DNA of 64,000 nucleotides, taken from NCBI GenBank assembly GCA_902518415.1, contig CABYGA010000003.1, positions 894-64,893 of the forward strand. Reading direction: 5' to 3'. Source of the DNA: an uncultured Pelagibacteraceae bacterium. GTDB lineage: Bacteria > Pseudomonadota > Alphaproteobacteria > Pelagibacterales > AG-422-B15. Both the position numbers and the translations under genes were made by a program. A model generated the notes under the pieces. The model did not search any database. It was not told where the DNA came from and saw only the letters and a program-made list of their open reading frames with translations. Positions 1 through 64,000 of this stretch are shown in pieces (position 1 is the stretch's first letter; every line of letters begins with the position of its first letter).

Positions 1-968
1 GAATAGCCCTTGCTGCTCAAGCAGGTGCAGTTTTAACTGATATGGAGTTTATTCAATTCCATCCAACAGGACTTGATTTCGGTTTAGACCCCACTCCACT
101 TGCTACTGAAGCCATTAGAGGTGACGGTGCTTATTTAGTAAACCAAAATGAGGAAAGGTTTATGCTCGGGATTCATCCTGAAAATGAGTTAGCACCCAGA
201 GATCTCGTTGCTCAAAATTTATTTAAACAAATTGAGCAAGGAAACTCTGTCTTTCTTGATTGCCGCAAGGTGAGTAATGAATTTGAAACAAAATACCCGC
301 AAGTTGCATCGTACTGTAAAGCAGCAGGCCTTAATCCAAGAAAAGATTTGTTACCAATACTTCCAGTCGCTCATTATCACATTGGAGGAGTTAAAACAGA
401 CTTGGAAGGAAAAACTTCAATAGAAGGACTTTGGTGTTGTGGTGAAGTTGCAGCAACAGGCATACATGGTGCAAATCGTTTAGCATCTAATTCATTACTT
501 GAATCTATGGTATTTGGAAGAATTGTTGCAAAAAATATAAATAGCTTACCAATTAAAAAGGTGAATAAAATTAATCCTGACTTTATAAGAATGCATAAAG
601 AAAAAACTAAAAATAGAATTAGAGCGAAGAAATATATTTGGCAACTTCGTTCTTCTATGATGAGAAATATTGGCATTGTAAGAAACCATAGCTCAATTAT
701 AAGGGGGCTTCATGATATTCTTAAGATTGAACGAGAGTCGAAGGGGCTGTCTGCTAAGCTAAATGATATGATACTAGTAAGTAAATTTATAATTATTGGA
801 GCGTATTTGAGAAAAGAAAGCAGAGGATGCCACTTAAGATCTGACTATAAAAATACAGAAGATAATTTTATTTTGCATTTTGATCTTAAATTCTCAGATT
901 TAGATAGCAAAATCACAGAGATCTTAAATATGGCTGATAACGCAAATCATAAACAAGTTGTTAACTAA
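1..968 (+). CDS. nadB: L-aspartate oxidase, C-terminal part (5' end lies outside the window)
   Basis: Frame 3 is open from the window edge (..IALAAQAGAVLTDMEFIQFHPT..). The HYHIGG, GANRLASNSLLE and ESRGCHLRSDY segments are typical of the L-aspartate oxidase / fumarate reductase flavoprotein family. nadC follows directly. Confidence 0.85.
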   Translation, partial: IALAAQAGAVLTDMEFIQFHPTGLDFGLDPTPLATEAIRGDGAYLVNQNEERFMLGIHPENELAPRDLVAQNLFKQIEQGNSVFLDCRKVSNEFETKYPQVASYCKAAGLNPRKDLLPILPVAHYHIGGVKTDLEGKTSIEGLWCCGEVAATGIHGANRLASNSLLESMVFGRIVAKNINSLPIKKVNKINPDFIRMHKEKTKNRIRAKKYIWQLRSSMMRNIGIVRNHSSIIRGLHDILKIERESKGLSAKLNDMILVSKFIIIGAYLRKESRGCHLRSDYKNTEDNFILHFDLKFSDLDSKITEILNMADNANHKQVVN

Positions 969-1788
969 AAAATATATAAACCAGCTAATACTTACTGCTC
1001 TCTTGGAAGACATGGGAAGAGAGGGCGATATAACATCAAAAGTATTAATTTCTAAATCATCAATTTCAAAGGCAACAATTGTTGTAAAAGAAAGAGCTGT
1101 AATATGTGGTGTTAAATTTGCTGAACAGACCTTTAAAAAATTAGATAAGTCGCTTAAAATTAAAATTCTTAAAAAAGATGGCGAACTTGTAAGTAAGGGA
1201 GAAAAAATAATTACAATTTCAGGAAAAACACAAAATATCTTAACTGCGGAAAGAACTGCGCTAAACTTTTTAGGCTTAATGTCTGGTATTGCTTCTAAAG
1301 CAAAAAAATTTTCAGATATAGCTAATCCGTATGGCACAAAAATCTATTCTACTCGTAAAACTATTGCTGGCATTCGTAAACTTGAAAAATATGCACTAAC
1401 AATTGGAGGGGCTTATATTAATAGAGAAACACTTGATGATTTCTTTTTCATTAAAGATAATCATTTAAAAACAAATTCTGACATAAAAGAATGTATTCAC
1501 AAACTTAAGCGGTTTAATCCAAACAAAAAAATCACAGTTGAAGTAGATAATATAAGTCAGCTTAAAGAAATTATTGATCAAAAAATTGAGGTAGTTTTAT
1601 TAGACAACATGACCCCAGGCCAGGTCAAAAATTGTCTTAAAATTGTAAATGGTAGATTTGAATGTGAAGCATCTGGAAAAATAAATTTAAAAAATCTTTT
1701 GTCTTATGCAAAGACAAAAGTAAACCGCATCTCTATAGGCCAGCTTACTCACAGCATTAATAATGTGGATTTTGGATTAGATATCTGA
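958..1788 (+). CDS. nadC: nicotinate-nucleotide diphosphorylase (quinolinate phosphoribosyltransferase)
   Basis: 276 aa. The N-terminus LLEDMGREGDITS and the segments AERTALNFL and STRKTIAGIRKLEKYA are typical of NadC. TTG start overlaps the nadB end by 11 nt. Confidence 0.85.
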   Translation: MLTKKYINQLILTALLEDMGREGDITSKVLISKSSISKATIVVKERAVICGVKFAEQTFKKLDKSLKIKILKKDGELVSKGEKIITISGKTQNILTAERTALNFLGLMSGIASKAKKFSDIANPYGTKIYSTRKTIAGIRKLEKYALTIGGAYINRETLDDFFFIKDNHLKTNSDIKECIHKLKRFNPNKKITVEVDNISQLKEIIDQKIEVVLLDNMTPGQVKNCLKIVNGRFECEASGKINLKNLLSYAKTKVNRISIGQLTHSINNVDFGLDI

Positions 1789-2247
1789 ATGTACAGCAGA
1801 TCAATCATTCCTGATGAATTTAATGCTCCAACAGAATATATAACCGAAAAATTTGTATTACGTCCACTCACAATTGAGTATGTAAATGAAGACTACGAAG
1901 TTGTAATGAGTAGCGTAGATCATCTTTATAAACTGATGGATAACAGTGAATGGCCTAAAGGTTTATCTTTGAAAGAAAACTTAGTTGATCTCGGTTGGCA
2001 TCAAAGAGAGTTTGCCTTAGGTCATTCTTTCGCATATACCGTTTTATCTCCTGAAAGTGATAAAATTATAGGGTGCTGTTATATTTATCCATCAGCAAAT
2101 ACTCAATATGAAGTTCAAGTATTTTACTGGATCAAAGAAAGTCTTTTGGGAGAAGGTCTTGAGCCTGAACTAGGAGTCGCAATTAAAAATTGGTTAGATG
2201 AATCTTGGCCATTCAAAACATTTAATTTCCCCGGAAGAAATATTTAA
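1789..2247 (+). CDS. hypothetical protein, possibly GNAT-like acetyltransferase fold
   Basis: 152-aa ORF whose ATG directly follows the nadC stop (TGAATG). It has only a weak resemblance to short GNAT-family proteins (FVLRPLT.., IGCCYIYP) and no clear motif. Confidence 0.35.
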   Translation: MYSRSIIPDEFNAPTEYITEKFVLRPLTIEYVNEDYEVVMSSVDHLYKLMDNSEWPKGLSLKENLVDLGWHQREFALGHSFAYTVLSPESDKIIGCCYIYPSANTQYEVQVFYWIKESLLGEGLEPELGVAIKNWLDESWPFKTFNFPGRNI

Positions 2248-3606
2248 TTATTCAAAAATTTTTTGGTACTCAGCTGTAAGTTCTTTTATAAAGACTCTTT
2301 TTTGCTGCATCGTGTCACGGTTTCTTATTGTGACCGTTTGATCTTCTAAGGTTTTGAAATCAACAGTTATACATATAGGTGTGCCAATTTCATCATGCCT
2401 TCTGTAACCTTTGCCAATATTTCCTGAATTTTCTAAAATTACTCTACCCAATCCAAGTGATTGTAGGTCTTTTTTTATGTTCCTCGCTTTATTAACTAGT
2501 TCTTCATTGTTTCTTTTAAGAGGAATAATAGCAGCTTTGACTGGAGATAAATGAGGTTTAAGCGCTAATACAATACGCGTATTATCATTTTCTAGCTTTT
2601 CTTCGCGGTAAGCTTCATTTAAAAGTGCTAAGACTCCCCTATCAACCCCTGCTGATGGCTCAATCACGTAAGGTATAAACCAATCTTTACTCTCAGAATT
2701 TTGAACAGCAAGTTTTGTAGTTGAATCTTTATTTTCCATAACTTCTGCAGAAATTTTAAAGTCACTCTGATTTTTTGTATGTGAACCCAAATCAAAATCT
2801 GTTCTATTAGCTATTCCCTCTAATTCTTCTAAGCCGTGAGGAAATTCATACATCAAATCTACAGTTGCTTTTGAGTAATGAGATAAATCGGTATTTTCCA
2901 CATTTAGTTTTTTTAAATTATTGGGATCAATTCCTTGAAGAATCCACCAATCGTACCTTTGAGCAACCCAGTAGTCATGCCACGCTTCATCTTTTCCAGG
3001 TTCAACAAAAAATTCAAGTTCCATTTGCTCAAACTCTCGAACTCGAAAAATAAATTTTCCAGGGGTCACTTCGTTTCTGAATGCTTTACCTATTTGTGCA
3101 ATACCAAAAGGTACTACTTTATTAGTAGAGTCTAAAATATTTTTGAAATTGGTGAATATTTGTTGTGCAGTTTCAGGTCTTAAGTATGCATAATTACTTC
3201 CATCATCAACTGGTCCAACTGCAGTTTTAAACATTAAATTGAAAGGCCTTGGATCGGTTAAATCTATTGAACCACACTGAGGACATTTATTATCATTATG
3301 CTGGTCAGCTCTAAATCTATGATTACAACTTTTACAATCAACCAGTGGGTCAGAAAATGTGTCTTCGTGTCCTGAGTGTTTAAGAACTTGCTTTCCTGTT
3401 AAGATAGATGCATCCAGGCCCTCGACATCATCCCTTTCATAAATCATAGATTTCCACCAGGACAATTTAAGGTTATTCTTCAATTCGACACCAAGTGGCC
3501 CGTAATCATAAACTCCCTGAAGTCCTCCGTAAATCTCATTAGATTGGAATATAAAGCCCCGTCTTTTACAAAGAGAAACAAGTTCTTCCATATTTTTAGA
3601 GACCAT
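2248..3606 (-). CDS. glyQS: glycine--tRNA ligase, homodimeric (alpha2, GlyQS) type
   Basis: 452 aa. The N-terminus [28 protein letters not shown], the Cys pair CKSC..CPQCGS, and YLRPETAQ and EPSAGVDR are class II GlyRS features. The start could instead be the second Met (3591), which would remove the 11-nt overlap with sppA. Confidence 0.85.
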
Positions 3607-4402
3607 AACGGCTCCAAAAAGAGTTTTCCTTTATTGCCTGAATAAATTGATCAACCAGATCATTAGAGCCGTATCTACTACTGAATAAATTTTTTATAAA
3701 AGATTTTTTTTCTTCAATATGTCTTATCTTTATTTTTTTTCCATAATGTTTTTCTAGATAGGTATTCAAATTTTCATTAGAGTCCACTAATCCAATTTTT
3801 TTTCCTTGTTCTCCTGTCCAGAATTCACCATTGAAAACTTGAGTGGGCTTTATCTTCTTTTTTCTACTCTTTAGGACTAAGTCTTTGAAATTTTCAAAAA
3901 TGCTATCTTGAACCTTTATTAATTTTGATACATCTTTTTTTGATACTTCCTCAAAAGGATCTAAAAATGATTTACGATCTCCTTTAGTAAAAACTCTTCT
4001 TTTAATACCAACTTTATCAATAAGTTTTTTAAATCCAAAAGACGCACTAATAACTCCTATTGACCCAACGATAGAACTTTTATTTGCCAAGAGAATATCA
4101 CCTGCGCACATAAGCATATATCCTCCTGAGGCGGCGACATCTTCAGCAATGGTAATCACTTTTACTTTATTTTTGTTTGAAAGAGTTTTAATTCGATCAT
4201 AAATCAACTCTGATTGAACTGGAGACCCGCCAGGAGAATTAATTTTGATAACAACAACGTTTGGTTTTTTGTATGTAAAAGTTTTATCAAGTATGTTTGA
4301 ACAATTTTCAAGGGTTAGTCCTTTTTGAAACCTACCAAGGTCACCAATTACTCCTCTTAAGCCAACAATATTAATGCGAGTTTTAGTTGAAAAGATGCTC
4401 AT
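3596..4402 (-). CDS. sppA: signal peptide peptidase SppA, 36K type (S49 family)
   Basis: 268 aa with [12 protein letters not shown] and [13 protein letters not shown] segments typical of S49 peptidases. Confidence 0.75.
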
Positions 4403-4497
4403 ATTTGAAATTATTTACCAGAAATCTATAACTTTTAATTATACGAGACTATATTATAACTACAGCAAAATATAAAACAAAAACATTAGTTTATTAA

Positions 4498-5478
4498 ATG
4501 AGTCATCTTATTCATGCCCTTTCAAAAACCTTAAGGCCCTCTCTAAAAAGAGTTAATAAAGAAATCAAAGACAATATAATGGATGAGGAAAAACTCATAA
4601 CTGCAACGGCTGGTCACTTGCTAAATTCGGATGGAAAGAAAATTCGACCACTCCTAACACTTATTATTTCCAGAATGCTAAAATATAGAGGTAGTGCCGA
4701 TGTGACGCTGGCAGTTTGCATTGAATTTATACATAACGCAACTTTATTGCACGATGACGTTATAGATACTGGGAAAGTACGCAGAGGCAAAAAAAGTGCA
4801 AATGAAATTTGGGGCAATAAGGTTAGTGTCCTTGTTGGAGACTATCTATTAAGCAAGGCATTTAAACTCATGGTCAAAAATAAGTCACTTAAGCTTTTAG
4901 AAATTTTATCACAAACGTCGCTCGTGCTAGCGAGAGGTCAAATACAAGATGTTGGCAATGCCCAAAACATAAAATTGAGTGAAAAACAATACCTATCAAT
5001 TATTAATGCTAAAACAGCAGAGCTGTTTAGAGTGTCATGTTTTCTTCCAACCATAATTACACAACAAAATAAAAAAATTCAAAAAATATTTAATGACTTT
5101 GGATATTATTTTGGCATGTCGTTTCAGTTGTCAGATGATATTTTAGATTATTTCGGACATTCAAATAAAATGGGTAAATCAATTGGGAAGGATTTTTATG
5201 AAGGAAAAGTTACTTATCCTGTGATCCGATGCTTTAAAGACTCTGATCAGAAATCAAAAGTAATGATCGCAAAACTATTTCTTAAGAAAAAAAGAAATAA
5301 GAAAGATCTTGCCGTTATACTAAAATTAATGGAAAAAACTGACTCTTATCGAAAGTCGATTGATTTTCTACTCAAATATAATGAAAAAGCAAAGTCGAGT
5401 ATTAATAAATTTGAAGATAATAGATATAAGGTGTATCTTACAAATTTAGTAGATAATTTGGCGATAAGAGAAAAGTAA
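4498..5478 (+). CDS. ispB: long-chain polyprenyl diphosphate synthase (IspB type)
   Basis: 326 aa. First and second Asp-rich motifs are LLHDDVIDTGKVRRG and QLSDDILDY. The length and N-terminus fit octaprenyl/solanesyl-type synthases. Confidence 0.8.
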   Translation: MSHLIHALSKTLRPSLKRVNKEIKDNIMDEEKLITATAGHLLNSDGKKIRPLLTLIISRMLKYRGSADVTLAVCIEFIHNATLLHDDVIDTGKVRRGKKSANEIWGNKVSVLVGDYLLSKAFKLMVKNKSLKLLEILSQTSLVLARGQIQDVGNAQNIKLSEKQYLSIINAKTAELFRVSCFLPTIITQQNKKIQKIFNDFGYYFGMSFQLSDDILDYFGHSNKMGKSIGKDFYEGKVTYPVIRCFKDSDQKSKVMIAKLFLKKKRNKKDLAVILKLMEKTDSYRKSIDFLLKYNEKAKSSINKFEDNRYKVYLTNLVDNLAIREK

Positions 5479-5481
5479 ACC

Positions 5482-6564
5482 ATGTCATATAATACATTTG
5501 GAAAATTATTTCGTTTTACCACTTGGGGAGAGTCCCACGGTGAAGCTATAGGCTGTGTAATTGATGGATGCCCTCCAATGATTCCGCTTAATAAGAAAGA
5601 TATTCAAAAATATTTAGATATGAGAAAGCCTGGAACTTCTCGTTTTGTAACTCAGAGAAAAGAAGATGATAAGGTTTCTATTCTCTCCGGGGTTTTTGAC
5701 GGCAAAACAACTGGTACACCTATTTTGCTCTTAATCTGGAATAAGGATCAAAAATCGAAAGATTATACTGAAATAAGGAATAAATTTAGACCTGGCCATG
5801 CAGACATTACTTACTTTCTTAAATATGGGATTAGAGACTACCGCGGAGGTGGTCGCTCATCAGCTCGAGAAACAGCTAGTCGTGTTGCTGCAGGAGCGGT
5901 AGCCAGAAAAGTTATTGCTCATATTTCAAAGAAAAAGATATTGATACAGGGGGCAGTAACACAAATTGGGAAGATGAGCATAAATCCTAAGCATTTTAAT
6001 TGGAATGAAGTTCGTAAAAATAGTTTCTTTTGTCCTGACAATAAGATCATATCGACATGGGAAGAGTATTTAGATGTTACACGTAAAAATGGAACTTCTT
6101 TAGGTGCAAGAATACTCGTAAATGCAAAGAATGTTCCTTCAGGGCTTGGTGAGCCTATTTACGGTAAATTAGATGCTGACTTAGCATCCGCAATGATGAG
6201 CATCAACGCGATTAAAGGAGTTGAGATTGGCTTAGGAAATGAGTCTGTTGAAATCACTGGTGATGAAAATTCAGATGAAATACGAGCTAACGGTAAGAAA
6301 ATTTCCTTTTCATCGAATAATTCTGGTGGCATTTTAGGAGGTATTTCAAACGGTCAAGATATCAATATAAGTATTGCGGTGAAACCAACATCTTCAATCT
6401 TAAAAACAAAAAAGACGATTAATAATAAATTAAAGAATACAACCATATCCACAAAAGGAAGGCACGATCCATGCGTGGGATTAAGAGCAGTTCCTATTGC
6501 CGAAGCAATGACAGCATGTGTTTTAGCTGACCATATCATGCGCAACAAAGCTCAGTGTGGCTAA
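5482..6564 (+). CDS. aroC: chorismate synthase
   Basis: 360 aa. The segments [28 protein letters not shown] and GRHDPCVG are canonical AroC signatures. Confidence 0.9.
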
Positions 6565-7379
6565 ACTTTAAGGTCTAATAAAAATTCAATAAGTAAATAA
6601 GTTTTCTTATTTTTAAGATTTATTTTTTTGAAAATTGAAAAAATTTTTTGAGAAAGTTTTAATTTGTAGTTCTCAAGAAGATCTTTATTTTTTGCTGACA
6701 TACGTGGAAAGTCTTCAAAATCATCATTTATTTGAAAAATTTCACCAATATACATTCCTATATCAGCAAGAGATTTTTCAATTTTTTTACTTTTTCCAGC
6801 ACATATTGCTACTGCCTGACAACAAAATGACATTAACATTCCTGTTTTAAGTTGATTTAGTTCAATCCTTTCTTCTAATTTTGTATTTGAAGAGCTTAAA
6901 TCAATATATTGTCCTAATAACAAACCTTTTTCCCCTGAAAATTCACTCAATAGCTGTATCAATTTTATTTTTTTACCTTCACTTAAATTAAATTTCTTAC
7001 TCGCTATAGTTAAATAAGATTTTGTCAGAAGCCCACAACCAGCAAGAACAGCTGTAAATTCATTATACTTGTAATGAGTTGTTTTCTTCCCCCTCCTATA
7101 TTTATCATTGTCCATAGATGGTAAATCATCATGCACTAATGAATAGTTATGCAGCATTTCAATAGCAGAACCCAAATTAAAAATTATATTTTTTGACAAT
7201 TGAAATTCTTTGCCAAATACATAAACCAAATATGGTCTAAATCTTTTACCACCAGAATTTATCGAATATTTTATTGATTGGTTTAAGGTATTATTATCTA
7301 GAATAAATTTTTTTTTTAGAAATGGATTAAATTCTTTACTAAAACTTCTCAAATCTTTTTTAATGGTCTGATGCCTCAT
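6561..7379 (-). CDS. ispA: short-chain (E)-prenyl diphosphate synthase (farnesyl/geranylgeranyl diphosphate synthase)
   Basis: 272 aa. Motifs are [18 protein letters not shown] and QINDDFEDF. It sits downstream of xseB, as in many proteobacteria. Confidence 0.8.
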
Positions 7380-7613
7380 TCACTTTTTTTTTGAGATTTT
7401 TCCATCAGACAATACTTTAATTTCGTCGAGCTTGAGGACCGCCTCATCTAATTTCCTCTGACAATGAGATCTAAGATGCGACCCTCTAGTATAATACTCA
7501 ATAGACTTTTCTAAATCTATATTCCCATTTTCAAGATTCTCTACAATTTCAGATAGTTCTTCCATTGCTTTTTCAAAAGATAGTTTATTTATTTCCTCAG
7601 GATTTTTACTCAT
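7380..7613 (-). CDS. xseB: exodeoxyribonuclease VII small subunit
   Basis: 77 aa. FEKAMEELSEIVENLENGNIDLEKSIEYYTRG matches the XseB helical hairpin family. The gene sits in xseB-ispA synteny. Confidence 0.8.
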   Translation of the reverse strand: MSKNPEEINKLSFEKAMEELSEIVENLENGNIDLEKSIEYYTRGSHLRSHCQRKLDEAVLKLDEIKVLSDGKISKKK

Positions 7614-8539
7614 TTTTGGAGCTCACTTAGATGCGTAATCATTGAATTTTCTAGTGCTTTTATATCATAACCACCTTCAAGCATCGATATTATTTTTCCT
7701 CCACAATATTTATTTGCAATTTCTCTTAACTTGCTTGTAATTAGCCTAAAATCATTTTCTACAAGATCCAGCGAGGCGAGAGGATCTTTTGTATGCGCGT
7801 CAAACCCAGCAGAAATTAGAAGGAAATCTGGTCTTTGCTCTTCTAATTTTTTTACAATTCTTTCATCAAATATCTGCTGATATTTATCTGAATTTGTTCC
7901 TGATGTGAGTGGAACATTAACAATATTACCTACTCCTATTTCATTTACATCACCTGTACCAGGATATAGGGGATACTGGTGCGTTGAGTAATAGGTAACT
8001 TTTGAATTATTATAGAATATATCTTGAGTACCATTTCCATGATGAACATCAAAATCAATAATGGCTATATTTTTAAACTTATACTTGTTAATTAAATAAT
8101 GTGCGGCAATTGCAACATTGTTAAAAACACAAAAACCCATTGATCGATCATAACATGCATGGTGACCAGGTGGCCTGACAATACAAAAGGCATTATGAAT
8201 GTTATTGCTCATTATAGCATCTACCGCGTCAATTCCCGCTCCGGCAGCTCTTAAAGTTGCATCCAGAGAACCTTTTGAAACTGGAGTTTCTTGATCTAAG
8301 AAAACTATTTGATCATCAGATGGAAATCTTGCAAGAGTTTCCCTAACAAAATTCTCTTCATGGGCAGCAGAAATAAGTGATTGCTCTATTTTATTAGGTT
8401 GTTTAATTATTATATTTTTAAACTCTTCTTTATTTATTAGTTCAATGATATTTTGGACACGATCGGAACACTCTGGATAATCTAAGGATTGCACGTGACC
8501 TTTAAAACAGTCGTCAAAATATACAAAAGTTTGTGTCAT
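7610..8539 (-). CDS. histone deacetylase-family (HDAC/AcuC-like) amidohydrolase
   Basis: Motifs VRPPGHHA, DFDVHHGNGTQ, SAGFDAH and EGGY are present. I prefer the ATG at 8539; the ORF-track start at 8551 is a TTG. The gene overlaps the xseB start by 4 nt. Confidence 0.8.
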   Translation of the reverse strand: MTQTFVYFDDCFKGHVQSLDYPECSDRVQNIIELINKEEFKNIIIKQPNKIEQSLISAAHEENFVRETLARFPSDDQIVFLDQETPVSKGSLDATLRAAGAGIDAVDAIMSNNIHNAFCIVRPPGHHACYDRSMGFCVFNNVAIAAHYLINKYKFKNIAIIDFDVHHGNGTQDIFYNNSKVTYYSTHQYPLYPGTGDVNEIGVGNIVNVPLTSGTNSDKYQQIFDERIVKKLEEQRPDFLLISAGFDAHTKDPLASLDLVENDFRLITSKLREIANKYCGGKIISMLEGGYDIKALENSMITHLSELQK

Positions 8540-8541
8540 AG

Positions 8542-9180
8542 ATGAATTCAAAAAAAGTAATTAAAGCCAATATAAACTCTATTAAATTAGCTGCTAGAAG
8601 TCTACTGAATGGTAAAACAATAATTATACCAACAGATACTGTTTATGGTATTGCAGCAGATGCAACTAACGAGAAAGGGGTTGAAAATATTTTTAAAATA
8701 AAGAAAAGACCAAGAACCTATCCACTTATTTTATTTGTAAAGTCCATAAAAGAAGCAAAAAAATATGCATATTTTAATGATATTGAGGAGTTCTTAGCAA
8801 CACATTACTGGCCTGGACCCCTAACGCTTATACTTAGAAAAAAAAATAGAAATATCTATAACGGTGATAAAAGACTTTCAAAAATAGGAATTCGCATTCC
8901 AAAAAATAAAGATGTTATGAACTTACTTAAGGTCGTTAATAAGCCACTCGCAACTACCAGTGCAAATATTCATCAAGAAAAAAATAGTAATAATATCAAT
9001 CATCTTAGCCTACTTCATAATGATGATGTTACGCACGCGATAAGTAGTGACTACAGAATGAGCTTTGCAGAGTCAACTTTAGTTGAAGTGAATAAAAACA
9101 AAATAAACCTCTTAAGAAAAGGTTCTATTTCAAAAAAATCAATTGAAAGTAATTTAAAAAAAAATTTTTTGCTTGATTAA
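8542..9180 (+). CDS. tsaC: L-threonylcarbamoyladenylate synthase (YrdC/TsaC type, no Sua5 domain)
   Basis: 212 aa. The PTDTVYGIAADA, HYWPGPLTLIL and ATTSAN segments are typical of the YrdC/Sua5 family. Confidence 0.8.
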   Translation: MNSKKVIKANINSIKLAARSLLNGKTIIIPTDTVYGIAADATNEKGVENIFKIKKRPRTYPLILFVKSIKEAKKYAYFNDIEEFLATHYWPGPLTLILRKKNRNIYNGDKRLSKIGIRIPKNKDVMNLLKVVNKPLATTSANIHQEKNSNNINHLSLLHNDDVTHAISSDYRMSFAESTLVEVNKNKINLLRKGSISKKSIESNLKKNFLLD

Positions 9181-9183
9181 AAA

Positions 9184-9783
9184 TTATGCATCAACAAATG
9201 CATTAAAGGAAAAGCACCTTCTTTCTCCATCCCCTCTAAAAGGGTGAACATCATGCATTAGAAATGATGGAAATATGTATAAATCTCCTACTCTGGGCTT
9301 AAAAGTCTCTCTATGTTTCACAAGCGGTGGGCTATTTCTTGGAAGAGACACCCGACCATCAAAGAAAGATATTAATCCTGCTAAATCTTTTTCTTTATTA
9401 CGCTTAATTGAACTCGGTATCTTTAAATAACCTACTCCACTAATATTACCTCTATGTAAATGCGGTGGATTAAAATCTCCAGCAAATTGGCTGACGATCC
9501 AAGCTTTTTCTATTCTTATTTTTTTAACTTTAATATTAAGTGTTTTGTCATAATAGTCTTTTACAGACTTAATAATCTGTTTTTCAATTCCAATTTTTAA
9601 GATTTTTGAGGGTATCCTAAACTGCTGTTTCATGCTTCCCACTAATCTGTGATCATAGTCATATCTTTTCAAAAGCCTTTTATTATTAGACACTTGTTCA
9701 GAAAATTTGTTTAAACGAGCGACCGCACTTAGTGTCAGTTTTGTTTTTCCGATTGTTGGTCCAAATGGTTTGTATATCTTCAT
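9184..9783 (-). CDS. putative 2OG-Fe(II) oxygenase superfamily protein (TIGR02466-like)
   Basis: 199 aa. It has NPPHLHRGNISGVGYLKIP (HxH/metal region) and GDLYIFPSFLMHDVHPF...RCFSFN. From memory this pattern matches the TIGR02466 family, which is common in marine bacteria and phages. Confidence 0.6.
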   Translation of the reverse strand: MKIYKPFGPTIGKTKLTLSAVARLNKFSEQVSNNKRLLKRYDYDHRLVGSMKQQFRIPSKILKIGIEKQIIKSVKDYYDKTLNIKVKKIRIEKAWIVSQFAGDFNPPHLHRGNISGVGYLKIPSSIKRNKEKDLAGLISFFDGRVSLPRNSPPLVKHRETFKPRVGDLYIFPSFLMHDVHPFRGDGERRCFSFNAFVDA

Positions 9784-9791
9784 ATTTTTCT

Positions 9792-9868
9792 TGGTGCGCC
9801 CAGAAGGATTCGAACCCTCAACCCTCAGATCCGAAGTCTGATGCTCTATCCAGTTGAGCTATGGACGC
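9792..9868 (-). tRNA. tRNA-Arg (anticodon UCG), CCA encoded
   Basis: The reverse complement folds as a cloverleaf: GCGTCCA TA GCTC AACTGGATA GAGC A TCAGA CTTCGGA TCTGA GGGTT GAGGG TTCGAAT CCTTC TGGGCGC A CCA. The 7-nt anticodon loop CT-TCG-GA gives anticodon TCG. Confidence 0.85.
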
Positions 9869-9892
9869 ATCTATATTATTATTTCAAGTAAC

Positions 9893-10315
9893 ATGCTTTT
9901 ACTTAAGATACTAGAAAAATTAGGCAGGAAAAAAGTTGTTATGGATAGAGGCCCATCACATCCTGAATATTGCTTAGCAAAGCCTTGGACAGCAAGATAT
10001 TATCTTTTGTTCAAAAAAAGACCCCGCTGGTTTCCATTTAATATATTAATACATCATATTTTAGATGATGATCATGGTGTGGGCCTTCATAATCATCCTT
10101 TTCCATATATTACAATTATAATCAGTGGAGGATACTGGGAGACAGATAAAAATAAAAATAAAATCTGGAGAGACAGATTCTATGTTGGCTTTAGAAGTGC
10201 TGACAACTTGCACAGAGTTGACTTAGAGCCTGGTATCAAGCCAGTCACTATCTATATCGCTGGTCCGTACGGACTAAGAAAGAAAGGCCGAAGTAATTAT
10301 GGTATTTCAAATTAA
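9893..10315 (+). CDS. hypothetical protein with LHNHPFP motif (possible small cupin-like fold)
   Basis: The ORF-track start at 9854 overlaps the tRNA, so the next ATG (9893) is used. The GLHNHPFPYITIIISGGYWE segment recalls a widespread uncharacterised HxHPW-type family. The function is unknown. Confidence 0.4.
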   Translation: MLLLKILEKLGRKKVVMDRGPSHPEYCLAKPWTARYYLLFKKRPRWFPFNILIHHILDDDHGVGLHNHPFPYITIIISGGYWETDKNKNKIWRDRFYVGFRSADNLHRVDLEPGIKPVTIYIAGPYGLRKKGRSNYGISN

Positions 10316-10585
10316 TTTATTTCTTAGCTGAGATCTTAATTGCCTATCTTTTTTTAAAAATATTTCTCTTCTCATTGCTTCTGACTTAGAGGATAATTCC
10401 TCTTGATATAATAATTTCCATTTAGATCCTCTTGTAAACTTTGCTCCTTTAGACTCATTATGTGCTTTAAGTCTTTTTTTAACATCATTACTCCAACCTA
10501 CATATGTTCGCACTTTCGGGTGTTTTGTTCCAATAATATAAACAAAGAATCTCATATTTTTTGATATATTAATTGTATTTGGCAT
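10307..10585 (-). CDS. GIY-YIG nuclease-family protein (stand-alone URI domain, UPF0213-like)
   Basis: 92 aa. FFVYIIG..TYVGWSNDVKKRLKAHN..GAKFTRG..WKLLY.E...SKSEAMRRE..LK is the GIY-YIG core pattern. Confidence 0.75.
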   Translation of the reverse strand: MPNTINISKNMRFFVYIIGTKHPKVRTYVGWSNDVKKRLKAHNESKGAKFTRGSKWKLLYQEELSSKSEAMRREIFLKKDRQLRSQLRNKLI

Positions 10586-10626
10586 TGAAATAAATATAGT
10601 ATCAATAAATCAAAAGGAGAATAAGC

Positions 10627-10743
10627 ATGCGTACTACTCTTACAGTTTTAGCTTTTAGTTTCATGATTTCAGCTTGTACTACTTTACAAAGCATAAATGA
10701 GACTGTTAAAGGCGACGGTGTTCCTTATATTCCAGGAATATAA
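10627..10743 (+). CDS. small (38-aa) putative lipoprotein, not in the ORF track
   Basis: Manual translation gives MRTTLTVLAFSFMISACTTLQSINETVKGDGVPYIPGI*. A strong Shine-Dalgarno AAGGAGA lies 7 nt upstream. The signal peptide carries a lipobox (MISAC). A stable stem-loop follows the stop codon. Confidence 0.5.
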   Translation: MRTTLTVLAFSFMISACTTLQSINETVKGDGVPYIPGI

Positions 10744-10751
10744 AGATATTT

Positions 10752-10776
10752 AACTGGCCTCATTATGGGGTCAGTT
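10752..10776 (+). terminator. stem-loop downstream of the small lipoprotein ORF (possible terminator, no U-tract)
   Basis: AACTGGCC(TCATTATGG)GGTCAGTT forms an 8-10 bp stem including one G.U pair. The sequence after it (ACACCTTG) is not T-rich, so its function is uncertain. Confidence 0.3.
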
Positions 10777-10844
10777 ACACCTTGTAATAATCAGTTAAAA
10801 AAGTTAATTGCCACAATCAGTTTCCATTAAGTATACTTAACTGT

Positions 10845-11972
10845 ATGTTTAGAGTACAAATATCGGGAACAGGACTATTCACTCCTCAAGAAAAAATTTC
10901 CAACCAAGAATTAGTCGACTCATACAATAAGTATGTAGATGAATACAATTCATCAAACTCTATAGATATAAATAATGGAAGTGTGGAACCACTAGAAAAA
11001 TCTAGTGCAGAATTTATTGAGAAAGCTTCAGGTGTAAAATCTAGATATGTTCAAAATAAATCAGGAATTTTGGATACATCCTTTATGCGTCCTAGACTTA
11101 TTGAAAGATCTGAGGATCAAATATCCAATCTTGCAGAAATGGGAGTAGTTGCCGCAAAAGAAGCTATAAAAAATTCTCAAATCGATATTAAAGAGATAGA
11201 TGCTGTAATTGTTGCATGCTCAAATTTAGAACGCGCCTACCCAGCAATAGCTATTGAGATCCAAAATGAATTAGGAATAGAGGGTTTTGCATTTGACATG
11301 AATGTTGCTTGTTCCTCAGCAACTTTTGGAATTCAAACTATTTTTGACATGATAAAGAGTGGAAGTATTAAATCAGCCTTAATGGTCAATCCAGAGATTT
11401 GTACTGGTCATTTAAATTTCAAAGATAGAGACTGTCATTTTATATTTGGTGATGTTGCAACAGCCGTAGTTTTAGAAAGAATAAATGAAGATATTCATAA
11501 AAATAATTCGTATGAAATACTTGGGACAAAGCTTCTTACAGAGTTTTCTAATAATATAAGAAATAACTATGGATTTCTGAATAGTTCGTCCCCTGAAGGA
11601 GTTGGCAAGGCAGACAAATTATTCCATCAAAATGGAAGAAAAGTATTTAAAGAAGTCATACCTAAAGTTTCTAATTTAATAAAGGATCATCTAGAAGAAA
11701 ATAAACTTTCCGCCGAGGATTTAAAAGGATTGTATTTGCATCAAGCTAATGAAAATATGAATGTTCTTATTTCTAAATATGTACTTGGCAGAGAAGCGTC
11801 TAAGGATCTGGCTCCCGTCGTACTCGACGAATATGCTAATACAAGTTCAGCTGGTTCAATAATTGCTTTTCATAAACATAACAACTCACTAAAAAAAGAT
11901 GATCTCGCAATTATTTGCTCATTTGGGGCAGGTTATTCTGTGGGGAATGTTATTGTGAAAAAGATTGCTTAA
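10845..11972 (+). CDS. beta-ketoacyl-ACP synthase III-family condensing enzyme (long, 375-aa paralog type)
   Basis: Thiolase-fold KAS III pattern with active-site Cys in DMNVACSSATFG, His in LHQANENM and Asn-region GAGYS. It is longer than canonical FabH (about 320 aa). Its end overlaps the convergent HD gene by 4 nt (TTAA). Confidence 0.75.
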   Translation: MFRVQISGTGLFTPQEKISNQELVDSYNKYVDEYNSSNSIDINNGSVEPLEKSSAEFIEKASGVKSRYVQNKSGILDTSFMRPRLIERSEDQISNLAEMGVVAAKEAIKNSQIDIKEIDAVIVACSNLERAYPAIAIEIQNELGIEGFAFDMNVACSSATFGIQTIFDMIKSGSIKSALMVNPEICTGHLNFKDRDCHFIFGDVATAVVLERINEDIHKNNSYEILGTKLLTEFSNNIRNNYGFLNSSSPEGVGKADKLFHQNGRKVFKEVIPKVSNLIKDHLEENKLSAEDLKGLYLHQANENMNVLISKYVLGREASKDLAPVVLDEYANTSSAGSIIAFHKHNNSLKKDDLAIICSFGAGYSVGNVIVKKIA

Positions 11973-12520
11973 AAATTTGGCTCCTTGGAGAACAGCTTCC
12001 TCACTTTTGGTTCAAAATATTCAAGAGAATATGACTCATAATCTGGATCAAAAGATTTTTGATCCCACTTTTCACAGAAATCCACTGCATCTTGATAATA
12101 AGGGTGATCTATGAATTTATCTCTAGCATTACGATCCCTCCCTATGTGATGAGCATAGTAATATTCTTGAAAAATCCCATGATGAAGCATAATCCAATAT
12201 ACTTTTTCAGAAACATAGGGCCTTAAAACTGAGGCAACAAGTTGACTATGATTATATGGGGCAAGATTATCTCCAATATCGTGTACAAGAGTCGCAACTA
12301 CCATTTCTTCATCTGCGCCATCTTTTTCAGCTCGAGTTGCTGATTGAAGTGAATGCTCTAACCTTGTTACTTGATAACCATCAACTGAACTATCTAAATT
12401 TCTCAAAGCGTCTAATATTCTGTCGGGAAGATCTTTTGAAAACTTTTCTTCATACATACTTAAAAGATCATAATCTTCTTTTGTGCCGTCTTTCATCTGA
12501 GTAAATTTTACTTTTTCCAT
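11969..12520 (-). CDS. HD-domain protein, candidate PhnZ/TmpB-like diiron oxygenase
   Basis: 183 aa. It has H56 (LEHSLQ) and HD at 80-81 (TLVHDIGD). Further His residues are H91, H113-114 and H124-125, and Asp D153/D158 lies in FCEKWDQKSFDPDY. The ATG abuts the stop of the upstream BBOX-like dioxygenase (0-nt gap). The HD fold is confident; the oxygenase function is inference. Confidence 0.7.
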   Translation of the reverse strand: MEKVKFTQMKDGTKEDYDLLSMYEEKFSKDLPDRILDALRNLDSSVDGYQVTRLEHSLQSATRAEKDGADEEMVVATLVHDIGDNLAPYNHSQLVASVLRPYVSEKVYWIMLHHGIFQEYYYAHHIGRDRNARDKFIDHPYYQDAVDFCEKWDQKSFDPDYESYSLEYFEPKVRKLFSKEPNF

Positions 12521-13612
12521 TTATATTTCCTCTGACAATAATTTAAACTTACTTTCTGCAGAATCGTGATCTATATATAATCCCTGCAGCCATCTATCAC
12601 CTTCAGCTGTATTATAACTTGTTCTACCATGAAGTGTTCGATAATTATTCATAATAATTAAATCTCCTGGTTCTAAGCGAAACTTAAATATATATTTAGA
12701 AGAATTTATCATTTTGTGCATCACTCTTTTTGACGCATAAAATTCATCAAGCTTTTTAGGGTCTTGATAAAAAACAAAATCCAGTCTGTTACTATACTTT
12801 ATTTGCTTTATTTCTCCTCGCTCACTTAACTTGATAATCTTACCTGTTTTTTCCAGTATAGCATCTTTGTCTTTAAATTTAAAATTGATAAGAGTATTCG
12901 TAAGTGTTTTAAACGCATTTGGATTTTCATTTTTTAAGTCTTCTGCAACCTTAAACCCATCAACAATTGTTGAGTCGCCTCCTTGGCAACTATTATGAAT
13001 ACAAAAAAGAAATTGAATCGAAGGTACTGGTTTTCGATATGGATTATCAGTATGAGACTCTAATTCAATGGATGTATATGCTAAATCGTTTGGTTGTTTT
13101 TGAGACTTAACGTTGAACAATTTTCCAAAATTAGTTTCTCTTATATATCCAATTTTTTTTGCAAAATTTATAATCTCACCATCTTCGGGTTTGAGTTTGC
13201 TTACAATTGCAAATCCGTATCTATGGTAATATTCTAATATCTCATAAATTTGTTTATTTTCATTTGTATTATAATCAAATTTAAACTTTCTAAGTGAGAT
13301 ACTGTCTTTATTCCAAAAAACTTTATCAGGAAGTCCCTTTGCTCTCTTTATTTCTTTAATTAAGTTTTTTATACAATACTTAGCTACATGATTATCTGAG
13401 AATTTAATTAATAGTTTATCTTCTTCTAACTTATTTACTTCTTTGATTTCTAAATTTTCAATGATTTTCTCTGGGTCATATAGTCGTTGCAGTGAATTTT
13501 GATCGACTGCTCCTTCTTCTAATGACCGTTCTCTCATCCATAAAGGATGAAGCTTATATTGCTCATCTCCAATAGAAAACCTTATTTCTTTTGAGTCATA
13601 ATTAAAATCCAT
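12521..13612 (-). CDS. gamma-butyrobetaine hydroxylase-like (TauD/BBOX family) 2OG-Fe(II) dioxygenase, paralog 1 (TmpA-like candidate)
   Basis: 363 aa. It has an N-terminal DUF971-like segment (LHPLWMRERS), an HxD facial triad in ESHTDNPY, a distal His in RTLHGRTSY, and WLQGLYIDHD near the C-terminus. Confidence 0.75.
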   Translation of the reverse strand: MDFNYDSKEIRFSIGDEQYKLHPLWMRERSLEEGAVDQNSLQRLYDPEKIIENLEIKEVNKLEEDKLLIKFSDNHVAKYCIKNLIKEIKRAKGLPDKVFWNKDSISLRKFKFDYNTNENKQIYEILEYYHRYGFAIVSKLKPEDGEIINFAKKIGYIRETNFGKLFNVKSQKQPNDLAYTSIELESHTDNPYRKPVPSIQFLFCIHNSCQGGDSTIVDGFKVAEDLKNENPNAFKTLTNTLINFKFKDKDAILEKTGKIIKLSERGEIKQIKYSNRLDFVFYQDPKKLDEFYASKRVMHKMINSSKYIFKFRLEPGDLIIMNNYRTLHGRTSYNTAEGDRWLQGLYIDHDSAESKFKLLSEEI

Positions 13613-13626
13613 AAAAAAATATAAAA

Positions 13627-15573
13627 CTAATTTTTTAATTCTTCAATATTTTCATATTCCGATAAACAAGCAGGGTTGGCTAAGGCCTCTAAATTCTTTA
13701 TATTCACGCCATTGATTATATCTCTCACAGTAATTTCTGCTATTTTGCCACTTCTTGTTCTAGGTATATCACTTACTTTAATTATTTTTGCTGGTACATG
13801 TCTTAAAGAATTAGAAAATCTAATATTATATTTAATTTTATCAATAATAACTTGATCAAGTTCAATATCCTTTTGGAGTTTCACAAATAAAATAATTCTT
13901 GTGTCATTGTTCCAAGTCTGACCAACTACAATAGATTCAACAATTTCATCTATTTGCTCGACAGACCTATATATTTCGGCAGTTCCAATTCTAATTCCGC
14001 CAGGATTCAATGTTGAGTCTGAACGTCCATAAATGACTATTCCCATATTTTTAGATATTTTAGCGTAATCACCTTGTGTCCATACATTCTTAAATTTTGA
14101 AAAATATGATTTAATATATTTCTCTTTATTTAAGTCATCCCAAAATCCAATCGGCATAGATGGAAGTGGTGATTTACATACCAACTCACCTTTTTGAAGC
14201 GAACCCTTACCTTTTTCATCAAAAACATCTACATCTACCCCAAGACACTTACTTTGTATTTCACCAGAGTAAACTGGCAACATTGGATTGCCACCTACAA
14301 AGCAAGAAACAATGTCTGTCCCTCCACTAATGGACGCCAGATGTATATCTTTTTTAATGAATTCGTAAACATACTCAAAACTTTCACTTATAAGTGGTGA
14401 CCCTGTGCTTAATATTGATTGAAGTTTATCTAAATTATATTTTTCTAGAATATTTACTTTATCATTTCTTAAAGCGTCAATAAATTTTGCACTTGTTCCA
14501 AAGCACGTTATTTCTTCTTCTTCAGCAATTTTAAAAAGGGTTTCTTTCTCTGGATGAAATGGGGATCCGTCAAAAAGTACTAATGAAACTCCTGATGCTA
14601 AACCTGTAATAAGCCAATTCCACATCATCCATCCACAGGTTGTATAATAAAATAATTTATCGCCTATTTTAAGATCACAGTGAAGCTGATGCTCCTTTAT
14701 ATGTTGTAAAAGTGGTCCACCAGTATTATGAACTATGCATTTAGGTTTACCAGTTGTTCCACTAGAATAAAGAATATACATTGGGTCATTAAATGAGTTT
14801 TCTTCAAAAATAATTTTTCCTTGATAAGTTTCTTTTTGAAAAATTGAATTTAAACTTATTTCATCTATTCCTTTATCTAGATTCTTGTCTGGATAATTAA
14901 TACAAATGGTATGTTCGAGTGTTTTGATATTATTGATTACATTTTTTATTTTCTTTTCAATATCAAATTTTTTTCCACCATATAAATAAATTTTAGAATA
15001 TAATAATACTTTTGGTTTTATTTGATTAAAACGATCTAAAATAGCTGTCTCGCCAAAATCTGGTGAACAAGATGACCAAATCGCCCCGATAGAGTTCACT
15101 GCTAAAAATGCAATTAGTGTCTCAGCACTGTTTACCGCAACAGCCGCGATCCGGTCTCCTTTTTTAACCCCAATAGATCTAAAATAGTTAGCTAATATTG
15201 AAGTTTTTAATACTAAATCTTCCTTATAATAACTTTTCTTGAAACCAAGTTCATTGATAAAGGTAATCGGGCATGAATTAAGATTAGATAAAATATTTTC
15301 TGCGTAATTAACTTTAATATTTTTGAAAAATTCTTGGTTATATATAGATTTATCTTTTTCAATAACAGGACTAGAACTTCCTTTGTACTTTATGCCCAGA
15401 TAATCAATTAAGCTTAGCCAAAATTCAGCAGGGTGATTAATGCTCCACGACCAGATTTTACCATAATCAAAGTTTAATTGTATTTTGTTGTTTTCTTCTA
15501 AAAAAATAAAATAATTATATAAATTTGTTTTTTTAATTCTTTCCTTAGATGGGCTCCAAAGCAACTTTGGCAT
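13627..15573 (-). CDS. acetoacetate--CoA ligase (acetoacetyl-CoA synthetase)
   Basis: 648 aa. It has the AMP-binding motif YSSGTTGKPKCIVH, an N-terminus LWSPSKERIKKTNLYNYF typical of AACS, and a C-terminal PRTRSGK. Confidence 0.8.
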   Translation of the reverse strand: MPKLLWSPSKERIKKTNLYNYFIFLEENNKIQLNFDYGKIWSWSINHPAEFWLSLIDYLGIKYKGSSSPVIEKDKSIYNQEFFKNIKVNYAENILSNLNSCPITFINELGFKKSYYKEDLVLKTSILANYFRSIGVKKGDRIAAVAVNSAETLIAFLAVNSIGAIWSSCSPDFGETAILDRFNQIKPKVLLYSKIYLYGGKKFDIEKKIKNVINNIKTLEHTICINYPDKNLDKGIDEISLNSIFQKETYQGKIIFEENSFNDPMYILYSSGTTGKPKCIVHNTGGPLLQHIKEHQLHCDLKIGDKLFYYTTCGWMMWNWLITGLASGVSLVLFDGSPFHPEKETLFKIAEEEEITCFGTSAKFIDALRNDKVNILEKYNLDKLQSILSTGSPLISESFEYVYEFIKKDIHLASISGGTDIVSCFVGGNPMLPVYSGEIQSKCLGVDVDVFDEKGKGSLQKGELVCKSPLPSMPIGFWDDLNKEKYIKSYFSKFKNVWTQGDYAKISKNMGIVIYGRSDSTLNPGGIRIGTAEIYRSVEQIDEIVESIVVGQTWNNDTRIILFVKLQKDIELDQVIIDKIKYNIRFSNSLRHVPAKIIKVSDIPRTRSGKIAEITVRDIINGVNIKNLEALANPACLSEYENIEELKN

Positions 15574-15594
15574 ATCAAAAATATTTATTATATC

Positions 15595-17019
15595 TTAGGC
15601 AATGTGGAGTGCTTTAGTTTCAAGGTAATCTTCTAGCCCCATGTCTCCACCTTCTCGTCCATTGCCAGATTCTTTATATCCTCCAAAAGGTGATCCGTAA
15701 TTATAACCGCCACCATTAACATGAACACCGCCAGCTCTTAATTGCCTTGAGACTCGTTCTGCTCTTTCTTTATCTCCCGTCTGCAAATAGGCAGCAAGAC
15801 CATAAGGAGTATCATTTGCTATTCTGATCGCCTCATCCTCATCATCAAAAGGAATTATAACTAGTACTGGACCAAATATTTCCTCTTGAGCAACTCTCAT
15901 ATTGTTATTTACGTCAGAAAAAATTGTTGGTTTTACAAACCATCCTTTTTCGTGGCCATCGGGCTTTCCAAGGCCACCTACTAATAGTTTTGCTCCTTCA
16001 TCAATACCAACTTGAATCATATTTTGAACCCGATCAAATTGAATTTTATCAAAGAGTGGTCCGAGATGGTCACCATCTAGTGTCGGATCACCTACCTTAA
16101 TTTCTTCAGCAGTTTTTTTTGCAATATCAATTACTTCATCATAGCATTTTTTTTCTACCAGTAACCTTGTAGGAGCATCACAAGATTGTCCTGTATTAAA
16201 CATACATTCATTTACTGAATCTTTTACTTTTTCATCTAAGTCACAATCTGCAAAGACAATGTTAGGTGATTTACCACCTAATTCTAAAGTTACTTTTTTT
16301 ACAGTTTCAGCAGATTCAATAGTTACTGACTTACCCCCTCTTTTTGAGCCAGTAAATGACATCATTTCTATATCAGGATGCCGAGACATCGACACACCTA
16401 CTCCTTCTCCATCTCCATGTACTAAATTAAATACACCATCAGGAACTCCGGCCTCATCTAGAATTTCAGCATAAACCATCGCTGATAAAGGTGTATGCTC
16501 AGACGGCTTTAAGATACATGTGCATCCTGTAGCAATCACTGGAAGGACTTTCAGTGTAATCTGATTAATGGGCCAGTTCCATGGAGTAATTAAACCACAA
16601 ACTCCTATTGGCTCTTTTAAAAGTACATCTGAATTAGAGAGAACAATTTTTTCTTCATGCTTCTTTAATGCATCAATAAAACCATCTAAATGTCCTATTG
16701 CAGCATCTGCCTGTGCATCTCGAGCCATTCTATGAGGAGCTCCCATTTCTGATGTCATTGCATTAGCAAGATCTTCAAATCTTTTTTCAGAGATCTTCCT
16801 AATTTTATTTAATAATTCTAAACGATCATTTTTTGAAGTTTTAGAAAAGCTATTAAATGCATTTTTTGCAGCGCTCACAGCCATATCTACATCTTCAGAA
16901 TTACCAAGAATTATCTCACCTATCAAATCTTCGGTTGCGGGGTTGAGAACTGCCATTGTTTTAGTTGAATTGGGTTTTACCCATTTACCGTTAATATAAA
17001 ATTTTTGAAGATTTTCCAT
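15595..17019 (-). CDS. NAD(P)-dependent aldehyde dehydrogenase (betaine-aldehyde or 4-trimethylaminobutyraldehyde dehydrogenase candidate)
   Basis: 474 aa. ALDH signatures are ITPWNWP, LELGGKSP (catalytic Glu) and FNTGQSCDAPTR (catalytic Cys). The substrate cannot be read from the sequence. Confidence 0.85.
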   Translation of the reverse strand: MENLQKFYINGKWVKPNSTKTMAVLNPATEDLIGEIILGNSEDVDMAVSAAKNAFNSFSKTSKNDRLELLNKIRKISEKRFEDLANAMTSEMGAPHRMARDAQADAAIGHLDGFIDALKKHEEKIVLSNSDVLLKEPIGVCGLITPWNWPINQITLKVLPVIATGCTCILKPSEHTPLSAMVYAEILDEAGVPDGVFNLVHGDGEGVGVSMSRHPDIEMMSFTGSKRGGKSVTIESAETVKKVTLELGGKSPNIVFADCDLDEKVKDSVNECMFNTGQSCDAPTRLLVEKKCYDEVIDIAKKTAEEIKVGDPTLDGDHLGPLFDKIQFDRVQNMIQVGIDEGAKLLVGGLGKPDGHEKGWFVKPTIFSDVNNNMRVAQEEIFGPVLVIIPFDDEDEAIRIANDTPYGLAAYLQTGDKERAERVSRQLRAGGVHVNGGGYNYGSPFGGYKESGNGREGGDMGLEDYLETKALHIA

Positions 17020-17088
17020 TTTGTTTTTTATTACATACTATACTATTCAAATTGTAAATTCTTTTTAATATTGTAACTTCATTGTCTT
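17020..17088. promoter_or_regulatory. 69-bp divergent control region between the two catabolic operons, with ATTGTAA direct repeats
   Basis: ATTGTAA occurs at 17051-17057 and 17070-17076, and ATTGTC at 17081-17086. This is the only non-coding DNA available for promoters of both operons. No regulator gene is nearby. Confidence 0.4.
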
Positions 17089-17973
17089 ATGAATAAAAAT
17101 GTTATCATTTCTTGTGCAGTTACCGGATCGGGGGACTCAGTTGGAAAGCATCCTAATATTCCTGTTACTCCTCAACAAATAGCTGATGCCTCTATTGAGG
17201 CAGCAAATGCTGGAGCCGCTATAGCCCATATTCATGTTAGAAATCCTGAAACTGGAAAGGGATCCCGAGATAATGAACTCTATAAGGAAGTAGTTAGTCG
17301 AATTAAAGATAGTGGAACGAATGTGATAATTAATCTCACAAGTGGAATGGGAGGAGATATAGAAATTGGTCCAGAAGATGATTTATTAAACTTTGGTTCG
17401 AATACAGATTTTGTAAATGCACTAGAAAGACTAAGTCACGTTGAAGAACTATTGCCAGATATATGTTCCTTAGATTGCGGCACTCTAAATTTTGGTGATG
17501 GAAATATGATCTATGTTGGAACCCCAGAACAACTAAGAATTGGCGCTAAGAGAATTCAAGAATTAGGAGTTAAACCTGAACTAGAAGTCTTTGATACAGG
17601 TCATTTGTGGTTTGCAAACCAGATGTTAGAGGAAGGATTGCTGGATCAGCCCTCATTGTTTCAAATTTGTTTAGGTATACCGTACGGTGCGCCTGCGACT
17701 ACCGGTTCAATGAAGAATATGGTTGATATGATACCTGAAGGAAGTAACTGGGGGGCTTTTGGAATTGGAATTAATCAAATGCCGATGGTAGCGCAAGCGG
17801 TATTATTAGGAGGCAATGTTAGAGTTGGTCTTGAAGATAATCTTTATTTAGAAAAAGGTGTTTATGCAACAAATGGATCACTTGTTGAGAAGGCTGGTAC
17901 AATAATAAATAATTTAGGCTCGAATGTAATGGGTCCTGATGAAGCAAGAATCAAACTTGGATTAAAAAGTTGA
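17089..17973 (+). CDS. BKACE-family (DUF849) beta-keto acid cleavage enzyme, dehydrocarnitine cleavage enzyme candidate
   Basis: 294 aa. The N-terminus [12 protein letters not shown]...[34 protein letters not shown] is typical of the 3-keto-5-aminohexanoate cleavage enzyme family. It is translationally coupled to the next gene. Confidence 0.8.
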
Positions 17974-18941
17974 AAAGAAAGATTGTTTCGATTATTGGAA
18001 CAGGCGTAATTGGCGCTGGATGGGCGGCACGATTTCTTGCTAAAGGTTATGTTGTTAAAGCTTATGACCCCAACAAAGAGTCGCTAGAAAAATTAAAAAA
18101 AAATATTCAGACTGCCTTTAAAAGTCTTAAAAAGTTAGGTTTAAATAAAAACGCTTCATTGAAGAATCTAAATGCTTTTACTAATTTGAATGATGCTTTA
18201 CATGAAACAACCTTTGTTCAGGAAAATGCGCCTGAAAGTGAAAGAATAAAAAAAAATATTCTAAAAAAAATTGATAATATAATTCCCAAAAATGTTATAA
18301 TTGCATCTAGTTCTTCTGGATTACTACCATCAAAAATTCAATCCGCCTGCAAATTTCCTGAAAGAGTTTTAATCGGACATCCATTTAATCCAGTATACTT
18401 ATTGCCTCTTGTGGAGATTGTAGCTGGTAAAAAAACTAGTCATACAAATGTTAAAAAATTAAAAAAATTATATGAACATATTGGAATGCGACCGCTCATT
18501 GTTCAAAAAGAAATTGAAGGATACATTTCAGACAGACTGCAAGAAGCTTTATGGCGTGAGGCCTTGCATATAATAAATGATGGCGTAGCATCAACTGAGG
18601 AAGTTGATGATGCTATTGTCTATGGTCCTGGATTAAGATGGGCTTTTATGGGGGTTTGTTTGACATTTCATTTAGCTGGTGGAGAAACTGGAATGAAACA
18701 TATGCTGGAGCAATTTGGTCCTGCTCTAAAACTACCTTGGACTAAGTTGAAAGCTCCTGAATTGACGGATAAACTAAAAAAAGCAATGGTTTCTGGAACA
18801 AAAAAACAGGCTGGAAAGTTTAATATCCAAGAGCTTGAGGAACAAAGAGATTTGTTTTTGATTGAAATTATGAAAACTTTAAATAAAAATCAAAAAGATA
18901 AGTTTCCAAATTGGGGTAGGAAATACAATAATTTTAAATAA
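17970..18941 (+). CDS. L-carnitine dehydrogenase-like 3-hydroxyacyl-CoA dehydrogenase family protein
   Basis: 323 aa. It has a Rossmann motif [20 protein letters not shown]. The long segment [17 protein letters not shown]...ALWREAL...[10 protein letters not shown]...[25 protein letters not shown] matches my recollection of bacterial carnitine dehydrogenases. The TTG start overlaps the BKACE stop (TTGA). Confidence 0.7.
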
Positions 18942-18944
18942 TTT

Positions 18945-20087
18945 ATGAGTCATAATCCATCTATATCGTCGTTGAAAAAGAATGCTAAGTCAATACTTGT
19001 TGATTGGAGTGATGGTGAGCAAAGTAAGTTTAATTTTTTATGGTTAAGAGATAATTGTCCATCAGAGGTTCATCCAACTGCAAGAGAGAGAACTTTCAAC
19101 CTACTAACAGTTACAGATGATATTCATCCAAAGTCTTATAAAGTAAATGATAAAGGTGAGCTTGAGATTGAATGGAGTGAGGGTGATCATACAAGTTACT
19201 ATGGCAATGATTGGCTAAGACATAATTGCTATACACTTAACAGTAAAAAAAAATATATATCACCATATTTTCTATGGGATCAAAGCATGGAGTCAAATTT
19301 TGAAGATATTCAAATAGACTATGAAGAAATTATTAGTGGAGATGATGGAATAAAAAAGTGGCTTGAGCAACTTCACTACAAAGGCATTTCTATTGTGAAA
19401 AACGCGCCTACAGAAAAGGAGTCTGGATTTGATGTAATTGCTAATATTAGTCACCATAGAGAAACATTTTTTAAAACACCTTTTGAAGTTATTGATATTC
19501 CTAATCCAAATAATTCTGCTTATACCGCAGCCGCGTTAAGAAATCATTTGGATCTCCCATACTATGAAATAGCACCAGGATATCAATTCTTGCATTGTCT
19601 GATTAACAATGCCACTGGAGGTGAGTCTGTCGCAGTCGATGGATTTAAAGTTGCTAGTTATATGAAAGAAAATTTTACTGAATTCTTTGAAACTCTCTTG
19701 GAAACTCCTGTAAAATTTGTAAATAGAGATTATACTTCAAATGCTATAAGAGTAATGCATAAGCCTCTATTTTCCTTAGATCACAATAATGATTTTAATG
19801 ATATAAGATTTAGTGTTGCTTATATGGGGGTCATGGACTGTGACCCCGACCAAATGGATAAGTTTTACGAAGCTTACCGAAAACTAATTGCCTTACTTCA
19901 CGATCCAATATTTGAAATAAATTTCAAACTTAAAGCTGGAGATATATTCAGTTTTAATAATAGAAGGGTGCTTCACGGTCGAAAAGAATACGATGCTAAT
20001 TCTGGTGAAAGACACCTGCAGGGATATTATATTGATAGAGATGAAATAATAGGAAGACTTAACTTTCTAAATAAAATTAATCCTTAG
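18945..20087 (+). CDS. gamma-butyrobetaine dioxygenase-like 2OG-Fe(II) dioxygenase, paralog 2
   Basis: 380 aa. It has a DUF971-like N-domain (FLWLRDNCPSEVHP), HxD in RNHLDLPYYE, a distal His in RVLHGRKEY, and HLQGYYIDRDE. Confidence 0.7.
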   Translation: MSHNPSISSLKKNAKSILVDWSDGEQSKFNFLWLRDNCPSEVHPTARERTFNLLTVTDDIHPKSYKVNDKGELEIEWSEGDHTSYYGNDWLRHNCYTLNSKKKYISPYFLWDQSMESNFEDIQIDYEEIISGDDGIKKWLEQLHYKGISIVKNAPTEKESGFDVIANISHHRETFFKTPFEVIDIPNPNNSAYTAAALRNHLDLPYYEIAPGYQFLHCLINNATGGESVAVDGFKVASYMKENFTEFFETLLETPVKFVNRDYTSNAIRVMHKPLFSLDHNNDFNDIRFSVAYMGVMDCDPDQMDKFYEAYRKLIALLHDPIFEINFKLKAGDIFSFNNRRVLHGRKEYDANSGERHLQGYYIDRDEIIGRLNFLNKINP

Positions 20088-21102
20088 ATCTTCTCAAGAT
20101 TTCAGCAATATTATTCTTAGAAATAACACCCACAAAATTTTTATCATTATCGAGTACATTAAGACCCGACTCACTTTCAAGCATAGTTGGTAGGCAGTTT
20201 TCAATACTTTCATCGACCATTACTGATGGATTAGACTCATTCATATTTCCATCTATGTTCATAATAGATCCAATTTTCAATACTTTAATTCGGTTCACAT
20301 CTTTTACGAAATTGGAAACATACTCATCAGCAGGATTGAGTAGGATTTCTTCGGCGTTACCATCTTGAACAAGTTTTCCACCATTTAGGATGGCAATTCT
20401 ATCGCCTAATTTAAGAGCCTCATCTAAATCATGAGTTATAAAAATAATTGTTTTTTTTAGATTTTTTTGTAAATCTAGAAGCTGGTCTTGCATATCTGTC
20501 CTTATAAGTGGGTCCAGTGCGCTAAATGCTTCATCCATTAATAGAATATCAGGATCTATCGCAAGTGCTCGAGCTAGCCCAACTCTTTGCTGCATGCCAC
20601 CTGATAATTGATTTGGAAATTTATTTTCAAACCCTGTGAGTCCCACTTTTTCAATCCAATACATTGCTTTGTCCTTCGACTCTGATCTGTCTAAATTTTT
20701 TATACTTAGTCCAAATTGAACATTGTCTAATATGTTATGATGAGGAAAAAGAGCAAATCTCTGAAATACCATGCCTGTTTTATTTCTTCTAAACTCAAGT
20801 AAATCTGCTTTATTCAGTTTAGTTATATCTTCTCCGTCGACTAATACCGTTCCTTCTGTTGGCTCTATCAAACGATTAATATGACGAATAAGAGTTGATT
20901 TTCCTGAACCAGATAAACCCATCACAACTTGAATAGATTGTTCTTTTATATCTAAATTTATATTGTCGAGTCCCAACACATGATTATATTTTGCGAGAAG
21001 CTCATCTTTATCAATCCCACTTTTTACTTTATCAGTGTATTCTTTGGCCCTAGGTCCAAATATTTTATATAATTTTTCAATTTTGATTTTAACTTCACTC
21101 AT
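20077..21102 (-). CDS. proV: glycine betaine/proline-type ABC transporter ATP-binding protein
   Basis: Walker A GLSGSGKST, signature LSGGMQQRVGLARA and Walker B ILLMDEAFSALD, plus a short CBS-like tail. I prefer the ATG at 21102 (MSEVKIKIEKLYKIFG), which overlaps the proW stop as ATGAGTGA. The ORF is open up to 21159. Confidence 0.85.
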   Translation of the reverse strand: MSEVKIKIEKLYKIFGPRAKEYTDKVKSGIDKDELLAKYNHVLGLDNINLDIKEQSIQVVMGLSGSGKSTLIRHINRLIEPTEGTVLVDGEDITKLNKADLLEFRRNKTGMVFQRFALFPHHNILDNVQFGLSIKNLDRSESKDKAMYWIEKVGLTGFENKFPNQLSGGMQQRVGLARALAIDPDILLMDEAFSALDPLIRTDMQDQLLDLQKNLKKTIIFITHDLDEALKLGDRIAILNGGKLVQDGNAEEILLNPADEYVSNFVKDVNRIKVLKIGSIMNIDGNMNESNPSVMVDESIENCLPTMLESESGLNVLDNDKNFVGVISKNNIAEILRRSKD

Positions 21103-21991
21103 TAGCGCCTGCTCTATGCTGCTGCATTCTTTTACCATAAGATTGGGATACTCTGTCAAATATAATTGCTAGTGCGACGATGGCTAAACCATTAAGTAAT
21201 CCCATTGTAAAGTATTGATTAGTTATTGCCTTTAAAACTGGTTGACCGAGACCCTTAACACCAATCATTGAAGCAATCACAACCATGGCTAGCGCCATCA
21301 TAATTGTTTGATTAATACCGGCAAAAATTGTAGGCAGGGCTAAAGGGAGCTGTACTCTAAATAGTTTTTGCATTCTGTTAGCTCCAAAGGCGTCAGCTGC
21401 TTCTAGTACCTCTTTATTGACTTCTCTTATTCCTAAATCAGTGAGTCTAATCACTGGAGGTATCGCATAAATAATAACAGCTAATAAACCTGGAATTTTT
21501 CCAATACCTAGCAACATAACAACAGGAATAAGGTAAACAAAGCTAGGCATGGTTTGCATGATATCCAATATTGGGGTAATCATTGCTCTTGCTCTATCAC
21601 TGCCAGACATAAGGATACCAACAGGAATTCCAAATCCAATAGTCAGCGCAGTACAAACACCAATGATACTTACTGTAGACATAGTATCATCCCACATTCC
21701 AAAGTAACCAATGAACAAAAACGCAAATAATGATCCAATAGTCAGGTAAATACTTCTACTGCCAAGATATACTAAGGCCAGTAGAGCAAGTATTACAAGA
21801 GGCCAGGGTGAATTATGCAGAAGCTTCTCAAACCAAACTAAGAAATAAAGAACTGGATCAAAAACAGCTTCTATAGCATCACCGTATTTTGCAGAAAAAC
21901 TTCTATAAGCACCATCAACTGACTTTTTAAAAAGCCTTAGACTTTCAGAGCTCATTTCAGGGAATGAAGTAAAAAATTCTATCAAGTTCAT
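21095..21991 (-). CDS. proW: glycine betaine/proline-type ABC transporter permease
   Basis: 298 aa and multi-TM, with an EAA-like loop EAADAFGANRMQKLFRVQLPLA typical of ProW/OpuAB permeases. Confidence 0.85.
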   Translation of the reverse strand: MNLIEFFTSFPEMSSESLRLFKKSVDGAYRSFSAKYGDAIEAVFDPVLYFLVWFEKLLHNSPWPLVILALLALVYLGSRSIYLTIGSLFAFLFIGYFGMWDDTMSTVSIIGVCTALTIGFGIPVGILMSGSDRARAMITPILDIMQTMPSFVYLIPVVMLLGIGKIPGLLAVIIYAIPPVIRLTDLGIREVNKEVLEAADAFGANRMQKLFRVQLPLALPTIFAGINQTIMMALAMVVIASMIGVKGLGQPVLKAITNQYFTMGLLNGLAIVALAIIFDRVSQSYGKRMQQHRAGANE

Positions 21992-21994
21992 CTT

Positions 21995-22028
21995 AAAAAA
22001 AAAGCGGGCTAAAAAGAAATTAGCCCGC
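21995..22028 (-). terminator. intrinsic terminator/attenuator between proX and proW
   Basis: The minus-strand RNA reads GCGGGCUA-AUUUCUUUU-UAGCCCGC followed by U9, ending 3 nt before the proW AUG. Confidence 0.7.
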
Positions 22029-22040
22029 TGTTATCAGCTG

Positions 22041-23057
22041 TTATATAGCTGCTTCTATTAGTTTACGCGTATCAGCATCAACCCAATCATGCCACTCACT
22101 ATAATTTTTTAAGAAGTATAGTGCAGCATCCTCACCAGAGGCTTGTTGATCTGCCATCCAAGCTAACACTTCGTTAACAGTTGTGTTTGGCAACGCTCGC
22201 TTCTCCATGTAGTCCATGGCACCACTGCCCGCTTGATTTTTAAAGCGATCTGTTACGTAAGTGAAGACCTCAGATAAAACCCAAGAATTCTTTTTTGGAT
22301 TTCCACAGTCTTGAGATGTGCAATTAGCCCATTCATCAGCATCAAACGGAACTCCAAAATCTAGTCTTTTCATTGGATACTTTCCAAGAATTGCTGTTGG
22401 GGCCCAATAATAACCCATCCAACCTTGTTTTTTATTATACGCTTCAGCAATTGAACCATCTAAACCAGCTCCAGAACCAGGGTCAACAAGTCTAAAGCCT
22501 TTAGACTCTGCTTCAAACGCCTTAAACAAATTGCCAGTACTTATTTGACAGTTCCAACCAGACGGACAAGTGTGAAGAGCTCCGTCACCACCTTCAGGGT
22601 GAGGAAATAATTCAGGTCTAGCAAGCGCATCCTCAACGGTCTGAATGTCAGGATTAGCGTCAGCTAAATACTGAGGAATCCACCAGCCTTCTTCACCATA
22701 ACTTGAAAGAACCATAGCACCATAATGAAGCTTGCCTTCATCAACAGCTTTATCAAGTTCAATTCTATTCGCATTTGCCCACATTTCAGGCGCAACATCT
22801 GGCTCCCCTTTAGAAACCATTGACGCAGTTGTTGGTTGTGTTGAACCAGGGACTAACTCGACATCACATCCAAATCCCTTTTCTAAAACAACTTTATCTA
22901 AATTAGCAAACATTTCTGCTGATGCCCAATCCATTTCAGCAACCGAAATGGTACCACAGTCAGAAACTTCTTGATTTCTGTCACAACTGACAGCAAAGAT
23001 CATCGCAAAACCTATAAGGAATACTGCAATAACCGATTTTCTCGAGAATAAACTCAT
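22041..23057 (-). CDS. proX: quaternary-amine (glycine betaine-type) ABC transporter substrate-binding lipoprotein
   Basis: 338 aa. The signal peptide carries a lipobox (FAVSC). It is an OpuAC/ProX-like Trp-rich protein (MDWASAEMF, EMWANA, GWWIPQY, GYYWAP). Confidence 0.8.
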   Translation of the reverse strand: MSLFSRKSVIAVFLIGFAMIFAVSCDRNQEVSDCGTISVAEMDWASAEMFANLDKVVLEKGFGCDVELVPGSTQPTTASMVSKGEPDVAPEMWANANRIELDKAVDEGKLHYGAMVLSSYGEEGWWIPQYLADANPDIQTVEDALARPELFPHPEGGDGALHTCPSGWNCQISTGNLFKAFEAESKGFRLVDPGSGAGLDGSIAEAYNKKQGWMGYYWAPTAILGKYPMKRLDFGVPFDADEWANCTSQDCGNPKKNSWVLSEVFTYVTDRFKNQAGSGAMDYMEKRALPNTTVNEVLAWMADQQASGEDAALYFLKNYSEWHDWVDADTRKLIEAAI

Positions 23058-23160
23058 TCATAACTCCCATTTTTTATTTTTAGTATGAACTAATTGAAAC
23101 ATAAATCCATCCTACTATCTAGGTAAAAAGGGCGAAATTTTAATAGTTTATAGGAAAATT

Positions 23161-24057
23161 CTAAGCTACTGATTTATATAATTTATTTCCAGCATATATC
23201 TCAATCAATGGAGCACTCATAACAAATACCGCACCAATAAATTCTCTCATTGTAATAATTTCATTGGCTAATAGATATGCAGATATTATGCCAATAACAA
23301 CTTCGAACATTAGTAGAATACCAGCTTTACCTGGATCTACTTGATCTTGGCCGAAAGTAATAAGCCAATATCCAGGGAGCAACCAAATAAAAGCGAATAT
23401 TAAAATTATTATATAAGTATTAGATATTATCTCAGTATTGAAACCTATGAGCACTTGTCCATCAGGCAAAAGAGTTGCAATGATAACAAATAATCCCCCA
23501 ATGAGTATGAAGATTGAAGTCCCAAAGTTAACATCCAATTCCTTATTAATTCTGATTATAGTTGCACAAACTGACCACAAAAACCCAGAAGTTATACCGA
23601 ATAAATCAGCAAGAGAAGTTGGCAAAATATTACCTTTGTCCAGCCCTGTTATAATAAAAAGACCAGTGAATCCGGCTGCTATAGAAAAGGCCCTATATAT
23701 AGTTAAAGGAGTTCTTAAAAATACGATCTCAATAATTGTACTCCAAACAGCTGTAAGATAGAAAAATATTAAAATCCTTGCCACGTTCCCACGTAATAAT
23801 CCTTCATTGTATAGACACATTGCAGCCGCACCTGCGGTCGCTGCAACTATCGTAAGTATTATATTTTTTTTTGTTAATAAATGTACGTTTCGAAGTGAAA
23901 AACTTAAAAGAAAAAAGCCAGCAAGCATAAAGCTTAATGTTAGTGGTATCGCATTATTGTTTGCATACTCATTTAATAAACGCAAAGGATACCACCATGT
24001 GCCCCAGAGCAGAGTAGATAATACTATTGCTAAACTTGGATTTAAGTTTTTTAACAT
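23161..24057 (-). CDS. EamA/DMT-family transporter
   Basis: 298 aa, about 10 predicted TM helices, with the duplicated EamA-like architecture. Confidence 0.7.
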   Translation of the reverse strand: MLKNLNPSLAIVLSTLLWGTWWYPLRLLNEYANNNAIPLTLSFMLAGFFLLSFSLRNVHLLTKKNIILTIVAATAGAAAMCLYNEGLLRGNVARILIFFYLTAVWSTIIEIVFLRTPLTIYRAFSIAAGFTGLFIITGLDKGNILPTSLADLFGITSGFLWSVCATIIRINKELDVNFGTSIFILIGGLFVIIATLLPDGQVLIGFNTEIISNTYIIILIFAFIWLLPGYWLITFGQDQVDPGKAGILLMFEVVIGIISAYLLANEIITMREFIGAVFVMSAPLIEIYAGNKLYKSVA

Positions 24058-24102
24058 TATCTAATGTTGTACTATAAATATAATATTTGATAAAATCATT
24101 TC

Positions 24103-25695
24103 ATGAAATTAAATAACTTTGATTATATTATAATTGGAGCTGGTAGTGCTGGTTGTGTACTAGCCAATCGCCTTTCATCAAATAAAGCTATTAATGTCCT
24201 GCTAATAGAATCTGGACCTTCAGACAATACTTGGAAGACTACAATGCCTGCAGCACTGCTTTATACAATGCACGATCCAAAATATAATTATCTTTATGAG
24301 TCTGAGCCAGAGCCATTTATGCATAATAGGACTATGTTCTGCCCCAGGGGCAAGATGTTGGGAGGAAGTTCCTCACACAATGGTATGGTTCATGTAAGAG
24401 GCAATGCAAATGATTTCGATAACTGGGGACAGTTGGGTTTAACAGATTGGACTTACGATAAAGTTTTACCCTATTTTAAAAAATCTGAGTCAGTTGAGGG
24501 TTTAGACTCAAATTTTCGAGGAGAGTCGGGACCATTAAAACTTTCAAGATCGCCCAATGGCAATATTCTTAGTCAAGTTTATTTAAATGCCGCTCAACAA
24601 GCTGGATATCAAATCAATAATGATATGAATGGTGAAAGACAAGAAGGTTTTGGATTAATGGATACAACTATTTTTAATGGAAAGAGGCAAAGTACAAGCG
24701 TTACTTATCTTCATCCAATAAAGCACAGATCTAACTTGGAGATATTAACAAACGTAACTGTAAATAAGATACTATTTGAGGATAAAAAAGCTGTTGGGGT
24801 TGAATGCAAGGCGAATGGTGAAAATAAAAAATATTTTTCAAGCAAAGAGGTCCTTCTTTCTGCTGGGGCTATAAATTCACCTCAACTACTTATGCTATCT
24901 GGAATTGGTCCAGAAAATGAATTATCAAAATATAGCATTGAGCCAGTAGAGTGTTTGGAGGGAGTTGGGAAAAACTTGCAAGACCATCTTGAAACCTATG
25001 TTCAATATAAATGTAAAAAGCCTGTAACACTGCACAGTGCTCAGAACCCATTAAAAATGGCATTGATAGGTGCTGAATGGTTTTTGTTTAAGACAGGTGT
25101 TGCTGCACACTCTAATCTAGAAACAGGTGGATTTGTGAGGAGCAATGAAATGTCTGATTATCCAAATATGCAATTCCATTTTTTTCCATCTTTAGTTTTA
25201 GATCATGGTAGAAAGAGCACTACCTGCCATGCTTTTCAAGCACATGTTGGACCGATGCGACCTACTAGCAGAGGATCAGTAAAATTAAAATCAGCTAATC
25301 CAAACGATGCGCCTTCAATCCAATTCAATTACATGCAAACTGAACATGATCTTAGAGAAATGCGAGAAGGAATAAAAATTGCAAGGGAGATATTTAATCA
25401 AAAAGAATTCGATGAATATAGAGGAGAAGAAATCTCTCCAGGAAGTGATATAAACAATGATGAAGATCTGAATAATTTTATAAGAGATAAAGGAGATACT
25501 GCATACCATCCATCATGTACGTGTAAAATGGGTAAAGATAATTTATCAGTTGTAGACGAGGAGCTGAAAGTATACGGAATAGATGGATTGAGAGTCATAG
25601 ATGCATCTATTATGCCTAATATTATTACGGGTAATCTGAACGCATCAACAGTAATGATTGCTGAAAAGGCGTCTGACTCAATTATAAATAATTAA
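24103..25695 (+). CDS. betA: choline dehydrogenase (GMC oxidoreductase)
   Basis: 530 aa. It has FAD motif DYIIIGAGSAGCVLANRLS, GMC signatures GKMLGGSSSHNGMVHVRG and SAGAINSPQLLMLSGIG, and C-terminal HPSCTCKMG. Confidence 0.8.
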   Translation: MKLNNFDYIIIGAGSAGCVLANRLSSNKAINVLLIESGPSDNTWKTTMPAALLYTMHDPKYNYLYESEPEPFMHNRTMFCPRGKMLGGSSSHNGMVHVRGNANDFDNWGQLGLTDWTYDKVLPYFKKSESVEGLDSNFRGESGPLKLSRSPNGNILSQVYLNAAQQAGYQINNDMNGERQEGFGLMDTTIFNGKRQSTSVTYLHPIKHRSNLEILTNVTVNKILFEDKKAVGVECKANGENKKYFSSKEVLLSAGAINSPQLLMLSGIGPENELSKYSIEPVECLEGVGKNLQDHLETYVQYKCKKPVTLHSAQNPLKMALIGAEWFLFKTGVAAHSNLETGGFVRSNEMSDYPNMQFHFFPSLVLDHGRKSTTCHAFQAHVGPMRPTSRGSVKLKSANPNDAPSIQFNYMQTEHDLREMREGIKIAREIFNQKEFDEYRGEEISPGSDINNDEDLNNFIRDKGDTAYHPSCTCKMGKDNLSVVDEELKVYGIDGLRVIDASIMPNIITGNLNASTVMIAEKASDSIINN

Positions 25696-25964
25696 TTAAT
25701 TTCAGTAATAATTTGGTTTTTCTTAGAGTCATAAATGTATACCGGACCATCAAAACATTTAAGCAATATTTTTTGATCTCCGAGTTTAATAACTTCCTCG
25801 ATACCTGATGTTCCACATGTACTATGAAATTCAGTATCAGTAGTATTTTCGAAAAAATCTACATTTCTTGATCTTTCAATAACTGTTGTGATTACCACGG
25901 TTGTACCAACAATAATTAAAAATCCTAAAAAAATAACTATGAATAGTAATATTCTCTGGTTCAT
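25692..25964 (-). CDS. hypothetical membrane-anchored protein
   Basis: 90 aa with one N-terminal TM helix (ILLFIVIFLGFLIIVGTTVVITTV). I recognised no family. Its end overlaps betA by 4 nt. Confidence 0.4.
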   Translation of the reverse strand: MNQRILLFIVIFLGFLIIVGTTVVITTVIERSRNVDFFENTTDTEFHSTCGTSGIEEVIKLGDQKILLKCFDGPVYIYDSKKNQIITEIN

Positions 25965-25978
25965 TTAAAATACTATTA

Positions 25979-26950
25979 ATGATCTATGAATATAAAGTCA
26001 ATAATATCAAGTATAACGGGGTAAGACTTGATAAATACATTTCATTAGAACTGACTCATCTGAGTCGATCAAAAATTAAGCTTTTAATAAATAATAAAAT
26101 GGTATTAGTGAATGGCAAATGGGAAGATCCGGACTATAAAATTTCTCTTAAAGATAAAATTAAAGTTACAGAAGAAATTAAAAATGAAACTTCTTTAAAA
26201 AGTGAAAAAATTGACCTTAATGTTGTTTACGAAGATGAAGATTTAATAGTAATTGATAAACCTGCTGGCATCGTAATGCATCCGGGTGCTGGCAACAAAT
26301 CAGGTACCATTGTAAATGCTTTAATCAACCATTGTGGGAATAGTTTAAAATTTGTAGGAGACTCCCAAAGACCTGGGATAGTTCACCGAATAGATAAAGA
26401 TACAAGTGGACTCGTTGTTGTGGCAAAAAATGACTTTAGTCACCAACACCTTTCACTTCAATTTGCTGATCATTCCATTAGAAGAGAATACATGGCTGTC
26501 TGCTGGGGATCAATAAAACCCGCAAGTGGAAAAATATCGTCTTTAATTTCAAGAAGTAATAAAAATAGAACAAAAATGATGAGCTCTAAGATAAAGGGTA
26601 AAGAAGCAATAACGAATTATAAAACCATTGAAAACTTAAAAAACAGTAAAGGTAATACAATTGCAAGTGTAATTGAATGTAAGCTTCATACTGGCAGGAC
26701 TCATCAAATTAGAGTTCATATGACTGACAAGGGTCATCCTCTCATAGGAGATAAGACCTATGGAAGATCCCCTCAAAGTAAGCTGAAACAATTATCAGAT
26801 AGTGCAATTTCTGCGATTAATGCACTGCCAGGGCAAGCTCTGCATGCCAAGAGTCTTGGCTTTGTTCATCCTCACAAAGAAAAAATTCAATTATTTCAGT
26901 CAGTTATCCCAGATTACTTGAGCAATTTAATAAATTCTATTAAAAGCTGA
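25979..26950 (+). CDS. rluD: 23S rRNA pseudouridine synthase, RluA/RluD family
   Basis: 323 aa with an S4-like N-domain, the catalytic motif GIVHRIDKDTSGLVVVAK, and HTGRTHQIRVHM. Confidence 0.85.
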   Translation: MIYEYKVNNIKYNGVRLDKYISLELTHLSRSKIKLLINNKMVLVNGKWEDPDYKISLKDKIKVTEEIKNETSLKSEKIDLNVVYEDEDLIVIDKPAGIVMHPGAGNKSGTIVNALINHCGNSLKFVGDSQRPGIVHRIDKDTSGLVVVAKNDFSHQHLSLQFADHSIRREYMAVCWGSIKPASGKISSLISRSNKNRTKMMSSKIKGKEAITNYKTIENLKNSKGNTIASVIECKLHTGRTHQIRVHMTDKGHPLIGDKTYGRSPQSKLKQLSDSAISAINALPGQALHAKSLGFVHPHKEKIQLFQSVIPDYLSNLINSIKS

Positions 26951-26987
26951 GCATTGAAAATAAGCACATAAGTACCATATCTAATAT

Positions 26988-29167
<2,180 letters not shown>

Positions 29168-29174
29168 CTAAATA

Positions 29175-30509
29175 TTAAGAAAAATATTTTGTAACGTTTT
29201 CAGTTAATTCATCAATCTTACTCTGACTTTTACTCTCTATCATTACTCTCAAAAGTGGTTCAGTGCCAGACATTCTAACAACGATTCTACCTTCGCCTGC
29301 AACTTCTTCCTCACACTTTTTAATAAAATTCTTAGTTTCATCACTTTCCAAAATATTCTTAGTTTTAACTTCAAAATTAACTAGGTTTTGGGGATGTGGT
29401 ATAAATAAATTAAGAATTTCACTAGCTTGTTTTTCTTTTTGCATAATAATTGCAAGTACTTGTAGGGCAACAATGATTCCATCACCAGAGGACGTATAAT
29501 CCCTCATGATAATATGACCTGATTGCTCTCCACCTAAATTTAGACCTTCATGTATCATTTTTTCTTTAACATACCTATCACCAACATTTGCTCTAACTAA
29601 TTCAATGTTATTTTCATTGAGTAGGTTTTCTAACCCTATATTGGCCATTGATGTTCCAACGACTTTATTTTTTTGTAGTAAGTTTTTTTTGCTCAAATGT
29701 AATGCTAGCAACGCAAGTATTTGATCACCATTAATGACATTTCCTTTTTCATCAACTATTGCTAAACGGTCACCATCTCCATCTAATGCAATTCCTATAT
29801 CAGCATTATCTTCTAATACAGTTTTTGCCAATAAATCAGTATTAGTTGAACCGCACTTGTCATTGATATTTGTTCCGTTTGGTTGAGTTCCAATTTGAAT
29901 GACCTCTGCTCCTAACTCCCACAAAATTAGAGGAGCTGATATATATGAAGCACCATTGGCACAATCTACAACAATTTTTAATCCATCAAGGCGTTGGGTT
30001 TTTGGAAAAGTATTTTTTAAATATTCTATGTACCTGCCATTTGCATCTTCTAATCTTTGAGCTCTCCCTATATTTTCAGGATTAGCTAGTGACTCTTCAA
30101 GTTTACTTTCCATCAGGTTCTCTATCTCTAGTTCTGTCTCATCAGAGAGCTTGTTGCCAAGTCTATCGAATATTTTTAAACCGTTATCTTGATACTGATT
30201 ATGAGATGCAGTAATCATAATTCCAAGATCGGCTCGCATTGAATTTGTTAACATTGAGACTGCGGGAGTTGGAATCGGGCCAAATAAGAAAACATCCATA
30301 CCCATTGAAAGCAAACCAGATGTTAAAGCTTGTTCAATCATATAACCAGAAAGTCTGGTATCTTTCCCTATTACAACCTTATGCCTGTGGTCTCCTTTGG
30401 TAAAATATTTCCCTAGTGCCATTCCTAGATTTATTAGGGAAGGTCCATTTAATTTATAGCTATTAGAGCTTGCTCTAATTCCATCTGTTCCAAAATATTT
30501 CTTTTTCAT
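29175..30509 (-). CDS. glmM: phosphoglucosamine mutase
   Basis: 444 aa. It has YFGTDGIR, the phosphoserine loop ITASHNQYQDNG, ALDGDGDR and GGEQSGH. Confidence 0.9.
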   Translation of the reverse strand: MKKKYFGTDGIRASSNSYKLNGPSLINLGMALGKYFTKGDHRHKVVIGKDTRLSGYMIEQALTSGLLSMGMDVFLFGPIPTPAVSMLTNSMRADLGIMITASHNQYQDNGLKIFDRLGNKLSDETELEIENLMESKLEESLANPENIGRAQRLEDANGRYIEYLKNTFPKTQRLDGLKIVVDCANGASYISAPLILWELGAEVIQIGTQPNGTNINDKCGSTNTDLLAKTVLEDNADIGIALDGDGDRLAIVDEKGNVINGDQILALLALHLSKKNLLQKNKVVGTSMANIGLENLLNENNIELVRANVGDRYVKEKMIHEGLNLGGEQSGHIIMRDYTSSGDGIIVALQVLAIIMQKEKQASEILNLFIPHPQNLVNFEVKTKNILESDETKNFIKKCEEEVAGEGRIVVRMSGTEPLLRVMIESKSQSKIDELTENVTKYFS

Positions 30510-31561
30510 ATTAATTTCGAATAGACTTTTATTGCTTGATTCGTCTCATATACATCATGTACTCGGAATAACTGCACACCTTGCGACAAGCCGTATAAAA
30601 CAGAAGCTATCGATCCCCCTGTACGATCTTCATATAATTCATTTTTTTGTATCTTTCCAATAAAACTTTTTCTTGAACTGCCTAACATTACTGGTAAGCC
30701 AAGTGAATGAAGTAAACTAATCTTTTTAATAAGTGTCAAATTTTGTTTCAAAGTCTTACCAAAGCCAATGCCTGGATCGATTATAATTTTATTTTCAGAT
30801 ATGCCTTTTAATTTACATTTTATTATTTGATTTTCCAGAAAATCATAAACATCAAGAAGAACATCTTTATATTTAATTGAATTTTGCATTTTTGCAGGAC
30901 TAGAAATTGAATGCATTATGACAAAGGGAATTTTAGAATTACTTAAAAAATCTGTAACTTTACTATCATACCTTAATCCCGAGACATCATTTATAAAATC
31001 AATATTATACTTCATTACAGCTTTCATTACGGCAGATTTTCTTGTATCAACAGAAATTAAAGAACTTTTTGACTTACTTTTAATTAAATCAATAACCGGC
31101 ATTATTCTTTGAATCTCTTTTTGAGTTGGAACCGTTTTTGATCCGGGTCGTGTAGACTCTCCACCAATGTCAACTATGACTGCACCCTCTTTCTTCAACT
31201 TTTTATATTGGGCATACGCATTATCAATTGATAAAAATTTTCCTCCATCTGAAAAGCTATCTGGAGTAACATTTAAAATTCCCATTATTGAGGGTTTATT
31301 AAAATTTATATTTTTAATTTTCTTTCTAGTCCTTGTTATTTTTTTTAATTGAATTTTGATAGTCCTACTAATGTCACTAGGTAGTCTGGTTATCTCCTTT
31401 AAATGAAGATATTTTGACGATATATCTTTTCCATTTCTTGTAATTAATTCAATTTTATCAAAATAAAGTCTAGATGATCCAAGGCAAAGGGAGTCTTTAT
31501 TTTTACTTTTATTTAGTATTGGTCTGACGTAATACTTAACAAGTTTACGCTCAGCAGTCAT
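30506..31561 (-). CDS. folP: dihydropteroate synthase with an N-terminal extension of about 90 aa
   Basis: The pterin-binding core begins at IMGILNVTPDSFSDGG, followed by DIGGESTRPG, INDVSG and DPGIGFGK. The 90-aa N-terminal extension has no motif I recognise. Confidence 0.85.
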   Translation of the reverse strand: MTAERKLVKYYVRPILNKSKNKDSLCLGSSRLYFDKIELITRNGKDISSKYLHLKEITRLPSDISRTIKIQLKKITRTRKKIKNINFNKPSIMGILNVTPDSFSDGGKFLSIDNAYAQYKKLKKEGAVIVDIGGESTRPGSKTVPTQKEIQRIMPVIDLIKSKSKSSLISVDTRKSAVMKAVMKYNIDFINDVSGLRYDSKVTDFLSNSKIPFVIMHSISSPAKMQNSIKYKDVLLDVYDFLENQIIKCKLKGISENKIIIDPGIGFGKTLKQNLTLIKKISLLHSLGLPVMLGSSRKSFIGKIQKNELYEDRTGGSIASVLYGLSQGVQLFRVHDVYETNQAIKVYSKLI

Positions 31562-31573
31562 ATTTATTTCAAC

Positions 31574-33484
31574 TTAACTAGTCTGAGGTTTAGGCTTGAA
31601 TCCAGGAACAACAGTTGAAGGCTTCCCACTTTTAGGCACAGATGGACCAGCATTATTTATTTCTTCTTCTGGGTTTGGTCTATCAATTTTTCCATCTTTA
31701 AGAAGTGACAATATTTCATCTCCATTCAAAGTTTCGTATTCTATCAAGCCCTTGGCAAGAGCATGGAGATCGTTTATTTTCTCAGTTAGGATCTTTCTTG
31801 CAAGATCATAACACGTATCAACAATTATTCTAATTTCAGAATCGATTAACCTTGCAGTATCTTCTGATACATTTTGATGTTTTTGAACGGACCTACCTAG
31901 AAAAACTTCTTCTTCATTTTCACTGTACTGAAGCGGTCCTAATTTTTCACTCATTCCATATTTAGTGACCATGTTTCTTGCCATCTTAGTTGCCATTTCA
32001 ATATCAGAAGATGCGCCAGATGTTACCTTGTCATTCCCAAAGATTATTTCTTCAGCAACTCTTCCTCCCATGGCAACAGTAATATCAGCAAGCATTTTTT
32101 CTCTTGCCATTGATAACTGATCTCTTTCAGGCAATCTCATCACCATTCCTAAGGCTCTACCGCGTGGTATTATTGTTGCCTTGTGAATTGGATCAGATGC
32201 TGGTTGATTTATGGCAACAATAGCATGGCCACCTTCGTGGTAAGCTGTCAATTCTTTTTCATCCTGACTCATAACAAGAGATCTTCTCTCTGAACCCATC
32301 ATGACTTTATCTTTAGCTTCTTCAAAATCCACCATCGTTACAATCTTCTTATTTTTTCTTGCTGCGAGCAAAGCAGACTCATTGACAATGTTAGCAAGGT
32401 CGGCACCAGAGAATCCAGGAGTTCCTCTCGCTATTGTTCTAATATCTACATCAGGAGCAACTGATATTTTTTTTATATGAACTTTCAGAATTGCTTCCCT
32501 GCCCATAATATCTGGATTTGGAACCACTACCTGTCGATCAAACCTACCTGGTCTGAGTAAAGCAGGGTCTAGTACATCAGGTCTGTTTGTTGCTGCAACC
32601 AATATAATGCCTTCTTGGGTATCAAAGCCATCCATTTCAACGAGGATTTGGTTCAACGTTTGCTCTCTTTCATCATTGCCGCCACCAAGCCCTGCTCCAC
32701 GACTTCTTCCAACAGCATCAATCTCATCAATAAATATTATACACGGAGAATTTCTTCTTCCTTGCTCAAACATGTCTCGAACTCTTGAAGCGCCCACGCC
32801 AACAAACATTTCTACAAAGTCTGAACCTGAAATTGTAAAAAATGGAACTCCAGCTTCGCCTGCAACGGCTCTTGCTAAGAGCGTTTTTCCTGTTCCTGGA
32901 GGTCCGATTAGTAATGCACCTTTTGGAATTCTTCCACCAAGCTTTTGAAATTTTCTTGGGTCTTTAAGGAAGTCAACAATCTCAACAAGCTCTTCCTTTG
33001 CTTCGTCAATACCTGCTACATCATTAAAAGTTACTTTATTTTTATTCTCAGTTAAAAGTTTTGCTTTAGATCTACCAAAACCCATTGCTCCACCTCTACC
33101 ACCTTGCATTTGCCTCATAAAGAAAATCCATACGCCTATGAGCAATAGCATAGGGAACCATGAAATAAGTACTCCCAGCAGTGAAGGGTAACCATCGTCA
33201 AGAGGGGCAGCAGAAATATTTACACCTCTATCATTTAATCTGTCCACAAGCGTAGGGTCATTTGCCGCATAAGTCTTGAATGACCGGCCGTCATCAAATG
33301 CACCATTAATATTACTTCCTCTTATGACCACATCCTTGACTGATCCAGCCTCAACTTCATCAAGGAATTGAGAATATGTAAGGTCTATTATATTTCTTTC
33401 ACCGCTGGTGTTGCTAAATAGATTAAATAAACCAAAGACGATAAGGGCGATGAATACCCACAATGTAATGTTTCTGAAATTCAT
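31574..33484 (-). CDS. ftsH: ATP-dependent zinc metalloprotease FtsH
   Basis: 636 aa with two N-terminal TM helices, Walker A GPPGTGKT, the SRH region and the zinc motif HEGGHA. Confidence 0.95.
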
Positions 33485-33581
33485 TTTTTTAAATTTGTTA
33501 TAGATATTAAATAATTACTATTTTACGTCATGCAAGAAAAGAAAGGTATAAATTTTAACAATATTTTTCAATTGTTTAACA

Positions 33582-34673
33582 CTAATAATGCTCTATTAAT
33601 TTTGGCCAATCCTTATTTTCAACAATAACTCTAAAATTTTGTCCTAAAAATCGACTTCTTCTTTTCTCTTTTGATATTAAAATTTCATTGCTTTTAGCAA
33701 CAAATATGCACCCATTTAGAGTGTAACTTCTAAAATCCCCGGTATTGATTTTATCAATAAGGCTTTGCAGTGACTTCGATCTGGGTATTTTGTCCTTGTT
33801 GCCTACAAGGCGACATAATTTATTGATAATACGGTATTGTATCTCAACTGGTGCCTTTTTGAATATTTTAGTCTTTAACTTTAAAGTACTACTTCCTCCA
33901 AGTGATACACTTTTTTTTAAATAATTATTAACTGATACAATGATTGCTTCGTCTGCTTTTTTTAAATTTTGTATAACTTCTAAAATTCTTTTCTTGTCTA
34001 ACCCCTCATTAATTAGGTTTTCAGCAATACCTCTGATACGAGATCTGTCATACTTCATATTTTGATTAGTATTATCATAAAGATAAGATTGCTTTATTGT
34101 TGCTAGGTACTTAATCAGACATTTTTTTGAATATTTCAATAAAGGTCTAATAATATTAATCTCACCTCCTTTATGTTTAGAAACAGGCTTTAAAGATGAT
34201 AAACCTTTTATTCCACTCCCTCTAATTAACCTCATCAAAAATGTTTCAATTTCGTCATCTAGATGATGAGCAGTTAATAAATATTTAAATTTATTTTTTT
34301 TACAAACGTCTGTTAATAATTCATATCGATATTTTCTAGCTGTTGAAAGTGTATTAGAACTGCTTATTTTTTTTTTAACTTTTTTTGTTACAAAGCTTAC
34401 TTTTTCTTTTTTCATGAGCTTCTTTATCCATTCAATTTCTTTAGATGAATCCTTACGTAAGTTATGATCGATTGAAACAGCTGTAAATTTTAAATTATTT
34501 TTCTTAGCAAAACTTTTAGCTAGATATAACAGTGCTAGACTATCCGGCCCACCAGAAAGAGCGACGATAAATTTTGAATTTACACCAAGAAGTTTGAGTT
34601 GTTTTTCAAAATCTGCATCTGTGATCTTCTCTATATTTTTATAATTGATTGGCTTAACTAATTTCACAGCCAT
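33582..34673 (-). CDS. tilS: tRNA(Ile)-lysidine synthase
   Basis: 363 aa with PP-loop ALSGGPDS and TAHHLDDEIETFLMRL. It sits in the alphaproteobacterial synteny cpoB-tilS-ftsH. Confidence 0.85.
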   Translation of the reverse strand: MAVKLVKPINYKNIEKITDADFEKQLKLLGVNSKFIVALSGGPDSLALLYLAKSFAKKNNLKFTAVSIDHNLRKDSSKEIEWIKKLMKKEKVSFVTKKVKKKISSSNTLSTARKYRYELLTDVCKKNKFKYLLTAHHLDDEIETFLMRLIRGSGIKGLSSLKPVSKHKGGEINIIRPLLKYSKKCLIKYLATIKQSYLYDNTNQNMKYDRSRIRGIAENLINEGLDKKRILEVIQNLKKADEAIIVSVNNYLKKSVSLGGSSTLKLKTKIFKKAPVEIQYRIINKLCRLVGNKDKIPRSKSLQSLIDKINTGDFRSYTLNGCIFVAKSNEILISKEKRRSRFLGQNFRVIVENKDWPKLIEHY

Positions 34674-35691
34674 TTCTTTTTAATTCTAGGTTACTTCTAT
34701 CAATGATTGAGGGATTAGCTTCAGGGTATGACTCTTGCAGTTGTATAAATGTCATGCATCCCTGTTCCTTTTGTTGCATGTTCACTAATGAAATTCCGAG
34801 CTTCAATAGCGCATCGGGTGCTTTATTTGCATTTGGAAAAGTTTGATACAGACTCAAATAATTCTTAGCAGCATCTTTATAATTTTCTCTGACATAATAA
34901 GTCTCAGCTAGCCAAAAATGAGAATTACTTAAATAATTTTTATCATCTCCAATAGAAATAAATTCTGTAAACGCCTTTTCTGCTGTTTCATAGTCACCTT
35001 GTTTAAGTAAATTAATAGCATATTCATACTGACTTTCTTCATCACTTTCTGGCAATATTGATAAAGGTATTTTTTGTTCACCAAGGGATACAATATTATC
35101 TTGAGATATTGTATTGATAATTTGTTGCTCCTCTGCATCATTATCAATCTTTACTTCAAAAGGTGAATTTTCTTCTATAGGTAAACTCGTCATATTTATA
35201 GTTCCAAGTGATTTCGGCTCTAGATCTAACTCCTCTTCATTAGCAGTAAACATTTCACTTTGCATAACACTTAAAGTCTGAGTTTTAGAGTTGTTTTGAA
35301 CTTTTTCTATATTCTCAGCTTTAGTATTCAAATTAGTAAATCTAAATTCTGCATCTTCTTTAAATGTATTAAAGTTGTTGACCGTAGATTGCATTGTAAA
35401 AATCATTTCTTCAATTTGAGCTGTTAAAGATTGAATTTCATTCTGAAGCTCAGCTATCTGGATTGATTGTTTTGCAATAATTGATTGATAATCATCAAGG
35501 CTTAAATTATTTGCTTGGCCAGAAGTTGTATTGTTAAAAGTTGCTTTTTCAAGAACCTTTATTCTACTTTCGATAGTTTCTAACTTTTCAAGAAGTTTAT
35601 TTAATGGAATTTCTTCAGCATAGAGAATCGTATTAAATGTTGAAAAGACTACCAAGGCAGTAAAACAGTAAACATACAGCTTATTGATCAT
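34654..35691 (-). CDS. cpoB: Tol-Pal system protein CpoB/YbgF
   Basis: 345 aa with a signal sequence, a coiled-coil N-region and C-terminal TPR repeats (YEYAINLLKQGDYETAEKAF.., HFWLAETYY, APDALLKLG). It lies downstream of pal. Confidence 0.75.
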   Translation of the reverse strand: MINKLYVYCFTALVVFSTFNTILYAEEIPLNKLLEKLETIESRIKVLEKATFNNTTSGQANNLSLDDYQSIIAKQSIQIAELQNEIQSLTAQIEEMIFTMQSTVNNFNTFKEDAEFRFTNLNTKAENIEKVQNNSKTQTLSVMQSEMFTANEEELDLEPKSLGTINMTSLPIEENSPFEVKIDNDAEEQQIINTISQDNIVSLGEQKIPLSILPESDEESQYEYAINLLKQGDYETAEKAFTEFISIGDDKNYLSNSHFWLAETYYVRENYKDAAKNYLSLYQTFPNANKAPDALLKLGISLVNMQQKEQGCMTFIQLQESYPEANPSIIDRSNLELKRNGCEIS

Positions 35692-35764
35692 AAAAATAAA
35701 TATTTTTTTATAAGCCTAGACTTATCTTTTGTCTAAATAAAGGCGTGAATAATTAAATATCTAT

Positions 35765-36313
35765 TTAATTCGTTCTTACAGTTACTGATCTTCTATTTTG
35801 TGCCCAGGCCTTTTTATTTGAGCCACTGTTAACAGGTCTTTCCTTACCAAAACTGATAGTGGTAACTCTGCTTGAACTTATGCCTTGTGTCATCAAATAA
35901 TCTTTAGCTGCGTTAGCTCTTCGATCTCCGAGTGCTAAGTTATATTCCCTAGTTCCTCTTTCATCAGCATGGCCTTCAATCGCAATTGTAGCTGATCCAT
36001 TCGCTTTTAACCATTTAGCTTGTTTTTCTAATGTATCTTGAGCTGCTTTAGTAAGTGAATAGCTGTCGTAAGCAAAAAATATTCTATCAGGAACATCAAC
36101 TGCTAGCATTTCAATAGTGTCTGAACCAACATAAACACCATCTTGTATCTCTATCGCTGCTGTTGATGAAGAAGTTGATGAAGTTGAAGTTGCAGAGTCA
36201 TTTGGCACAGTTTCACATGCTGCCAAAAACAAAGCAAATAATACAATTACCAAATATCTGGTATAATTCTGAAAGGTTGAAACCATTTTAATAAACTCCC
36301 GTAATATTTTCAA
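35765..36313 (-). CDS. pal: peptidoglycan-associated lipoprotein Pal (OmpA family)
   Basis: Lipobox FLAAC and OmpA-like C-domain GHADERGTREYNLALGDRRA. The true start may be the internal Met at 36286. Confidence 0.9.
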   Translation of the reverse strand: MKILREFIKMVSTFQNYTRYLVIVLFALFLAACETVPNDSATSTSSTSSSTAAIEIQDGVYVGSDTIEMLAVDVPDRIFFAYDSYSLTKAAQDTLEKQAKWLKANGSATIAIEGHADERGTREYNLALGDRRANAAKDYLMTQGISSSRVTTISFGKERPVNSGSNKKAWAQNRRSVTVRTN

Positions 36314-36408
36314 AGCCGTTAGTACTCTATTAATTTAACTTACACAAGTCTAGGATAAAGTTATTGCATATGCTTTAAAATATGTCTAATTTCAAGGATA
36401 AATTCGAC

Positions 36409-37731
36409 TTATTGTATTAATTTTGACCAAGATGGGTCAGATGCATCAACCGGCGTAATAAGTTTTCTCTCATTAAACCCAGTCAGATCAATAGACCATA
36501 TAGATGAGGAGTGGCCATCTCCCGCGTTATTTGCTTTTGTTTCACGATAAAATATCAATACCCTTCCATTCGATGACCATGATGGTGCTTCTTGATACCA
36601 ATTTTCTGTTAGTAGTCTCTCACCACTTCCATCAGTTCTCATGACGCCAATAAAATATTGGCCCTGATAAAACTTTGTAAAAGCAATAAGATCGCCTCTT
36701 GGGGACCAAACAGGAGTTGCGTAATTACCTCCTTGTTTTGAAATTCTTTTTTGATTTCGCCCATTGCTGTCCATTACATAAATTTGCTGGGACCCTCCTC
36801 TATCAGAATTGAATGTTATTTTCTTACCGTCAGGAGAATAGCTTGGAGATGTATCGATTGCTGGACTGTCAGTTAATCGTTCAACAACACGATTTGTTAA
36901 ATCCATGACGTACAAGTCAGAGTTGCCCTCTCTCGCTAAGCTCATAATAATTTTTCCTCCATCTGGAGAAAATCTAGGTGCAAAAGTCATACCTGGGAAA
37001 TCGCCAACAACTTCTTGTATTCCTGTTTGAATATTTAATAAATAAACTCTAGGCAAATTTTTAAAATATGAGAGATATGTAATCTCTTGCCTCACAGGGT
37101 TAAATCTTGGTGTTAAGACTAGTTCTTTTCCGCTTGTTAAAAACTTATGGTTAGCTCCATCTTGGTCCATGATTGCTAGTTTTTTTATTCTTTTATTTTT
37201 TGGACCCTCTTCAGCAACATAAACTATCCTTGTATCAAAGTAACCTTCCTCACCTGTAAGTCTCTCATATATTTTGTCTGCAATCATGTGACTAATTCTT
37301 CTCCAATTATCAATTGTTGTAATAAGAACTAATCCCTCTATTTCTTTTTCCGCAAATGTATCCCATAAACGAAATTCTACTCTTAACCTATCGTCTTCAA
37401 TGGCAAGTTCACCTGTAAGCAAACCTTGGGCTTTTATTAATCTCCAATCTGCGAATCTAGGTTTTAAATGCATAGCGCGATTATTTTGGATGAATGCCTT
37501 ATCGTCAATTGATGAAAACAAACCACTTCTTTCAAGGTCATCTGAAATTACAGTTCTAATATTTTCTGTTATTTTCTTGTCTATTATTTCTTGGTTATTG
37601 TCATGAAAGAACTCACTGATTGCAAGTGGAAGAGGTTCTCGATTACCTTCAGTAATATCGATTTCAATTATTGCAAATGAAATATTAGTGAATAATATTA
37701 AGGGAAATAAATATACCAATAATTTTTTCAT
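36409..37731 (-). CDS. tolB: Tol-Pal system beta-propeller protein TolB
   Basis: 440 aa with a signal peptide and repeated PxFSPDG/SPDGKK beta-propeller blades. It lies between tolA and pal. Confidence 0.9.
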
Positions 37732-37733
37732 AT

Positions 37734-38546
37734 TTAACCTCTTAGTATCTCTCTAGGATCAAAATTCAACTGTAAATTTTTCCAATTATCATAACGCTCA
37801 GCTTCTGGTGCCTTTATAGGGTCACATCTTCTTACTGCTCTAAGAGCACTCTCTGCGAGCGTTCTAAAATATTTCTCGCCTGGCTTATTCATCCGTTCAT
37901 GCTGGACAACTTCTGGTGGTTTTAATAGCGACCCATCTGTATTTAAAAATATTTTAATTTTTACTATCATTGTTTCATCATAGGGAATTCCGAGTGGAAT
38001 GCTCCAACATTGCATAAATTGTGCTCTGATTGCGTCCTCCTCACTTAAAGTCAGTCGCTTATCGAGACTTGGTGTTGAATCAAGGGCTTCATAATCCTTT
38101 TCAACGATATCTTCTGGATTTGTTTGTTTTGTATCTTTTTGCTTATCAATTAACTCAGCTAGTTTGAGAGGATCAAATTTATCTTTCTTTTTTATCTCTG
38201 GCTTTCTGACTGGCATATTTTGTATCATTTTTTCTTCAATTTTTTTATTTTCAATTTTCTCTTCTGTGGACGGATCTTTTACTTTTTCATTTGATTTTTC
38301 TTCTTTTGGTTTTTGAATTGGTTGATTTATTTTTTGTTCTTCTTTTTTATTTTCTTTTTCTGGTTTTTTATCCTCTTTCTTTTTACTAATCTGAGGTACG
38401 TTTGTTTTTTCTGCTATTTCGATCAGTTCAACTTGAATAACAGGTGGCATTTCAAGTTCATCATTATCAAATAAAGGGAGTGAGACTATTGTAAAAAAAA
38501 GGATGAACAAGTGAAGAGATACTGATCCTACAACTGAAATTCTCAT
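37734..38546 (-). CDS. tolA: TolA-like cell envelope integrity protein
   Basis: 270 aa with an N-terminal TM anchor, a long Lys/Glu/Pro-rich linker, and a C-terminal domain ([10 protein letters not shown]...RAVRRCDP) like alphaproteobacterial TolA. Its position is tolR-tolA-tolB. Confidence 0.75.
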
Positions 38547-38562
38547 ATTTAAGTCCCATTAA

Positions 38563-38967
38563 TTAATTGCTTACGGGTTTTGTAATTAAAGAAACTTTTG
38601 AAAAGCCTGATCCAGATAACTCCCCAAGTACTCTCATTACTTTTCCGTAGTCAATTGCCTCATCTCCTCTGACGTATATCTTTGTATCTAATCTATTATC
38701 AGTTATTGCTTTTATTTTAGGAATTAATTCACCCAGTGCTATTTCTGTTTCTTGAATATAGATTGTACCGATTTCATTGATTGTTACTTCCATTGGCTCA
38801 TCATCAGATTGCAGAGAGTCAGCATTGCTTTCAGGAAGATCTACTTGTACGCCAACTGTTAATAATGGAGCAGTAACCATAAAAATTATAAGCAGAACCA
38901 ACATTACGTCAACAAAAGGTGTAACATTTATATCGCTAAAGGGTTTTGAACGAGTATTTCTAATCAC
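38563..38967 (-). CDS. tolR: Tol-Pal system protein TolR (ExbD/TolR family)
   Basis: 134 aa. The N-terminus INVTPFVDVMLVLLIIFMV is typical of ExbD/TolR. Confidence 0.85.
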   Translation of the reverse strand: MIRNTRSKPFSDINVTPFVDVMLVLLIIFMVTAPLLTVGVQVDLPESNADSLQSDDEPMEVTINEIGTIYIQETEIALGELIPKIKAITDNRLDTKIYVRGDEAIDYGKVMRVLGELSGSGFSKVSLITKPVSN

Positions 38968-38983
38968 TTAATAAATTTCATGT

Positions 38984-39688
38984 TTATTTTGCACTAAGTC
39001 CTCTTGAGAAAATGACATTAAAGTGCTCTTTAAATCGATACATTCGGGCATTCTCGTCATTCACTTGGCTTGTGAAAATATTATAGGCTATTACAGCTGG
39101 TATGGCTGCCAGAAGTCCTAGAGCTGTAGCAAAGAGAGCTTCAGCAATTCCTGGTGCCACTACTGCTAAGGATGTATTTCTTGATATTGCAATTGACTGA
39201 AAAGAATTCATTATCCCCCAAACCGTCCCAAATAAACCGATAAAAGGTGTTGTTGCACCGATAGTTGCGAGATAGCTAAAGTATAGTGAGAGCTTTTCAT
39301 TTTGATAATCAATTGCGGCTTCCATAATTCGATTAATTCTATCAGTAATGCTGTCGATATTTTTTTTAGTATCTTTATTAGATTTTTCAATTTCATCTAC
39401 TGCCTCAAGAAAAACATACTTTATAGGACTCTCTGAAAGATGGTGGGTGGTTGATGCAATTTCTTTGATGGAACGTCCTGACCAAAATTCTTCTTCAAAC
39501 TGTTTGCTGATTTTTTTTAGAGACCTAAAAAGTCGTATTTTGTGAATAATTATTGTCCATGAGAATATTGATGCAGCAAATAATATTAGAATTACTAATT
39601 TCACTACTAAGTCAGCCCTAAAGAATAGAGACATTAAGGTGAACTCATCGTTTATTTGACTTGTACTAATCAGAGCTTCGTTTTCCAT
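38984..39688 (-). CDS. tolQ: Tol-Pal system protein TolQ (MotA/TolQ/ExbB family)
   Basis: 234 aa with three TM helices and the conserved [13 protein letters not shown] and [15 protein letters not shown] segments. Confidence 0.9.
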
Positions 39689-39727
39689 AATATTATTTTA
39701 AAACTAAAAATTGTCTTAAATAGGGCA

Positions 39728-40111
39728 TCATGTGTCAGTCTTCTTGCTTTCAAGTAAGATTTTATATAGCTCCATAAAGTCATCTAACCTTAAAACGCAC
39801 AATGAATTACCAGTTGTTTCCCTATTTCTTCTTGTAATTACCACGGGAAATGAATCTGAATTAGATGTTTCAATATTTTCTTCTACTTGCTTAATTGACT
39901 CATGGATTTTAAATTTTTCAGTTCTCTTTGCCTCGACGTAAATATGGGGAGTATTTTTTAAATCACTTCCACCTGACGATTTTATTGCCCCACCACCAGA
40001 CAGAGGCATCCGCTGCACAAGATCATCTCCACCAAAAACTTTTTCATTAAAATATTTGGCTAACTCTCTTTCATATCCATCACCTTTTCTTTTTGGAGAG
40101 CTGCCTGACAT
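39728..40111 (-). CDS. PD-(D/E)XK nuclease-fold protein, Hjc-like Holliday junction resolvase candidate
   Basis: 127 aa. RKGDGYERELAKYF...QRMPLSGGG...GSDL...IYVEAKRT follows the archaeal Hjc pattern KG..ERe....R.p.SG....D....iEvK, as I recall it. Confidence 0.5.
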   Translation of the reverse strand: MSGSSPKRKGDGYERELAKYFNEKVFGGDDLVQRMPLSGGGAIKSSGGSDLKNTPHIYVEAKRTEKFKIHESIKQVEENIETSNSDSFPVVITRRNRETTGNSLCVLRLDDFMELYKILLESKKTDT

Positions 40112-40179
40112 AAAAACGAATCAAAATTATCAATTCATTAAAGACTAATTAATATATTTAGATTTTAAAAGTTAATTAA

Positions 40180-40923
40180 TTAAGCGATTCTGCTTAATTC
40201 TTCATCACTTGCCTCAAAATTTGAGAAGATCTGCTGAACATCTTCATCACTATCAAGCTCGTTTATTAAATTTATAAGTGATTTTAACTTATCGCCATCA
40301 ACTTTTACTAATACATCTGGTCTCCATTGAAAACCAGATGAAACTGGCTCACCATATTTAGCAGCTAATAAATCGTAAAACTTTGACATTGTATCGGGCA
40401 AGCACACCGCTTCATATTCATCCTCTTCTACGAAACAATCTTCTGCACCATTTTCAATTGAAAAGTTAAAAAACTCATCCTCAGTTGCAACATCCTTATT
40501 AAATTTCAAAAAACCATAATGTTTAAATGCGTGTGAAACTGAACCTGTTTCACCTAATGACCCGCCAAACTTTTGAAATGATGATCTTACATTAGATGCC
40601 GTTCTATTTCTATTGTCAGTGAGTGCCTCAACTATTATAGATGTACCTGCAGGACCAAATCCTTCATATCTCATCTGGTCATAATTAACAGTATCTTTAT
40701 CCAAAGACTTTTTAATAGCACGATCAATATTCTCTTTTGGAAAACTCGATGCCTTTGCAAGTTGAATTGCTGATCTTAATCTGGCGTTTTGATCCGGATC
40801 TGGGGAGCCTAACTTTGCTGCAACAGTTATTTCTTTAGATAACTTTGAAAATAGTCCTGCTCTTTTTTTGTCTTGCGCACCTTTTCGGTATTGAATATTT
40901 TTAAACTTAGAGTGTCCCGCCAT
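40180..40923 (-). CDS. yebC: YebC/PmpR-family DNA-binding transcriptional regulator
   Basis: 247 aa. The N-terminus MAGHSKFKNIQYRKGAQDKKRA is diagnostic of the family. Confidence 0.9.
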   Translation of the reverse strand: MAGHSKFKNIQYRKGAQDKKRAGLFSKLSKEITVAAKLGSPDPDQNARLRSAIQLAKASSFPKENIDRAIKKSLDKDTVNYDQMRYEGFGPAGTSIIVEALTDNRNRTASNVRSSFQKFGGSLGETGSVSHAFKHYGFLKFNKDVATEDEFFNFSIENGAEDCFVEEDEYEAVCLPDTMSKFYDLLAAKYGEPVSSGFQWRPDVLVKVDGDKLKSLINLINELDSDEDVQQIFSNFEASDEELSRIA

Positions 40924-41724
40924 CTAAATTCCTATTTTTCCACCAATACGAATTGATTGAATATTTTTAGCAAGAAAATTATTATCCTGTGATTCTATGA
41001 TTACGCCGCATAATGTGCCTATTCCATCGGCAGGAGGCACTCGTTTCCTTTCAGTGTCTTGTGTTGCAAATTTTCTGACAAATTCTTGTTTTTTAGTTCC
41101 AATAACGGAGTCATAATCACCACACATACCTGCATCTGTTTGATAGGCTGTTCCATGCTCCATGATGTTGGCATCAGCTGTTGGAACGTGAGTATGCGTA
41201 CCTACTACTGCGGTTACGCGTCCATCAAGATGATGACCCATAGCCATCTTTTCACTCGATGCTTCAGCATGAAAATCCACAAAAATGAATGATAAATCAT
41301 TTACGTCAATTTTTTGCAATACCTCCTCAATTTTAAAAAAAGCATTATCACAGGAGCGCATAAATAAGTTGCCCATTATATTAATAACTGCAATTTTTTC
41401 CTTATTGGCCAGTTCATAAATATTAAATCCTAGTCCAGGCGATCCCTCTGCAAAATTGTACGGTTTTAAGAGATTTTGATCCTTATCGATGTAACTAGTT
41501 ATCTCTTTTTGATCCCATAAATGATTTCCCGTGGTAATGACATTTACACCATACGAATACAACTCATTACATATATTTTCTGTAATACCAAAGCCGCCTG
41601 CAGCGTTTTCACCATTTGCTATTACAAAATCAATATTGTGATCTTTAATCGCTTGCGGGAGATGATCTCTTAATGAATGCCTGCCGGATCTTCCCATTAC
41701 ATCCCCTAGAAATAAAATTTTCAT
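40924..41724 (-). CDS. ymdB: YmdB-family metallophosphoesterase (TIGR00282)
   Basis: 266 aa. It has MKILFLGDVMGRSGR, ANGENAAGGFG, VDFHAEASSEK and VGTHTHVPTAD. Confidence 0.8.
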   Translation of the reverse strand: MKILFLGDVMGRSGRHSLRDHLPQAIKDHNIDFVIANGENAAGGFGITENICNELYSYGVNVITTGNHLWDQKEITSYIDKDQNLLKPYNFAEGSPGLGFNIYELANKEKIAVINIMGNLFMRSCDNAFFKIEEVLQKIDVNDLSFIFVDFHAEASSEKMAMGHHLDGRVTAVVGTHTHVPTADANIMEHGTAYQTDAGMCGDYDSVIGTKKQEFVRKFATQDTERKRVPPADGIGTLCGVIIESQDNNFLAKNIQSIRIGGKIGI

Positions 41725-42296
41725 ATTGCCTTATATAAATAACTTTCTGTTAAAATCCAATCAAGTTTTTGATCATGACTTTCGATGGGAATTTGATTAG
41801 CTTTTTGAAAAGAAAATCCCAGTCCCACTTTAATAATATCTTTTTCTTCTTGGGAAGAAAAAAATTTATCATAAAAACCTCCTCCATATCCTAATCTAAA
41901 ACCACTTTCATTAAATGCTAGTAAAGGCACTAAAACTAGTTTTGGAAAAATAATTTCATTCGTTACTTCGGGTTCTAAAATATTATATTTATTTTTAATT
42001 AATTTAGTCCCAGTACTAAATTTAAAAAAATTTATTTCTTTCGATTGAGAATTAATTTTCGGCAAGCAAATATTAATATTTTTTTCAATCAGGTATTTAT
42101 TTAAAGAATTAGTGCTTAATTCAAAATTATAATCAACATATGAACCTACATAATCACTATTAATATTATTTAATAGTGGACGCAAATGAACATGAGACAT
42201 ATTTTTTTTTTCATAGTCTCCTGATAGTTGTTTTCTTCTATTGATTAGAAATTTGCGTATTATTTTTTTTTCTAGATGACGCTCTGAATTAATCAT
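41721..42296 (-). CDS. 5-formyltetrahydrofolate cyclo-ligase
   Basis: 191 aa. It has a C-terminal GYGGGFYDKF motif and lies downstream of zapA, as in many bacteria. Confidence 0.75.
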   Translation of the reverse strand: MINSERHLEKKIIRKFLINRRKQLSGDYEKKNMSHVHLRPLLNNINSDYVGSYVDYNFELSTNSLNKYLIEKNINICLPKINSQSKEINFFKFSTGTKLIKNKYNILEPEVTNEIIFPKLVLVPLLAFNESGFRLGYGGGFYDKFFSSQEEKDIIKVGLGFSFQKANQIPIESHDQKLDWILTESYLYKAI

Positions 42297-42322
42297 TAAT
42301 GTAAATGATTACAAAAATTTTT

Positions 42323-42688
42323 TTAACTTGCTTGTGAAAGCTTAGATAGTAAGTCTGTTAATTTTTCGTTATTGGACTCAATATATTTTTGACTTTCCAT
42401 TTGTTGCTGATCTAATATTCTTTCTTTAGAACTAATGCTTGTTTGAAGCTCTTCAATCTTGATCAAATTTGAACTTAATTTTTGATTAAGATCATGTATC
42501 TCATCAGCAATTAATAATGAAGCCATTACCATTAGCCTAGTTTCGCCAATTTTTCCAAATCTCTTGGTCAATTCTCGGACTTTGAAGTCAATTCGAGAAC
42601 TTAGTTGCTTTAAGTGATTTTCCTCACCTGGATCGCAAACTATCGCATAATCTTGATCATTAATATTTACAACTATCTCAGGCATCAA
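42323..42688 (-). CDS. zapA: cell division protein ZapA
   Basis: 121 aa. The N-terminal IVVNINDQDYAIVCDPGEE..L is followed by a coiled coil, in typical ZapA layout and synteny. Confidence 0.75.
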   Translation of the reverse strand: MMPEIVVNINDQDYAIVCDPGEENHLKQLSSRIDFKVRELTKRFGKIGETRLMVMASLLIADEIHDLNQKLSSNLIKIEELQTSISSKERILDQQQMESQKYIESNNEKLTDLLSKLSQAS

Positions 42689-42952
42689 CTATGAATCCAA
42701 TATGTCTTTAATTGTATAAATATTTTCATCAAGCTGTGATGAAATATTTCCAGCGATATTTTTAAGCTCTAGAAAATCAGATTTTAGGATTTTAATTTCA
42801 TTTTCAAGGTGATTATTTTCGCTGAGAAGCTTTGCATTTTCATTTTCCAGAGATGAAACTTTTTTTGCTTCTTGCGACAATTTTTCAATTTCTTTACCAA
42901 GATTAGTAATAGTATTACTGAATTGATCTTTAGTATCTTGATATGTTGACAT
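42689..42952 (-). CDS. coiled-coil protein upstream of zapA (ZauP/ZapB-like, DUF4164-like)
   Basis: 87 aa, entirely heptad-like coiled coil. Its stop abuts the zapA start. This position is equivalent to the Caulobacter ZapA partner ZauP. Confidence 0.5.
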   Translation of the reverse strand: MSTYQDTKDQFSNTITNLGKEIEKLSQEAKKVSSLENENAKLLSENNHLENEIKILKSDFLELKNIAGNISSQLDENIYTIKDILDS

Positions 42953-43116
42953 GTCGCACCCTTAATCTTTAGAGGGAGTTTAACTGTCTTTTTTATTCCC
43001 AGTCAACTTATAAAATCATAAAAAAAAATAAATTTTCTTTGTGAATAAGATATTATAATTTAAGACTCTTTCTACTTTATTGCTTATATTAGGCTCATTA
43101 TTGGTATTAAAAATAA

Positions 43117-45114
43117 ATGTCTCGAAACTTAAATTCCTCATCTCTTTCTCACGAAAATATGGCAAATGCCATAAGATTTTTATCGATTGATGCAGTTGAG
43201 AAGGCTAAGAGCGGACACCCTGGATTACCAATGGGTATGGCTGATGTTGCCACTGTTCTTTTCACTAAATTTCTAAAGTTTAATTCTACTGCCCCCAAAT
43301 GGCATGATAGAGATAGGTTTGTTTTGTCTGCTGGTCATGGCTCGATGCTTTTGTATTCTCTTCTGTATCTCACCGGTTACCGTGATATGACCATAAAGGA
43401 TATCAAAAAATTTAGACAACTTGATAGTAAATGTGCGGGTCATCCAGAATATGGGCATGCTCAAGGTATTGAAACAACTACTGGTCCTCTAGGACAAGGA
43501 ATAGGAAATGCCGTTGGTATGGCGTTAGCTGAAAAAATATTGAGTGGCCAATTTGGACAGAAGATTATTGATCATTATACATACGTTATTGCCAGTGATG
43601 GTGACTTGATGGAAGGTATATCTCATGAGGTTGCATCGTTTGCAGGTCATTTGAAGTTAAATAAGCTAATTGTTTTTTTTGATGATAATGGAATTTCAAT
43701 TGATGGACCTGTTAAACTCTCAAATACTGAAAATACAATTGACCGCTTTAAGGCCTATGGATGGAACGCAATAAAAATTAACGGTCACAATAAAGATGAA
43801 ATTATAAAAGCGATTTCAAAAGCTAAAAAATCAAAAAAACCAACTATAATTTCTTGTAAAACAAAAATTGGTTTCGGCTCACCAAACAAGCAAGGTAAAT
43901 CTTCCTCTCATGGCAGTCCACTTGGAGAAGAAGAAGTCAGCTTAACTAGATCCAAACTAAAATGGCCCCACAAGCCTTTTTCGGTTCCAACAGATATATT
44001 AAATGAATGGAAAAAGTCTGGAAAGAGATCAGCTGATGTATATAAGAAATGGAAAATAGATTTTGAAAAACTCTCCAAAAAGAAAAGAGATGAATTTGAA
44101 AGAAGAATTAGCGGAAATATTCCAAAGAAAGTTAGCAAGCTTTTAAGCAAATTTAAAAAAGACTCAATTAAGAAACCAATTGATATAGCAACTCGGCAAG
44201 CCTCTGAGATGGTGATTAACCAAATTGCACCCATCATGCCAGAATTAGTTGGTGGATCTGCAGATCTTACTGGTTCAAACAATACTAAAGGGAACAAAGT
44301 GGATGTTATTAATTCAAAAAATTACCGAGGTAATTATATCTATTATGGAATAAGAGAGCATGGAATGGCAGCCATAATGAATGGCTTATCATTACATAAA
44401 GGTATTATACCATTTGGAGGAACATTCTTAATATTTTTAGATTACTGCAAGCCTTCTCTTAGACTTGCAGCTCTTATGAAGCAGAGGGCCATTTATATTT
44501 TAACACACGACTCAATTGGCTTGGGTGAAGATGGCCCTACTCATCAACCAATTGAACAGCTGGCATCCCTAAGGGCAACACCAAATGTAAAAGTATTCCG
44601 GCCTGCTGATATTATTGAGACAGCTGAAGCATGGGAATTGGCTTTATCAAATCAAAAAGGTCCATCTGTTATTGCCCTAACTAGACAGAAGCTCCCTATG
44701 CTAAGAAGGAAATATTACACAAAAAATATTAGTTCTCAGGGCGCATATGAAATTAAAAGCAACTCTAAAAATCCAGATATTTCAATCTATGCCTCAGGTT
44801 CTGAGGTTGAAATTGGGATCCAGCTAATGGGTCTACTAGAAAAAAAGAAAAAGAATGTAAGAGTGATTTCAGTGCCGTGCATGGAGCTATTTAAAATTCA
44901 AAATAAGCCATATCAAAAAAAGATTAGAGGAAATTCGAAGTTAAATATATCAATTGAAGCAGGCTCAAGTTTTGGATGGAGTGAGATCTGTGGAGGAAAT
45001 ACTGTGAATATATGCATGAAAGATTTTGGAGCCAGCGCTCCTTATCAAAAACTTTATGATTACTATGGCTTCACAGCAAAAAAAATATTAAAGCAAGTAA
45101 TTAAAAAAATATAG
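43117..45114 (+). CDS. tkt: transketolase
   Basis: 665 aa. It has KSGHPGLPMGMA, the TPP motif ASDGDLMEGISHE, and GEDGPTHQPIEQ. Confidence 0.95.
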   Translation: MSRNLNSSSLSHENMANAIRFLSIDAVEKAKSGHPGLPMGMADVATVLFTKFLKFNSTAPKWHDRDRFVLSAGHGSMLLYSLLYLTGYRDMTIKDIKKFRQLDSKCAGHPEYGHAQGIETTTGPLGQGIGNAVGMALAEKILSGQFGQKIIDHYTYVIASDGDLMEGISHEVASFAGHLKLNKLIVFFDDNGISIDGPVKLSNTENTIDRFKAYGWNAIKINGHNKDEIIKAISKAKKSKKPTIISCKTKIGFGSPNKQGKSSSHGSPLGEEEVSLTRSKLKWPHKPFSVPTDILNEWKKSGKRSADVYKKWKIDFEKLSKKKRDEFERRISGNIPKKVSKLLSKFKKDSIKKPIDIATRQASEMVINQIAPIMPELVGGSADLTGSNNTKGNKVDVINSKNYRGNYIYYGIREHGMAAIMNGLSLHKGIIPFGGTFLIFLDYCKPSLRLAALMKQRAIYILTHDSIGLGEDGPTHQPIEQLASLRATPNVKVFRPADIIETAEAWELALSNQKGPSVIALTRQKLPMLRRKYYTKNISSQGAYEIKSNSKNPDISIYASGSEVEIGIQLMGLLEKKKKNVRVISVPCMELFKIQNKPYQKKIRGNSKLNISIEAGSSFGWSEICGGNTVNICMKDFGASAPYQKLYDYYGFTAKKILKQVIKKI

Positions 45115-45125
45115 GAGTTATCAAA

Positions 45126-46136
45126 ATGGCAGTAAATGTTGCAATTAGTGGGTTTGGAAGGATTGGTAGATTAGTTCTCAGATCAATTATCGAGAGTAAA
45201 CGTAAGGATATTAATGTTGTTGCAATAAATGACTTAGCACCTGTTGATACAAACGCATTCTTACTAGCGAATGATACAGTGCACGGACCTTTAAACGAAA
45301 AAATTTCTGTAAAGAAAAACAAAATGACCATTGGAAGGAAAACTATTTCAGTACTTAATGAAAGAGATCCACAAAAACTTCCATGGAAAAAAATGAAAAT
45401 TGACGTAGCTCTTGAATGTACTGGTTTATTTACCTCGAAAGAAAAAGCATCTATGCATATCAAAGCTGGAGCAAAAAAAGTTCTTGTCTCTGCCCCCTGC
45501 TCTGAGGCTGATAAAACAATAGTATATGGGGTAAACGAACAAGAAATAACTCGCAATGATCTAGTTGTTTCGAATGCATCTTGTACTACGAACTGTTTGG
45601 CACCAGTAGTTAAAGTTCTTCACGAAAAATTTGGAATTGTTCATGGATATATGACTACCATTCATGCATTTACAGGTGACCAAAGTGTTTTGGATACATT
45701 TCATCCTGATTTAAGAAGAGCTAGAGCTGCGTCAATGTCAATGATACCTACATCAACAGGTGCTGCCAAAGCGGTTGGGTTAGTAATGCCAGAATTATCA
45801 GGAAAACTAGATGGAACAGCAATTAGAGTACCAACTCCCAATGTATCACTTATCGATTTTAAATTTGTATCAAAAAAAACAATGAAAGTTGATAGCGTAA
45901 ATAAAGCCATGACTGCTGCGTCACGATCCAATAAGTTGAAAGGCATACTTAATGTTAATTCAGAGCCACTTGTTTCATCGGATTTTAATCATAATCCTGC
46001 TTCATCAAATTTTGACCTAACTCAAACACAAGTCATTGAAGGAAAGTTTGGAAGAGTTTTAAGTTGGTATGATAATGAGTGGGGTTTCTCAAATAGAATG
46101 TGTGATACTGCAGTAGCAATGAAAAGATCAAAATAG
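45126..46136 (+). CDS. gap: glyceraldehyde-3-phosphate dehydrogenase
   Basis: 336 aa. It has GFGRIGRLV, the active site SNASCTTNCLAP, and WYDNEWGFS. Confidence 0.95.
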   Translation: MAVNVAISGFGRIGRLVLRSIIESKRKDINVVAINDLAPVDTNAFLLANDTVHGPLNEKISVKKNKMTIGRKTISVLNERDPQKLPWKKMKIDVALECTGLFTSKEKASMHIKAGAKKVLVSAPCSEADKTIVYGVNEQEITRNDLVVSNASCTTNCLAPVVKVLHEKFGIVHGYMTTIHAFTGDQSVLDTFHPDLRRARAASMSMIPTSTGAAKAVGLVMPELSGKLDGTAIRVPTPNVSLIDFKFVSKKTMKVDSVNKAMTAASRSNKLKGILNVNSEPLVSSDFNHNPASSNFDLTQTQVIEGKFGRVLSWYDNEWGFSNRMCDTAVAMKRSK

Positions 46137-46138
46137 TA

Positions 46139-47335
46139 ATGCTGGATGTCTCTAATCTAAAAAAGATTACTGAGAAAAATAAAACTATATTAATAAGATT
46201 TGACCTTAACGTTCCACTTAATTCTATTGACGACTATATAAGTGATAGAATAATCAGAATAAAAAAACCTATTTTAAATCTGTTGAATGGAAATAATAAA
46301 GTCATTATTTTATCTCACTTGGGTAGGCCTAAAGGAAAAATAAGGGATGAACTATCATTGCAACAAGTAGTTCCTCAGCTAGAAAGAGTTCTTGAAAAAA
46401 AAATAAATTTCTTACCAGATTGCATTGGAAAAGAAATAAAAGACAAAATTAATTCGCTTGAAAATGGAACAATTATTTTATTAGAAAACTGCAGATTCTA
46501 TAAAGAAGAGGAAGAGAATGATCATGACTTTGCAAAACAGTTATCTGAGTTAGCTGATCTTTATATAAATGATGCATTTGCCTGTTCGCATCGCGCACAT
46601 GCATCAATTGACGCAATATCTAATTTCATGCCTTCATATTGTGGCGATCTACTCGAAGAAGAAATAATTAATCTGCAAGAAGTTATTCATGATCCTCTTG
46701 GTCCCGCTCTGACAATAATAGGAGGATCTAAAATTTCTACAAAAATTGCTGTTCTTAAAAATTTATCAAAAAAAATGGATACCATTGTTATAGCTGGTGG
46801 TATGGCAAACAACTTTTTGAGATATCACGGGTACAATATTCAAAGCTCATTGAATGAAGAAAATGTTGACCACTTAATTGAAGAAATAATAAATTTTTCA
46901 GCAAAAAATAATTGTAGGTTAGTTTTACCAGTTGATGTAGTTACAGCAAATAAAATTTCAGACAAAGCAGACGTCAAAGAATGTGATATTGATAACATCG
47001 AAGAACAAAATATGATTCTCGATGTAGGCAAAAATACAGTGGAATTAATAAAACAAGAAATTAGTAAATCTAAAACAGTATTCTGGAATGGTCCTCTTGG
47101 AGTGTTTGAAACTTCTCCTTTTGATAAGGGCACTGTAGAAATTGCAAATTTCATTGGCAATCTTACTGAAAATAATAAAATTAGGTCATTTGCTGGCGGA
47201 GGTGATACAATTTCTGCACTAGACCTAGCCCGTGTAAAAGACAAATTTTCTTACGTTTCTACTGGCGGTGGTGCATTACTTGAGCTAATAGAAGGTAAGA
47301 AATTACCAGGTCTAGTCGCATTAGGAATTTTATAA
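46139..47335 (+). CDS. pgk: phosphoglycerate kinase
   Basis: 398 aa. It has RFDLNVP, SHLGRPKG, WNGPLGVFE and STGGGA. Confidence 0.95.
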   Translation: MLDVSNLKKITEKNKTILIRFDLNVPLNSIDDYISDRIIRIKKPILNLLNGNNKVIILSHLGRPKGKIRDELSLQQVVPQLERVLEKKINFLPDCIGKEIKDKINSLENGTIILLENCRFYKEEEENDHDFAKQLSELADLYINDAFACSHRAHASIDAISNFMPSYCGDLLEEEIINLQEVIHDPLGPALTIIGGSKISTKIAVLKNLSKKMDTIVIAGGMANNFLRYHGYNIQSSLNEENVDHLIEEIINFSAKNNCRLVLPVDVVTANKISDKADVKECDIDNIEEQNMILDVGKNTVELIKQEISKSKTVFWNGPLGVFETSPFDKGTVEIANFIGNLTENNKIRSFAGGGDTISALDLARVKDKFSYVSTGGGALLELIEGKKLPGLVALGIL

Positions 47336-47341
47336 TAGGAG

Positions 47342-48361
47342 ATGAAAATGATACCAAAAACCTTAGAAGAGATCGCAAGCTATATTGTAAAAGACGGTAA
47401 AGGAATACTTGCAGCTGATGAAAGCACTGGAACAATCGAAAAAAGATTTAAGTCCATTGACGTTGAGTCAACTGAAGATAATAGAAGAAAATATAGAGAA
47501 ATGCTTTTTAGATCTCCTGCTATGGCAAAGGCTATTGGTGGGGTAATTCTATTTGATGAGACTCTGAGACAAAAGGCACAAGATGGATCATATTTAAGAG
47601 ACGTAATTTTAAACCATGGGTCACTTCCTGGAATTAAAGTAGACCAAGGAGTAAAAGAGCTGGAAGATAATTCTAATGAAAAAATCACAACTGGATTAGA
47701 TGGCCTAAATGAACGTTGTAGAGAATATGACGCATTGGGTGCTAAATTTACTAAATGGAGAGCGGTAATCAATATTAGCGATGGCATCCCCTCTACAAAA
47801 TGTATCAATGAAAATATGTTAGCTTTATCCAAGTACGCCCTTATAGCTCAAGAAAATAATTTGGTACCAATAGTAGAGCCTGAAGTCATTATGGATGGCC
47901 CGCATACAATAGATCAATGCTATGACGTTACTAAGAATGCATTATCTGTACTTTTTGAAATGCTTGATAAAAAAAATATAAATATTAGGGGCACCCTGTT
48001 AAAACCTAATATGGTAGTTTCAGGAACAGAAAATAGTCATCAAGCAAATTATAAGGAAGTTGCAGAAAAAACTCTTGATTGCCTAAATTCGTCTGTGCCT
48101 GATGAATTGCCAGGTATTGTTTTTCTATCGGGTGGTCAATCTGATATTGATGCAACGGCACATTTAGATGAGATGAATAAAATTGGTGGGTTTAAATGGA
48201 AACTAAGCTTCTCTTATGGAAGAGCGTTGCAGCAAGCAGCATTGAAAGCTTGGTCAGGTAATGACAATAATCTAGAGCATGCACAAAAAGCATTTGGCCA
48301 TCGCGCAATCATGAATATGAAAGCTTCTTTAGGTGAATGGAGCGAGTCACTTGAGGCTTAA
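47342..48361 (+). CDS. fba: fructose-bisphosphate aldolase, class I
   Basis: 339 aa. It has GILAADES, a Schiff-base Lys region TLLKPNMVVSG, and SFSYGRALQ. Confidence 0.9.
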   Translation: MKMIPKTLEEIASYIVKDGKGILAADESTGTIEKRFKSIDVESTEDNRRKYREMLFRSPAMAKAIGGVILFDETLRQKAQDGSYLRDVILNHGSLPGIKVDQGVKELEDNSNEKITTGLDGLNERCREYDALGAKFTKWRAVINISDGIPSTKCINENMLALSKYALIAQENNLVPIVEPEVIMDGPHTIDQCYDVTKNALSVLFEMLDKKNINIRGTLLKPNMVVSGTENSHQANYKEVAEKTLDCLNSSVPDELPGIVFLSGGQSDIDATAHLDEMNKIGGFKWKLSFSYGRALQQAALKAWSGNDNNLEHAQKAFGHRAIMNMKASLGEWSESLEA

Positions 48362-48365
48362 TTGA

Positions 48366-48929
48366 ATGAAAATTAATGGAAATTCTGTAAAACCTGGCAT
48401 GATTTTAGAGCATAAGGGTGAGTTGTGGACTGTTGCCAAATCACAATCTGTAAAACCTGGCAAGGGTGGAGCATTCAACCAAGTTGAAATGAAAAATATT
48501 AAAACTGGATCAAAACTTAATGAGAGGTTCAGAGCCTCTGAGGAAGTGGAGCGTGTACGGGTAGATGAAGAAAAGTACCAATATTTATATAAACAAGATG
48601 ATAAACTAGTTTTTATGAATACGGACTCATACGAACAAATTGAACTGGACTCGGAAATTGCTGGAGATCGAATGGTCTTAATGAGTGAAAATGATGAAGT
48701 TATAATTGAAATGTACAATGACAAAGCTATAGGAATACAACTTCCAAAAACACTCTCTTTTATTGTTGATGAAACGGAGGCGGTTGTTAAGGGTCAAACA
48801 GCTGCATCTTCAAATAAACCTGCGATATTAGAGAATGGCATAAGAGTAATGGTGCCACCATTTATTGAACAAGGTGAGAAAATTGAAATCAATACTGAGG
48901 ACTTAACCTATTCTAAAAGAGTTGACTAA
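48366..48929 (+). CDS. efp: elongation factor P
   Basis: 187 aa. It has the loop VKPGKGGAFNQVEMKN and three-domain EF-P length. Confidence 0.9.
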   Translation: MKINGNSVKPGMILEHKGELWTVAKSQSVKPGKGGAFNQVEMKNIKTGSKLNERFRASEEVERVRVDEEKYQYLYKQDDKLVFMNTDSYEQIELDSEIAGDRMVLMSENDEVIIEMYNDKAIGIQLPKTLSFIVDETEAVVKGQTAASSNKPAILENGIRVMVPPFIEQGEKIEINTEDLTYSKRVD

Positions 48930-49711
48930 TGAGTTACTCAAATCCTTATATAAATGCAATATTCCTTGCTTCTCGAAAAGTCAGTAAAAATCTCATAAGA
49001 GACTTTGGAGAAGTTGAAAAATTACAGGTATCTTTAAAAGGAGTTTCTGATTTTGTTTCTTTAGCAGATACCCGAGCAGAGAAGCAAATAATAAAAGAAC
49101 TTACTTATTCTTATCCTAAAGTAAATATACTTGCTGAAGAAAATGGAACTATAAATAACTCAGACGATAATATGAGATGGATAATCGATCCTCTTGATGG
49201 TACGAGTAATTTTGTTTTTAGTATCCCCCATTTTGCGATTTCAATTGCTCTAGAAAAAGACAATGAAATTATTGTAGGTGGAGTTTATCAGCCGCTGACA
49301 GATGAATTTTTTTGGGCTGTAAAAGGCAGAGGTGCTTTTTGCAACAACCTAAGACTAAGAGTTTCATCAAGGGAGAACTTAGAAGACTGCATGATTGGAA
49401 CAGGCATTCCTCACAGAGGAATGAAAGGACATGAAGAGTACCTGCCTGGACTCAAAACAGTAATGGAAAATGTATGTGGCGTTAGAAGATTGGGTGCTGC
49501 ATCTTTGGATCTAGCATATGTTGCTGCTGGCAAGTATGACGGTTATTGGGAAAAAAACTTAAAGCTAGTTGATATCGCTGCAGGATCATTAATTGTAAAA
49601 GAGGCAGGCGGAAAAGTAACTGACTTTGAAGGAAGAGAGGAATATCTAAATTCAGGAAGAATTCTTGCAACTAACTTTAGAATTCATGACCAACTTCAAA
49701 AAATAATTTAA
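48929..49711 (+). CDS. suhB: inositol monophosphatase-family protein (SuhB-like)
   Basis: 260 aa. It has WIIDPLDGTSNF, GAASLDLAYVAAG and WD-like motifs. The ATG overlaps the efp stop by 1 nt (TAATG). Confidence 0.85.
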   Translation: MSYSNPYINAIFLASRKVSKNLIRDFGEVEKLQVSLKGVSDFVSLADTRAEKQIIKELTYSYPKVNILAEENGTINNSDDNMRWIIDPLDGTSNFVFSIPHFAISIALEKDNEIIVGGVYQPLTDEFFWAVKGRGAFCNNLRLRVSSRENLEDCMIGTGIPHRGMKGHEEYLPGLKTVMENVCGVRRLGAASLDLAYVAAGKYDGYWEKNLKLVDIAAGSLIVKEAGGKVTDFEGREEYLNSGRILATNFRIHDQLQKII

Positions 49712-50014
49712 TTATATCTTAATACCAAATCTATTTAAAAATTTCTTTTCAAATTTCCAAAAATATTGGAATTGTCCAAAAGGAAGGGCAACTAATAACA
49801 ATAATATTTGATATATAAAAAATAAAAGTATAATTCTAATTGGCCAAAATATAATTGGATTAAAGTTTTCCTCTTTCAAGCCGATGAGTTCAAAAAATTC
49901 GACTGTTACATAGAGTGATAAAGATCCTGTGATTGCAAATACTATAATTATCAATATAAACTGCCAAAAACTCATGATATTGAGCCTTTTCATCATTGCA
50001 TTAAGTATTGTCAT
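49712..50014 (-). CDS. small integral membrane protein, unknown function
   Basis: 100 aa with 2-3 predicted TM helices. No motif recognised. Confidence 0.4.
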   Translation of the reverse strand: MTILNAMMKRLNIMSFWQFILIIIVFAITGSLSLYVTVEFFELIGLKEENFNPIIFWPIRIILLFFIYQILLLLVALPFGQFQYFWKFEKKFLNRFGIKI

Positions 50015-50085
50015 AGAAATTCACTAAATAAATATTGATCAGAATTATTATATAGGTTAATTAACCTCAAAATTAACTAAATTAA

Positions 50086-50304
50086 ATGAAAAAAGATAAA
50101 CATCCAAATTATCATACAATTAACGTTGTAATGACGGATGGTACTAAGTTTGAAACGAAGTCTACATGGGGAAAAGAAGGAGATACAATGTCTCTTGATA
50201 TAGATCCTTTATCGCATCCTGCATGGACCGGTGGGCAGCAAAAAATTCAAGATAAAGGTCAAGTAAGCAGATTTAAGAAGAGATTTAGCAATCTTAAAAC
50301 TTAA
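50086..50304 (+). CDS. rpmE: 50S ribosomal protein L31
   Basis: 72 aa. [10 protein letters not shown]...[15 protein letters not shown] is the alphaproteobacterial-type L31. Confidence 0.9.
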
Positions 50305-50378
50305 ACTTCGAACCTTGAAATAAAGATAATCATAACAATATGTATTTCGCTGATGGCAATAATGCATCAGCAAAAATT

Positions 50379-50433
50379 GCCTAGCTTAATTTAAGTAGGC
50401 TAAAACCTTTAATCGCTTAAGGAGGATTAAACT
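50379..50433 (+). promoter_or_regulatory. structured 5' leader of ibpA (candidate RNA thermometer)
   Basis: Hairpin GCCTA(G)CTT-AATTT-AAGTAGGC lies at 50379-50400 and has a bulged G. A weak AU-rich hairpin follows in which CUUUAA (50407-50412) pairs with UUAAGG (50417-50422). This covers the first four nt of the SD AAGGAGG (50419-50425). Confidence 0.35.
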
Positions 50434-50862
50434 ATGACTACATTTGACTTATCGCCATTACTGCGCTCAAGCGTAGGTTTTGACGCATTTGACAATATTT
50501 TTGACTCTGTCTTTAATATGAATGAGACTGGAAGTGCTTACCCGCCTTACAATATTGTGAAATCAGGTAATAATTATACTATAACACTTGCAGTCGCTGG
50601 TTTTTCAATGTCTGACTTAGATATTTCTGTTCAAGAAAATGAGCTAATAATCAGTGGCAAGACCAATGATTCTGAAAATAATGTTGAGTTCTTGCATAAA
50701 GGTATTGCTGGGAGAAGCTTTGAAAGAAAATTTCGACTAGCTGATACTATCAAAGTATCTGATGCAAACTATGAGAATGGCTTATTGCACGTATTTCTTG
50801 AAAGGGAAATTCCAGAACATCAAAAACCAAGAAAAATAGAAATTAATAATAAAATTAATTAA
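50434..50862 (+). CDS. ibpA: small heat shock protein (Hsp20/alpha-crystallin family)
   Basis: 142 aa. It has YPPYNI, an alpha-crystallin domain (AVAGFSMSDLDISVQENELIISGK), and a C-terminal I-x-I-like motif KIEIN. Confidence 0.9.
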   Translation: MTTFDLSPLLRSSVGFDAFDNIFDSVFNMNETGSAYPPYNIVKSGNNYTITLAVAGFSMSDLDISVQENELIISGKTNDSENNVEFLHKGIAGRSFERKFRLADTIKVSDANYENGLLHVFLEREIPEHQKPRKIEINNKIN

Positions 50863-50872
50863 TATTAATAAG

Positions 50873-50910
50873 GAGCTGCTAATAATATTTAGCAGCTCAT
50901 CTATATTTTT
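50873..50910 (+). terminator. intrinsic terminator after ibpA
   Basis: GAGCTGCT-AATAATATTT-AGCAGCTC is followed by the T-rich ATCTATATTTTT, immediately before the next ATG. Confidence 0.6.
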
Positions 50911-51888
50911 ATGAAAGCAATTACTTTTGACAAATTTGGAGGCCCAGAAGTCCTATATGTATCTGACAACATAGAGACACCAATTGTTAGTGATGAAGAA
51001 GTATTAATCAAAGTTCATGCAGCAGGGATAAATAGGCCTGATATATTGCAACGCATGGGACAATATCCACCTCCTAAAGGTGCTTCGGAGATACTTGGAC
51101 TAGAGGTTTCAGGAAGTATAGTAGATTGTGGTAAAGGTATTGATAAAGAATTTCTAAACAAAAATGTTTGTGCTCTAGTAACAGGTGGTGGATATGCGGA
51201 ATATGTGAAATGCCATAAATCAACAATACTACCTGTTCCCAAAGGAATTTCGCTTAGTGATGCTTGCACTATTCCTGAAACTTTTTTTACAGTATGGACA
51301 AATTTATTTGACCTTGCGAAACTTAAAAGGAATGAAACACTACTTATTCACGGTGGTGCTAGCGGTATTGGGTTAACGGCTGTTTCAATGGCAATGGCCT
51401 TTGGAGTGAAATGCATTGTTACGGTAGGATCTGATGAAAAAGAAAAGTATTTAAATTCTCTAAATATAGAACGAGTAATTAATTATAAGACTGATGATTT
51501 TGAAAAAATAATTCTCAAAGAGTATGAAGGTATTGATGTAATTCTGGATATAGTAGGAGGGAATTACTTCCAAAAAAATCTAAATGTAATGAATCGTTTT
51601 GGAAGACTAATTAATATTGCTTATCTTCAGGGCTCAAAGATTGAAGCTAATCTTCTTCCAATTATGCTAAAGAGATTAGTTATTTCGGGTTCTACTTTAA
51701 GAACAAGGTCAAATAAAGAAAAGGCTGAAATAGCTGAAAATCTTAAAAAGAATATTTGGCCCTTGATAGAAAATAACAATATTAAACTTCATATTGACAA
51801 AAATTTTAATATCAGTGATGTCTCAAAAGCTCACCAATACATGGAAAATAATAAAAATATAGGCAAATTACTGCTAAATTTTGAGTAA
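50911..51888 (+). CDS. qor: NAD(P)H:quinone oxidoreductase (zeta-crystallin/PIG3-type MDR)
   Basis: 325 aa. It has AAGINRPDILQRMGQYPPP, the nucleotide motif IHGGASGIG, and GKLLL at the C-terminus. Confidence 0.8.
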   Translation: MKAITFDKFGGPEVLYVSDNIETPIVSDEEVLIKVHAAGINRPDILQRMGQYPPPKGASEILGLEVSGSIVDCGKGIDKEFLNKNVCALVTGGGYAEYVKCHKSTILPVPKGISLSDACTIPETFFTVWTNLFDLAKLKRNETLLIHGGASGIGLTAVSMAMAFGVKCIVTVGSDEKEKYLNSLNIERVINYKTDDFEKIILKEYEGIDVILDIVGGNYFQKNLNVMNRFGRLINIAYLQGSKIEANLLPIMLKRLVISGSTLRTRSNKEKAEIAENLKKNIWPLIENNNIKLHIDKNFNISDVSKAHQYMENNKNIGKLLLNFE

Positions 51889-51940
51889 AGCTTTGAAAAA
51901 ATGATAAACTAACATATAAGGATTTTTTTAATTACAGATT

Positions 51941-52582
51941 ATGAAAAAAATAAAATTACCACTTATGCCAAAAGCTACTGCAATTTGGCTTGTAGATAAC
52001 ACTTCCCTCTCTTTTAGACAGATTGGAGATTTCTGTGGCATGCACGAACTAGAAATCAAAGGTATAGCTGACGGCGAAGTAGGTGCAGGAATTAAAGGAT
52101 TAAATCCAATTACTAGTGGTCAATTAACTAAAGAAGAAATTGATAGATGTGTTACATCTGAAGAAGAAGATCTTCAAATCATTGAAAATGAAATTTCTGA
52201 GAAAACAGAACAATCAAAGAAAAAAAAGAAATATACACCCCTATCTAAAAGACAAGATCGACCAGATGCTGTCTATTGGTTGATTAGAAATCACCCTGAA
52301 TTAAAAGACTCTCAGGTAGCTCGTTTAGTAGGAAGTACAAAAAATACTATAGACGGAATAAGAAAGAGAACTCATTGGAATATGGCAAACATCAGACCTC
52401 AAGACCCAATCGGTCTTGGTCTTTGTAGGCAAATAGAATTAGATGAAGCTCTTGAAAAAGCTGAGCGCTCAATCAAGCGCGCTGAAAAGAAAAAAGCAAA
52501 AGAAGAAAAGCTTAAATTAGAGGAAATGAATATTCAAAATGAAGAAAATCTATCCTCTACAAATACAACTATAGACGAATAA
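51941..52582 (+). CDS. DUF1013-domain protein (alphaproteobacteria-specific)
   Basis: 213 aa. The N-terminus LMPKATAIWLVDNTSLSFRQIGDFCGMHELEIKGIADGEV matches the conserved DUF1013 family as I recall it. Confidence 0.7.
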   Translation: MKKIKLPLMPKATAIWLVDNTSLSFRQIGDFCGMHELEIKGIADGEVGAGIKGLNPITSGQLTKEEIDRCVTSEEEDLQIIENEISEKTEQSKKKKKYTPLSKRQDRPDAVYWLIRNHPELKDSQVARLVGSTKNTIDGIRKRTHWNMANIRPQDPIGLGLCRQIELDEALEKAERSIKRAEKKKAKEEKLKLEEMNIQNEENLSSTNTTIDE

Positions 52583-52588
52583 GTTTTA

Positions 52589-53080
52589 TTGATGAGAAGT
52601 TTGCCACTCGTTAGCATAATAATGGGAAGCCAATCTGATTGGCCAACAATGAAGCATGCATCAAAAATTCTAACTACTTTTAAAATTAAACATGAAGTAA
52701 AAATTATTTCTGCCCATCGCACTCCCAAAAGATTATTCACGTACGCGGAGGAGGCAGACAGAAGAGGCATAAAAGTAATAATTGCAGGGGCTGGGGGAGC
52801 TGCTCATCTTCCTGGCATGACTGCATCAATAAGTAATTTACCTGTGCTGGGTGTTCCAGTTGAATCTAAAAGGTTAAAAGGATTGGATAGCTTATTATCA
52901 ATAGCTCAAATGCCTGCAGGAGTTCCTGTGGGATCACTAGCTGTAGGAGAGTCTGGAGCAAAGAATGCTGCCTTATTAGCAATTTCAATATTAAGTGGCG
53001 AAGATAAAATTCTTAAAAACAAATATAAGAGTTGGCGTTTAAAGCAAACCCGGTCAGTAAATATCAAACCTAAAAAATGA
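52589..53080 (+). CDS. purE: N5-carboxyaminoimidazole ribonucleotide mutase
   Basis: 163 aa. It has [15 protein letters not shown] and [10 protein letters not shown]. Confidence 0.9.
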
Positions 53081-54150
53081 GTTTAAAAATTTCCACCGTT
53101 GGCATCATTGGTGGTGGACAGCTGGGCATGTTCTTAGCTCATTCATGTAATAAGTTAGGACTTAAAGTAATCGTTTACTCAGACAGCAAAAGAGTTCCCG
53201 CAGAAAAATATGCTGACAAGATGTTCTACGGTTCCTTTGAGGATGTTGAAAGTTTAAAAATTTTTAGTAGTGAAGTAGATCTTATAACCTACGAATTTGA
53301 AAATGTATCAACTAAAGCTCTTAAAAAATTAAAGAGAAAGAAAATATATCCACCTATTTCTGCACTGGCTATTAGTCAGGATAGAAAAAAAGAGAAACAA
53401 TTCTTCTCAAAAAATAAAATTAACCACGCAGGAATTGGTCTTCTAAATAATAAGAATAGTTTGAAAAATCTAAAAACTTCAATTCAATATCCTGTAATAT
53501 TAAAAACAACCAGATTTGGCTACGATGGCAAAGGACAAACCTTGGTAAAAAACACGAAAAATTTAGAAAAACAATGGAAAGAGAATGGCTATCAGGATTG
53601 TATTATAGAAAAGAAGATTAATCTTAAAAAAGAAGTTTCAGTTATATGCGCCAGAGACACGAAACGAAATTTTTATTTTTATCCAACATTCGCCAATGTA
53701 CACAAAAACCATATTCTTTTTGAAACCAAATCGCCTAGCAGTATAGATGAGGAAATTGAAGGTAAATTATTAAAAATATCAAAAAAAATTATTACAAAGC
53801 TTAATTATATTGGATTATTAACGATTGAATTTTTCATTGATAAAGAAAATAATATTTTTGTTAACGAAATTGCTCCAAGGGTTCATAATTCTGGGCATAT
53901 AACCCTTGATAATGCAAATATAAGTCAGTTTGATTTGCACATAAAAGCCATTACAGGAAAAAAAATTCTTAAACCCAAAATACTTAAAAAAGGACTTATG
54001 AGAAATCTCATAGGTAATGAAGTAAAAAGAGTAAACAGAATAAAATCTATGAGGAAGTATAAAGGCTTCAAAAAAAATATTAAATATGAATATGGCAAAA
54101 AAATCATAAAAGGTGGCCGAAAAATGGGTCACATTAATTTTATCTCATAA
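53077..54150 (+). CDS. purK: N5-carboxyaminoimidazole ribonucleotide synthase
   Basis: 357 aa, ATP-grasp. It has [27 protein letters not shown] and GRKMGHI. It overlaps purE by 4 nt. Confidence 0.85.
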
Positions 54151-54190
54151 TTGAATATAATTTTATTTGGCTAGACAAAGGAATTCCAAG

Positions 54191-54241
54191 ATGGTAAAAA
54201 CGCCCAAATTTGAAACGCTCTTAAGGAGGGCAGTACAATAG
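54191..54241 (+). CDS. 16-codon upstream ORF ending on the rpsU start (possible coupling leader)
   Basis: Its ATG is preceded by AAAGGA at 8-nt spacing. It encodes [16 protein letters not shown]. It contains the rpsU SD, and its TAG (54239-54241) overlaps the putative rpsU initiator ATA (54238-54240). Confidence 0.3.
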
Positions 54242-54435
54242 TTGAAGTAAGTGTAAAAGATAACAATGTTGAAGGAGCTTTACGTATCCTCAAGAAAAAA
54301 ATGCAAAGAGAAGGTATTTTTAAAGAAATGAAAATGAGAACTTACTTCGAAAAGCCTAGTCAGAAAAAATTAAGAGAAAAAGCAGAAAACATCCGTCGTT
54401 CTCGAAAAATGGCTAGAAGAAAATTATACAGCTAA
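54238..54435 (+). CDS. rpsU: 30S ribosomal protein S21, apparent non-canonical ATA start (absent from the ORF track)
   Basis: Manual translation gives (ATA)[64 protein letters not shown]. It aligns residue for residue with alphaproteobacterial S21 ([26 protein letters not shown].., from memory). An in-frame TGA lies at 54211 and there is no ATG/GTG/TTG before the conserved N-terminus. SD AAGGAGG lies 8 nt upstream of the ATA. Confidence 0.8.
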
Positions 54436-54441
54436 GACTAG

Positions 54442-55842
54442 CTATAAGGCCTTAACAATACCCTCAACCATTTTTTTAGCATCGGAGAAAAGCATCATTG
54501 TATTGTCTCTGTAAAACAATTCATTATCTACTCCTGCATAACCTAAGCCTCTACCCCTCTTAACAAATAAAACTGTATTTGCATTTTCTACATCAAGTAT
54601 TGGCATGCCATAAATTGGTGAGGCTGGGTCAGTTTTAGCTATAGGATTAGTTACATCATTTGCTCCAATTACAAAAGCTACATCTGCTTGAGAAAATTCT
54701 GAATTAATATCTTCCAATTCAAAAACATCATCATATGGAACATTAGCCTCTGCTAACAAAACATTCATATGGCCAGGCATTCTCCCTGCAACTGGGTGAA
54801 TTGCAAAAGTTACTTTAACCCCATTTTTTTTTAGGGCATCAGTCATCTCTTTTAGTACGTGCTGAGCTTGAGCTACTGCCATTCCATAACCCGGCACAAT
54901 AATCACAGATCCTGCATTTTTCATTATAAATGCTGCGTCATCAAAGCCGCCTTCTTTTACCGGTCGTTGCTCTACATCTTTATTTACTGCAATATCATCA
55001 CCCCCAAAACCACCTAATATTACACTTATGAATGATCTATTCATTGCGGCACACATTATATAAGAAAGTATTGCGCCAGATGATCCAACTAGTGCACCAG
55101 TAATTATTAGTGCAGTATTCCCAAGCGTAAACCCAATACCTGCTGCAGCCCATCCTGAATAAGAATTAAGCATAGATACAACCACAGGCATATCTGCTCC
55201 GCCAATTGGAATAATAATTAAGAAACCAATTAAAAATGAAAGTGCTATTATTGTTAAATATATCTTTTGGTCTTGATTGAAGCAAAAATATACAATGCCA
55301 GCAATGATTATTATCCCAATAAGTAAATTGAGCATATGTTGGCCTTTAAATACTATTGGGGAACCAGACATTATTCCCTGAAGTTTACCAAAAGCAATAA
55401 CAGAGCCAGAAAAAGTGATTGCACCTATCACAGCTCCCAAAGACATTTCAACTAAACTTAGAGTTTTTATATTTCCCAAAGTCCCAATTTTAAATGCCTC
55501 AGGTGCATAAAATGCAGCTAGCGCAACAAATACAGCAGCTAAACCAACAAGGCTGTGGAAGCCTGCAACTAATTGTGGCATGTCTGTCATAGCAATTCTT
55601 TTAGCAATAATTGCCCCTATTATTCCGCCAATAGCAATTGCTACTATAACAAATACGATCGTTCGAATATCTGAAGTAAAAAAATTAACCGAGAATAAAG
55701 TTGCTAAAATAGCAATTATCATTCCTAAGATACCAAAAATATTTCCTCTTCTGGAACTTTCTGGAGATGAGAGCCCTCTTAAAGCAATAATAAAAAATAC
55801 ACCAGATACAACATATGCAATGGCAACTAGATTTGTTAGCAT
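54442..55842 (-). CDS. pntB: NAD(P) transhydrogenase subunit beta
   Basis: 466 aa with a multi-TM N-half and the dIII domain ([29 protein letters not shown]). Confidence 0.9.
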
Positions 55843-56166
55843 CTATTCTTTATCCTCTTTTTTTGGCTTTTTTTTATACATTGCAAGCATTCTCTGCGTT
55901 ACTAGAAACCCACCGAATATATTCACAGCAGCTAAAAGTACAGCAAGGAAACCAAAGCCTTTGGATAGGTTCCCTAAAAGTGATAAATCACTGCTGAGAA
56001 CTAGAGCAAATAATCCACCAACAATAATAACTGATGATATTGCATTAGTGACTGCCATCAATGGTGTATGTAAAGCAGGAGTAACACTCCATACAACGTA
56101 GTATCCAATAAATATCGATAAAACAAATATTGTTAATCTAAAAATATTTGGATCAACCAATTCCAT
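55843..56166 (-). CDS. pntAB: NAD(P) transhydrogenase subunit alpha part 2 (membrane part)
   Basis: 107 aa with 3 TM helices, located between pntAA and pntB as in Rhodospirillum-type split transhydrogenases. Confidence 0.85.
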   Translation of the reverse strand: MELVDPNIFRLTIFVLSIFIGYYVVWSVTPALHTPLMAVTNAISSVIIVGGLFALVLSSDLSLLGNLSKGFGFLAVLLAAVNIFGGFLVTQRMLAMYKKKPKKEDKE

Positions 56167-57287
56167 TATTTAAACTCCTCATTAGTAATTTCTTTATTTT
56201 TGGTCACAAGTATACCTTTTACAATCTCATCTTCCCAATCAATACTTAATTCTTTTGTCTCACTATCAATCAATAAATCCAAAAAATTTAAAATATTTTT
56301 AGAGAAAAGGGATGATGCATCTTGAGAAATAGTTGATGTAATGTCTTTTGTACCCACTACTGTTACTCCATTTACGTTATTTGTTTCGCCTGCAGTTGAG
56401 CATTCACAATTACCTCCACTTTCAGCTGCCAAATCAATGATAATTGATCCTGGCTTCATAGAATTCACTTGCTCTTTTGAAATTAATAATGGAGCTTTTT
56501 TTCCTGGTATCAAAGCTGTACATATAGCAATATCTTGAGATGCCAGAGTTGCAGAGATTAAATTTGCCTGCTTTAACTTAAATTCTTCACTCATCTCTTT
56601 TGCATATCCTCCAGATGTCTCAGCATCTTGAGATTCATCATCTTCAACCATCACAAATTTACCGCCTAAGCTTTCAACCTGCTCTTTTGCTGCCATTCTG
56701 ACGTCAGTTGCCGATACAATTGCACCTAATCTTTTTGCAGTTGCAATGGCTTGCAGTCCTGCAACACCAGCTCCAAATACCATGACCTTGGCAGGAGCTA
56801 TTGTTCCTGCTGCTGTCATCATCATGGGCATTGCTTTATTAAAAAGATAAGTAGCATCAACAACAGCTTTATATCCTGCCAAATTTGATTGTGATGACAA
56901 AATATCCATAGATTGTGCTCTTGTTATCCTGGGCATTAATTCCATTGCAAATGATGTTATACCCTTAACTTTTAATTTATTTAGTGTTTCACTATTATTA
57001 TATGGGTCGAGCGATGCAATTAATATTGATCCTTCATTCATTAGCTCTATTTCTTCGTCATTCGGTTTGTTGATTTTGAGTATCAGATTAGATTTACTAA
57101 TATCAGCAATCTCATTAGATATTGTTGCTCCACTTTTAATATAATCTTCATTGGAGAAATTTGAGTTTAATCCAGCATCGTCTTGTATGACTACATTAAG
57201 ACCCCAGTCCGTCATCTTCTTTACTGTATCTGGAGAAGCTGCCACTCTAGAGTCAGAATTACTTTCTTTAGGAATATAAACTTGCAT
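56166..57287 (-). CDS. pntAA: NAD(P) transhydrogenase subunit alpha part 1 (dI)
   Basis: 373 aa, alanine dehydrogenase/PNT fold, with Rossmann motif VFGAGVAGLQAIATAKRLGA. Confidence 0.9.
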   Translation of the reverse strand: MQVYIPKESNSDSRVAASPDTVKKMTDWGLNVVIQDDAGLNSNFSNEDYIKSGATISNEIADISKSNLILKINKPNDEEIELMNEGSILIASLDPYNNSETLNKLKVKGITSFAMELMPRITRAQSMDILSSQSNLAGYKAVVDATYLFNKAMPMMMTAAGTIAPAKVMVFGAGVAGLQAIATAKRLGAIVSATDVRMAAKEQVESLGGKFVMVEDDESQDAETSGGYAKEMSEEFKLKQANLISATLASQDIAICTALIPGKKAPLLISKEQVNSMKPGSIIIDLAAESGGNCECSTAGETNNVNGVTVVGTKDITSTISQDASSLFSKNILNFLDLLIDSETKELSIDWEDEIVKGILVTKNKEITNEEFK

Positions 57288-57299
57288 AATGAATAGAAT

Positions 57300-57410
57300 T
57301 TATAATAAGAAAATTGCCATGAATACCAGGACTAAGACCACTCCCACTGATCCCCAAACAATCAACTTTCCAAAAAATGTGTAGGTTTTTTTTTGTTCTG
57401 AAATGTCCAT
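57300..57410 (-). CDS. 36-aa single-TM peptide, aa3-type cytochrome oxidase subunit IV-like (not in the ORF track)
   Basis: Manual translation gives MDISEQKKTYTFFGKLIVWGSVGVVLVLVFMAIFLL*. The MDI..Q.KT(Y/F)..F motif followed by one TM helix resembles the small bacterial CoxIV family, which is often annotated upstream of pntAA in alphaproteobacteria (from memory). Confidence 0.55.
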   Translation of the reverse strand: MDISEQKKTYTFFGKLIVWGSVGVVLVLVFMAIFLL

Positions 57411-57499
57411 AATATTCAAGGTAATATATTTCTTAATTTATAATTTAACAGCATTATTTTTATATAACTTTTAGCACAAAAATTTATTTTATTTAGCTT

Positions 57500-58402
57500 T
57501 TACAATGCTTTAGAAGGCTTCGAATGATCCCAATCTATGACGAGCGATCTTAAGGCTGCAACTAAAGCTAAAGGTTGATCTACCATAATATGATGGTGAG
57601 CTTCAGGAATATTTATTATAGGAGATTTTTTATCCATCAGCTCGTGCATATATTTTGCACTTCTACCAGGAAAAAGAAGTGACTTCTCACCTCTAAATAT
57701 TGCGACCCTACACTTTAAACCCTTAAGCTTACTGCGATACAATGCTTGCCTTTCAGCGAAATTATCACTATTAAAAATTTTCATATAGTTTGGATCAAAC
57801 TTCCATGTCCATCCGCCTCTTACTTTTTTAATAGATTTTTCTGCAATATAATCCATTATATAATCAAGTGCATCACTTTGTGACGGGACAAGTCTAAATC
57901 TTTTTCTTATATCCGATTGTTTTTTATAAATTTTATTTGCTCTTATTTTTAAGTCAAATTTGGGTGGCTTTTCTGAAGGAGGCATTATTGCCGTATCCAC
58001 AATGACAAGACCATAAAGAGTTTTTCTCATTGATGAAGCAGCAATTACACTGCACATGCCTCCTAAGCTATGCCCTACTAAAATTGGCTTCTTAAGCTTC
58101 TCTTTTTGACAAACTCCAACTATTTCATCTCCCCATGACTCTATGGAATACGTTTTTTTCCAATCGCTCTCACCCATGCCCCCTAAATTCATTGCTATAA
58201 CTCTATGCGTTTTTGCAAAATACGGTCCAATAAAATTCCACCATTCAGCGTGTGCCATTCCACCATGAACAAATATTAGTCCAGGATTTTTTTTGTCGCC
58301 CCATGTATTATAAACAATCCTTGTTCCCTTAACTTTGACAGAACATATTTCTGGGTTATCGGCAATTGAGTCTTTAAACCATTGAGGTGTATTTGTATTC
58401 AT
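57500..58402 (-). CDS. alpha/beta-fold hydrolase
   Basis: 300 aa with oxyanion region FVHGG, nucleophile elbow GHSLGG and C-terminal His (EAHHHIM). Confidence 0.75.
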   Translation of the reverse strand: MNTNTPQWFKDSIADNPEICSVKVKGTRIVYNTWGDKKNPGLIFVHGGMAHAEWWNFIGPYFAKTHRVIAMNLGGMGESDWKKTYSIESWGDEIVGVCQKEKLKKPILVGHSLGGMCSVIAASSMRKTLYGLVIVDTAIMPPSEKPPKFDLKIRANKIYKKQSDIRKRFRLVPSQSDALDYIMDYIAEKSIKKVRGGWTWKFDPNYMKIFNSDNFAERQALYRSKLKGLKCRVAIFRGEKSLLFPGRSAKYMHELMDKKSPIINIPEAHHHIMVDQPLALVAALRSLVIDWDHSKPSKAL

Positions 58403-59103
58403 GAAGCAAGTTTTTTTAATGATTTAACTATTATTTTATGTAATAGCTTTGAAACACTTTTTATCTTAATTGGGTTTGAAAGTAAATCATTTCTGACTTC
58501 TATTAGCGCATGTGGGAGCTTATTTCTTAAACCATGCCTATACATACTGTCTCCAATCAAATTTCCTTTATACGGCTTATTATCTCCAACATTTATGTTT
58601 TGTGATCTAAGTTGATCAATAATTATACTACTTAAATTTTTGTCTTCATTTGAAAGAACGCCAAATTCTAAAAGTCTTTTTTTATTCTTAAATATTGGAT
58701 TAAAAGAATGTAAAGATAAAATAACTTTAACTTTTTCATTTTTTATAGTTCGATCTATTTCATTATGATATTTATTATAAATTTTTTTAACTCTTAATCT
58801 TAACTCACTTTTACTGAGCCCAATATTTCCAGGAATTATTTTTCTATCCACTATTTCTGGAATAACAGTTGGATCATCTAAATCTCTATTTAGATCTATA
58901 AGCAATCTCGAATATTTACCTTGTATGAGTCTACATTTGAGTCTAGTTGATAAATCTAAACTTAATTCTTTTACTCCAAGATCGAAGGCAATATGCTGAT
59001 TTAGAAAAGAATTTGGGAGGCCTAATTTATTATCTTCTTTAGATACGTGGTTAGATGCGTGATCTACAATTATTAGAATCTGATTTTCTAAGTATGTGGC
59101 CAA
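58399..59103 (-). CDS. N-formylglutamate amidohydrolase-family (FGase, PF05013-like) protein
   Basis: 234 aa. It has an N-terminal IIVDHASNHV, NRDLDDP and a SLHSF-type segment. TTG start lies 7 nt after the rpmJ stop. It overlaps the hydrolase gene by 4 nt. Confidence 0.6.
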   Translation of the reverse strand: MATYLENQILIIVDHASNHVSKEDNKLGLPNSFLNQHIAFDLGVKELSLDLSTRLKCRLIQGKYSRLLIDLNRDLDDPTVIPEIVDRKIIPGNIGLSKSELRLRVKKIYNKYHNEIDRTIKNEKVKVILSLHSFNPIFKNKKRLLEFGVLSNEDKNLSSIIIDQLRSQNINVGDNKPYKGNLIGDSMYRHGLRNKLPHALIEVRNDLLSNPIKIKSVSKLLHKIIVKSLKKLAS

Positions 59104-59110
59104 AAGTTAA

Positions 59111-59236
59111 TTAACCTTGGCGAGCTTTCATTCTTGGATTTTTCTTATTGATCACGTAAAGGCGACCCTTACGTTTTATAAGTTTATTATTTCTATCTCT
59201 GGTTTTGAGATTTTTTAGTGAACTTCTTACTTTCAT
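59111..59236 (-). CDS. rpmJ: 50S ribosomal protein L36 (not in the ORF track)
   Basis: Manual codon-by-codon translation gives [41 protein letters not shown], the zinc-less alphaproteobacterial L36 type. Confidence 0.9.
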
Positions 59237-59367
59237 GATTGCTGCTCAACCTGAGGTGCATTAGCCTCTTCAATTCTTTTAAGTCTAACCTTCTCTTTAC
59301 GAATATTATTTTTTTTAGAGCGCTTTTTATTTAATCTTGCTTCTCTAATTTTGTTTGGCTTTTTCAT
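59233..59367 (-). CDS. 44-aa highly basic ORF translationally coupled to rpmJ (not in the ORF track)
   Basis: It encodes [44 protein letters not shown]. Its TGA overlaps the rpmJ ATG (ATGA). No strong SD is present. Composition alone could arise by chance in AT-rich DNA. Confidence 0.4.
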
Positions 59368-59420
59368 ATCTACTGCGCTCTTTTATATAAAAAGTCAAAA
59401 AAAACAACATATTATTTATT

Positions 59421-59495
59421 TGGTGGGCACGGTTGGGATCGAACCAACAACCCCCACGATGTCAACGTGATGCTCTACCACTGAGCTACGTGCCC
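59421..59495 (-). tRNA. tRNA-Val (anticodon GAC), CCA encoded
   Basis: The reverse complement reads GGGCACG TA GCTC AGTGGTA GAGC A TCACG TTGACAT CGTGG GGGTT GTTGG TTCGATC CCAAC CGTGCCC A CCA. The anticodon loop TT-GAC-AT gives anticodon GAC. Confidence 0.9.
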
Positions 59496-59541
59496 TATGA
59501 AAAACTAAGTATATATAACATTATTTGGAGGTGATCTATAA

Positions 59542-60825
59542 CTATCGAGCAAATCTTTTTAGGCCTTCTGGAGTAAACATTCTATCCTCATGTGGTTCGC
59601 TTAATCTCCATTTCACTTTGGGGATATCTATGGACCTAACACTTTGAAGTTGATAACGCCTTGTTGCAAAGTCGTATGTGGCAGCATGAATAGACAAGCA
59701 CATTGGCTCATCGTAAAAATTAATAATTGGAAACTCTCTATACGCTATCATACTATCTTTACCATCGAATGTTTCCTCTACTAACATGTTGTGACTATCA
59801 GAATCAAAATACATAACCCTCTTGGGTATTATGTGCCTCTTGTCATCTTTTAACTTTGCTTCTACAACATTTACTCTAACCAGCTCATATCTTAAATAAT
59901 CTTGATTAACATGATATGGGGTCAAGACTTCTTCAACTGGGGTTTCATGAAACATATATGCATTGTATGGCATTAATCTTAGTTGCATTCCTATATCAAA
60001 CCAGTTGTACCTATCTTTTGCCCCATTAAATCCATCTGCCTGATCTACAGTTGTTAATCCCTGGCTTGCACTTGGTTTGTAATCATAACTTATGTCTGGC
60101 GCCTTTCGCACCCTTCTTGTGCCAGGATTATAGACCCATGATTTGCGAGGAGTATCAAAAGCATTCAATGACTCAATAACTAATGCAGAAGCATCTGCCA
60201 ACCTTGGAGGATAAGTTACTTTGGTCATTAACTTTCCCTGCAGTCCTTTTTCATTCTTAACAAAAGGATTCCAAAAATTTTTTGCAATAGCCTCCCCGGC
60301 TCCGTAAGTGAGAGTTTCATCTGGATTAACTATGTAAAATGGTGATGAGCCAGATATTTCGACCCCTCTATATCTTAAAATATGATTCCATACATGATGG
60401 AGAGCTTCAGTGGGATTTGGGAAAGGTATGCTCCCGATTACACCTTCCACTCCTTCACCGTTATCTACTAATAATGCATTTTCATTTGTTAACTCAAGTA
60501 CCTGTACTGGCACTGAACAACTTCTTTTAGATGGATATATATTCATTTTAAAAGTATCGGGATACATCTCAAACATCTTTATCTGACCAGGTGTTAAAAT
60601 TTGTAAATACTTGGGATAATTCTCTTTATTAATTGTAAGTATTATTGTATCAAACGCAAATGGGTCGGGATATGAGCCTAAATCAGGATTGAATTCTGGT
60701 ATAGGGACAGTAATTGGCACTCGTTCACCAATTTCATCAATTGAGAAGGTTAAATCAGCACTTACATGAAATGGGATTAATAAAAGTATTAATAAAATAT
60801 TAATTTTTCTATTCATAATAACCAT
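59542..60825 (-). CDS. secreted DUF1329-family protein (LolA-like fold, outer-membrane lipoprotein-sorting-like)
   Basis: 427 aa with a signal peptide. The segments IPFPNP..HHVWNHILRYRG, NPGTRRVRKAPDISYD, DRYNWFDIGMQLRLMPYNAY and RYELVRVNVVEAKLKDDKRHI..KRVMYFDSDSH match my recollection of DUF1329 conserved blocks. Confidence 0.7.
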   Translation of the reverse strand: MVIMNRKINILLILLLIPFHVSADLTFSIDEIGERVPITVPIPEFNPDLGSYPDPFAFDTIILTINKENYPKYLQILTPGQIKMFEMYPDTFKMNIYPSKRSCSVPVQVLELTNENALLVDNGEGVEGVIGSIPFPNPTEALHHVWNHILRYRGVEISGSSPFYIVNPDETLTYGAGEAIAKNFWNPFVKNEKGLQGKLMTKVTYPPRLADASALVIESLNAFDTPRKSWVYNPGTRRVRKAPDISYDYKPSASQGLTTVDQADGFNGAKDRYNWFDIGMQLRLMPYNAYMFHETPVEEVLTPYHVNQDYLRYELVRVNVVEAKLKDDKRHIIPKRVMYFDSDSHNMLVEETFDGKDSMIAYREFPIINFYDEPMCLSIHAATYDFATRRYQLQSVRSIDIPKVKWRLSEPHEDRMFTPEGLKRFAR

Positions 60826-60868
60826 GATAGATTTTCAAAAAATCAAATCAAGACTAATTATAATTTAT

Positions 60869-61666
60869 ATGCGAGAAAATATAAGTAATTTTGAAAAAAT
60901 AGGAAATTATATTGCTGATGAAGCTAGAACTATTTCATTAAAATACTTTAAGAAAAAATTAAAAATCATATCAAAAAATAATAAGATTTTTGATCCTGTA
61001 ACAATTGCTGACTTAAATGTTCAGAAGAGAATTAATAAAATAATTAAAAAATATTTCCCTGAACACGGAATTCTAGGCGAAGAAGCAAGTATTAAGAAGA
61101 AAAGTGATTACCAGTGGTGTATTGATCCTATTGATGGCACAAAATCATTTATTCAGGGGTTTCCTATCTGGGGCACTCTTATTTCTTTGTCTAAAAAAAA
61201 AGAAATTATTTTAGGCATAGCTGATATACCCGTACTAGATGAGCGTTATATAGGTCATTCGAAAGTATCGTACAAGATTGCAAATGGGAAAAAGACAAGA
61301 CTTAAAGTGAGAAGTACAACAAGTCTTAAAAAAAGTATTTTAAATACTACCTCCCCATATTTGTTTGCAAGCAAAAAAGATCAAAAAATATTTGAAAAAT
61401 TAGCTGAGAAAACACAGACTGTGAGGCTTGGAGGAGACTGTTATAGCTATTGTCTATTGGCAGACGGTCACATTGATATAGTTATAGAGAGTGGTCTTAA
61501 ACCTTGGGATATAAGAGCTTTAGAGCCAATAATTATTAATGCTGGTGGAGAATTAAAAACATGGGAAGGAAATAAGATACTAAACGGAGGAAGAGTTATT
61601 GCGACAGCAAATATAGAACTAAATAAGAAAGTCATTAAAGCAATGAATAAAAAAAAACCCAGCTAA
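60869..61666 (+). CDS. hisN: inositol monophosphatase-family protein, histidinol-phosphatase (HisN-type) candidate
   Basis: It has WCIDPIDGTKSF and GGDCYSYCLLADGHIDIVIE. I prefer the ATG at 60869; the upstream ATG at 60824 would overlap the divergent DUF1329 gene. Confidence 0.7.
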   Translation: MRENISNFEKIGNYIADEARTISLKYFKKKLKIISKNNKIFDPVTIADLNVQKRINKIIKKYFPEHGILGEEASIKKKSDYQWCIDPIDGTKSFIQGFPIWGTLISLSKKKEIILGIADIPVLDERYIGHSKVSYKIANGKKTRLKVRSTTSLKKSILNTTSPYLFASKKDQKIFEKLAEKTQTVRLGGDCYSYCLLADGHIDIVIESGLKPWDIRALEPIIINAGGELKTWEGNKILNGGRVIATANIELNKKVIKAMNKKKPS

Positions 61667-61685
61667 AAATAACTGGGTTTTAATT
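61651..61685. terminator. bidirectional stem-loop terminator between convergent genes
   Basis: AAAAAAACCCAG-CTAAAAATAA-CTGGGTTTTAATTT has A-run/T-run flanks, allowing function in both orientations. It includes the hisN stop codon. Confidence 0.55.
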
Positions 61686-61703
61686 TAAAAAGTTTTTTGA
61701 ATT

Positions 61704-62018
61704 TTAACCAAGTGCATCCATTACAGATTGCAGTTTCATTGCAATAGACATATCACCTGAAACTTTTAGTTTACCTTGCATAAATGCAGAAGTTCCATCA
61801 ACTTCACCTGATCTCATTTGCTCAAATGTTTCCATTGACATAGATAAGGTACAGTCAGCATCTTGATCTTGATCAGAAACAGTATTGGGATTAGATTTTC
61901 CATCCAAAAAAATACATCCCGCACCCTCAAAATCAAATTTGACAGTGGCTCCAAGACCTGTATCTTTACCCTCAATTCCTTTTTGAAACTCGGCTAATAA
62001 ACTTGCTACGTCTGCCAT
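61704..62018 (-). CDS. SCP2 sterol-binding domain protein
   Basis: 104 aa. It has ATVKFDF...DCTLSMSMETFEQMRSGEVDGTSAFMQGKLKVSGDMSIAMKL, the typical SCP2 C-terminal pattern. Confidence 0.75.
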   Translation of the reverse strand: MADVASLLAEFQKGIEGKDTGLGATVKFDFEGAGCIFLDGKSNPNTVSDQDQDADCTLSMSMETFEQMRSGEVDGTSAFMQGKLKVSGDMSIAMKLQSVMDALG

Positions 62019-62101
62019 ATATATTCTCCATAATTAATTAAGTATCACAATAAATCAATTTACATTATATATGTCAACACGTAATTTTTTTAAGTAAGCG
62101 C

Positions 62102-62722
62102 ATGATAAAACCTGATTTCTGGGAAAAAGCAAAAAAACATCTAATTAGAAAAGACAAGGCTTTGGGTAAAATAATAAAAAGCTATCCTAAAGATTTTCTT
62201 TTTTCTAAATCTGACCCCTTCTACACTCTTGCAAGATCCATTGTAGGTCAGCAGATTTCTGTAAGTGCTGCACAAGCTGTGTGGGATAGGTTTGAGAAAA
62301 AAATAAAAATAGTAAAACCTTATAATGTAAAAAATATGCACTACATGAAACTTAAATCATGTGGATTATCAAAACAAAAAATTACTTATCTAAAGAACTT
62401 ATCTGATGCATTTATAGAAAATAAAATCAAACCTAAAGATTGGAAATCCTTGGATGATGAAAAAATTATAGAGCAGTTGATACAGATAAAAGGTATTGGA
62501 AGATGGACGGCTGAAATGTTCTTAATTTTTAATTTATGCAGACCAGATATATTTCCTGTTGATGACTTGGGAGTAATAAAAGGCATCTGCGTATGCTACA
62601 GTCTAAAGTACCCAATTTCAAAAAAGCATGCTATAAAGTTGTCTGAAAAATGGAAACCATACAGGTCAGTTGCAACATGGTATTTTTGGAGAAGCCTAGA
62701 TCCAATACCGGTGGAGTACTAG
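62102..62722 (+). CDS. DNA-3-methyladenine glycosylase II (AlkA-like, HhH-GPD family)
   Basis: 206 aa with helix-hairpin-helix IKGIGRWTAEMFLIF and catalytic Asp region FPVDDLGV. Confidence 0.8.
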   Translation: MIKPDFWEKAKKHLIRKDKALGKIIKSYPKDFLFSKSDPFYTLARSIVGQQISVSAAQAVWDRFEKKIKIVKPYNVKNMHYMKLKSCGLSKQKITYLKNLSDAFIENKIKPKDWKSLDDEKIIEQLIQIKGIGRWTAEMFLIFNLCRPDIFPVDDLGVIKGICVCYSLKYPISKKHAIKLSEKWKPYRSVATWYFWRSLDPIPVEY

Positions 62723-62723
62723 T

Positions 62724-63545
62724 ATGAATAGAATTGATTTTTCTTACGCATCAAAATCAGAACATAATTTTGCTCAAAGGCTGATCATAAAAACAATAGA
62801 GACGCTCACAGGTAAAAAAAAACTAGAAAATTTATATAAAAACTATTCAGTAAATAAGATAAATCCAAAAACGTTTTGGGCAGATATTCTGTCCGAAATG
62901 AAAATTAAAATAGTTGATAGATCAAAAAATAAGCTAATTATTCCAAATAAAGGTCGCTTAATAGTTATAGCCAATCACCCATTTGGTATAATTGATGGCT
63001 TGATATTGTGCTCATTGGTATCTCAATTTAGAAATGATTTTAAAATAATGACGCATGAAACTCTTCAATTTTTACCACAATTAGAGCAATTTATTTTACC
63101 AGTTGATTTTAGCGGGCATACGAAAGACTCCAAAATTTTGAACATTCAAACAGCAAGAAAAGCAAAAGAACATCTAAGTAATAACGGAGTTCTGATTATT
63201 TTCCCATCAGGTGGCGTGTCAATCGCAAGAAGTCTCAAGTCTGAGGCAATAGATGATGATTGGAAATTATTTCCTGCAAAACTTATACATCAAACTAAAT
63301 CTGACATTCTTCCAATCTATTTTGATGGAAAAAATGGTTTATTATTTCATTTTTTTGCATCTAAATTAAAAAATCAAACTCTTAAATACTCTTCATACAT
63401 TCACGAAACGAGAAAAAAAATAGGTAAAGATATTGATATTTATTCTGGACAATTGTTAAGTTATTCTGAAATTGATAAAATTAAAGATAGAAAAGAATTA
63501 ACAAATTTTCTAAAAAATATAACCTATAAGTTGAAAGATAATTAA
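62724..63545 (+). CDS. lysophospholipid acyltransferase-family protein (PlsC-like, so-called putative hemolysin group)
   Basis: 273 aa with acyltransferase motif ANHPFGIIDG and LIIFPSGGVS. The substrate is unknown; this may be aminolipid or lysolipid acylation. Confidence 0.55.
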   Translation: MNRIDFSYASKSEHNFAQRLIIKTIETLTGKKKLENLYKNYSVNKINPKTFWADILSEMKIKIVDRSKNKLIIPNKGRLIVIANHPFGIIDGLILCSLVSQFRNDFKIMTHETLQFLPQLEQFILPVDFSGHTKDSKILNIQTARKAKEHLSNNGVLIIFPSGGVSIARSLKSEAIDDDWKLFPAKLIHQTKSDILPIYFDGKNGLLFHFFASKLKNQTLKYSSYIHETRKKIGKDIDIYSGQLLSYSEIDKIKDRKELTNFLKNITYKLKDN

Positions 63546-63572
63546 TTAAAACCAACTTTTTAAAAAAAAATA

Positions 63573-64000
63573 TTATTTAAACCTTGAGATCTCATAATCG
63601 CACATTTTTTTAATAAGCTGATTAATATTCGTCTTTGGGGACCATTTTAGAATTTTTTTAGCCTTATCTGAATTACCATAAAGAAAATTAACTTCTGTAG
63701 GTCTAAAATATTTCTTATCAATCTTAACAACAATTTTATTTGAATTTTTATCAATTGCTTTTTCGTTTATACCCTTACCTTGCCAAATAAGATCAAAGCC
63801 ATAATATTTTGCAGCTTTATTAACGAACTCTTTCACAGTATATGTCTTACCTGAAGATATGACAAAATCATTAGCTTTTTTTTGTTGCAGCATCATCCAC
63901 ATTGCCCCAACATAATCCTCAGAGTATCCCCAATCTCTTTTAGAGTAAACATTACCAAGAGTTAAATTTGATAACTCATTATATTTAACCCTAGCTAAAT
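63573..64000 (-). CDS. gmd: GDP-mannose 4,6-dehydratase, C-terminal part (5' end lies outside the window)
   Basis: The frame stays open upstream of the ORF-track Met to the window edge (..LGNVYSKRDWGYSEDYVGAMWMMLQQKKANDFVISSGKTYTVKEF..FRPTEV..). This is typical of the Gmd C-terminus. Confidence 0.8.
   Translation of the reverse strand, partial: LARVKYNELSNLTLGNVYSKRDWGYSEDYVGAMWMMLQQKKANDFVISSGKTYTVKEFVNKAAKYYGFDLIWQGKGINEKAIDKNSNKIVVKIDKKYFRPTEVNFLYGNSDKAKKILKWSPKTNINQLIKKMCDYEISRFK

Follow-up and report, generated by a model that had tools for sequence, protein, structure and literature searches.

In SAR11, a very abundant ocean bacterium, a compact genomic island probably routes gamma-butyrobetaine, carnitine and choline to glycine betaine and carries, in addition, a cascade of a hydroxylase and an HD-domain oxygenase. 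This reading is deduced from sequence and applies to the island as a whole, not to any single substrate of the cascade. The island was found in a window of 64,000 nucleotides, the whole stretch of DNA analyzed, from a member of the Pelagibacteraceae (SAR11). Substrates would be imported by a ProXWV-type ABC system. Gamma-butyrobetaine would be hydroxylated to L-carnitine by a second BBOX-family dioxygenase (BBOX2), carnitine dehydrogenase (CDH) would form 3-dehydrocarnitine, and a BKACE would convert the latter with acetyl-CoA to betainyl-CoA and acetoacetate, which a co-regulated acetoacetate-CoA ligase (AACS) could recover as acetoacetyl-CoA. Choline would be oxidized by BetA, possibly aided by an aldehyde dehydrogenase (ALDH), while conversion of betainyl-CoA to glycine betaine would require an activity from outside the island. 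Trimethylammonium compounds may in this way be funneled into glycine betaine, to be demethylated for glycine, methyl groups and energy.

Organization and Conservation of the Island

Open reading frames, strands and spacings were re-derived from the sequence and combined with Pfam and NCBIfam domain calls; all of them match the initial annotation of two divergent operons around a common intergenic region of 69 bp (17020..17088). In the minus operon, the genes for the HD-domain protein and a TauD/BBOX-like dioxygenase abut (0 nt), with gaps of 14 nt between the latter and the AMP-binding AACS gene and of 21 nt between AACS and ALDH. In the plus operon, the BKACE and 3HCDH (CDH) genes overlap by 4 nt and BBOX2 starts 3 nt past the CDH gene, being translationally coupled. 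AACS and BetA (NF002550) score above the curated NCBIfam cutoffs, and CDH, BBOX2, the TauD/BBOX-like dioxygenase and BetA on TIGR01810 lie below the equivalog cutoffs.

In 36 of 41 SAR11 species-level genomes, the block is flanked by fabH on one side and by rluD-rpoH-purA on the other. As the identical gene order recurs in 36 of the 41 Pelagibacterales species representatives, the arrangement is not due to chance, and the predicted co-conservation in relatives holds across SAR11 species; among the other five genomes, three are interrupted by contig ends and two possess a different left module. Across the assembly collection, 271 indexed blocks contain an identical BKACE protein. The island is carried by single-cell genomes, which we take from their accession and AG- naming series to belong to GORG-Tropics, and is also present in Mediterranean genomes. 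Within the 69-bp spacer, the core ATTACATACTATA(C/G)TAT..AATTGTAAATT is shared by SAR11 species with about 87% identity in the flanking proteins, and neither a promoter signal above shuffles nor an Rfam element was found in this spacer.

Predicted Carnitine Core and Glycine Betaine End Point

The first gene of the plus operon (17089..17973, plus strand; Pfam BKACE, 316.5 bits) encodes a predicted 3-dehydrocarnitine:acetyl-CoA cleavage enzyme of the CdhC type. Because the curated NCBIfam models do not cover the BKACE subfamily that cleaves dehydrocarnitine, the assignment rests on identity and gene context. The SAR11 protein is 60–73% identical to BKACEs of about 40 non-SAR11 loci, all of which, where the flank is sufficient, show a CDH homologue alongside (antisense in one), and about 25 of them continue with a CdhB-type thioesterase. 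A 3-keto-5-aminohexanoate (Kce) type was rejected (equivalog score of 239 bits versus a cutoff of 382). The adjacent predicted L-carnitine 3-dehydrogenase (323 aa, 17970..18941, plus strand) finds its best match in NF005471 at 372.7 bits, below the cutoff of 414, with the next-best non-CDH model at 233.5 bits and acyl-CoA dehydrogenase models no higher (≤233). In the PDB, lambda-crystallin proteins match it best, with every acyl-CoA dehydrogenase ranking behind them, and it is 38–59% identical to the CDH homologues that neighbor related BKACEs; the sole partner CDH scored, from locus L076, is bona fide (625.6 bits, cutoff 414). Hence, the earlier assignments of the BKACE as dehydrocarnitine cleaver and of the HAD-family protein as carnitine dehydrogenase are corroborated, and the predicted carnitine core of the island is well supported. 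On the points named beforehand, i.e., BKACE subfamily, HAD grouping and co-conservation, all three outcomes favored the carnitine reading.

The third gene (18945..20087, plus strand; Pfam GBBH-like_N and TauD) encodes BBOX2, a predicted gamma-butyrobetaine hydroxylase, which scores 307.6 bits on the NCBIfam BBOX model, below the cutoff of 414.75, and 267.9 bits on TmpA. The tree places it on the BBOX side, and it retains N191 and the aromatic cage, lacking Arg at 294 as well as the second Asn (N292/N293), through which human BBOX binds the carboxylate of its substrate. From the minus operon, AACS (13627..15573, minus strand) is assigned by NF002937 (842.4 bits, cutoff 639) and TIGR01217 (749.9 bits, cutoff 520.9). 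In some SAR11 variants (L020-type islands), genes for an M24 peptidase, BHMT and dimethylglycine dehydrogenase (DMGDH) are located directly downstream of BBOX2. This continuation of the plus operon by BHMT and DMGDH fixes glycine betaine as the predicted metabolic sink and strengthens its earlier designation as common end point.

A betainyl-CoA thioesterase was found neither in the 64-kb window nor within 10 kb on either side of the BKACE in any SAR11 locus, and no thioesterase domain is fused to the 323-aa CDH; one pathway step is therefore missing. Likewise, no transcriptional regulator, CdhR-type or other, was detected at the SAR11 island, so that both absences noted initially are confirmed. 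The missing thioesterase might also reflect direction, i.e., the plus operon could serve synthesis or interconversion with carnitine as compatible solute, made from gamma-butyrobetaine via BBOX2 or from glycine betaine by reversal of BKACE and CDH. In line with this, labeled glycine betaine entered carnitine in North Pacific communities, for which a reversal of CDH/BKACE has been proposed (PMC9321204). Nevertheless, such a role appears very improbable. The bona fide AACS is co-regulated from the same 69-bp region, which makes sense only if acetoacetate is produced; a betaine-CoA ligase is not present; and BHMT and DMGDH of the sister islands consume glycine betaine. Moreover, it is established that the glycine requirement of SAR11 can be covered by glycine betaine (cited in PMC9321204).

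Aldehyde Dehydrogenase, Choline Dehydrogenase and Transporters

The ALDH (15595..17019, minus strand; Pfam Aldedh, 529.7 bits) is predicted to be NAD(P)-dependent. It is not a canonical BetB, scoring 435.8 and 408 bits on the betaine-aldehyde dehydrogenase (BADH) models with cutoffs of 668.6 and 593, respectively. The closest PDB entries (3I44, 6X9L and 3TY7 at 483–528 bits) are ALDHs deposited without defined substrate, and BADH/AMADH entries reach about 360 bits. In addition, ALDH gain and loss is independent of both betA and the HD pair: it is missing from some pair-bearing SAR11 islands (L041-type) and present in the pair-less L038. The previous suggestion of a betaine-aldehyde dehydrogenase is not supported.

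Choline dehydrogenase, a BetA-type GMC oxidoreductase (24103..25695, plus strand), is assigned by NF002550 (772.9 bits, cutoff 605), the TIGR01810 score of 703.9 bits being below the cutoff of 732.1. The importer comprises a proV-type ATPase (20077..21102, minus strand; TIGR01186, 363.7 bits, cutoff 326.6), a proW-type permease (21095..21991, minus strand; Pfam BPD_transp_1, with choline and ProW permease models best, both below cutoff) and an OpuAC/ProX-type substrate-binding protein (22041..23057, minus strand; Pfam OpuAC, 173.3 bits). The proV gene most likely starts at 21102, giving 341 aa as in relatives, and not at the TTG at 21159 that ends the longest reading frame. A strong, terminator-like hairpin with T-run (22003–22029) follows the OpuAC/ProX gene, which exists as two alleles (about 66 versus about 98% identity) in islands that are otherwise nearly identical. 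An EamA/DMT-family transporter with two EamA repeats (Pfam) is encoded at 23161..24057 (minus strand).

Putative Hydroxylase and HD-Domain Oxygenase Pair

At the distal end of the minus operon, a TmpA-like Fe(II)/2OG dioxygenase of the BBOX/TmpA family (12521..13612, minus strand) and an HD-domain protein of 183 aa (11969..12520, minus strand; Pfam HD, 21 bits) with predicted PhnZ/TmpB/MIOX fold are encoded. The pair probably catalyzes a two-step cascade of the PhnY*/PhnZ, TmpA/TmpB and SmaO/SmaX type, in which the second enzyme would oxidatively cut a bond and so leave glycine betaine or gamma-butyrobetaine as the shortened betaine carboxylate. The dioxygenase scores 338.6 bits on the TmpA model, below the cutoff of 400, and 293.8 on BBOX; against PDB sequences, TmpA (198 bits) is likewise ahead of BBOX (154 bits). 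It retains the Fe triad, the 2OG arginine and the aromatic cage and bears the signature D191/S292/R294 (human BBOX numbering). In the HD protein, the putative diiron ligands are H56, H80, D81, H91, H114 and D153, all six being conserved in 38–41 family members. HD hydrolases fit its AF2 model (pLDDT 97.7) far less well than PhnZ, TmpB and MIOX do; the top 10 Foldseek matches are PhnZ/TmpB (TM 0.62–0.69), and MIOX comes next among HD-domain structures, after two weak non-HD matches. The HD gene adjoins a TmpA-side dioxygenase gene in SAR11 (0-bp gap), in Betaproteobacteria and on a Pseudomonas aeruginosa plasmid, and fusions of the two domains occur in proteins of eukaryotic and of metagenomic origin. 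In every D/S/R-paired locus examined, the neighbors are quaternary-amine genes (OpuAC/choline binding proteins, GMC, ALDH, GCV_T and MttB).

In Leisingera caerulea, TmpA/TmpB converts 2-(trimethylammonio)ethylphosphonate (TMAEP) to glycine betaine and phosphate, and the same conversion by divergent TmpA/TmpB, with the rest of the island unchanged, would provide SAR11 with both phosphorus and betaine. Besides the scores of the dioxygenase and its retained N287 and R288, several likenesses argue for this. As in TmpA/TmpB and PhnY*/PhnZ, the gene of a BBOX-family hydroxylase is followed by that of an all-helical HD protein of about 190 aa, in the abutting order also seen in the tmpAB pairs of Labrenzia and Aliiroseovarius. 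The HD protein shares the ligand set H...HD...H...H...D with TmpB/PhnZ, to which its predicted fold is closest, and shows distant full-length homology to true TmpB (hhalign probability 98.2%, 27% identity). However, its NCBIfam scores are low (PhnZ 43.7, TmpB 37.5 and PhnZ1 30.3 bits, each over about 40–60 residues). Because true TmpB reaches 351 bits on the TmpB equivalog and cross-matches PhnZ at about 200 and PhnZ1 at 146 bits, the SAR11 protein is placed by curated HMM score outside the whole C-P-cleaving TmpB/PhnZ/PhnZ1 clade; it belongs to a separate, widespread and uncharacterized clade. In contrast to TmpB and PhnZ, it lacks the YxxE loop and bears the family-specific Arg63, and throughout its family the conserved cationic residues of TmpB are replaced, K(H+4) by Q and R(D-3) by E. 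The lost Lys and Arg, presumably the phosphonate-binding residues in PhnZ, are also present in the one PhnZ stretch compared. Among the phosphonate ligands of TmpA, N187 is Asp in SAR11 and in all dioxygenases paired with the HD clade, most of which have also lost the variable N287. Moreover, unlike the tmpAB and phn contexts, the SAR11 neighborhood is one of betaine, choline and carnitine catabolism, and no phn, pst or Pho operon is present in the contexts examined, with one Phosphonate-bd-type binding protein in L076. The pair is thus not orthologous to TmpA/TmpB, and the trimethylated phosphonate considered initially is reduced to one among several candidate substrates, with TMAEP an unlikely one. 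Ocean surveys have probably counted this oxygenase pair as the phosphonate gene phnZ.

Cascades of this kind extend beyond phosphonates, as SmaO/SmaX, likewise a 2OG hydroxylase followed by an HD-domain oxygenase, converts Asp via beta-hydroxy-Asp to aminomalonate, with SmaX cleaving a C-C bond in an alpha-hydroxy-carboxylate (JACS 2025, PMC12186529). SmaX differs in its single iron, reduced ligand set and peptide substrate, whereas the SAR11 HD protein has all six diiron ligands and a setting of small-molecule catabolism. With this precedent for C-C cleavage (PMC12186529) and beta-alanine betaine being produced in ocean communities (PMC9321204), a carboxylate betaine is tentatively ranked first among the candidate substrates, ahead of TMAEP, e.g., beta-alanine betaine giving glycine betaine and CO2.

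Somewhat less likely than TMAEP is an amino-acid betaine such as trimethyllysine, giving gamma-butyrobetaine. The seven-gene divergon would then form a single linear route from N-epsilon-trimethyllysine to glycine betaine, in effect a bacterial version of the eukaryotic route to carnitine that continues into carnitine breakdown, and similarly doubtful. The TmpA-like enzyme would act as a TMLH analogue and the HD protein would cleave 3-hydroxy-trimethyllysine, while ALDH would oxidize 4-trimethylaminobutyraldehyde if cleavage is aldol-like, followed by BBOX2, CDH, BKACE and AACS. Such a route gives every divergon gene a step, and an ALDH gene is found with the pair in SAR11, Hydrogenophaga and L076 as well as on the P. 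aeruginosa plasmid. The Asp at the N191 equivalent of BBOX also fits TMLH, in which D231 is considered responsible for binding the alpha-ammonium group and for specificity towards TML versus GBB (PMC7764450), and both partners contain an acid/base pair (D and R in the dioxygenase, E150 and R63 in the HD protein) that would match the zwitterionic end of an amino acid. On the other hand, the TMLD model gives the dioxygenase 184 bits, no more than it gives BBOX2 (199 bits) or true TmpA (192 bits), several pair contexts have no nearby BBOX or CDH-BKACE and seem centered on glycine betaine/choline, and the adjoining binding proteins are of the choline/betaine and not the amino-acid type. The occurrence of islands bearing the pair and lacking ALDH, and the reverse in L038, is also at odds with a linear route. 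A substrate of yet another kind is given the same modest chance as an amino-acid betaine.

Relation to Known Carnitine Clusters

BKACE and NAD-dependent L-carnitine dehydrogenase are shared with the cdhCAB clusters of Pseudomonas (PA5385-5387; PP_0301-0303) and the carnitine genes of Sinorhizobium meliloti, as are the predicted conversion of L-carnitine via 3-dehydrocarnitine to betainyl-CoA and acetoacetate and a nearby quaternary-amine ABC importer. For Pseudomonas putida, PP_0301-0303 have been assigned to carnitine catabolism by RB-TnSeq assays and homology (bioRxiv 10.1101/2021.12.09.472016). A Pseudomonas sp. locus (L060) additionally possesses BBOX and AACS homologues. In contrast to cdhCAB, the SAR11 divergon of seven genes has neither CdhB nor a CDH-fused thioesterase domain nor a CdhR-type regulator, includes AACS, ALDH and the dioxygenase/HD pair, and encodes a CDH which is just 38–59% identical to those of cdhCAB-type loci and under the curated cutoff.

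That the unit was undescribed, as initially supposed, is only partly true. In 2025, both a related but different island from Arctic SAR11 Ia.1 (Candidatus Pelagibacter uisw_090 and others; mBio, PMC12421898) and "carnitine metabolism" from offshore SAR11 genera (PMC12636525) were reported at annotation level. The Arctic island, from the same host clade, has a similar inventory (CDH, BKACE, BBOX, choline dehydrogenase, ALDH, ProXWV-type and DMT transporters), and both adjoin betaine ABC transport genes and have been interpreted as sources of glycine betaine. The two diverge in the order and set of their genes, however: the Arctic island contains genes for a glycerophosphodiester phosphodiesterase, an acyl-CoA thioesterase, a class II aldolase, a short classical TauD, an SDR and an SMR transporter, and it lacks AACS and the TmpA-like/HD pair. 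It is polar, whereas the present island is from single-cell (presumably GORG-Tropics) and Mediterranean genomes. Over the first 133 residues, the proteins of the two islands are 60% (BKACE), 43% (CDH), 48% (BBOX) and 65% (BetA) identical.

Island Layout and Conservation in SAR11

On the minus strand, the island comprises genes for an HD-domain protein (11969-12520), a TauD-family, TmpA-like dioxygenase (12521-13612, gap to the HD gene 0 nt), an AMP-binding enzyme read as acetoacetate-CoA ligase (AACS; 13627-15573, gap 14 nt) and an aldehyde dehydrogenase (ALDH; 15595-17019, gap 21 nt). Beyond a divergent spacer of 69 bp, the plus-strand operon encodes a BKACE (17089-17973), a protein with the 3-hydroxyacyl-CoA-dehydrogenase fold predicted to be an L-carnitine dehydrogenase (CDH; 17970-18941, overlapping the BKACE gene by 4 nt) and a dioxygenase with GBBH_N and TauD domains, the predicted gamma-butyrobetaine hydroxylase BBOX2 (18945-20087, 3-nt gap after CDH). 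Further on lie proV, proW and proX as well as an EamA transporter gene on the minus strand and a GMC oxidoreductase gene on the plus strand. This arrangement reproduces the initial annotation base for base in ORFs, strands and spacings, and every domain call within the island is upheld by both Pfam and NCBIfam. Packing at the ends is very tight: the convergent genes fabH and HD overlap by 4 bp, and BBOX2 and proV, likewise convergent, by 11 bp.

Index entries for an identical BKACE protein exist in 271 blocks of the assembly collection, and synteny with marine single-cell genomes extends over the whole island. Scanning one genome per GTDB species resulted in 41 Pelagibacterales genomes and about 40 other bacteria, and 16 proteins of the window were compared with these loci by tblastn. 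The order fabH, HD-dioxygenase-AACS-(ALDH), divergent BKACE-CDH-BBOX2 and proVWX was found in 36 of the 41 SAR11 species, bearing out the proposed co-conservation of the island genes; among the remaining loci, three are truncated at contig ends and two (L038 and L044) show another left-hand module. Outside the block, the window holds housekeeping genes (tol-pal, ftsH, folP, glmM, purA, gap, pgk, fba) and the GC content is flat at about 33%, which together with the conserved order indicates that the block is a stable feature of many SAR11 lineages.

A 'genomic island' reported in 2025 from Arctic SAR11 Ia.1 also holds CDH, BKACE, BBOX, CHDH, ALDH and a betaine ABC transporter (PMC12421898), and 'carnitine metabolism' genes were described in the same year for offshore SAR11 genera (PMC12636525), the pathway being dissected in neither study. 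Judged from the sequences in Table S4 of the former, the Arctic island differs in gene order and possesses a thioesterase, a phosphodiesterase, a class II aldolase and an SDR but neither AACS nor the pair of TmpA-like dioxygenase and HD protein, whereas the island studied here has both of the latter and lacks a thioesterase. Proteins shared by the two are 43-65% identical over their first 133 residues. Arctic BBOX(1) was considered as a TmpA-like partner of the phosphodiesterase and rejected, as its N-terminus aligns with BBOX2 (48% identity), while the second Arctic 'BBOX' turned out to be a short classical TauD.

A Probable Carnitine-to-Betaine Core Without Thioesterase

The BKACE (DUF849) is a full-length TIM-barrel protein (Pfam PF05853, 316.5 bits, residues 5-292 of 294) that stays below the NCBIfam cutoffs for Kce (239.2 bits, cutoff 382) and for the dioxohexanoate (202.4, cutoff 430) and 3-oxoadipate (161.2, cutoff 350) enzymes. 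Membership in a 3-keto-5-aminohexanoate-type subfamily, which had been named as the outcome contradicting a carnitine pathway, is thus not found. The same sub-threshold profile on the other BKACE models is displayed by the BKACE of the betaproteobacterial locus L076, encoded beside a bona fide CDH (625.6 bits on the NCBIfam L-carnitine dehydrogenase model, cutoff 414). In the about 40 non-SAR11 loci, with hosts including Pseudomonas, Paraburkholderia, Rhodoferax, Dongiaceae, Acidobacteria and Verrucomicrobia, the BKACEs are 60-73% identical to the SAR11 protein, and wherever the flank suffices a CDH homologue (38-59% identical to SAR11 CDH) is found alongside, in one locus (L080) in antisense orientation. 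Outside SAR11, BKACE followed by CDH is the only part travelling together, and a gene for a 4HBT_2 thioesterase comes directly after it in about 25 loci. In P. putida, PP_0301-0303 (thioesterase, CDH and BKACE) have been assigned to carnitine catabolism by RB-TnSeq fitness and homology in a study that credits the biochemical establishment of the BKACE reaction to Bastard et al., 2014 (bioRxiv 10.1101/2021.12.09.472016). The SAR11 BKACE is predicted to convert 3-dehydrocarnitine and acetyl-CoA to betainyl-CoA and acetoacetate.

For SAR11 CDH, the L-carnitine 3-dehydrogenase model NF005471 is the best of 21 models at 372.7 bits, though under its cutoff of 414, and the next non-CDH model reaches only 233.5 bits, which speaks against the fatty-acid 3-hydroxyacyl-CoA dehydrogenase considered as an alternative. 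The enzyme is a divergent relative of L-carnitine dehydrogenase, probably with the same function. Its nearest solved relatives are lambda-crystallin proteins, the substrates of which are free hydroxy acids and not CoA esters. Likewise, BBOX2 matches the gamma-butyrobetaine dioxygenase model TIGR02409 best (307.6 bits, below the equivalog cutoff of 414.75), ahead of TmpA (267.9 bits), and is placed on the BBOX side of the family tree. The Fe triad H202, D204 and H347, the 2OG arginine R360, the carboxylate-binding N191 and the aromatic cage (F, F, Y, Y) are present (human numbering), while positions 292/293, which also bind the carboxylate, are S/V and not N/N. AACS is full-length and passes both applicable cutoffs (TIGR01217, 749.9 bits, cutoff 520.9; NF002937, 842.4 bits, cutoff 639). 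With BKACE, CDH and co-conservation all turning out favorably, the carnitine reading is upheld; the catabolic role of this core is well supported, and the known carnitine-to-betaine pathway is represented here by a variant that is specific to SAR11 and lacks the thioesterase.

In tblastn searches with two CdhB-type proteins, no betainyl-CoA thioesterase was detected across the 64-kb window or, within 10 kb to each side of BKACE, at any of the SAR11 loci, the thioesterase of the Arctic island gave no match in the same set, and SAR11 CDH does not carry a fused thioesterase domain. The HD protein was considered for this role and rejected, as the betaproteobacterial loci L065 and L076 encode both an HD gene and a thioesterase and the SAR11 variants L038 and L044 have neither. 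The missing enzyme raises the question of what finishes the pathway in so streamlined a genome. The initial remark that neither thioesterase nor regulator is visible also holds for the latter, since elsewhere in the window neither regulators nor glycine betaine catabolic genes but only housekeeping genes were found. An Rfam E-value scan for riboswitches and other RNA control between 9 and 29 kb gave tRNA-Arg alone, and within the 69-bp spacer neither promoters nor inverted repeats stood out from the AT-rich background when scanned for. The core of this spacer is conserved between species with flanking proteins of about 87% identity.

Predicted Choline Oxidation and Uptake, and Glycine Betaine as Probable Sink

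BetA passes the NF002550 subfamily cutoff (772.9 bits, cutoff 605) and falls short of the TIGR01810 equivalog cutoff (703.9 bits, cutoff 732.1). The ALDH, initially proposed as a possible betaine-aldehyde dehydrogenase, is not of the BetB type (TIGR01804, 435.8 bits, cutoff 668.6; NF009725, 408.4 bits, cutoff 593), and its closest PDB relatives are ALDHs deposited without defined substrate. Islands of the L041 type lack the ALDH while keeping betA and the HD pair, and SAR11 locus L038 shows the ALDH without the pair; because of these patterns, the enzyme is not firmly tied to either module.

The importer consists of a ProV-type ATPase (TIGR01186, 363.7 bits, cutoff 326.6), a ProW-type permease (BPD_transp_1, with choline/ProW permease models as top matches) and a binding protein matching OpuAC at 173 bits and the ProX equivalog at only 30.6 bits. 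ATPase, permease and OpuAC-fold binding protein in one operon correspond to a ProU/OpuA-type system, a predicted betaine importer. Within this operon, a strong intrinsic-terminator-like hairpin (22003-22029, minus; 10-bp stem with 6 GC pairs, then T8) is located directly downstream of proX and before proW, and could raise the mRNA of the binding protein relative to permease and ATPase.

In a large group of SAR11 species, represented by L020 (13011-17944) and about 20 similar loci, three genes are located between BBOX2 and proV. Their products are an M24 peptidase-family protein, a BHMT-type homocysteine S-methyltransferase and an 802-aa DAO+GCV_T protein of the dimethylglycine-dehydrogenase type. 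Among the comparative evidence, this physical tie to the first two steps of demethylation speaks most clearly for delivery of glycine betaine by the island. SAR11 is the most abundant heterotroph of the surface ocean and cannot make glycine, which glycine betaine can supply. A conserved island able to produce glycine betaine from gamma-butyrobetaine, carnitine, choline and one more trimethylammonium compound would enlarge the range of phytoplankton osmolytes on which these bacteria feed, and would supply testable genes for carnitine and butyrobetaine turnover in ocean tracer work.

The Dioxygenase/HD Protein Pair

The island is joined to an uncharacterised, putative hydroxylase/HD-oxygenase cascade. 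Its dioxygenase (12521-13612) resembles TmpA more than BBOX (338.6 versus 293.8 bits on NCBIfam models, 198 versus 154 bits against PDB sequences), with a score on the TmpA model NF049936 under the cutoff of 400, while true TmpA orthologues reach 577 bits. The HD protein (11969-12520) shows only local matches of about 40-60 residues, below the curated cutoffs, to TmpB (NF049941, 37.5 bits, cutoff 300), PhnZ (TIGR03276, 43.7 bits, cutoff 214.6) and PhnZ1 (NF052439, 30.3 bits, cutoff 300). True TmpB, in contrast, as represented by orthologues found beside TmpA on Labrenzia and Aliiroseovarius plasmids, reaches 351 bits with the TmpB model, about 200 with that of PhnZ and 146 with that of PhnZ1. 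With 37-44 versus 351 bits, identity of the HD protein with TmpB is ruled out; from alignment to TmpB with hhalign (probability 98.2%), it can be classified as a full-length distant homologue.

The HD protein bears the putative diiron ligand set H...HD...H...H...D (H56, H80, D81, H91, H114 and D153), invariant or nearly so across the family, although this set alone does not separate oxygenases from phosphohydrolases. The structure model (pLDDT 97.7), however, has the all-helical fold of the PhnZ type, with Foldseek TM values of 0.62-0.69 to PhnZ and TmpB over about 180 columns and MIOX as the next HD-domain match, whereas HD phosphohydrolases fit poorly. As the predicted fold goes well with the three HD oxygenases only, an ordinary phosphohydrolase is unlikely.

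The YxxE motif, a substrate-gating loop in TmpB/PhnZ-type oxygenases (PMC8177086), is absent and aligns to V-D-G-Y. Moreover, the lysine four positions after the fourth ligand (His+4) is replaced by Q118, and the arginine three before the last aspartate (Asp-3) falls, according to the aligner used, on C149 or on E150 (the latter in MAFFT). Both residues are conserved in the TmpB sequences compared, and the arginine also matches the short PhnZ stretch aligned. Presumably, the lysine is likewise present in PhnZ, where we take both to be phosphonate-binding residues. The HD clade has a nearly invariant R63 of its own.

A corresponding change is seen in the dioxygenase. The phosphonate ligands of TmpA are N187, N287 and R288 (PMC9296572), and the SAR11 protein shows D, N and R at these positions. 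The exchange of N187 to D is common to all dioxygenases paired or fused with the HD clade (SAR11, three betaproteobacterial loci, a P. aeruginosa plasmid and five fused metagenome proteins), except for the fused forms of Saprolegnia and Dracoamoeba with a BBOX-like N/N/A signature. Besides D at 187, the HD-paired enzymes share Ser at 286 and, of the three ligands, retain only the Arg/Lys at 288; position 287 is variable, most of them having P, G, A or T there. These residue changes in both enzymes weigh against 2-(trimethylammonio)ethylphosphonate (TMAEP), so that, as far as active-site residues can tell, the substrate of the pair is probably not TMAEP and we regard the phosphonate as an unlikely candidate.

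The gene neighborhoods of the pair are consistently of quaternary-amine character. In Hydrogenophaga, the order is MFS-ALDH-GMC-GMC-MR/MLE-ALDH-TauD-HD-GCV_T-OpuAC ABC, and in L076 the pair is found near BKACE-CDH-thioesterase and an MttB-family methyltransferase. On the P. aeruginosa plasmid pF045_1 (L092, 4097-13829), a LysR gene is followed by a D191-type dioxygenase, HD protein, choline-type binding protein, choline dehydrogenase and ALDH, which offers a genetically tractable host for testing the function of the pair; this plasmid derives from a cystic fibrosis isolate and carries a large CoA-transferase gene and IS66 elements alongside. No phn or pst operon was found in these pair loci, apart from one Phosphonate-bd-type binding protein in L076.

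Candidate Substrates

In the PhnY*/PhnZ, TmpA/TmpB and SmaO/SmaX systems alike, the first enzyme hydroxylates beside the acid group and the second cuts the hydroxylated bond in a four-electron oxidation, SmaX cleaving the C-C bond of an alpha-hydroxy-carboxylate (PMC12186529). That the pair is a non-phosphonate system, representing a new and widespread C-C-cleaving cascade that hydroxylates and then cuts quaternary ammonium compounds, appears to us only slightly short of an even chance. Such a cascade might, for example, produce glycine betaine and CO2 from beta-alanine betaine or gamma-butyrobetaine from trimethyllysine. A carboxylate betaine of the former kind is the first-ranked, though tentative, candidate; beta-alanine betaine is the closest steric analogue of TMAEP, and its production by North Pacific communities has been reported (PMC9321204). 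Trimethyllysine or another amino-acid betaine is rather improbable; the seven genes would then constitute one linear route via gamma-butyrobetaine to glycine betaine, and an Asp at the position in question (TMLH D231, equivalent to BBOX N191) has been proposed as alpha-ammonium determinant (PMC7764450), but the pair also occurs in contexts without BBOX and CDH-BKACE. The pair is distributed over SAR11, freshwater Betaproteobacteria and the Pseudomonas plasmid, and is fused in oomycetes, an amoebozoan and metagenomes. For HTML cleavage, the step concerned in the conversion of trimethyllysine to gamma-butyrobetaine, we know of no dedicated animal gene.

The HD family comprises 231 clusters at 50% identity (E < 1e-30). 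Searching with the SAR11 protein gave results dominated by SAR11 variants of >93% identity, whereas the L076 protein retrieved Comamonadaceae only and a profile of the fused proteins five unnamed matches. Natural fusions of BBOX-family and HD domains are encoded in oomycetes and one amoebozoan, others coming from metagenomes, and argue strongly that both proteins act in sequence; the pair defines an uncharacterised branch of the small HD-domain oxygenase family. Other members of the HD clade, about 50% identical, are encoded on a Phaeobacter inhibens plasmid (L093, 9001-10647; named 'inositol oxygenase family protein' by PGAP) and in Mantoniella and marine metagenomes (P0152). Their partner is not a TauD protein but one of the sterol-desaturase/fatty-acid-hydroxylase family, fused to the HD domain in a prasinophyte. 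A more distant member adjoins a class II aldolase gene on a Sphingobium plasmid; in Tistrella, one is located in an adjacent divergent operon.

Possible Implications for Marine phnZ Counts

Together with its bearing on 'phnZ', the oxygenase pair is the main source of interest and the part of the island with wider reach. JGI labels the SAR11 HD protein 'predicted HD phosphohydrolase', also the name of COG4341. In a global survey screening phnZ by COG4341/TIGR00277, Pelagibacterales contributed 45% of marine phnZ sequences, phnZ was the dominant phosphonate catabolic gene and 2-AEP oxidation was deduced to be the dominant marine phosphonate sink (PMC9381506). Apparently, the SAR11 HD gene was counted there as phnZ. 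When phnZ subclades were separated, in contrast, true 2-AEP phnZ was rare (PMC8316502), and the SAR11 HD gene is a likely source of this discrepancy. If the pair is not acting on phosphonates, a large share of 'phnZ' in ocean metagenomes would be misassigned; its substrate, once settled, would resolve the disagreement.

Variable Edges and Accessory Features

The island edges are variable among SAR11 lineages. In the mosaic islands of L012, L013, L016, L018 and L019, ProX and ProV are only 65-71% and 74-82% identical to the window proteins, respectively, whereas flanking island genes of the same genomes are 94-99% identical; in L018, CDH (73%) and BBOX2 (66%) diverge as well. This mosaicism suggests allele replacement through recombination, and the two ProX/ProV allele types possibly reflect two transporter specificities. 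In one SAR11 species (L044, 988-9853), the HD-dioxygenase-AACS-ALDH operon is swapped for genes encoding a DMSP-lyase-like cupin, an MR/MLE enolase-superfamily protein and a different acyl-CoA synthetase, with an additional operon for Fe-ADH, ALDH, amidase, beta-lactamase-fold protein and glyoxalase-fold protein. Hence, the region left of BKACE-CDH-BBOX2 behaves as a site at which accessory modules are exchanged.

About 1 kb left of fabH, a tRNA-Arg gene (anticodon TCG; 9792-9868, minus) adjoins a 2OG-Fe(II) oxygenase-family gene (PF13759; 9184-9783), with no integrase or repeat seen that would mark the tRNA as an insertion site. At the other end, between betA and rluD, lies a minus-strand ORF of 90 aa (25692-25964). 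Its product has a hydrophobic helix at the N-terminus and matches no recorded family; among close relatives, conservation amounts to 90-98%, and more distant SAR11 have ORFs of comparable length at this place.

Follow-up and report, generated by a model that had tools for sequence, protein, structure and literature searches.

The window, as we call the whole 64,000-nucleotide stretch analyzed here, contains two abutting minus-strand genes identified by ORF calling: a 363-aa Fe(II)/2-oxoglutarate (2OG) dioxygenase of the BBOX/TmpA family (DIOX363; 12521–13612), assigned below to a clade designated Q, and a 183-aa HD-domain protein (HD183; 11969–12520), a predicted diiron oxygenase of a family designated HD-Q. 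The TAA stop codon of the dioxygenase lies at 12523–12521 and the ATG of the HD gene begins at 12520, confirming the 0-nt gap reported in a preliminary description of this locus. An acetoacetate-CoA ligase (13627–15573, minus strand; NF002937, 842 bits, cut-off 639) precedes the dioxygenase in the same orientation with 14 nt between them, an arrangement kept in SAR11 loci L001–L007, and is predicted to belong to the same four-gene operon, the first gene of which encodes a BADH-like aldehyde dehydrogenase that scores below equivalog cut-offs (15595–17019, minus strand) and has homologs (47–54% identity) close to the clade-Q/HD-Q pairs of other marine loci. The operon faces plus-strand genes for a BKACE (17089–17973), an L-carnitine dehydrogenase-like protein (17970–18941; NF005471, 372.7 bits, cut-off 414), and a second BBOX-family paralog of 380 aa (18945–20087), followed by a three-gene ProV/ProW/OpuAC-type betaine/choline/carnitine ABC transporter (20077–23057, minus strand) and the choline dehydrogenase BetA (24103–25695, plus strand; NF002550, 772.9 bits, cut-off 605), which marks the end of the island. 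The pair thus sits within a quaternary-amine island of a marine SAR11 bacterium (Pelagibacteraceae), in agreement with the betaine-centered surroundings described earlier.

The dioxygenase matched the Pfam family TauD (1.7e-40), and alignment to TmpA and human BBOX1 placed its Fe triad at H187 (13052–13054) and D189 (13046–13048) in SHTDNPY and H328 (12629–12631) in TLHGRTSY, the same HxD and distal His named in the preliminary description, with R340 as the 2OG arginine and F162, F166, Y179, and Y346 as the aromatic cage. The N-domain, previously called DUF971-like, does match the corresponding Pfam family (GBBH-like_N), but below threshold (20.4 bits, cut-off 22.8), and it lacks the zinc cysteines of BBOX, a loss shared with TmpA. 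By HMM, PDB, and fold comparison alike, TmpA was the best match: the NCBIfam score was 338.6 bits for TmpA (cut-off 400), higher than for BBOX (293.8, cut-off 414.75), with TMLH at 184.2 (cut-off 268.3); the PDB E-value was 1.6e-57 for TmpA versus 6e-44 for BBOX; and Foldseek searches with the predicted model (pLDDT 91) returned TmpA, then BBOX1. In the tree, however, the dioxygenase grouped in a sister clade of TmpA and is not a TmpA ortholog. Clade Q and TmpA have R193 (13034–13036) and R276 (12785–12787) in common, whereas D176 (13085–13087; Asn in TmpA) and D278 set clade Q apart, and the NNRS motif of TmpA is replaced by SxRLD. The HTDNPYR motif, R193, and R276, all shared with the TmpA clade, occur neither in BBOX nor in the paralog in the window. 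N191 and N292, which bind the carboxylate in BBOX, are replaced by D176 and S274; it is precisely at substrate-binding positions that clade-Q dioxygenases depart from BBOX. The residue aligned with D176 in TMLH, D231, is thought to bind the alpha-ammonium group (PMC7764450), and D176 is therefore a hint as to the substrate. The paralog at 18945–20087, which scored higher against BBOX than against TmpA (307.6 and 267.9), lacks R193, R276, and D176 and is more BBOX-like in both motifs and tree position; it is probably a gamma-butyrobetaine hydroxylase and a better BBOX candidate than the dioxygenase of the pair.

In a profile alignment, the six diiron ligands of PhnZ (H34, H58, D59, H80, H104, and D161; PMC7916636) are all kept in the HD protein, as H56 (12353–12355), H80 (12281–12283), D81 (12278–12280), H91 (12248–12250), H114 (12179–12181), and D153 (12062–12064), together delimiting a core at 12062–12355 on the minus strand. 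The other residues listed in the preliminary description (H113, H124/125, and D158) are present but do not fall at ligand positions, and the 24-residue H-to-HD spacing given there for PhnZ is correct (H34 to H58). A profile of 38 diverse HD-Q members searched against the PDB gave significant matches only to PhnZ (5e-16) and TmpB (1e-14); the next match was at 0.11, with no HD hydrolase better than this value. Similarly, the 10 top Foldseek matches of the AlphaFold model (pLDDT 97.4) were all PhnZ or TmpB (TM 0.62–0.69); MIOX, a weaker fold match, came next among HD proteins (probability 1.0, TMq 0.55), and HD hydrolases reached a TM of at most 0.42. Scores against curated families were nonetheless below their cut-offs, narrowly for Pfam HD (21 bits, cut-off 22) and widely for NCBIfam TmpB (37.5, cut-off 300) and Phn-HD (43.7, cut-off 214.6). 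The residues used to define PhnZ (supplement of PMC9381506) are also missing: the YxxE loop is V46..Y49, H62 is D84, K108 is an invariant Q118, R158 is C149/E150, and an 11-residue insert is absent, although all of these are kept in PhnZ, TmpB, and three TmpB-type HDs (L086, L089, and P0312). When 91 family members were aligned with three TmpB-type HDs, HD-Q instead showed an invariant set of its own, comprising R63, D84, F117, Q118, R133, C149, and F157-D158; R53, R63, and R133 are the conserved arginines of the HD protein itself. With the substrate-positioning residues Y24, E27, and H62 of PhnZ/TmpB all replaced, the catalytic geometry may differ in HD-Q.

To place the pair in a broader context, related loci were compared. 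Among SAR11 genomes, the two genes remain together down to 70–80% protein identity, whether abutting (0 nt), slightly separated, or slightly overlapping, and the pair also occurs in unrelated high-GC bacteria. An HD-Q gene followed the clade-Q dioxygenase in 35 of the 56 metagenome loci with enough downstream sequence, while the other 21 had no adjacent HD gene, and more than half of HD-Q loci lacked an adjacent dioxygenase; thus, coupling is frequent but not obligatory. Across 80 genome loci, a BBOX-like gene lay directly upstream of the HD gene in 17, and in four a PhyH dioxygenase was found within ±7 kb (directly downstream in L015). In eukaryotes, dioxygenase and HD-Q occur as single fused proteins, with HD-Q joined to GBBH_N+TauD dioxygenases in oomycetes, amoebozoans, and ochrophytes, and in Mantoniella the family is fused to a fatty-acid-hydroxylase domain. 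Partner choice in the loci examined points to co-evolving pairs: the only partner of clade-Q dioxygenases, in pairs or in fusions, was HD-Q (the window, L081, L084, and L090), none of 80 clade-Q metagenome loci had a TmpB-type HD, and TmpA-clade dioxygenases were found with TmpB-type HDs in L086, in L089, a 30%-GC marine contig, and in P0312, a triple fusion with a phosphodiesterase.

The neighborhoods are consistent with the island in the window, with HD-Q adjoining betaine, carnitine, and sarcosine genes across ∼100 related loci. Clade-Q/HD-Q pairs lie beside BHMT-DMGDH-SoxBDAG in L081, two BCCT transporters in L084/85, BetB-BetA and a PotF-like SBP in L168 and L170, and, in high-GC loci L090, L128, and L164, BKACE with or without CDH and a GbdR-like regulator. 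MttB, RACo, DMGDH/sarcosine-oxidase-like, GbdR-like, ProWX, or BBOX-like genes were located within 7 kb in 32 of 73 non-SAR11 HD-Q loci. Neighbors throughout were annotated by naive ORF calling and BLAST seeds, with no random-locus control. No phosphonate-transporter or Pho-regulon gene was found among the neighbor clusters and seed families examined in ∼170 related loci. One Nostoc neighbor had a weak Phosphonate-bd Pfam match.

On balance, we lean toward a coupled two-step oxygenase system, paralogous rather than orthologous to TmpA/TmpB, that converts a trimethylammonium compound to a betaine acid; the two proteins are members of uncharacterized sister families of the phosphonate-cleaving pair and probably have a different substrate. 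On the strength of its family and its conserved residues, the dioxygenase would hold the trimethylammonium group in the cage of F162, F166, Y179, and Y346 and hydroxylate a nearby methylene carbon of the quaternary-ammonium compound, with specificity conferred by R193 and R276, common to TmpA, and by D176 and D278, which are not. The HD protein, given its ligands, fold, and partner genes, would bind two irons through the six residues identified above, with the new hydroxyl coordinating one iron and O2 activated at the other; the bond adjoining the carbinol carbon would then be cut in a four-electron oxidation, as in MIOX, PhnZ, and TmpB. Since the carbinol carbon would become a carboxylate, the predicted product is a betaine acid, either glycine betaine or gamma-butyrobetaine, which would feed the betaine/carnitine pathway of the neighboring genes. 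The evidence points toward a carboxylate- or amino-acid-type quaternary amine and cleavage of a C–C bond over 2-(trimethylammonio)ethylphosphonate (TMAEP), although the two arginines shared with TmpA and the conserved R53, R63, and R133 of the HD protein leave some probability to a phosphonate.

The preliminary description had favored a phosphonate, reading the genes as a TmpA/TmpB (or PhnY/PhnZ) pair in which C1 hydroxylation of TMAEP and oxidative C–P cleavage would yield glycine betaine and phosphate. Its more general claim, that an Fe/2OG hydroxylase is coupled to an HD diiron oxygenase of the PhnZ/TmpB kind, is supported by the six ligands, the sequence and fold matches of the HD protein, and TmpA as the best match of the dioxygenase. 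The specific TmpA/TmpB function draws on the same relationships, on HTDNPYR with R193 and R276, and on the lost zinc cysteines, and its glycine betaine product would suit the island; however, we consider it unlikely, given sub-cut-off equivalog scores for both proteins, the missing HD signature residues, the separate dioxygenase clade, the existence elsewhere of canonical TmpA+TmpB pairs, predicted co-transcription with carbon-catabolic genes, and surroundings that reflect betaine/carnitine catabolism, not phosphorus acquisition. The fallback offered in that description, a new substrate variant of hydroxylase plus HD-oxygenase chemistry, is the better-supported reading. A very improbable explanation is that the HD protein is an ordinary dinuclear phosphohydrolase (acting, for example, on phosphocholine, a glycerophosphodiester product, or a nucleotide) that merely lies beside a BBOX-like hydroxylase. 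The sources label it a predicted HD phosphohydrolase, many family members have no neighboring hydroxylase, and an Arctic SAR11 island lists a glycerophosphodiester phosphodiesterase beside a BBOX gene (PMC12421898); further, dinuclear HD hydrolases, including YqeK and HD-GYP, share the H..HD..H..H..D set (PMC8177086), and the ligand set therefore cannot by itself separate oxygenase from hydrolase. Nevertheless, all three structurally known HD oxygenases preceded every hydrolase in the fold matches, no HD hydrolase came closer to the family profile than E = 0.11, hydroxylases of three families (TauD/BBOX-like, FA_hydroxylase, and PhyH) recur as its fusion partners or neighbors, and tight translational coupling to the dioxygenase is kept from SAR11 to high-GC bacteria.

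Alternatively, the HD protein could have one fixed, naturally hydroxylated substrate, most plausibly L-carnitine cleaved to glycine betaine and a C2 acid, which dioxygenases supply only where needed, DIOX363 being a second route into this pool in SAR11 and not a dedicated partner with its own new substrate. The HD tree follows taxonomy and not partner type, and no conserved position distinguishes HDs beside clade-Q, type-2 BBOX-like, or betaine-demethylation genes; this absence of discriminating active-site positions across partner types is easier to reconcile with a single HD substrate than with several. Likewise, many HD-Q loci without a dioxygenase lie inside MttB/DMGDH/Sox operons that consume glycine betaine, and the type-2 partners look BBOX-like. 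This scheme seems distinctly unlikely to us even so: carnitine is already provided for in the window by carnitine dehydrogenase and BKACE genes, clade Q departs from BBOX at its substrate-binding positions, and the fusion proteins argue for dedicated coupling. Moreover, we know of no precedent among HD oxygenases for cutting a C–C bond without a heteroatom on the neighboring carbon.

Among the known systems closest to the coupled oxygenase pair proposed here is TmpA/TmpB of Leisingera caerulea (PDB 6NPB-6NPD, 6NPA; NCBIfam NF049936, NF049941), in which a BBOX-family Fe/2OG hydroxylase also precedes a small HD protein of ∼185 aa, and the motif, arginines, aromatic cage, and zinc-site loss of TmpA and the fold and six ligands of TmpB all recur. 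In contrast, the window dioxygenase is only ∼31–33% identical to TmpA, its HD protein aligned with TmpB only over residues 43–86 in pairwise search and lacks the His after HDxG and the AAKR lysine along with the loop and insert, and the context is betaine/carnitine catabolism. PhnY*/PhnZ (PDB 4MLM, 4MLN, 4N6W; TIGR03276), with the variants PhnZ1 (methylphosphonate) and PhoF (fused, fungal), similarly combines a hydroxylase with a mixed-valent diiron HD oxygenase, as predicted here, and both systems have eukaryotic gene fusions; in sequence and fold alike, the HD protein matches PhnZ best, and the H-to-HD spacing is the same, but Y24, E27, H62, K108, and R158 are not kept, and the partner, instead of being PhnY*-like, is BBOX/TmpA-like with a trimethylammonium cage. 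No Fonsecaea protein (PhoF) was among the relatives of the fusion proteins, a negative result limited by the use of a word-index search. BBOX and TMLH share the dioxygenase family, the fold (TM 0.87 to human BBOX1), and the cage, and TMLH also the Asp at position 176; however, the window protein falls under both equivalog cut-offs and differs from BBOX in its two extra arginines, lost zinc site, and substituted carboxylate ligands.

MIOX (PDB 2HUO) is an HD-fold diiron oxygenase whose four-electron oxidation breaks the C–C bond beside a metal-bound carbinol, the chemistry proposed for the HD protein if the substrate is not a phosphonate. At 258 aa or more, however, MIOX is a far bigger protein; its HDxG is followed by Lys in place of Asp, it works without a partner hydroxylase, and its sequence has no detectable resemblance to that of the HD protein. 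Finally, SmaX of the RiPP aminomalonate pathway uses only one iron, acts on residues within a peptide, and is without the HD aspartate, whereas the HD protein keeps the full dinuclear ligand set in a context of small-molecule catabolism; yet SmaO/SmaX, too, is an Fe/2OG hydroxylase with an HD-fold oxygenase, and because it cuts the C–C bond of an alpha-hydroxy carboxylate, such cascades are not confined to C–P bonds (PMC12186529).

The dioxygenase and HD genes form the end of a tightly spaced minus-strand series in which an aldehyde dehydrogenase (ALDH; 15595-17019), an acetoacetate-CoA ligase (13627-15573), the 363-aa BBOX/TmpA-family Fe/2OG dioxygenase (DIOX363; 12521..13612), and the 183-aa HD protein (HD183; 11969..12520) are separated by gaps of 21, 14, and 0 nt. 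The abutting junction read in the preliminary description was confirmed, with the TAA of the dioxygenase gene directly followed by the ATG of the HD gene. Because the gaps are only 0-21 nt, the series was called an operon; a promoter and terminator scan of 10500-17300 did not inform the transcription unit, since matches were no commoner than in shuffled sequences. The series is divergent from genes for BKACE, L-carnitine dehydrogenase, and a second BBOX paralogue (BBOX380, 18945-20087) that together occupy 17089-20087 on the plus strand, and beyond the paralogue lie a ProV/ProW/OpuAC transporter, an EamA transporter, and choline dehydrogenase. The preliminary description had noted betaine-centred genes around the pair, which fits this setting; the remaining genes of the window, which has a GC content of ∼33%, are housekeeping. 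The nearest database proteins to HD183 (93-98% identity) are named “HD domain-containing protein [Pelagibacteraceae bacterium],” which makes the source organism a relative of SAR11.

Several other features of this region were recorded. BKACE, L-carnitine dehydrogenase, and the second BBOX paralogue (17089-20087, plus strand), together with acetoacetate-CoA ligase (within 13627-17019, minus strand), make up a near-complete carnitine route, accompanied by choline dehydrogenase, an ALDH, and a ProVWX-type transporter; a similar quaternary-amine island has been reported in Arctic SAR11 isolates, with the HD gene unmentioned (PMC12421898). A FabH-like beta-ketoacyl-ACP synthase III gene (10845-11972, plus strand; NF005703, 595.7 bits) runs towards the HD gene from the opposite strand, with a 4-nt overlap at the HD stop, an arrangement kept in all SAR11 loci, and a homologue with 50% identity lies near the HD gene of a Myxococcales MAG (L053). 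Between the housekeeping genes and the island are tRNA-Arg(TCG) at 9792-9868 and a PF13759 2OG-Fe(II) oxygenase ORF (9184-9783, minus strand), which, with a stand-alone 92-aa GIY-YIG nuclease-domain ORF (10307-10585, minus strand; Pfam 1.5e-15), may mark the border of the island or a site of integration. In the 69 nt that separate the divergent ALDH and BKACE operons (17020-17088), ATTGTAA occurs as a direct repeat, at ∼17051 and ∼17070, that could be a regulator site; inspection of the same 69 nt by eye recognised no Pho-box-like sequence.

In pairwise alignment, HD183 matched PhnZ (4e-7) and TmpB (2e-5) only over residues ∼36-86, and its scores against the NCBIfam phosphonate-HD models NF049941, TIGR03276, and NF052439 (37.5, 43.7, and 30.3 bits, with only residues ∼25-87 aligned) all fell below the curated whole-protein cut-offs of 300, 214.6, and 300 bits, respectively. 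Its family, HD-Q, comprises 2256 clusters at 50% identity (E ≤ 1e-3) and at least 7971 proteins at E ≤ 0.001 in a 90%-identity collection, with carriers in SAR11, SAR86, SAR324, Actinomycetota, and cyanobacteria and, as fusions, in several protist lineages. A profile of 38 diverse members searched against the whole PDB recovered only PhnZ (5e-16) and TmpB (1e-14), both aligned over the full length, with the next match at E = 0.11. The metal ligands of PhnZ, H34, H58, D59, H80, H104, and D161 (PMC7916636), aligned with H56, H80, D81, H91, H114, and D153 of HD183, so that all six members of the ligand set suspected in the preliminary description are in place, and these positions were 100% conserved among 91 HD-Q members. 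An AlphaFold model built on the family alignment (pLDDT 97.4) has this H..HD..H..H..D dinuclear site on an HD fold and is structurally closest to known oxygenases: in a Foldseek search of the PDB, ranks 1-10 were all PhnZ or TmpB (TM 0.62-0.69) and MIOX came next (probability 1.0). A grouping of HD183 with HD hydrolases, the outcome that would have spoken against the original reading, was not seen, with hydrolases reaching TM ≤ 0.42 and the ligands kept. On the profile, ligand, and model matches, HD183 belongs to the HD-oxygenase group in fold and metal site, and an Fe(II)/Fe(III) center and a four-electron bond cleavage with O2 are predicted for it.

Judged from its sequence, HD183 is not a PhnZ/TmpB-type protein. 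At the positions of the YxxE loop, which gates and binds substrate (Y24/E27 in PhnZ, Y30/E33 in TmpB; PMC8177086), it has V46 and Y49. HD183 also lacks the 11-residue insertion that separates the HD dyad from the following His. The position of PhnZ H62, the His after HDxG that contacts the substrate hydroxyl, is D84 in HD183 and D/E in 98% of the family; the position of K108, the Lys four residues past the fifth ligand, is Q118 and 100% Gln in HD-Q; and R158 has no basic counterpart (C149/E150). Both K108 and R158 have phosphonate-binding roles in PhnZ, as does the R288-equivalent in TmpA. The TmpB-type HDs in the same alignment (L086, L089, and P0312; n = 3) have H and K at the H62 and K108 positions. 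A survey of phnZ was curated on these non-ligand residues, H62, K108, and R158 (PMC9381506, Table S2), and HD183 has none of them. HD-Q has an invariant set of its own, consisting of R53, R63, D84 (as D/E), F117-Q118, R133, C149, and F157-D158.

DIOX363 matched Pfam TauD (1.7e-40), and alignment to TmpA and human BBOX1 bore out the HxD and distal His of the preliminary description as an Fe triad (H187/D189/H328), along with a 2OG arginine (R340) and an aromatic cage (F162/F166/Y179/Y346); the DUF971-like N-domain proposed there was found as a match to GBBH-like_N (former DUF971), although a weak and sub-threshold one. Although TmpA (NF049936) was the top-scoring NCBIfam model at 338.6 bits, ahead of BBOX (TIGR02409; 293.8) and trimethyllysine dioxygenase (TMLD, also TMLH; TIGR02410; 184.2), all three scores lay below the equivalog cut-offs of 400, 414.75, and 268.3 bits. 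Likewise, TmpA preceded BBOX in a PDB search (1.6e-57 and 6e-44), and the DIOX363 model (pLDDT 91) matched TmpA and BBOX1 about equally. A neighbor-joining tree and motif comparison resolved true BBOX, a BBOX-like “type 2,” the TmpA clade (“T”; motifs TNYG, PxNLAYT, HTDNPYRDPV, and NNRS), and a separate clade “Q” (TNFG, P[SN]D[IL]AYT, HTDNPYR[DK]PV, and SxR[LV]D), in which DIOX363 was placed with other HD-Q-linked proteins, apart from both true BBOX and the TmpA clade. DIOX363 has HTDNPYR and the Arg of NNRS in common with TmpA, whereas the Asn of NLAYT is replaced by D176 and NNRS by SNRLD. R193 and R276 of clade Q are found in TmpA and are absent from BBOX and from the 18945-20087 paralogue, and the BBOX carboxylate ligands N191/N292 correspond to D176 and S274. 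Invariant in clade Q, which has a further Asp (D278), the Asp at the N191 position matches D231 of TMLH, the proposed binder of the trimethyllysine alpha-ammonium (PMC7764450); on alignment, this likeness is one of a single residue, not TMLH membership.

The two dioxygenase clades were followed by different HD genes. Clade-T dioxygenases preceded TmpB-type HDs (HDIGH, insert, HVAAKRY) in L086-L088, L089, and P0312, and clade-Q dioxygenases preceded HD-Q in the window, in SAR11 loci L001-L007, and in L081, L084/85, and L090, the last three at 49-66% GC. Among the 56 clade-Q metagenome loci with enough downstream sequence, 35 had HD-Q directly downstream and none had a TmpB-type HD. In addition, HD-Q was found as the C-terminal fusion partner of clade-Q or BBOX-like dioxygenases in oomycetes (Saprolegnia, Achlya, and Aphanomyces), an amoebozoan, the ochrophyte Tetraparma, and other protists, was joined to a fatty-acid-hydroxylase domain in Mantoniella, and was flanked by a PhyH dioxygenase in SAR324; it is mainly these fusions and adjacencies with three hydroxylase families that led us to read HD-Q as the step after hydroxylation. 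No HD-Q subfamily signal tracked the type of partner dioxygenase, except at two non-catalytic positions, and the lack of distinguishing core residues in HDs beside different partners favors recognition of a shared moiety or use of a single substrate. A search for the characterised fused enzyme PhoF in HD-Q found no Fonsecaea protein among the relatives of the fusions, a word-indexed and thus not decisive result.

Individual pairings and fusions extended this picture. Fusions of a membrane fatty-acid-hydroxylase/sterol-desaturase with HD-Q (P0152, P0275, P0315, P0318, P0326, and P0327), from Mantoniella and marine metagenomes, add a third kind of hydroxylase to the partners of HD-Q. In P0312 (773 aa; NCBI/ENA, contig of 4.9 Mb), a triple fusion, a PF01663 phosphodiesterase is joined to a TmpB-type HD and a TmpA-clade dioxygenase, which suggests release of 2-(trimethylammonio)ethylphosphonate (TMAEP) from a phosphono-ester, then TmpAB chemistry, within one polypeptide. 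In L089, a 2.4-kb marine contig of 30% GC, a canonical TmpA-clade dioxygenase (from a cluster of 227 sequences) is followed by a canonical TmpB-type HD; this pair, in a low-GC marine organism, indicates that plankton of one kind carries both true TmpAB and clade-Q/HD-Q. Clade-Q-like dioxygenases of 13 marine loci at 25-31% GC (L096, L097, L100, L106-L111, L126, L135, L141, and L156) had no downstream HD despite available sequence, and several have NHRLL in place of SxRLD; they may form a further specificity subgroup.

Neighbors in the related loci were called as naive ORFs. The clade-Q/HD-Q pair lies beside BHMT, DMGDH, and SoxBDAG in L081, beside two BCCT transporters in L084/85, beside BKACE in L090, L128, and L164 (L128 also has carnitine dehydrogenase and a GbdR-like regulator, and L164 an ALDH), and beside BetB, BetA, and a PotF-like binding protein in L168 and L170. 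Quaternary-amine-type genes (MttB, RACo/pterin-methyltransferase, DMGDH/sarcosine-oxidase-like flavoproteins, GbdR-like regulators, ProWX, or BBOX-like) occurred within 7 kb in 32 of 73 non-SAR11 HD-Q genome loci, a count taken without a random-locus baseline. No phosphonate transporter or Pho-regulon gene was found among the recurrent neighbors; one binding-protein gene adjoining HD in Nostoc gave a weak Phosphonate-bd Pfam match.

Other neighbors were seen in subsets of loci. In four soil or peat metagenome loci of 60-67% GC (L155, L164, L168, and L170), a PotF-family periplasmic binding protein gene immediately precedes the dioxygenase-HD pair and itself follows BetB-BetA (L168 and L170) or an ALDH alone (L155 and L164). 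Its PotF model score of 388-396 bits in L164 and L168 is under the cut-off of 636, and its presence hints that an amine is the substrate recognised; a role as 2-AEP binder was rejected, as AepX and PhnS belong to a different family and the PhnS model gave no match. The AMP-binding, FadB-like, and PLP genes of L081 and L084 were considered as a gamma-butyrobetaine-CoA route, which was dropped: the genes are convergent, and their best matches, of DmdB-like and O-acetylhomoserine sulfhydrylase types, make a role in DMSP/methionine metabolism probable. The HD gene of SAR324 and related loci (L015, L038, L049, and L018) occurs with a class II aldolase and a PhyH-family dioxygenase, to which some of these loci add a BBOX-like gene and BKACE; the list for the Arctic SAR11 island likewise includes a class II aldolase (PMC12421898).

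What is observed is the membership of both proteins in their families, the conservation of metal sites and aromatic cage, the coupling of the genes, and their surroundings. Of the preliminary description, the general idea of a hydroxylase coupled to an HD oxygenase is supported by membership, metal site, and coupling, whereas its assignment to TmpA/TmpB does not agree with the scores, residues, and clade. Overall, we lean slightly towards a general reading in which DIOX363 would hydroxylate a methylene near the trimethylammonium group of a quaternary-ammonium compound, and HD-Q would bind the carbinol on its diiron site and cleave the adjacent bond with O2, the carbinol carbon becoming a carboxylate, like MIOX, PhnZ, and TmpB. 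The product would be a betaine, either glycine betaine or, from a longer substrate, gamma-butyrobetaine, consumed by the neighboring genes. Such cascades can cut C-C bonds, as in SmaO/SmaX (PMC12186529). If HD-Q does act as an oxygenase on quaternary amines, it would represent a new entry into the marine glycine-betaine/carnitine pool, used by the ocean’s most abundant heterotrophs.

The arginines common to DIOX363 and TmpA make TMAEP a possible substrate, with the pair acting as TmpA/TmpB, as originally proposed; however, this is unlikely, given that canonical TmpAB pairs exist separately, the PhnZ/TmpB substrate residues are lost, extra acidic residues are present in both the dioxygenase (D176 and D278) and the HD protein (D84), the operon is carbon-catabolic, and a phosphorus context is lacking. 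Beyond TMAEP, the substrate could be an amino-acid betaine (trimethyllysine, for example), beta-alanine betaine, or carnitine itself; with trimethyllysine every gene of the island would be sequential. One specific version, in which the two enzymes would take N6-trimethyllysine or a similar amino-acid betaine to gamma-butyrobetaine as a shortcut, is quite improbable. In it, DIOX363 would act as a TMLH-like 3-hydroxylase, with D176 binding the alpha-ammonium and R193/R276 the alpha-carboxylate, and HD183 would break the C2-C3 bond of the vicinal amino-alcohol by four-electron oxidation, in the manner of MIOX, to give gamma-butyrobetaine, glyoxylate, and ammonium, replacing the HTML-aldolase and TMABA-dehydrogenase steps; the products of the adjacent genes for BBOX380, carnitine dehydrogenase, BKACE, and acetoacetate-CoA ligase would then carry gamma-butyrobetaine on to glycine betaine. 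Were this true, HD183 would be the first diiron HD oxygenase to cut an amino-acid C-C bond, and the eukaryotic dioxygenase-HD fusions would be an unrecognised route in carnitine biosynthesis.

HD-Q proteins are generically annotated as “predicted HD phosphohydrolase,” and phnZ has been gathered in marine surveys through COG4341 and HDIG annotations (PMC9381506, Table S1). Were HD-Q counted as phnZ or tmpB, oxidative phosphonate mineralisation would be overestimated, which bears on “phnZ-like” counts in studies of ocean phosphorus. This is a caution only, and an inflation of published counts by HD-Q was rejected, because the COG4341 screen was then curated on H62, K108, and R158, residues that HD-Q lacks.

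No model, structure, or described function for clade Q or HD-Q was found in Pfam 2025, NCBIfam June 2026, PDB 2026, or PMC/bioRxiv to mid-2026. In the literature covered, the only HD-fold oxygenases described are MIOX, PhnZ (with variants PhnZ1 and PhoF), TmpB, and the atypical SmaX (PMC8177086, PMC10574752, PMC12186529). Beside them, HD-Q forms a sister family that is large, uncharacterised, and common in major marine bacteria. The TmpA clade with TmpB-type HDs and clade Q with HD-Q are two co-evolving pairs, cleanly split, and thus offer a direct, testable comparison for the determinants of substrate and bond specificity.
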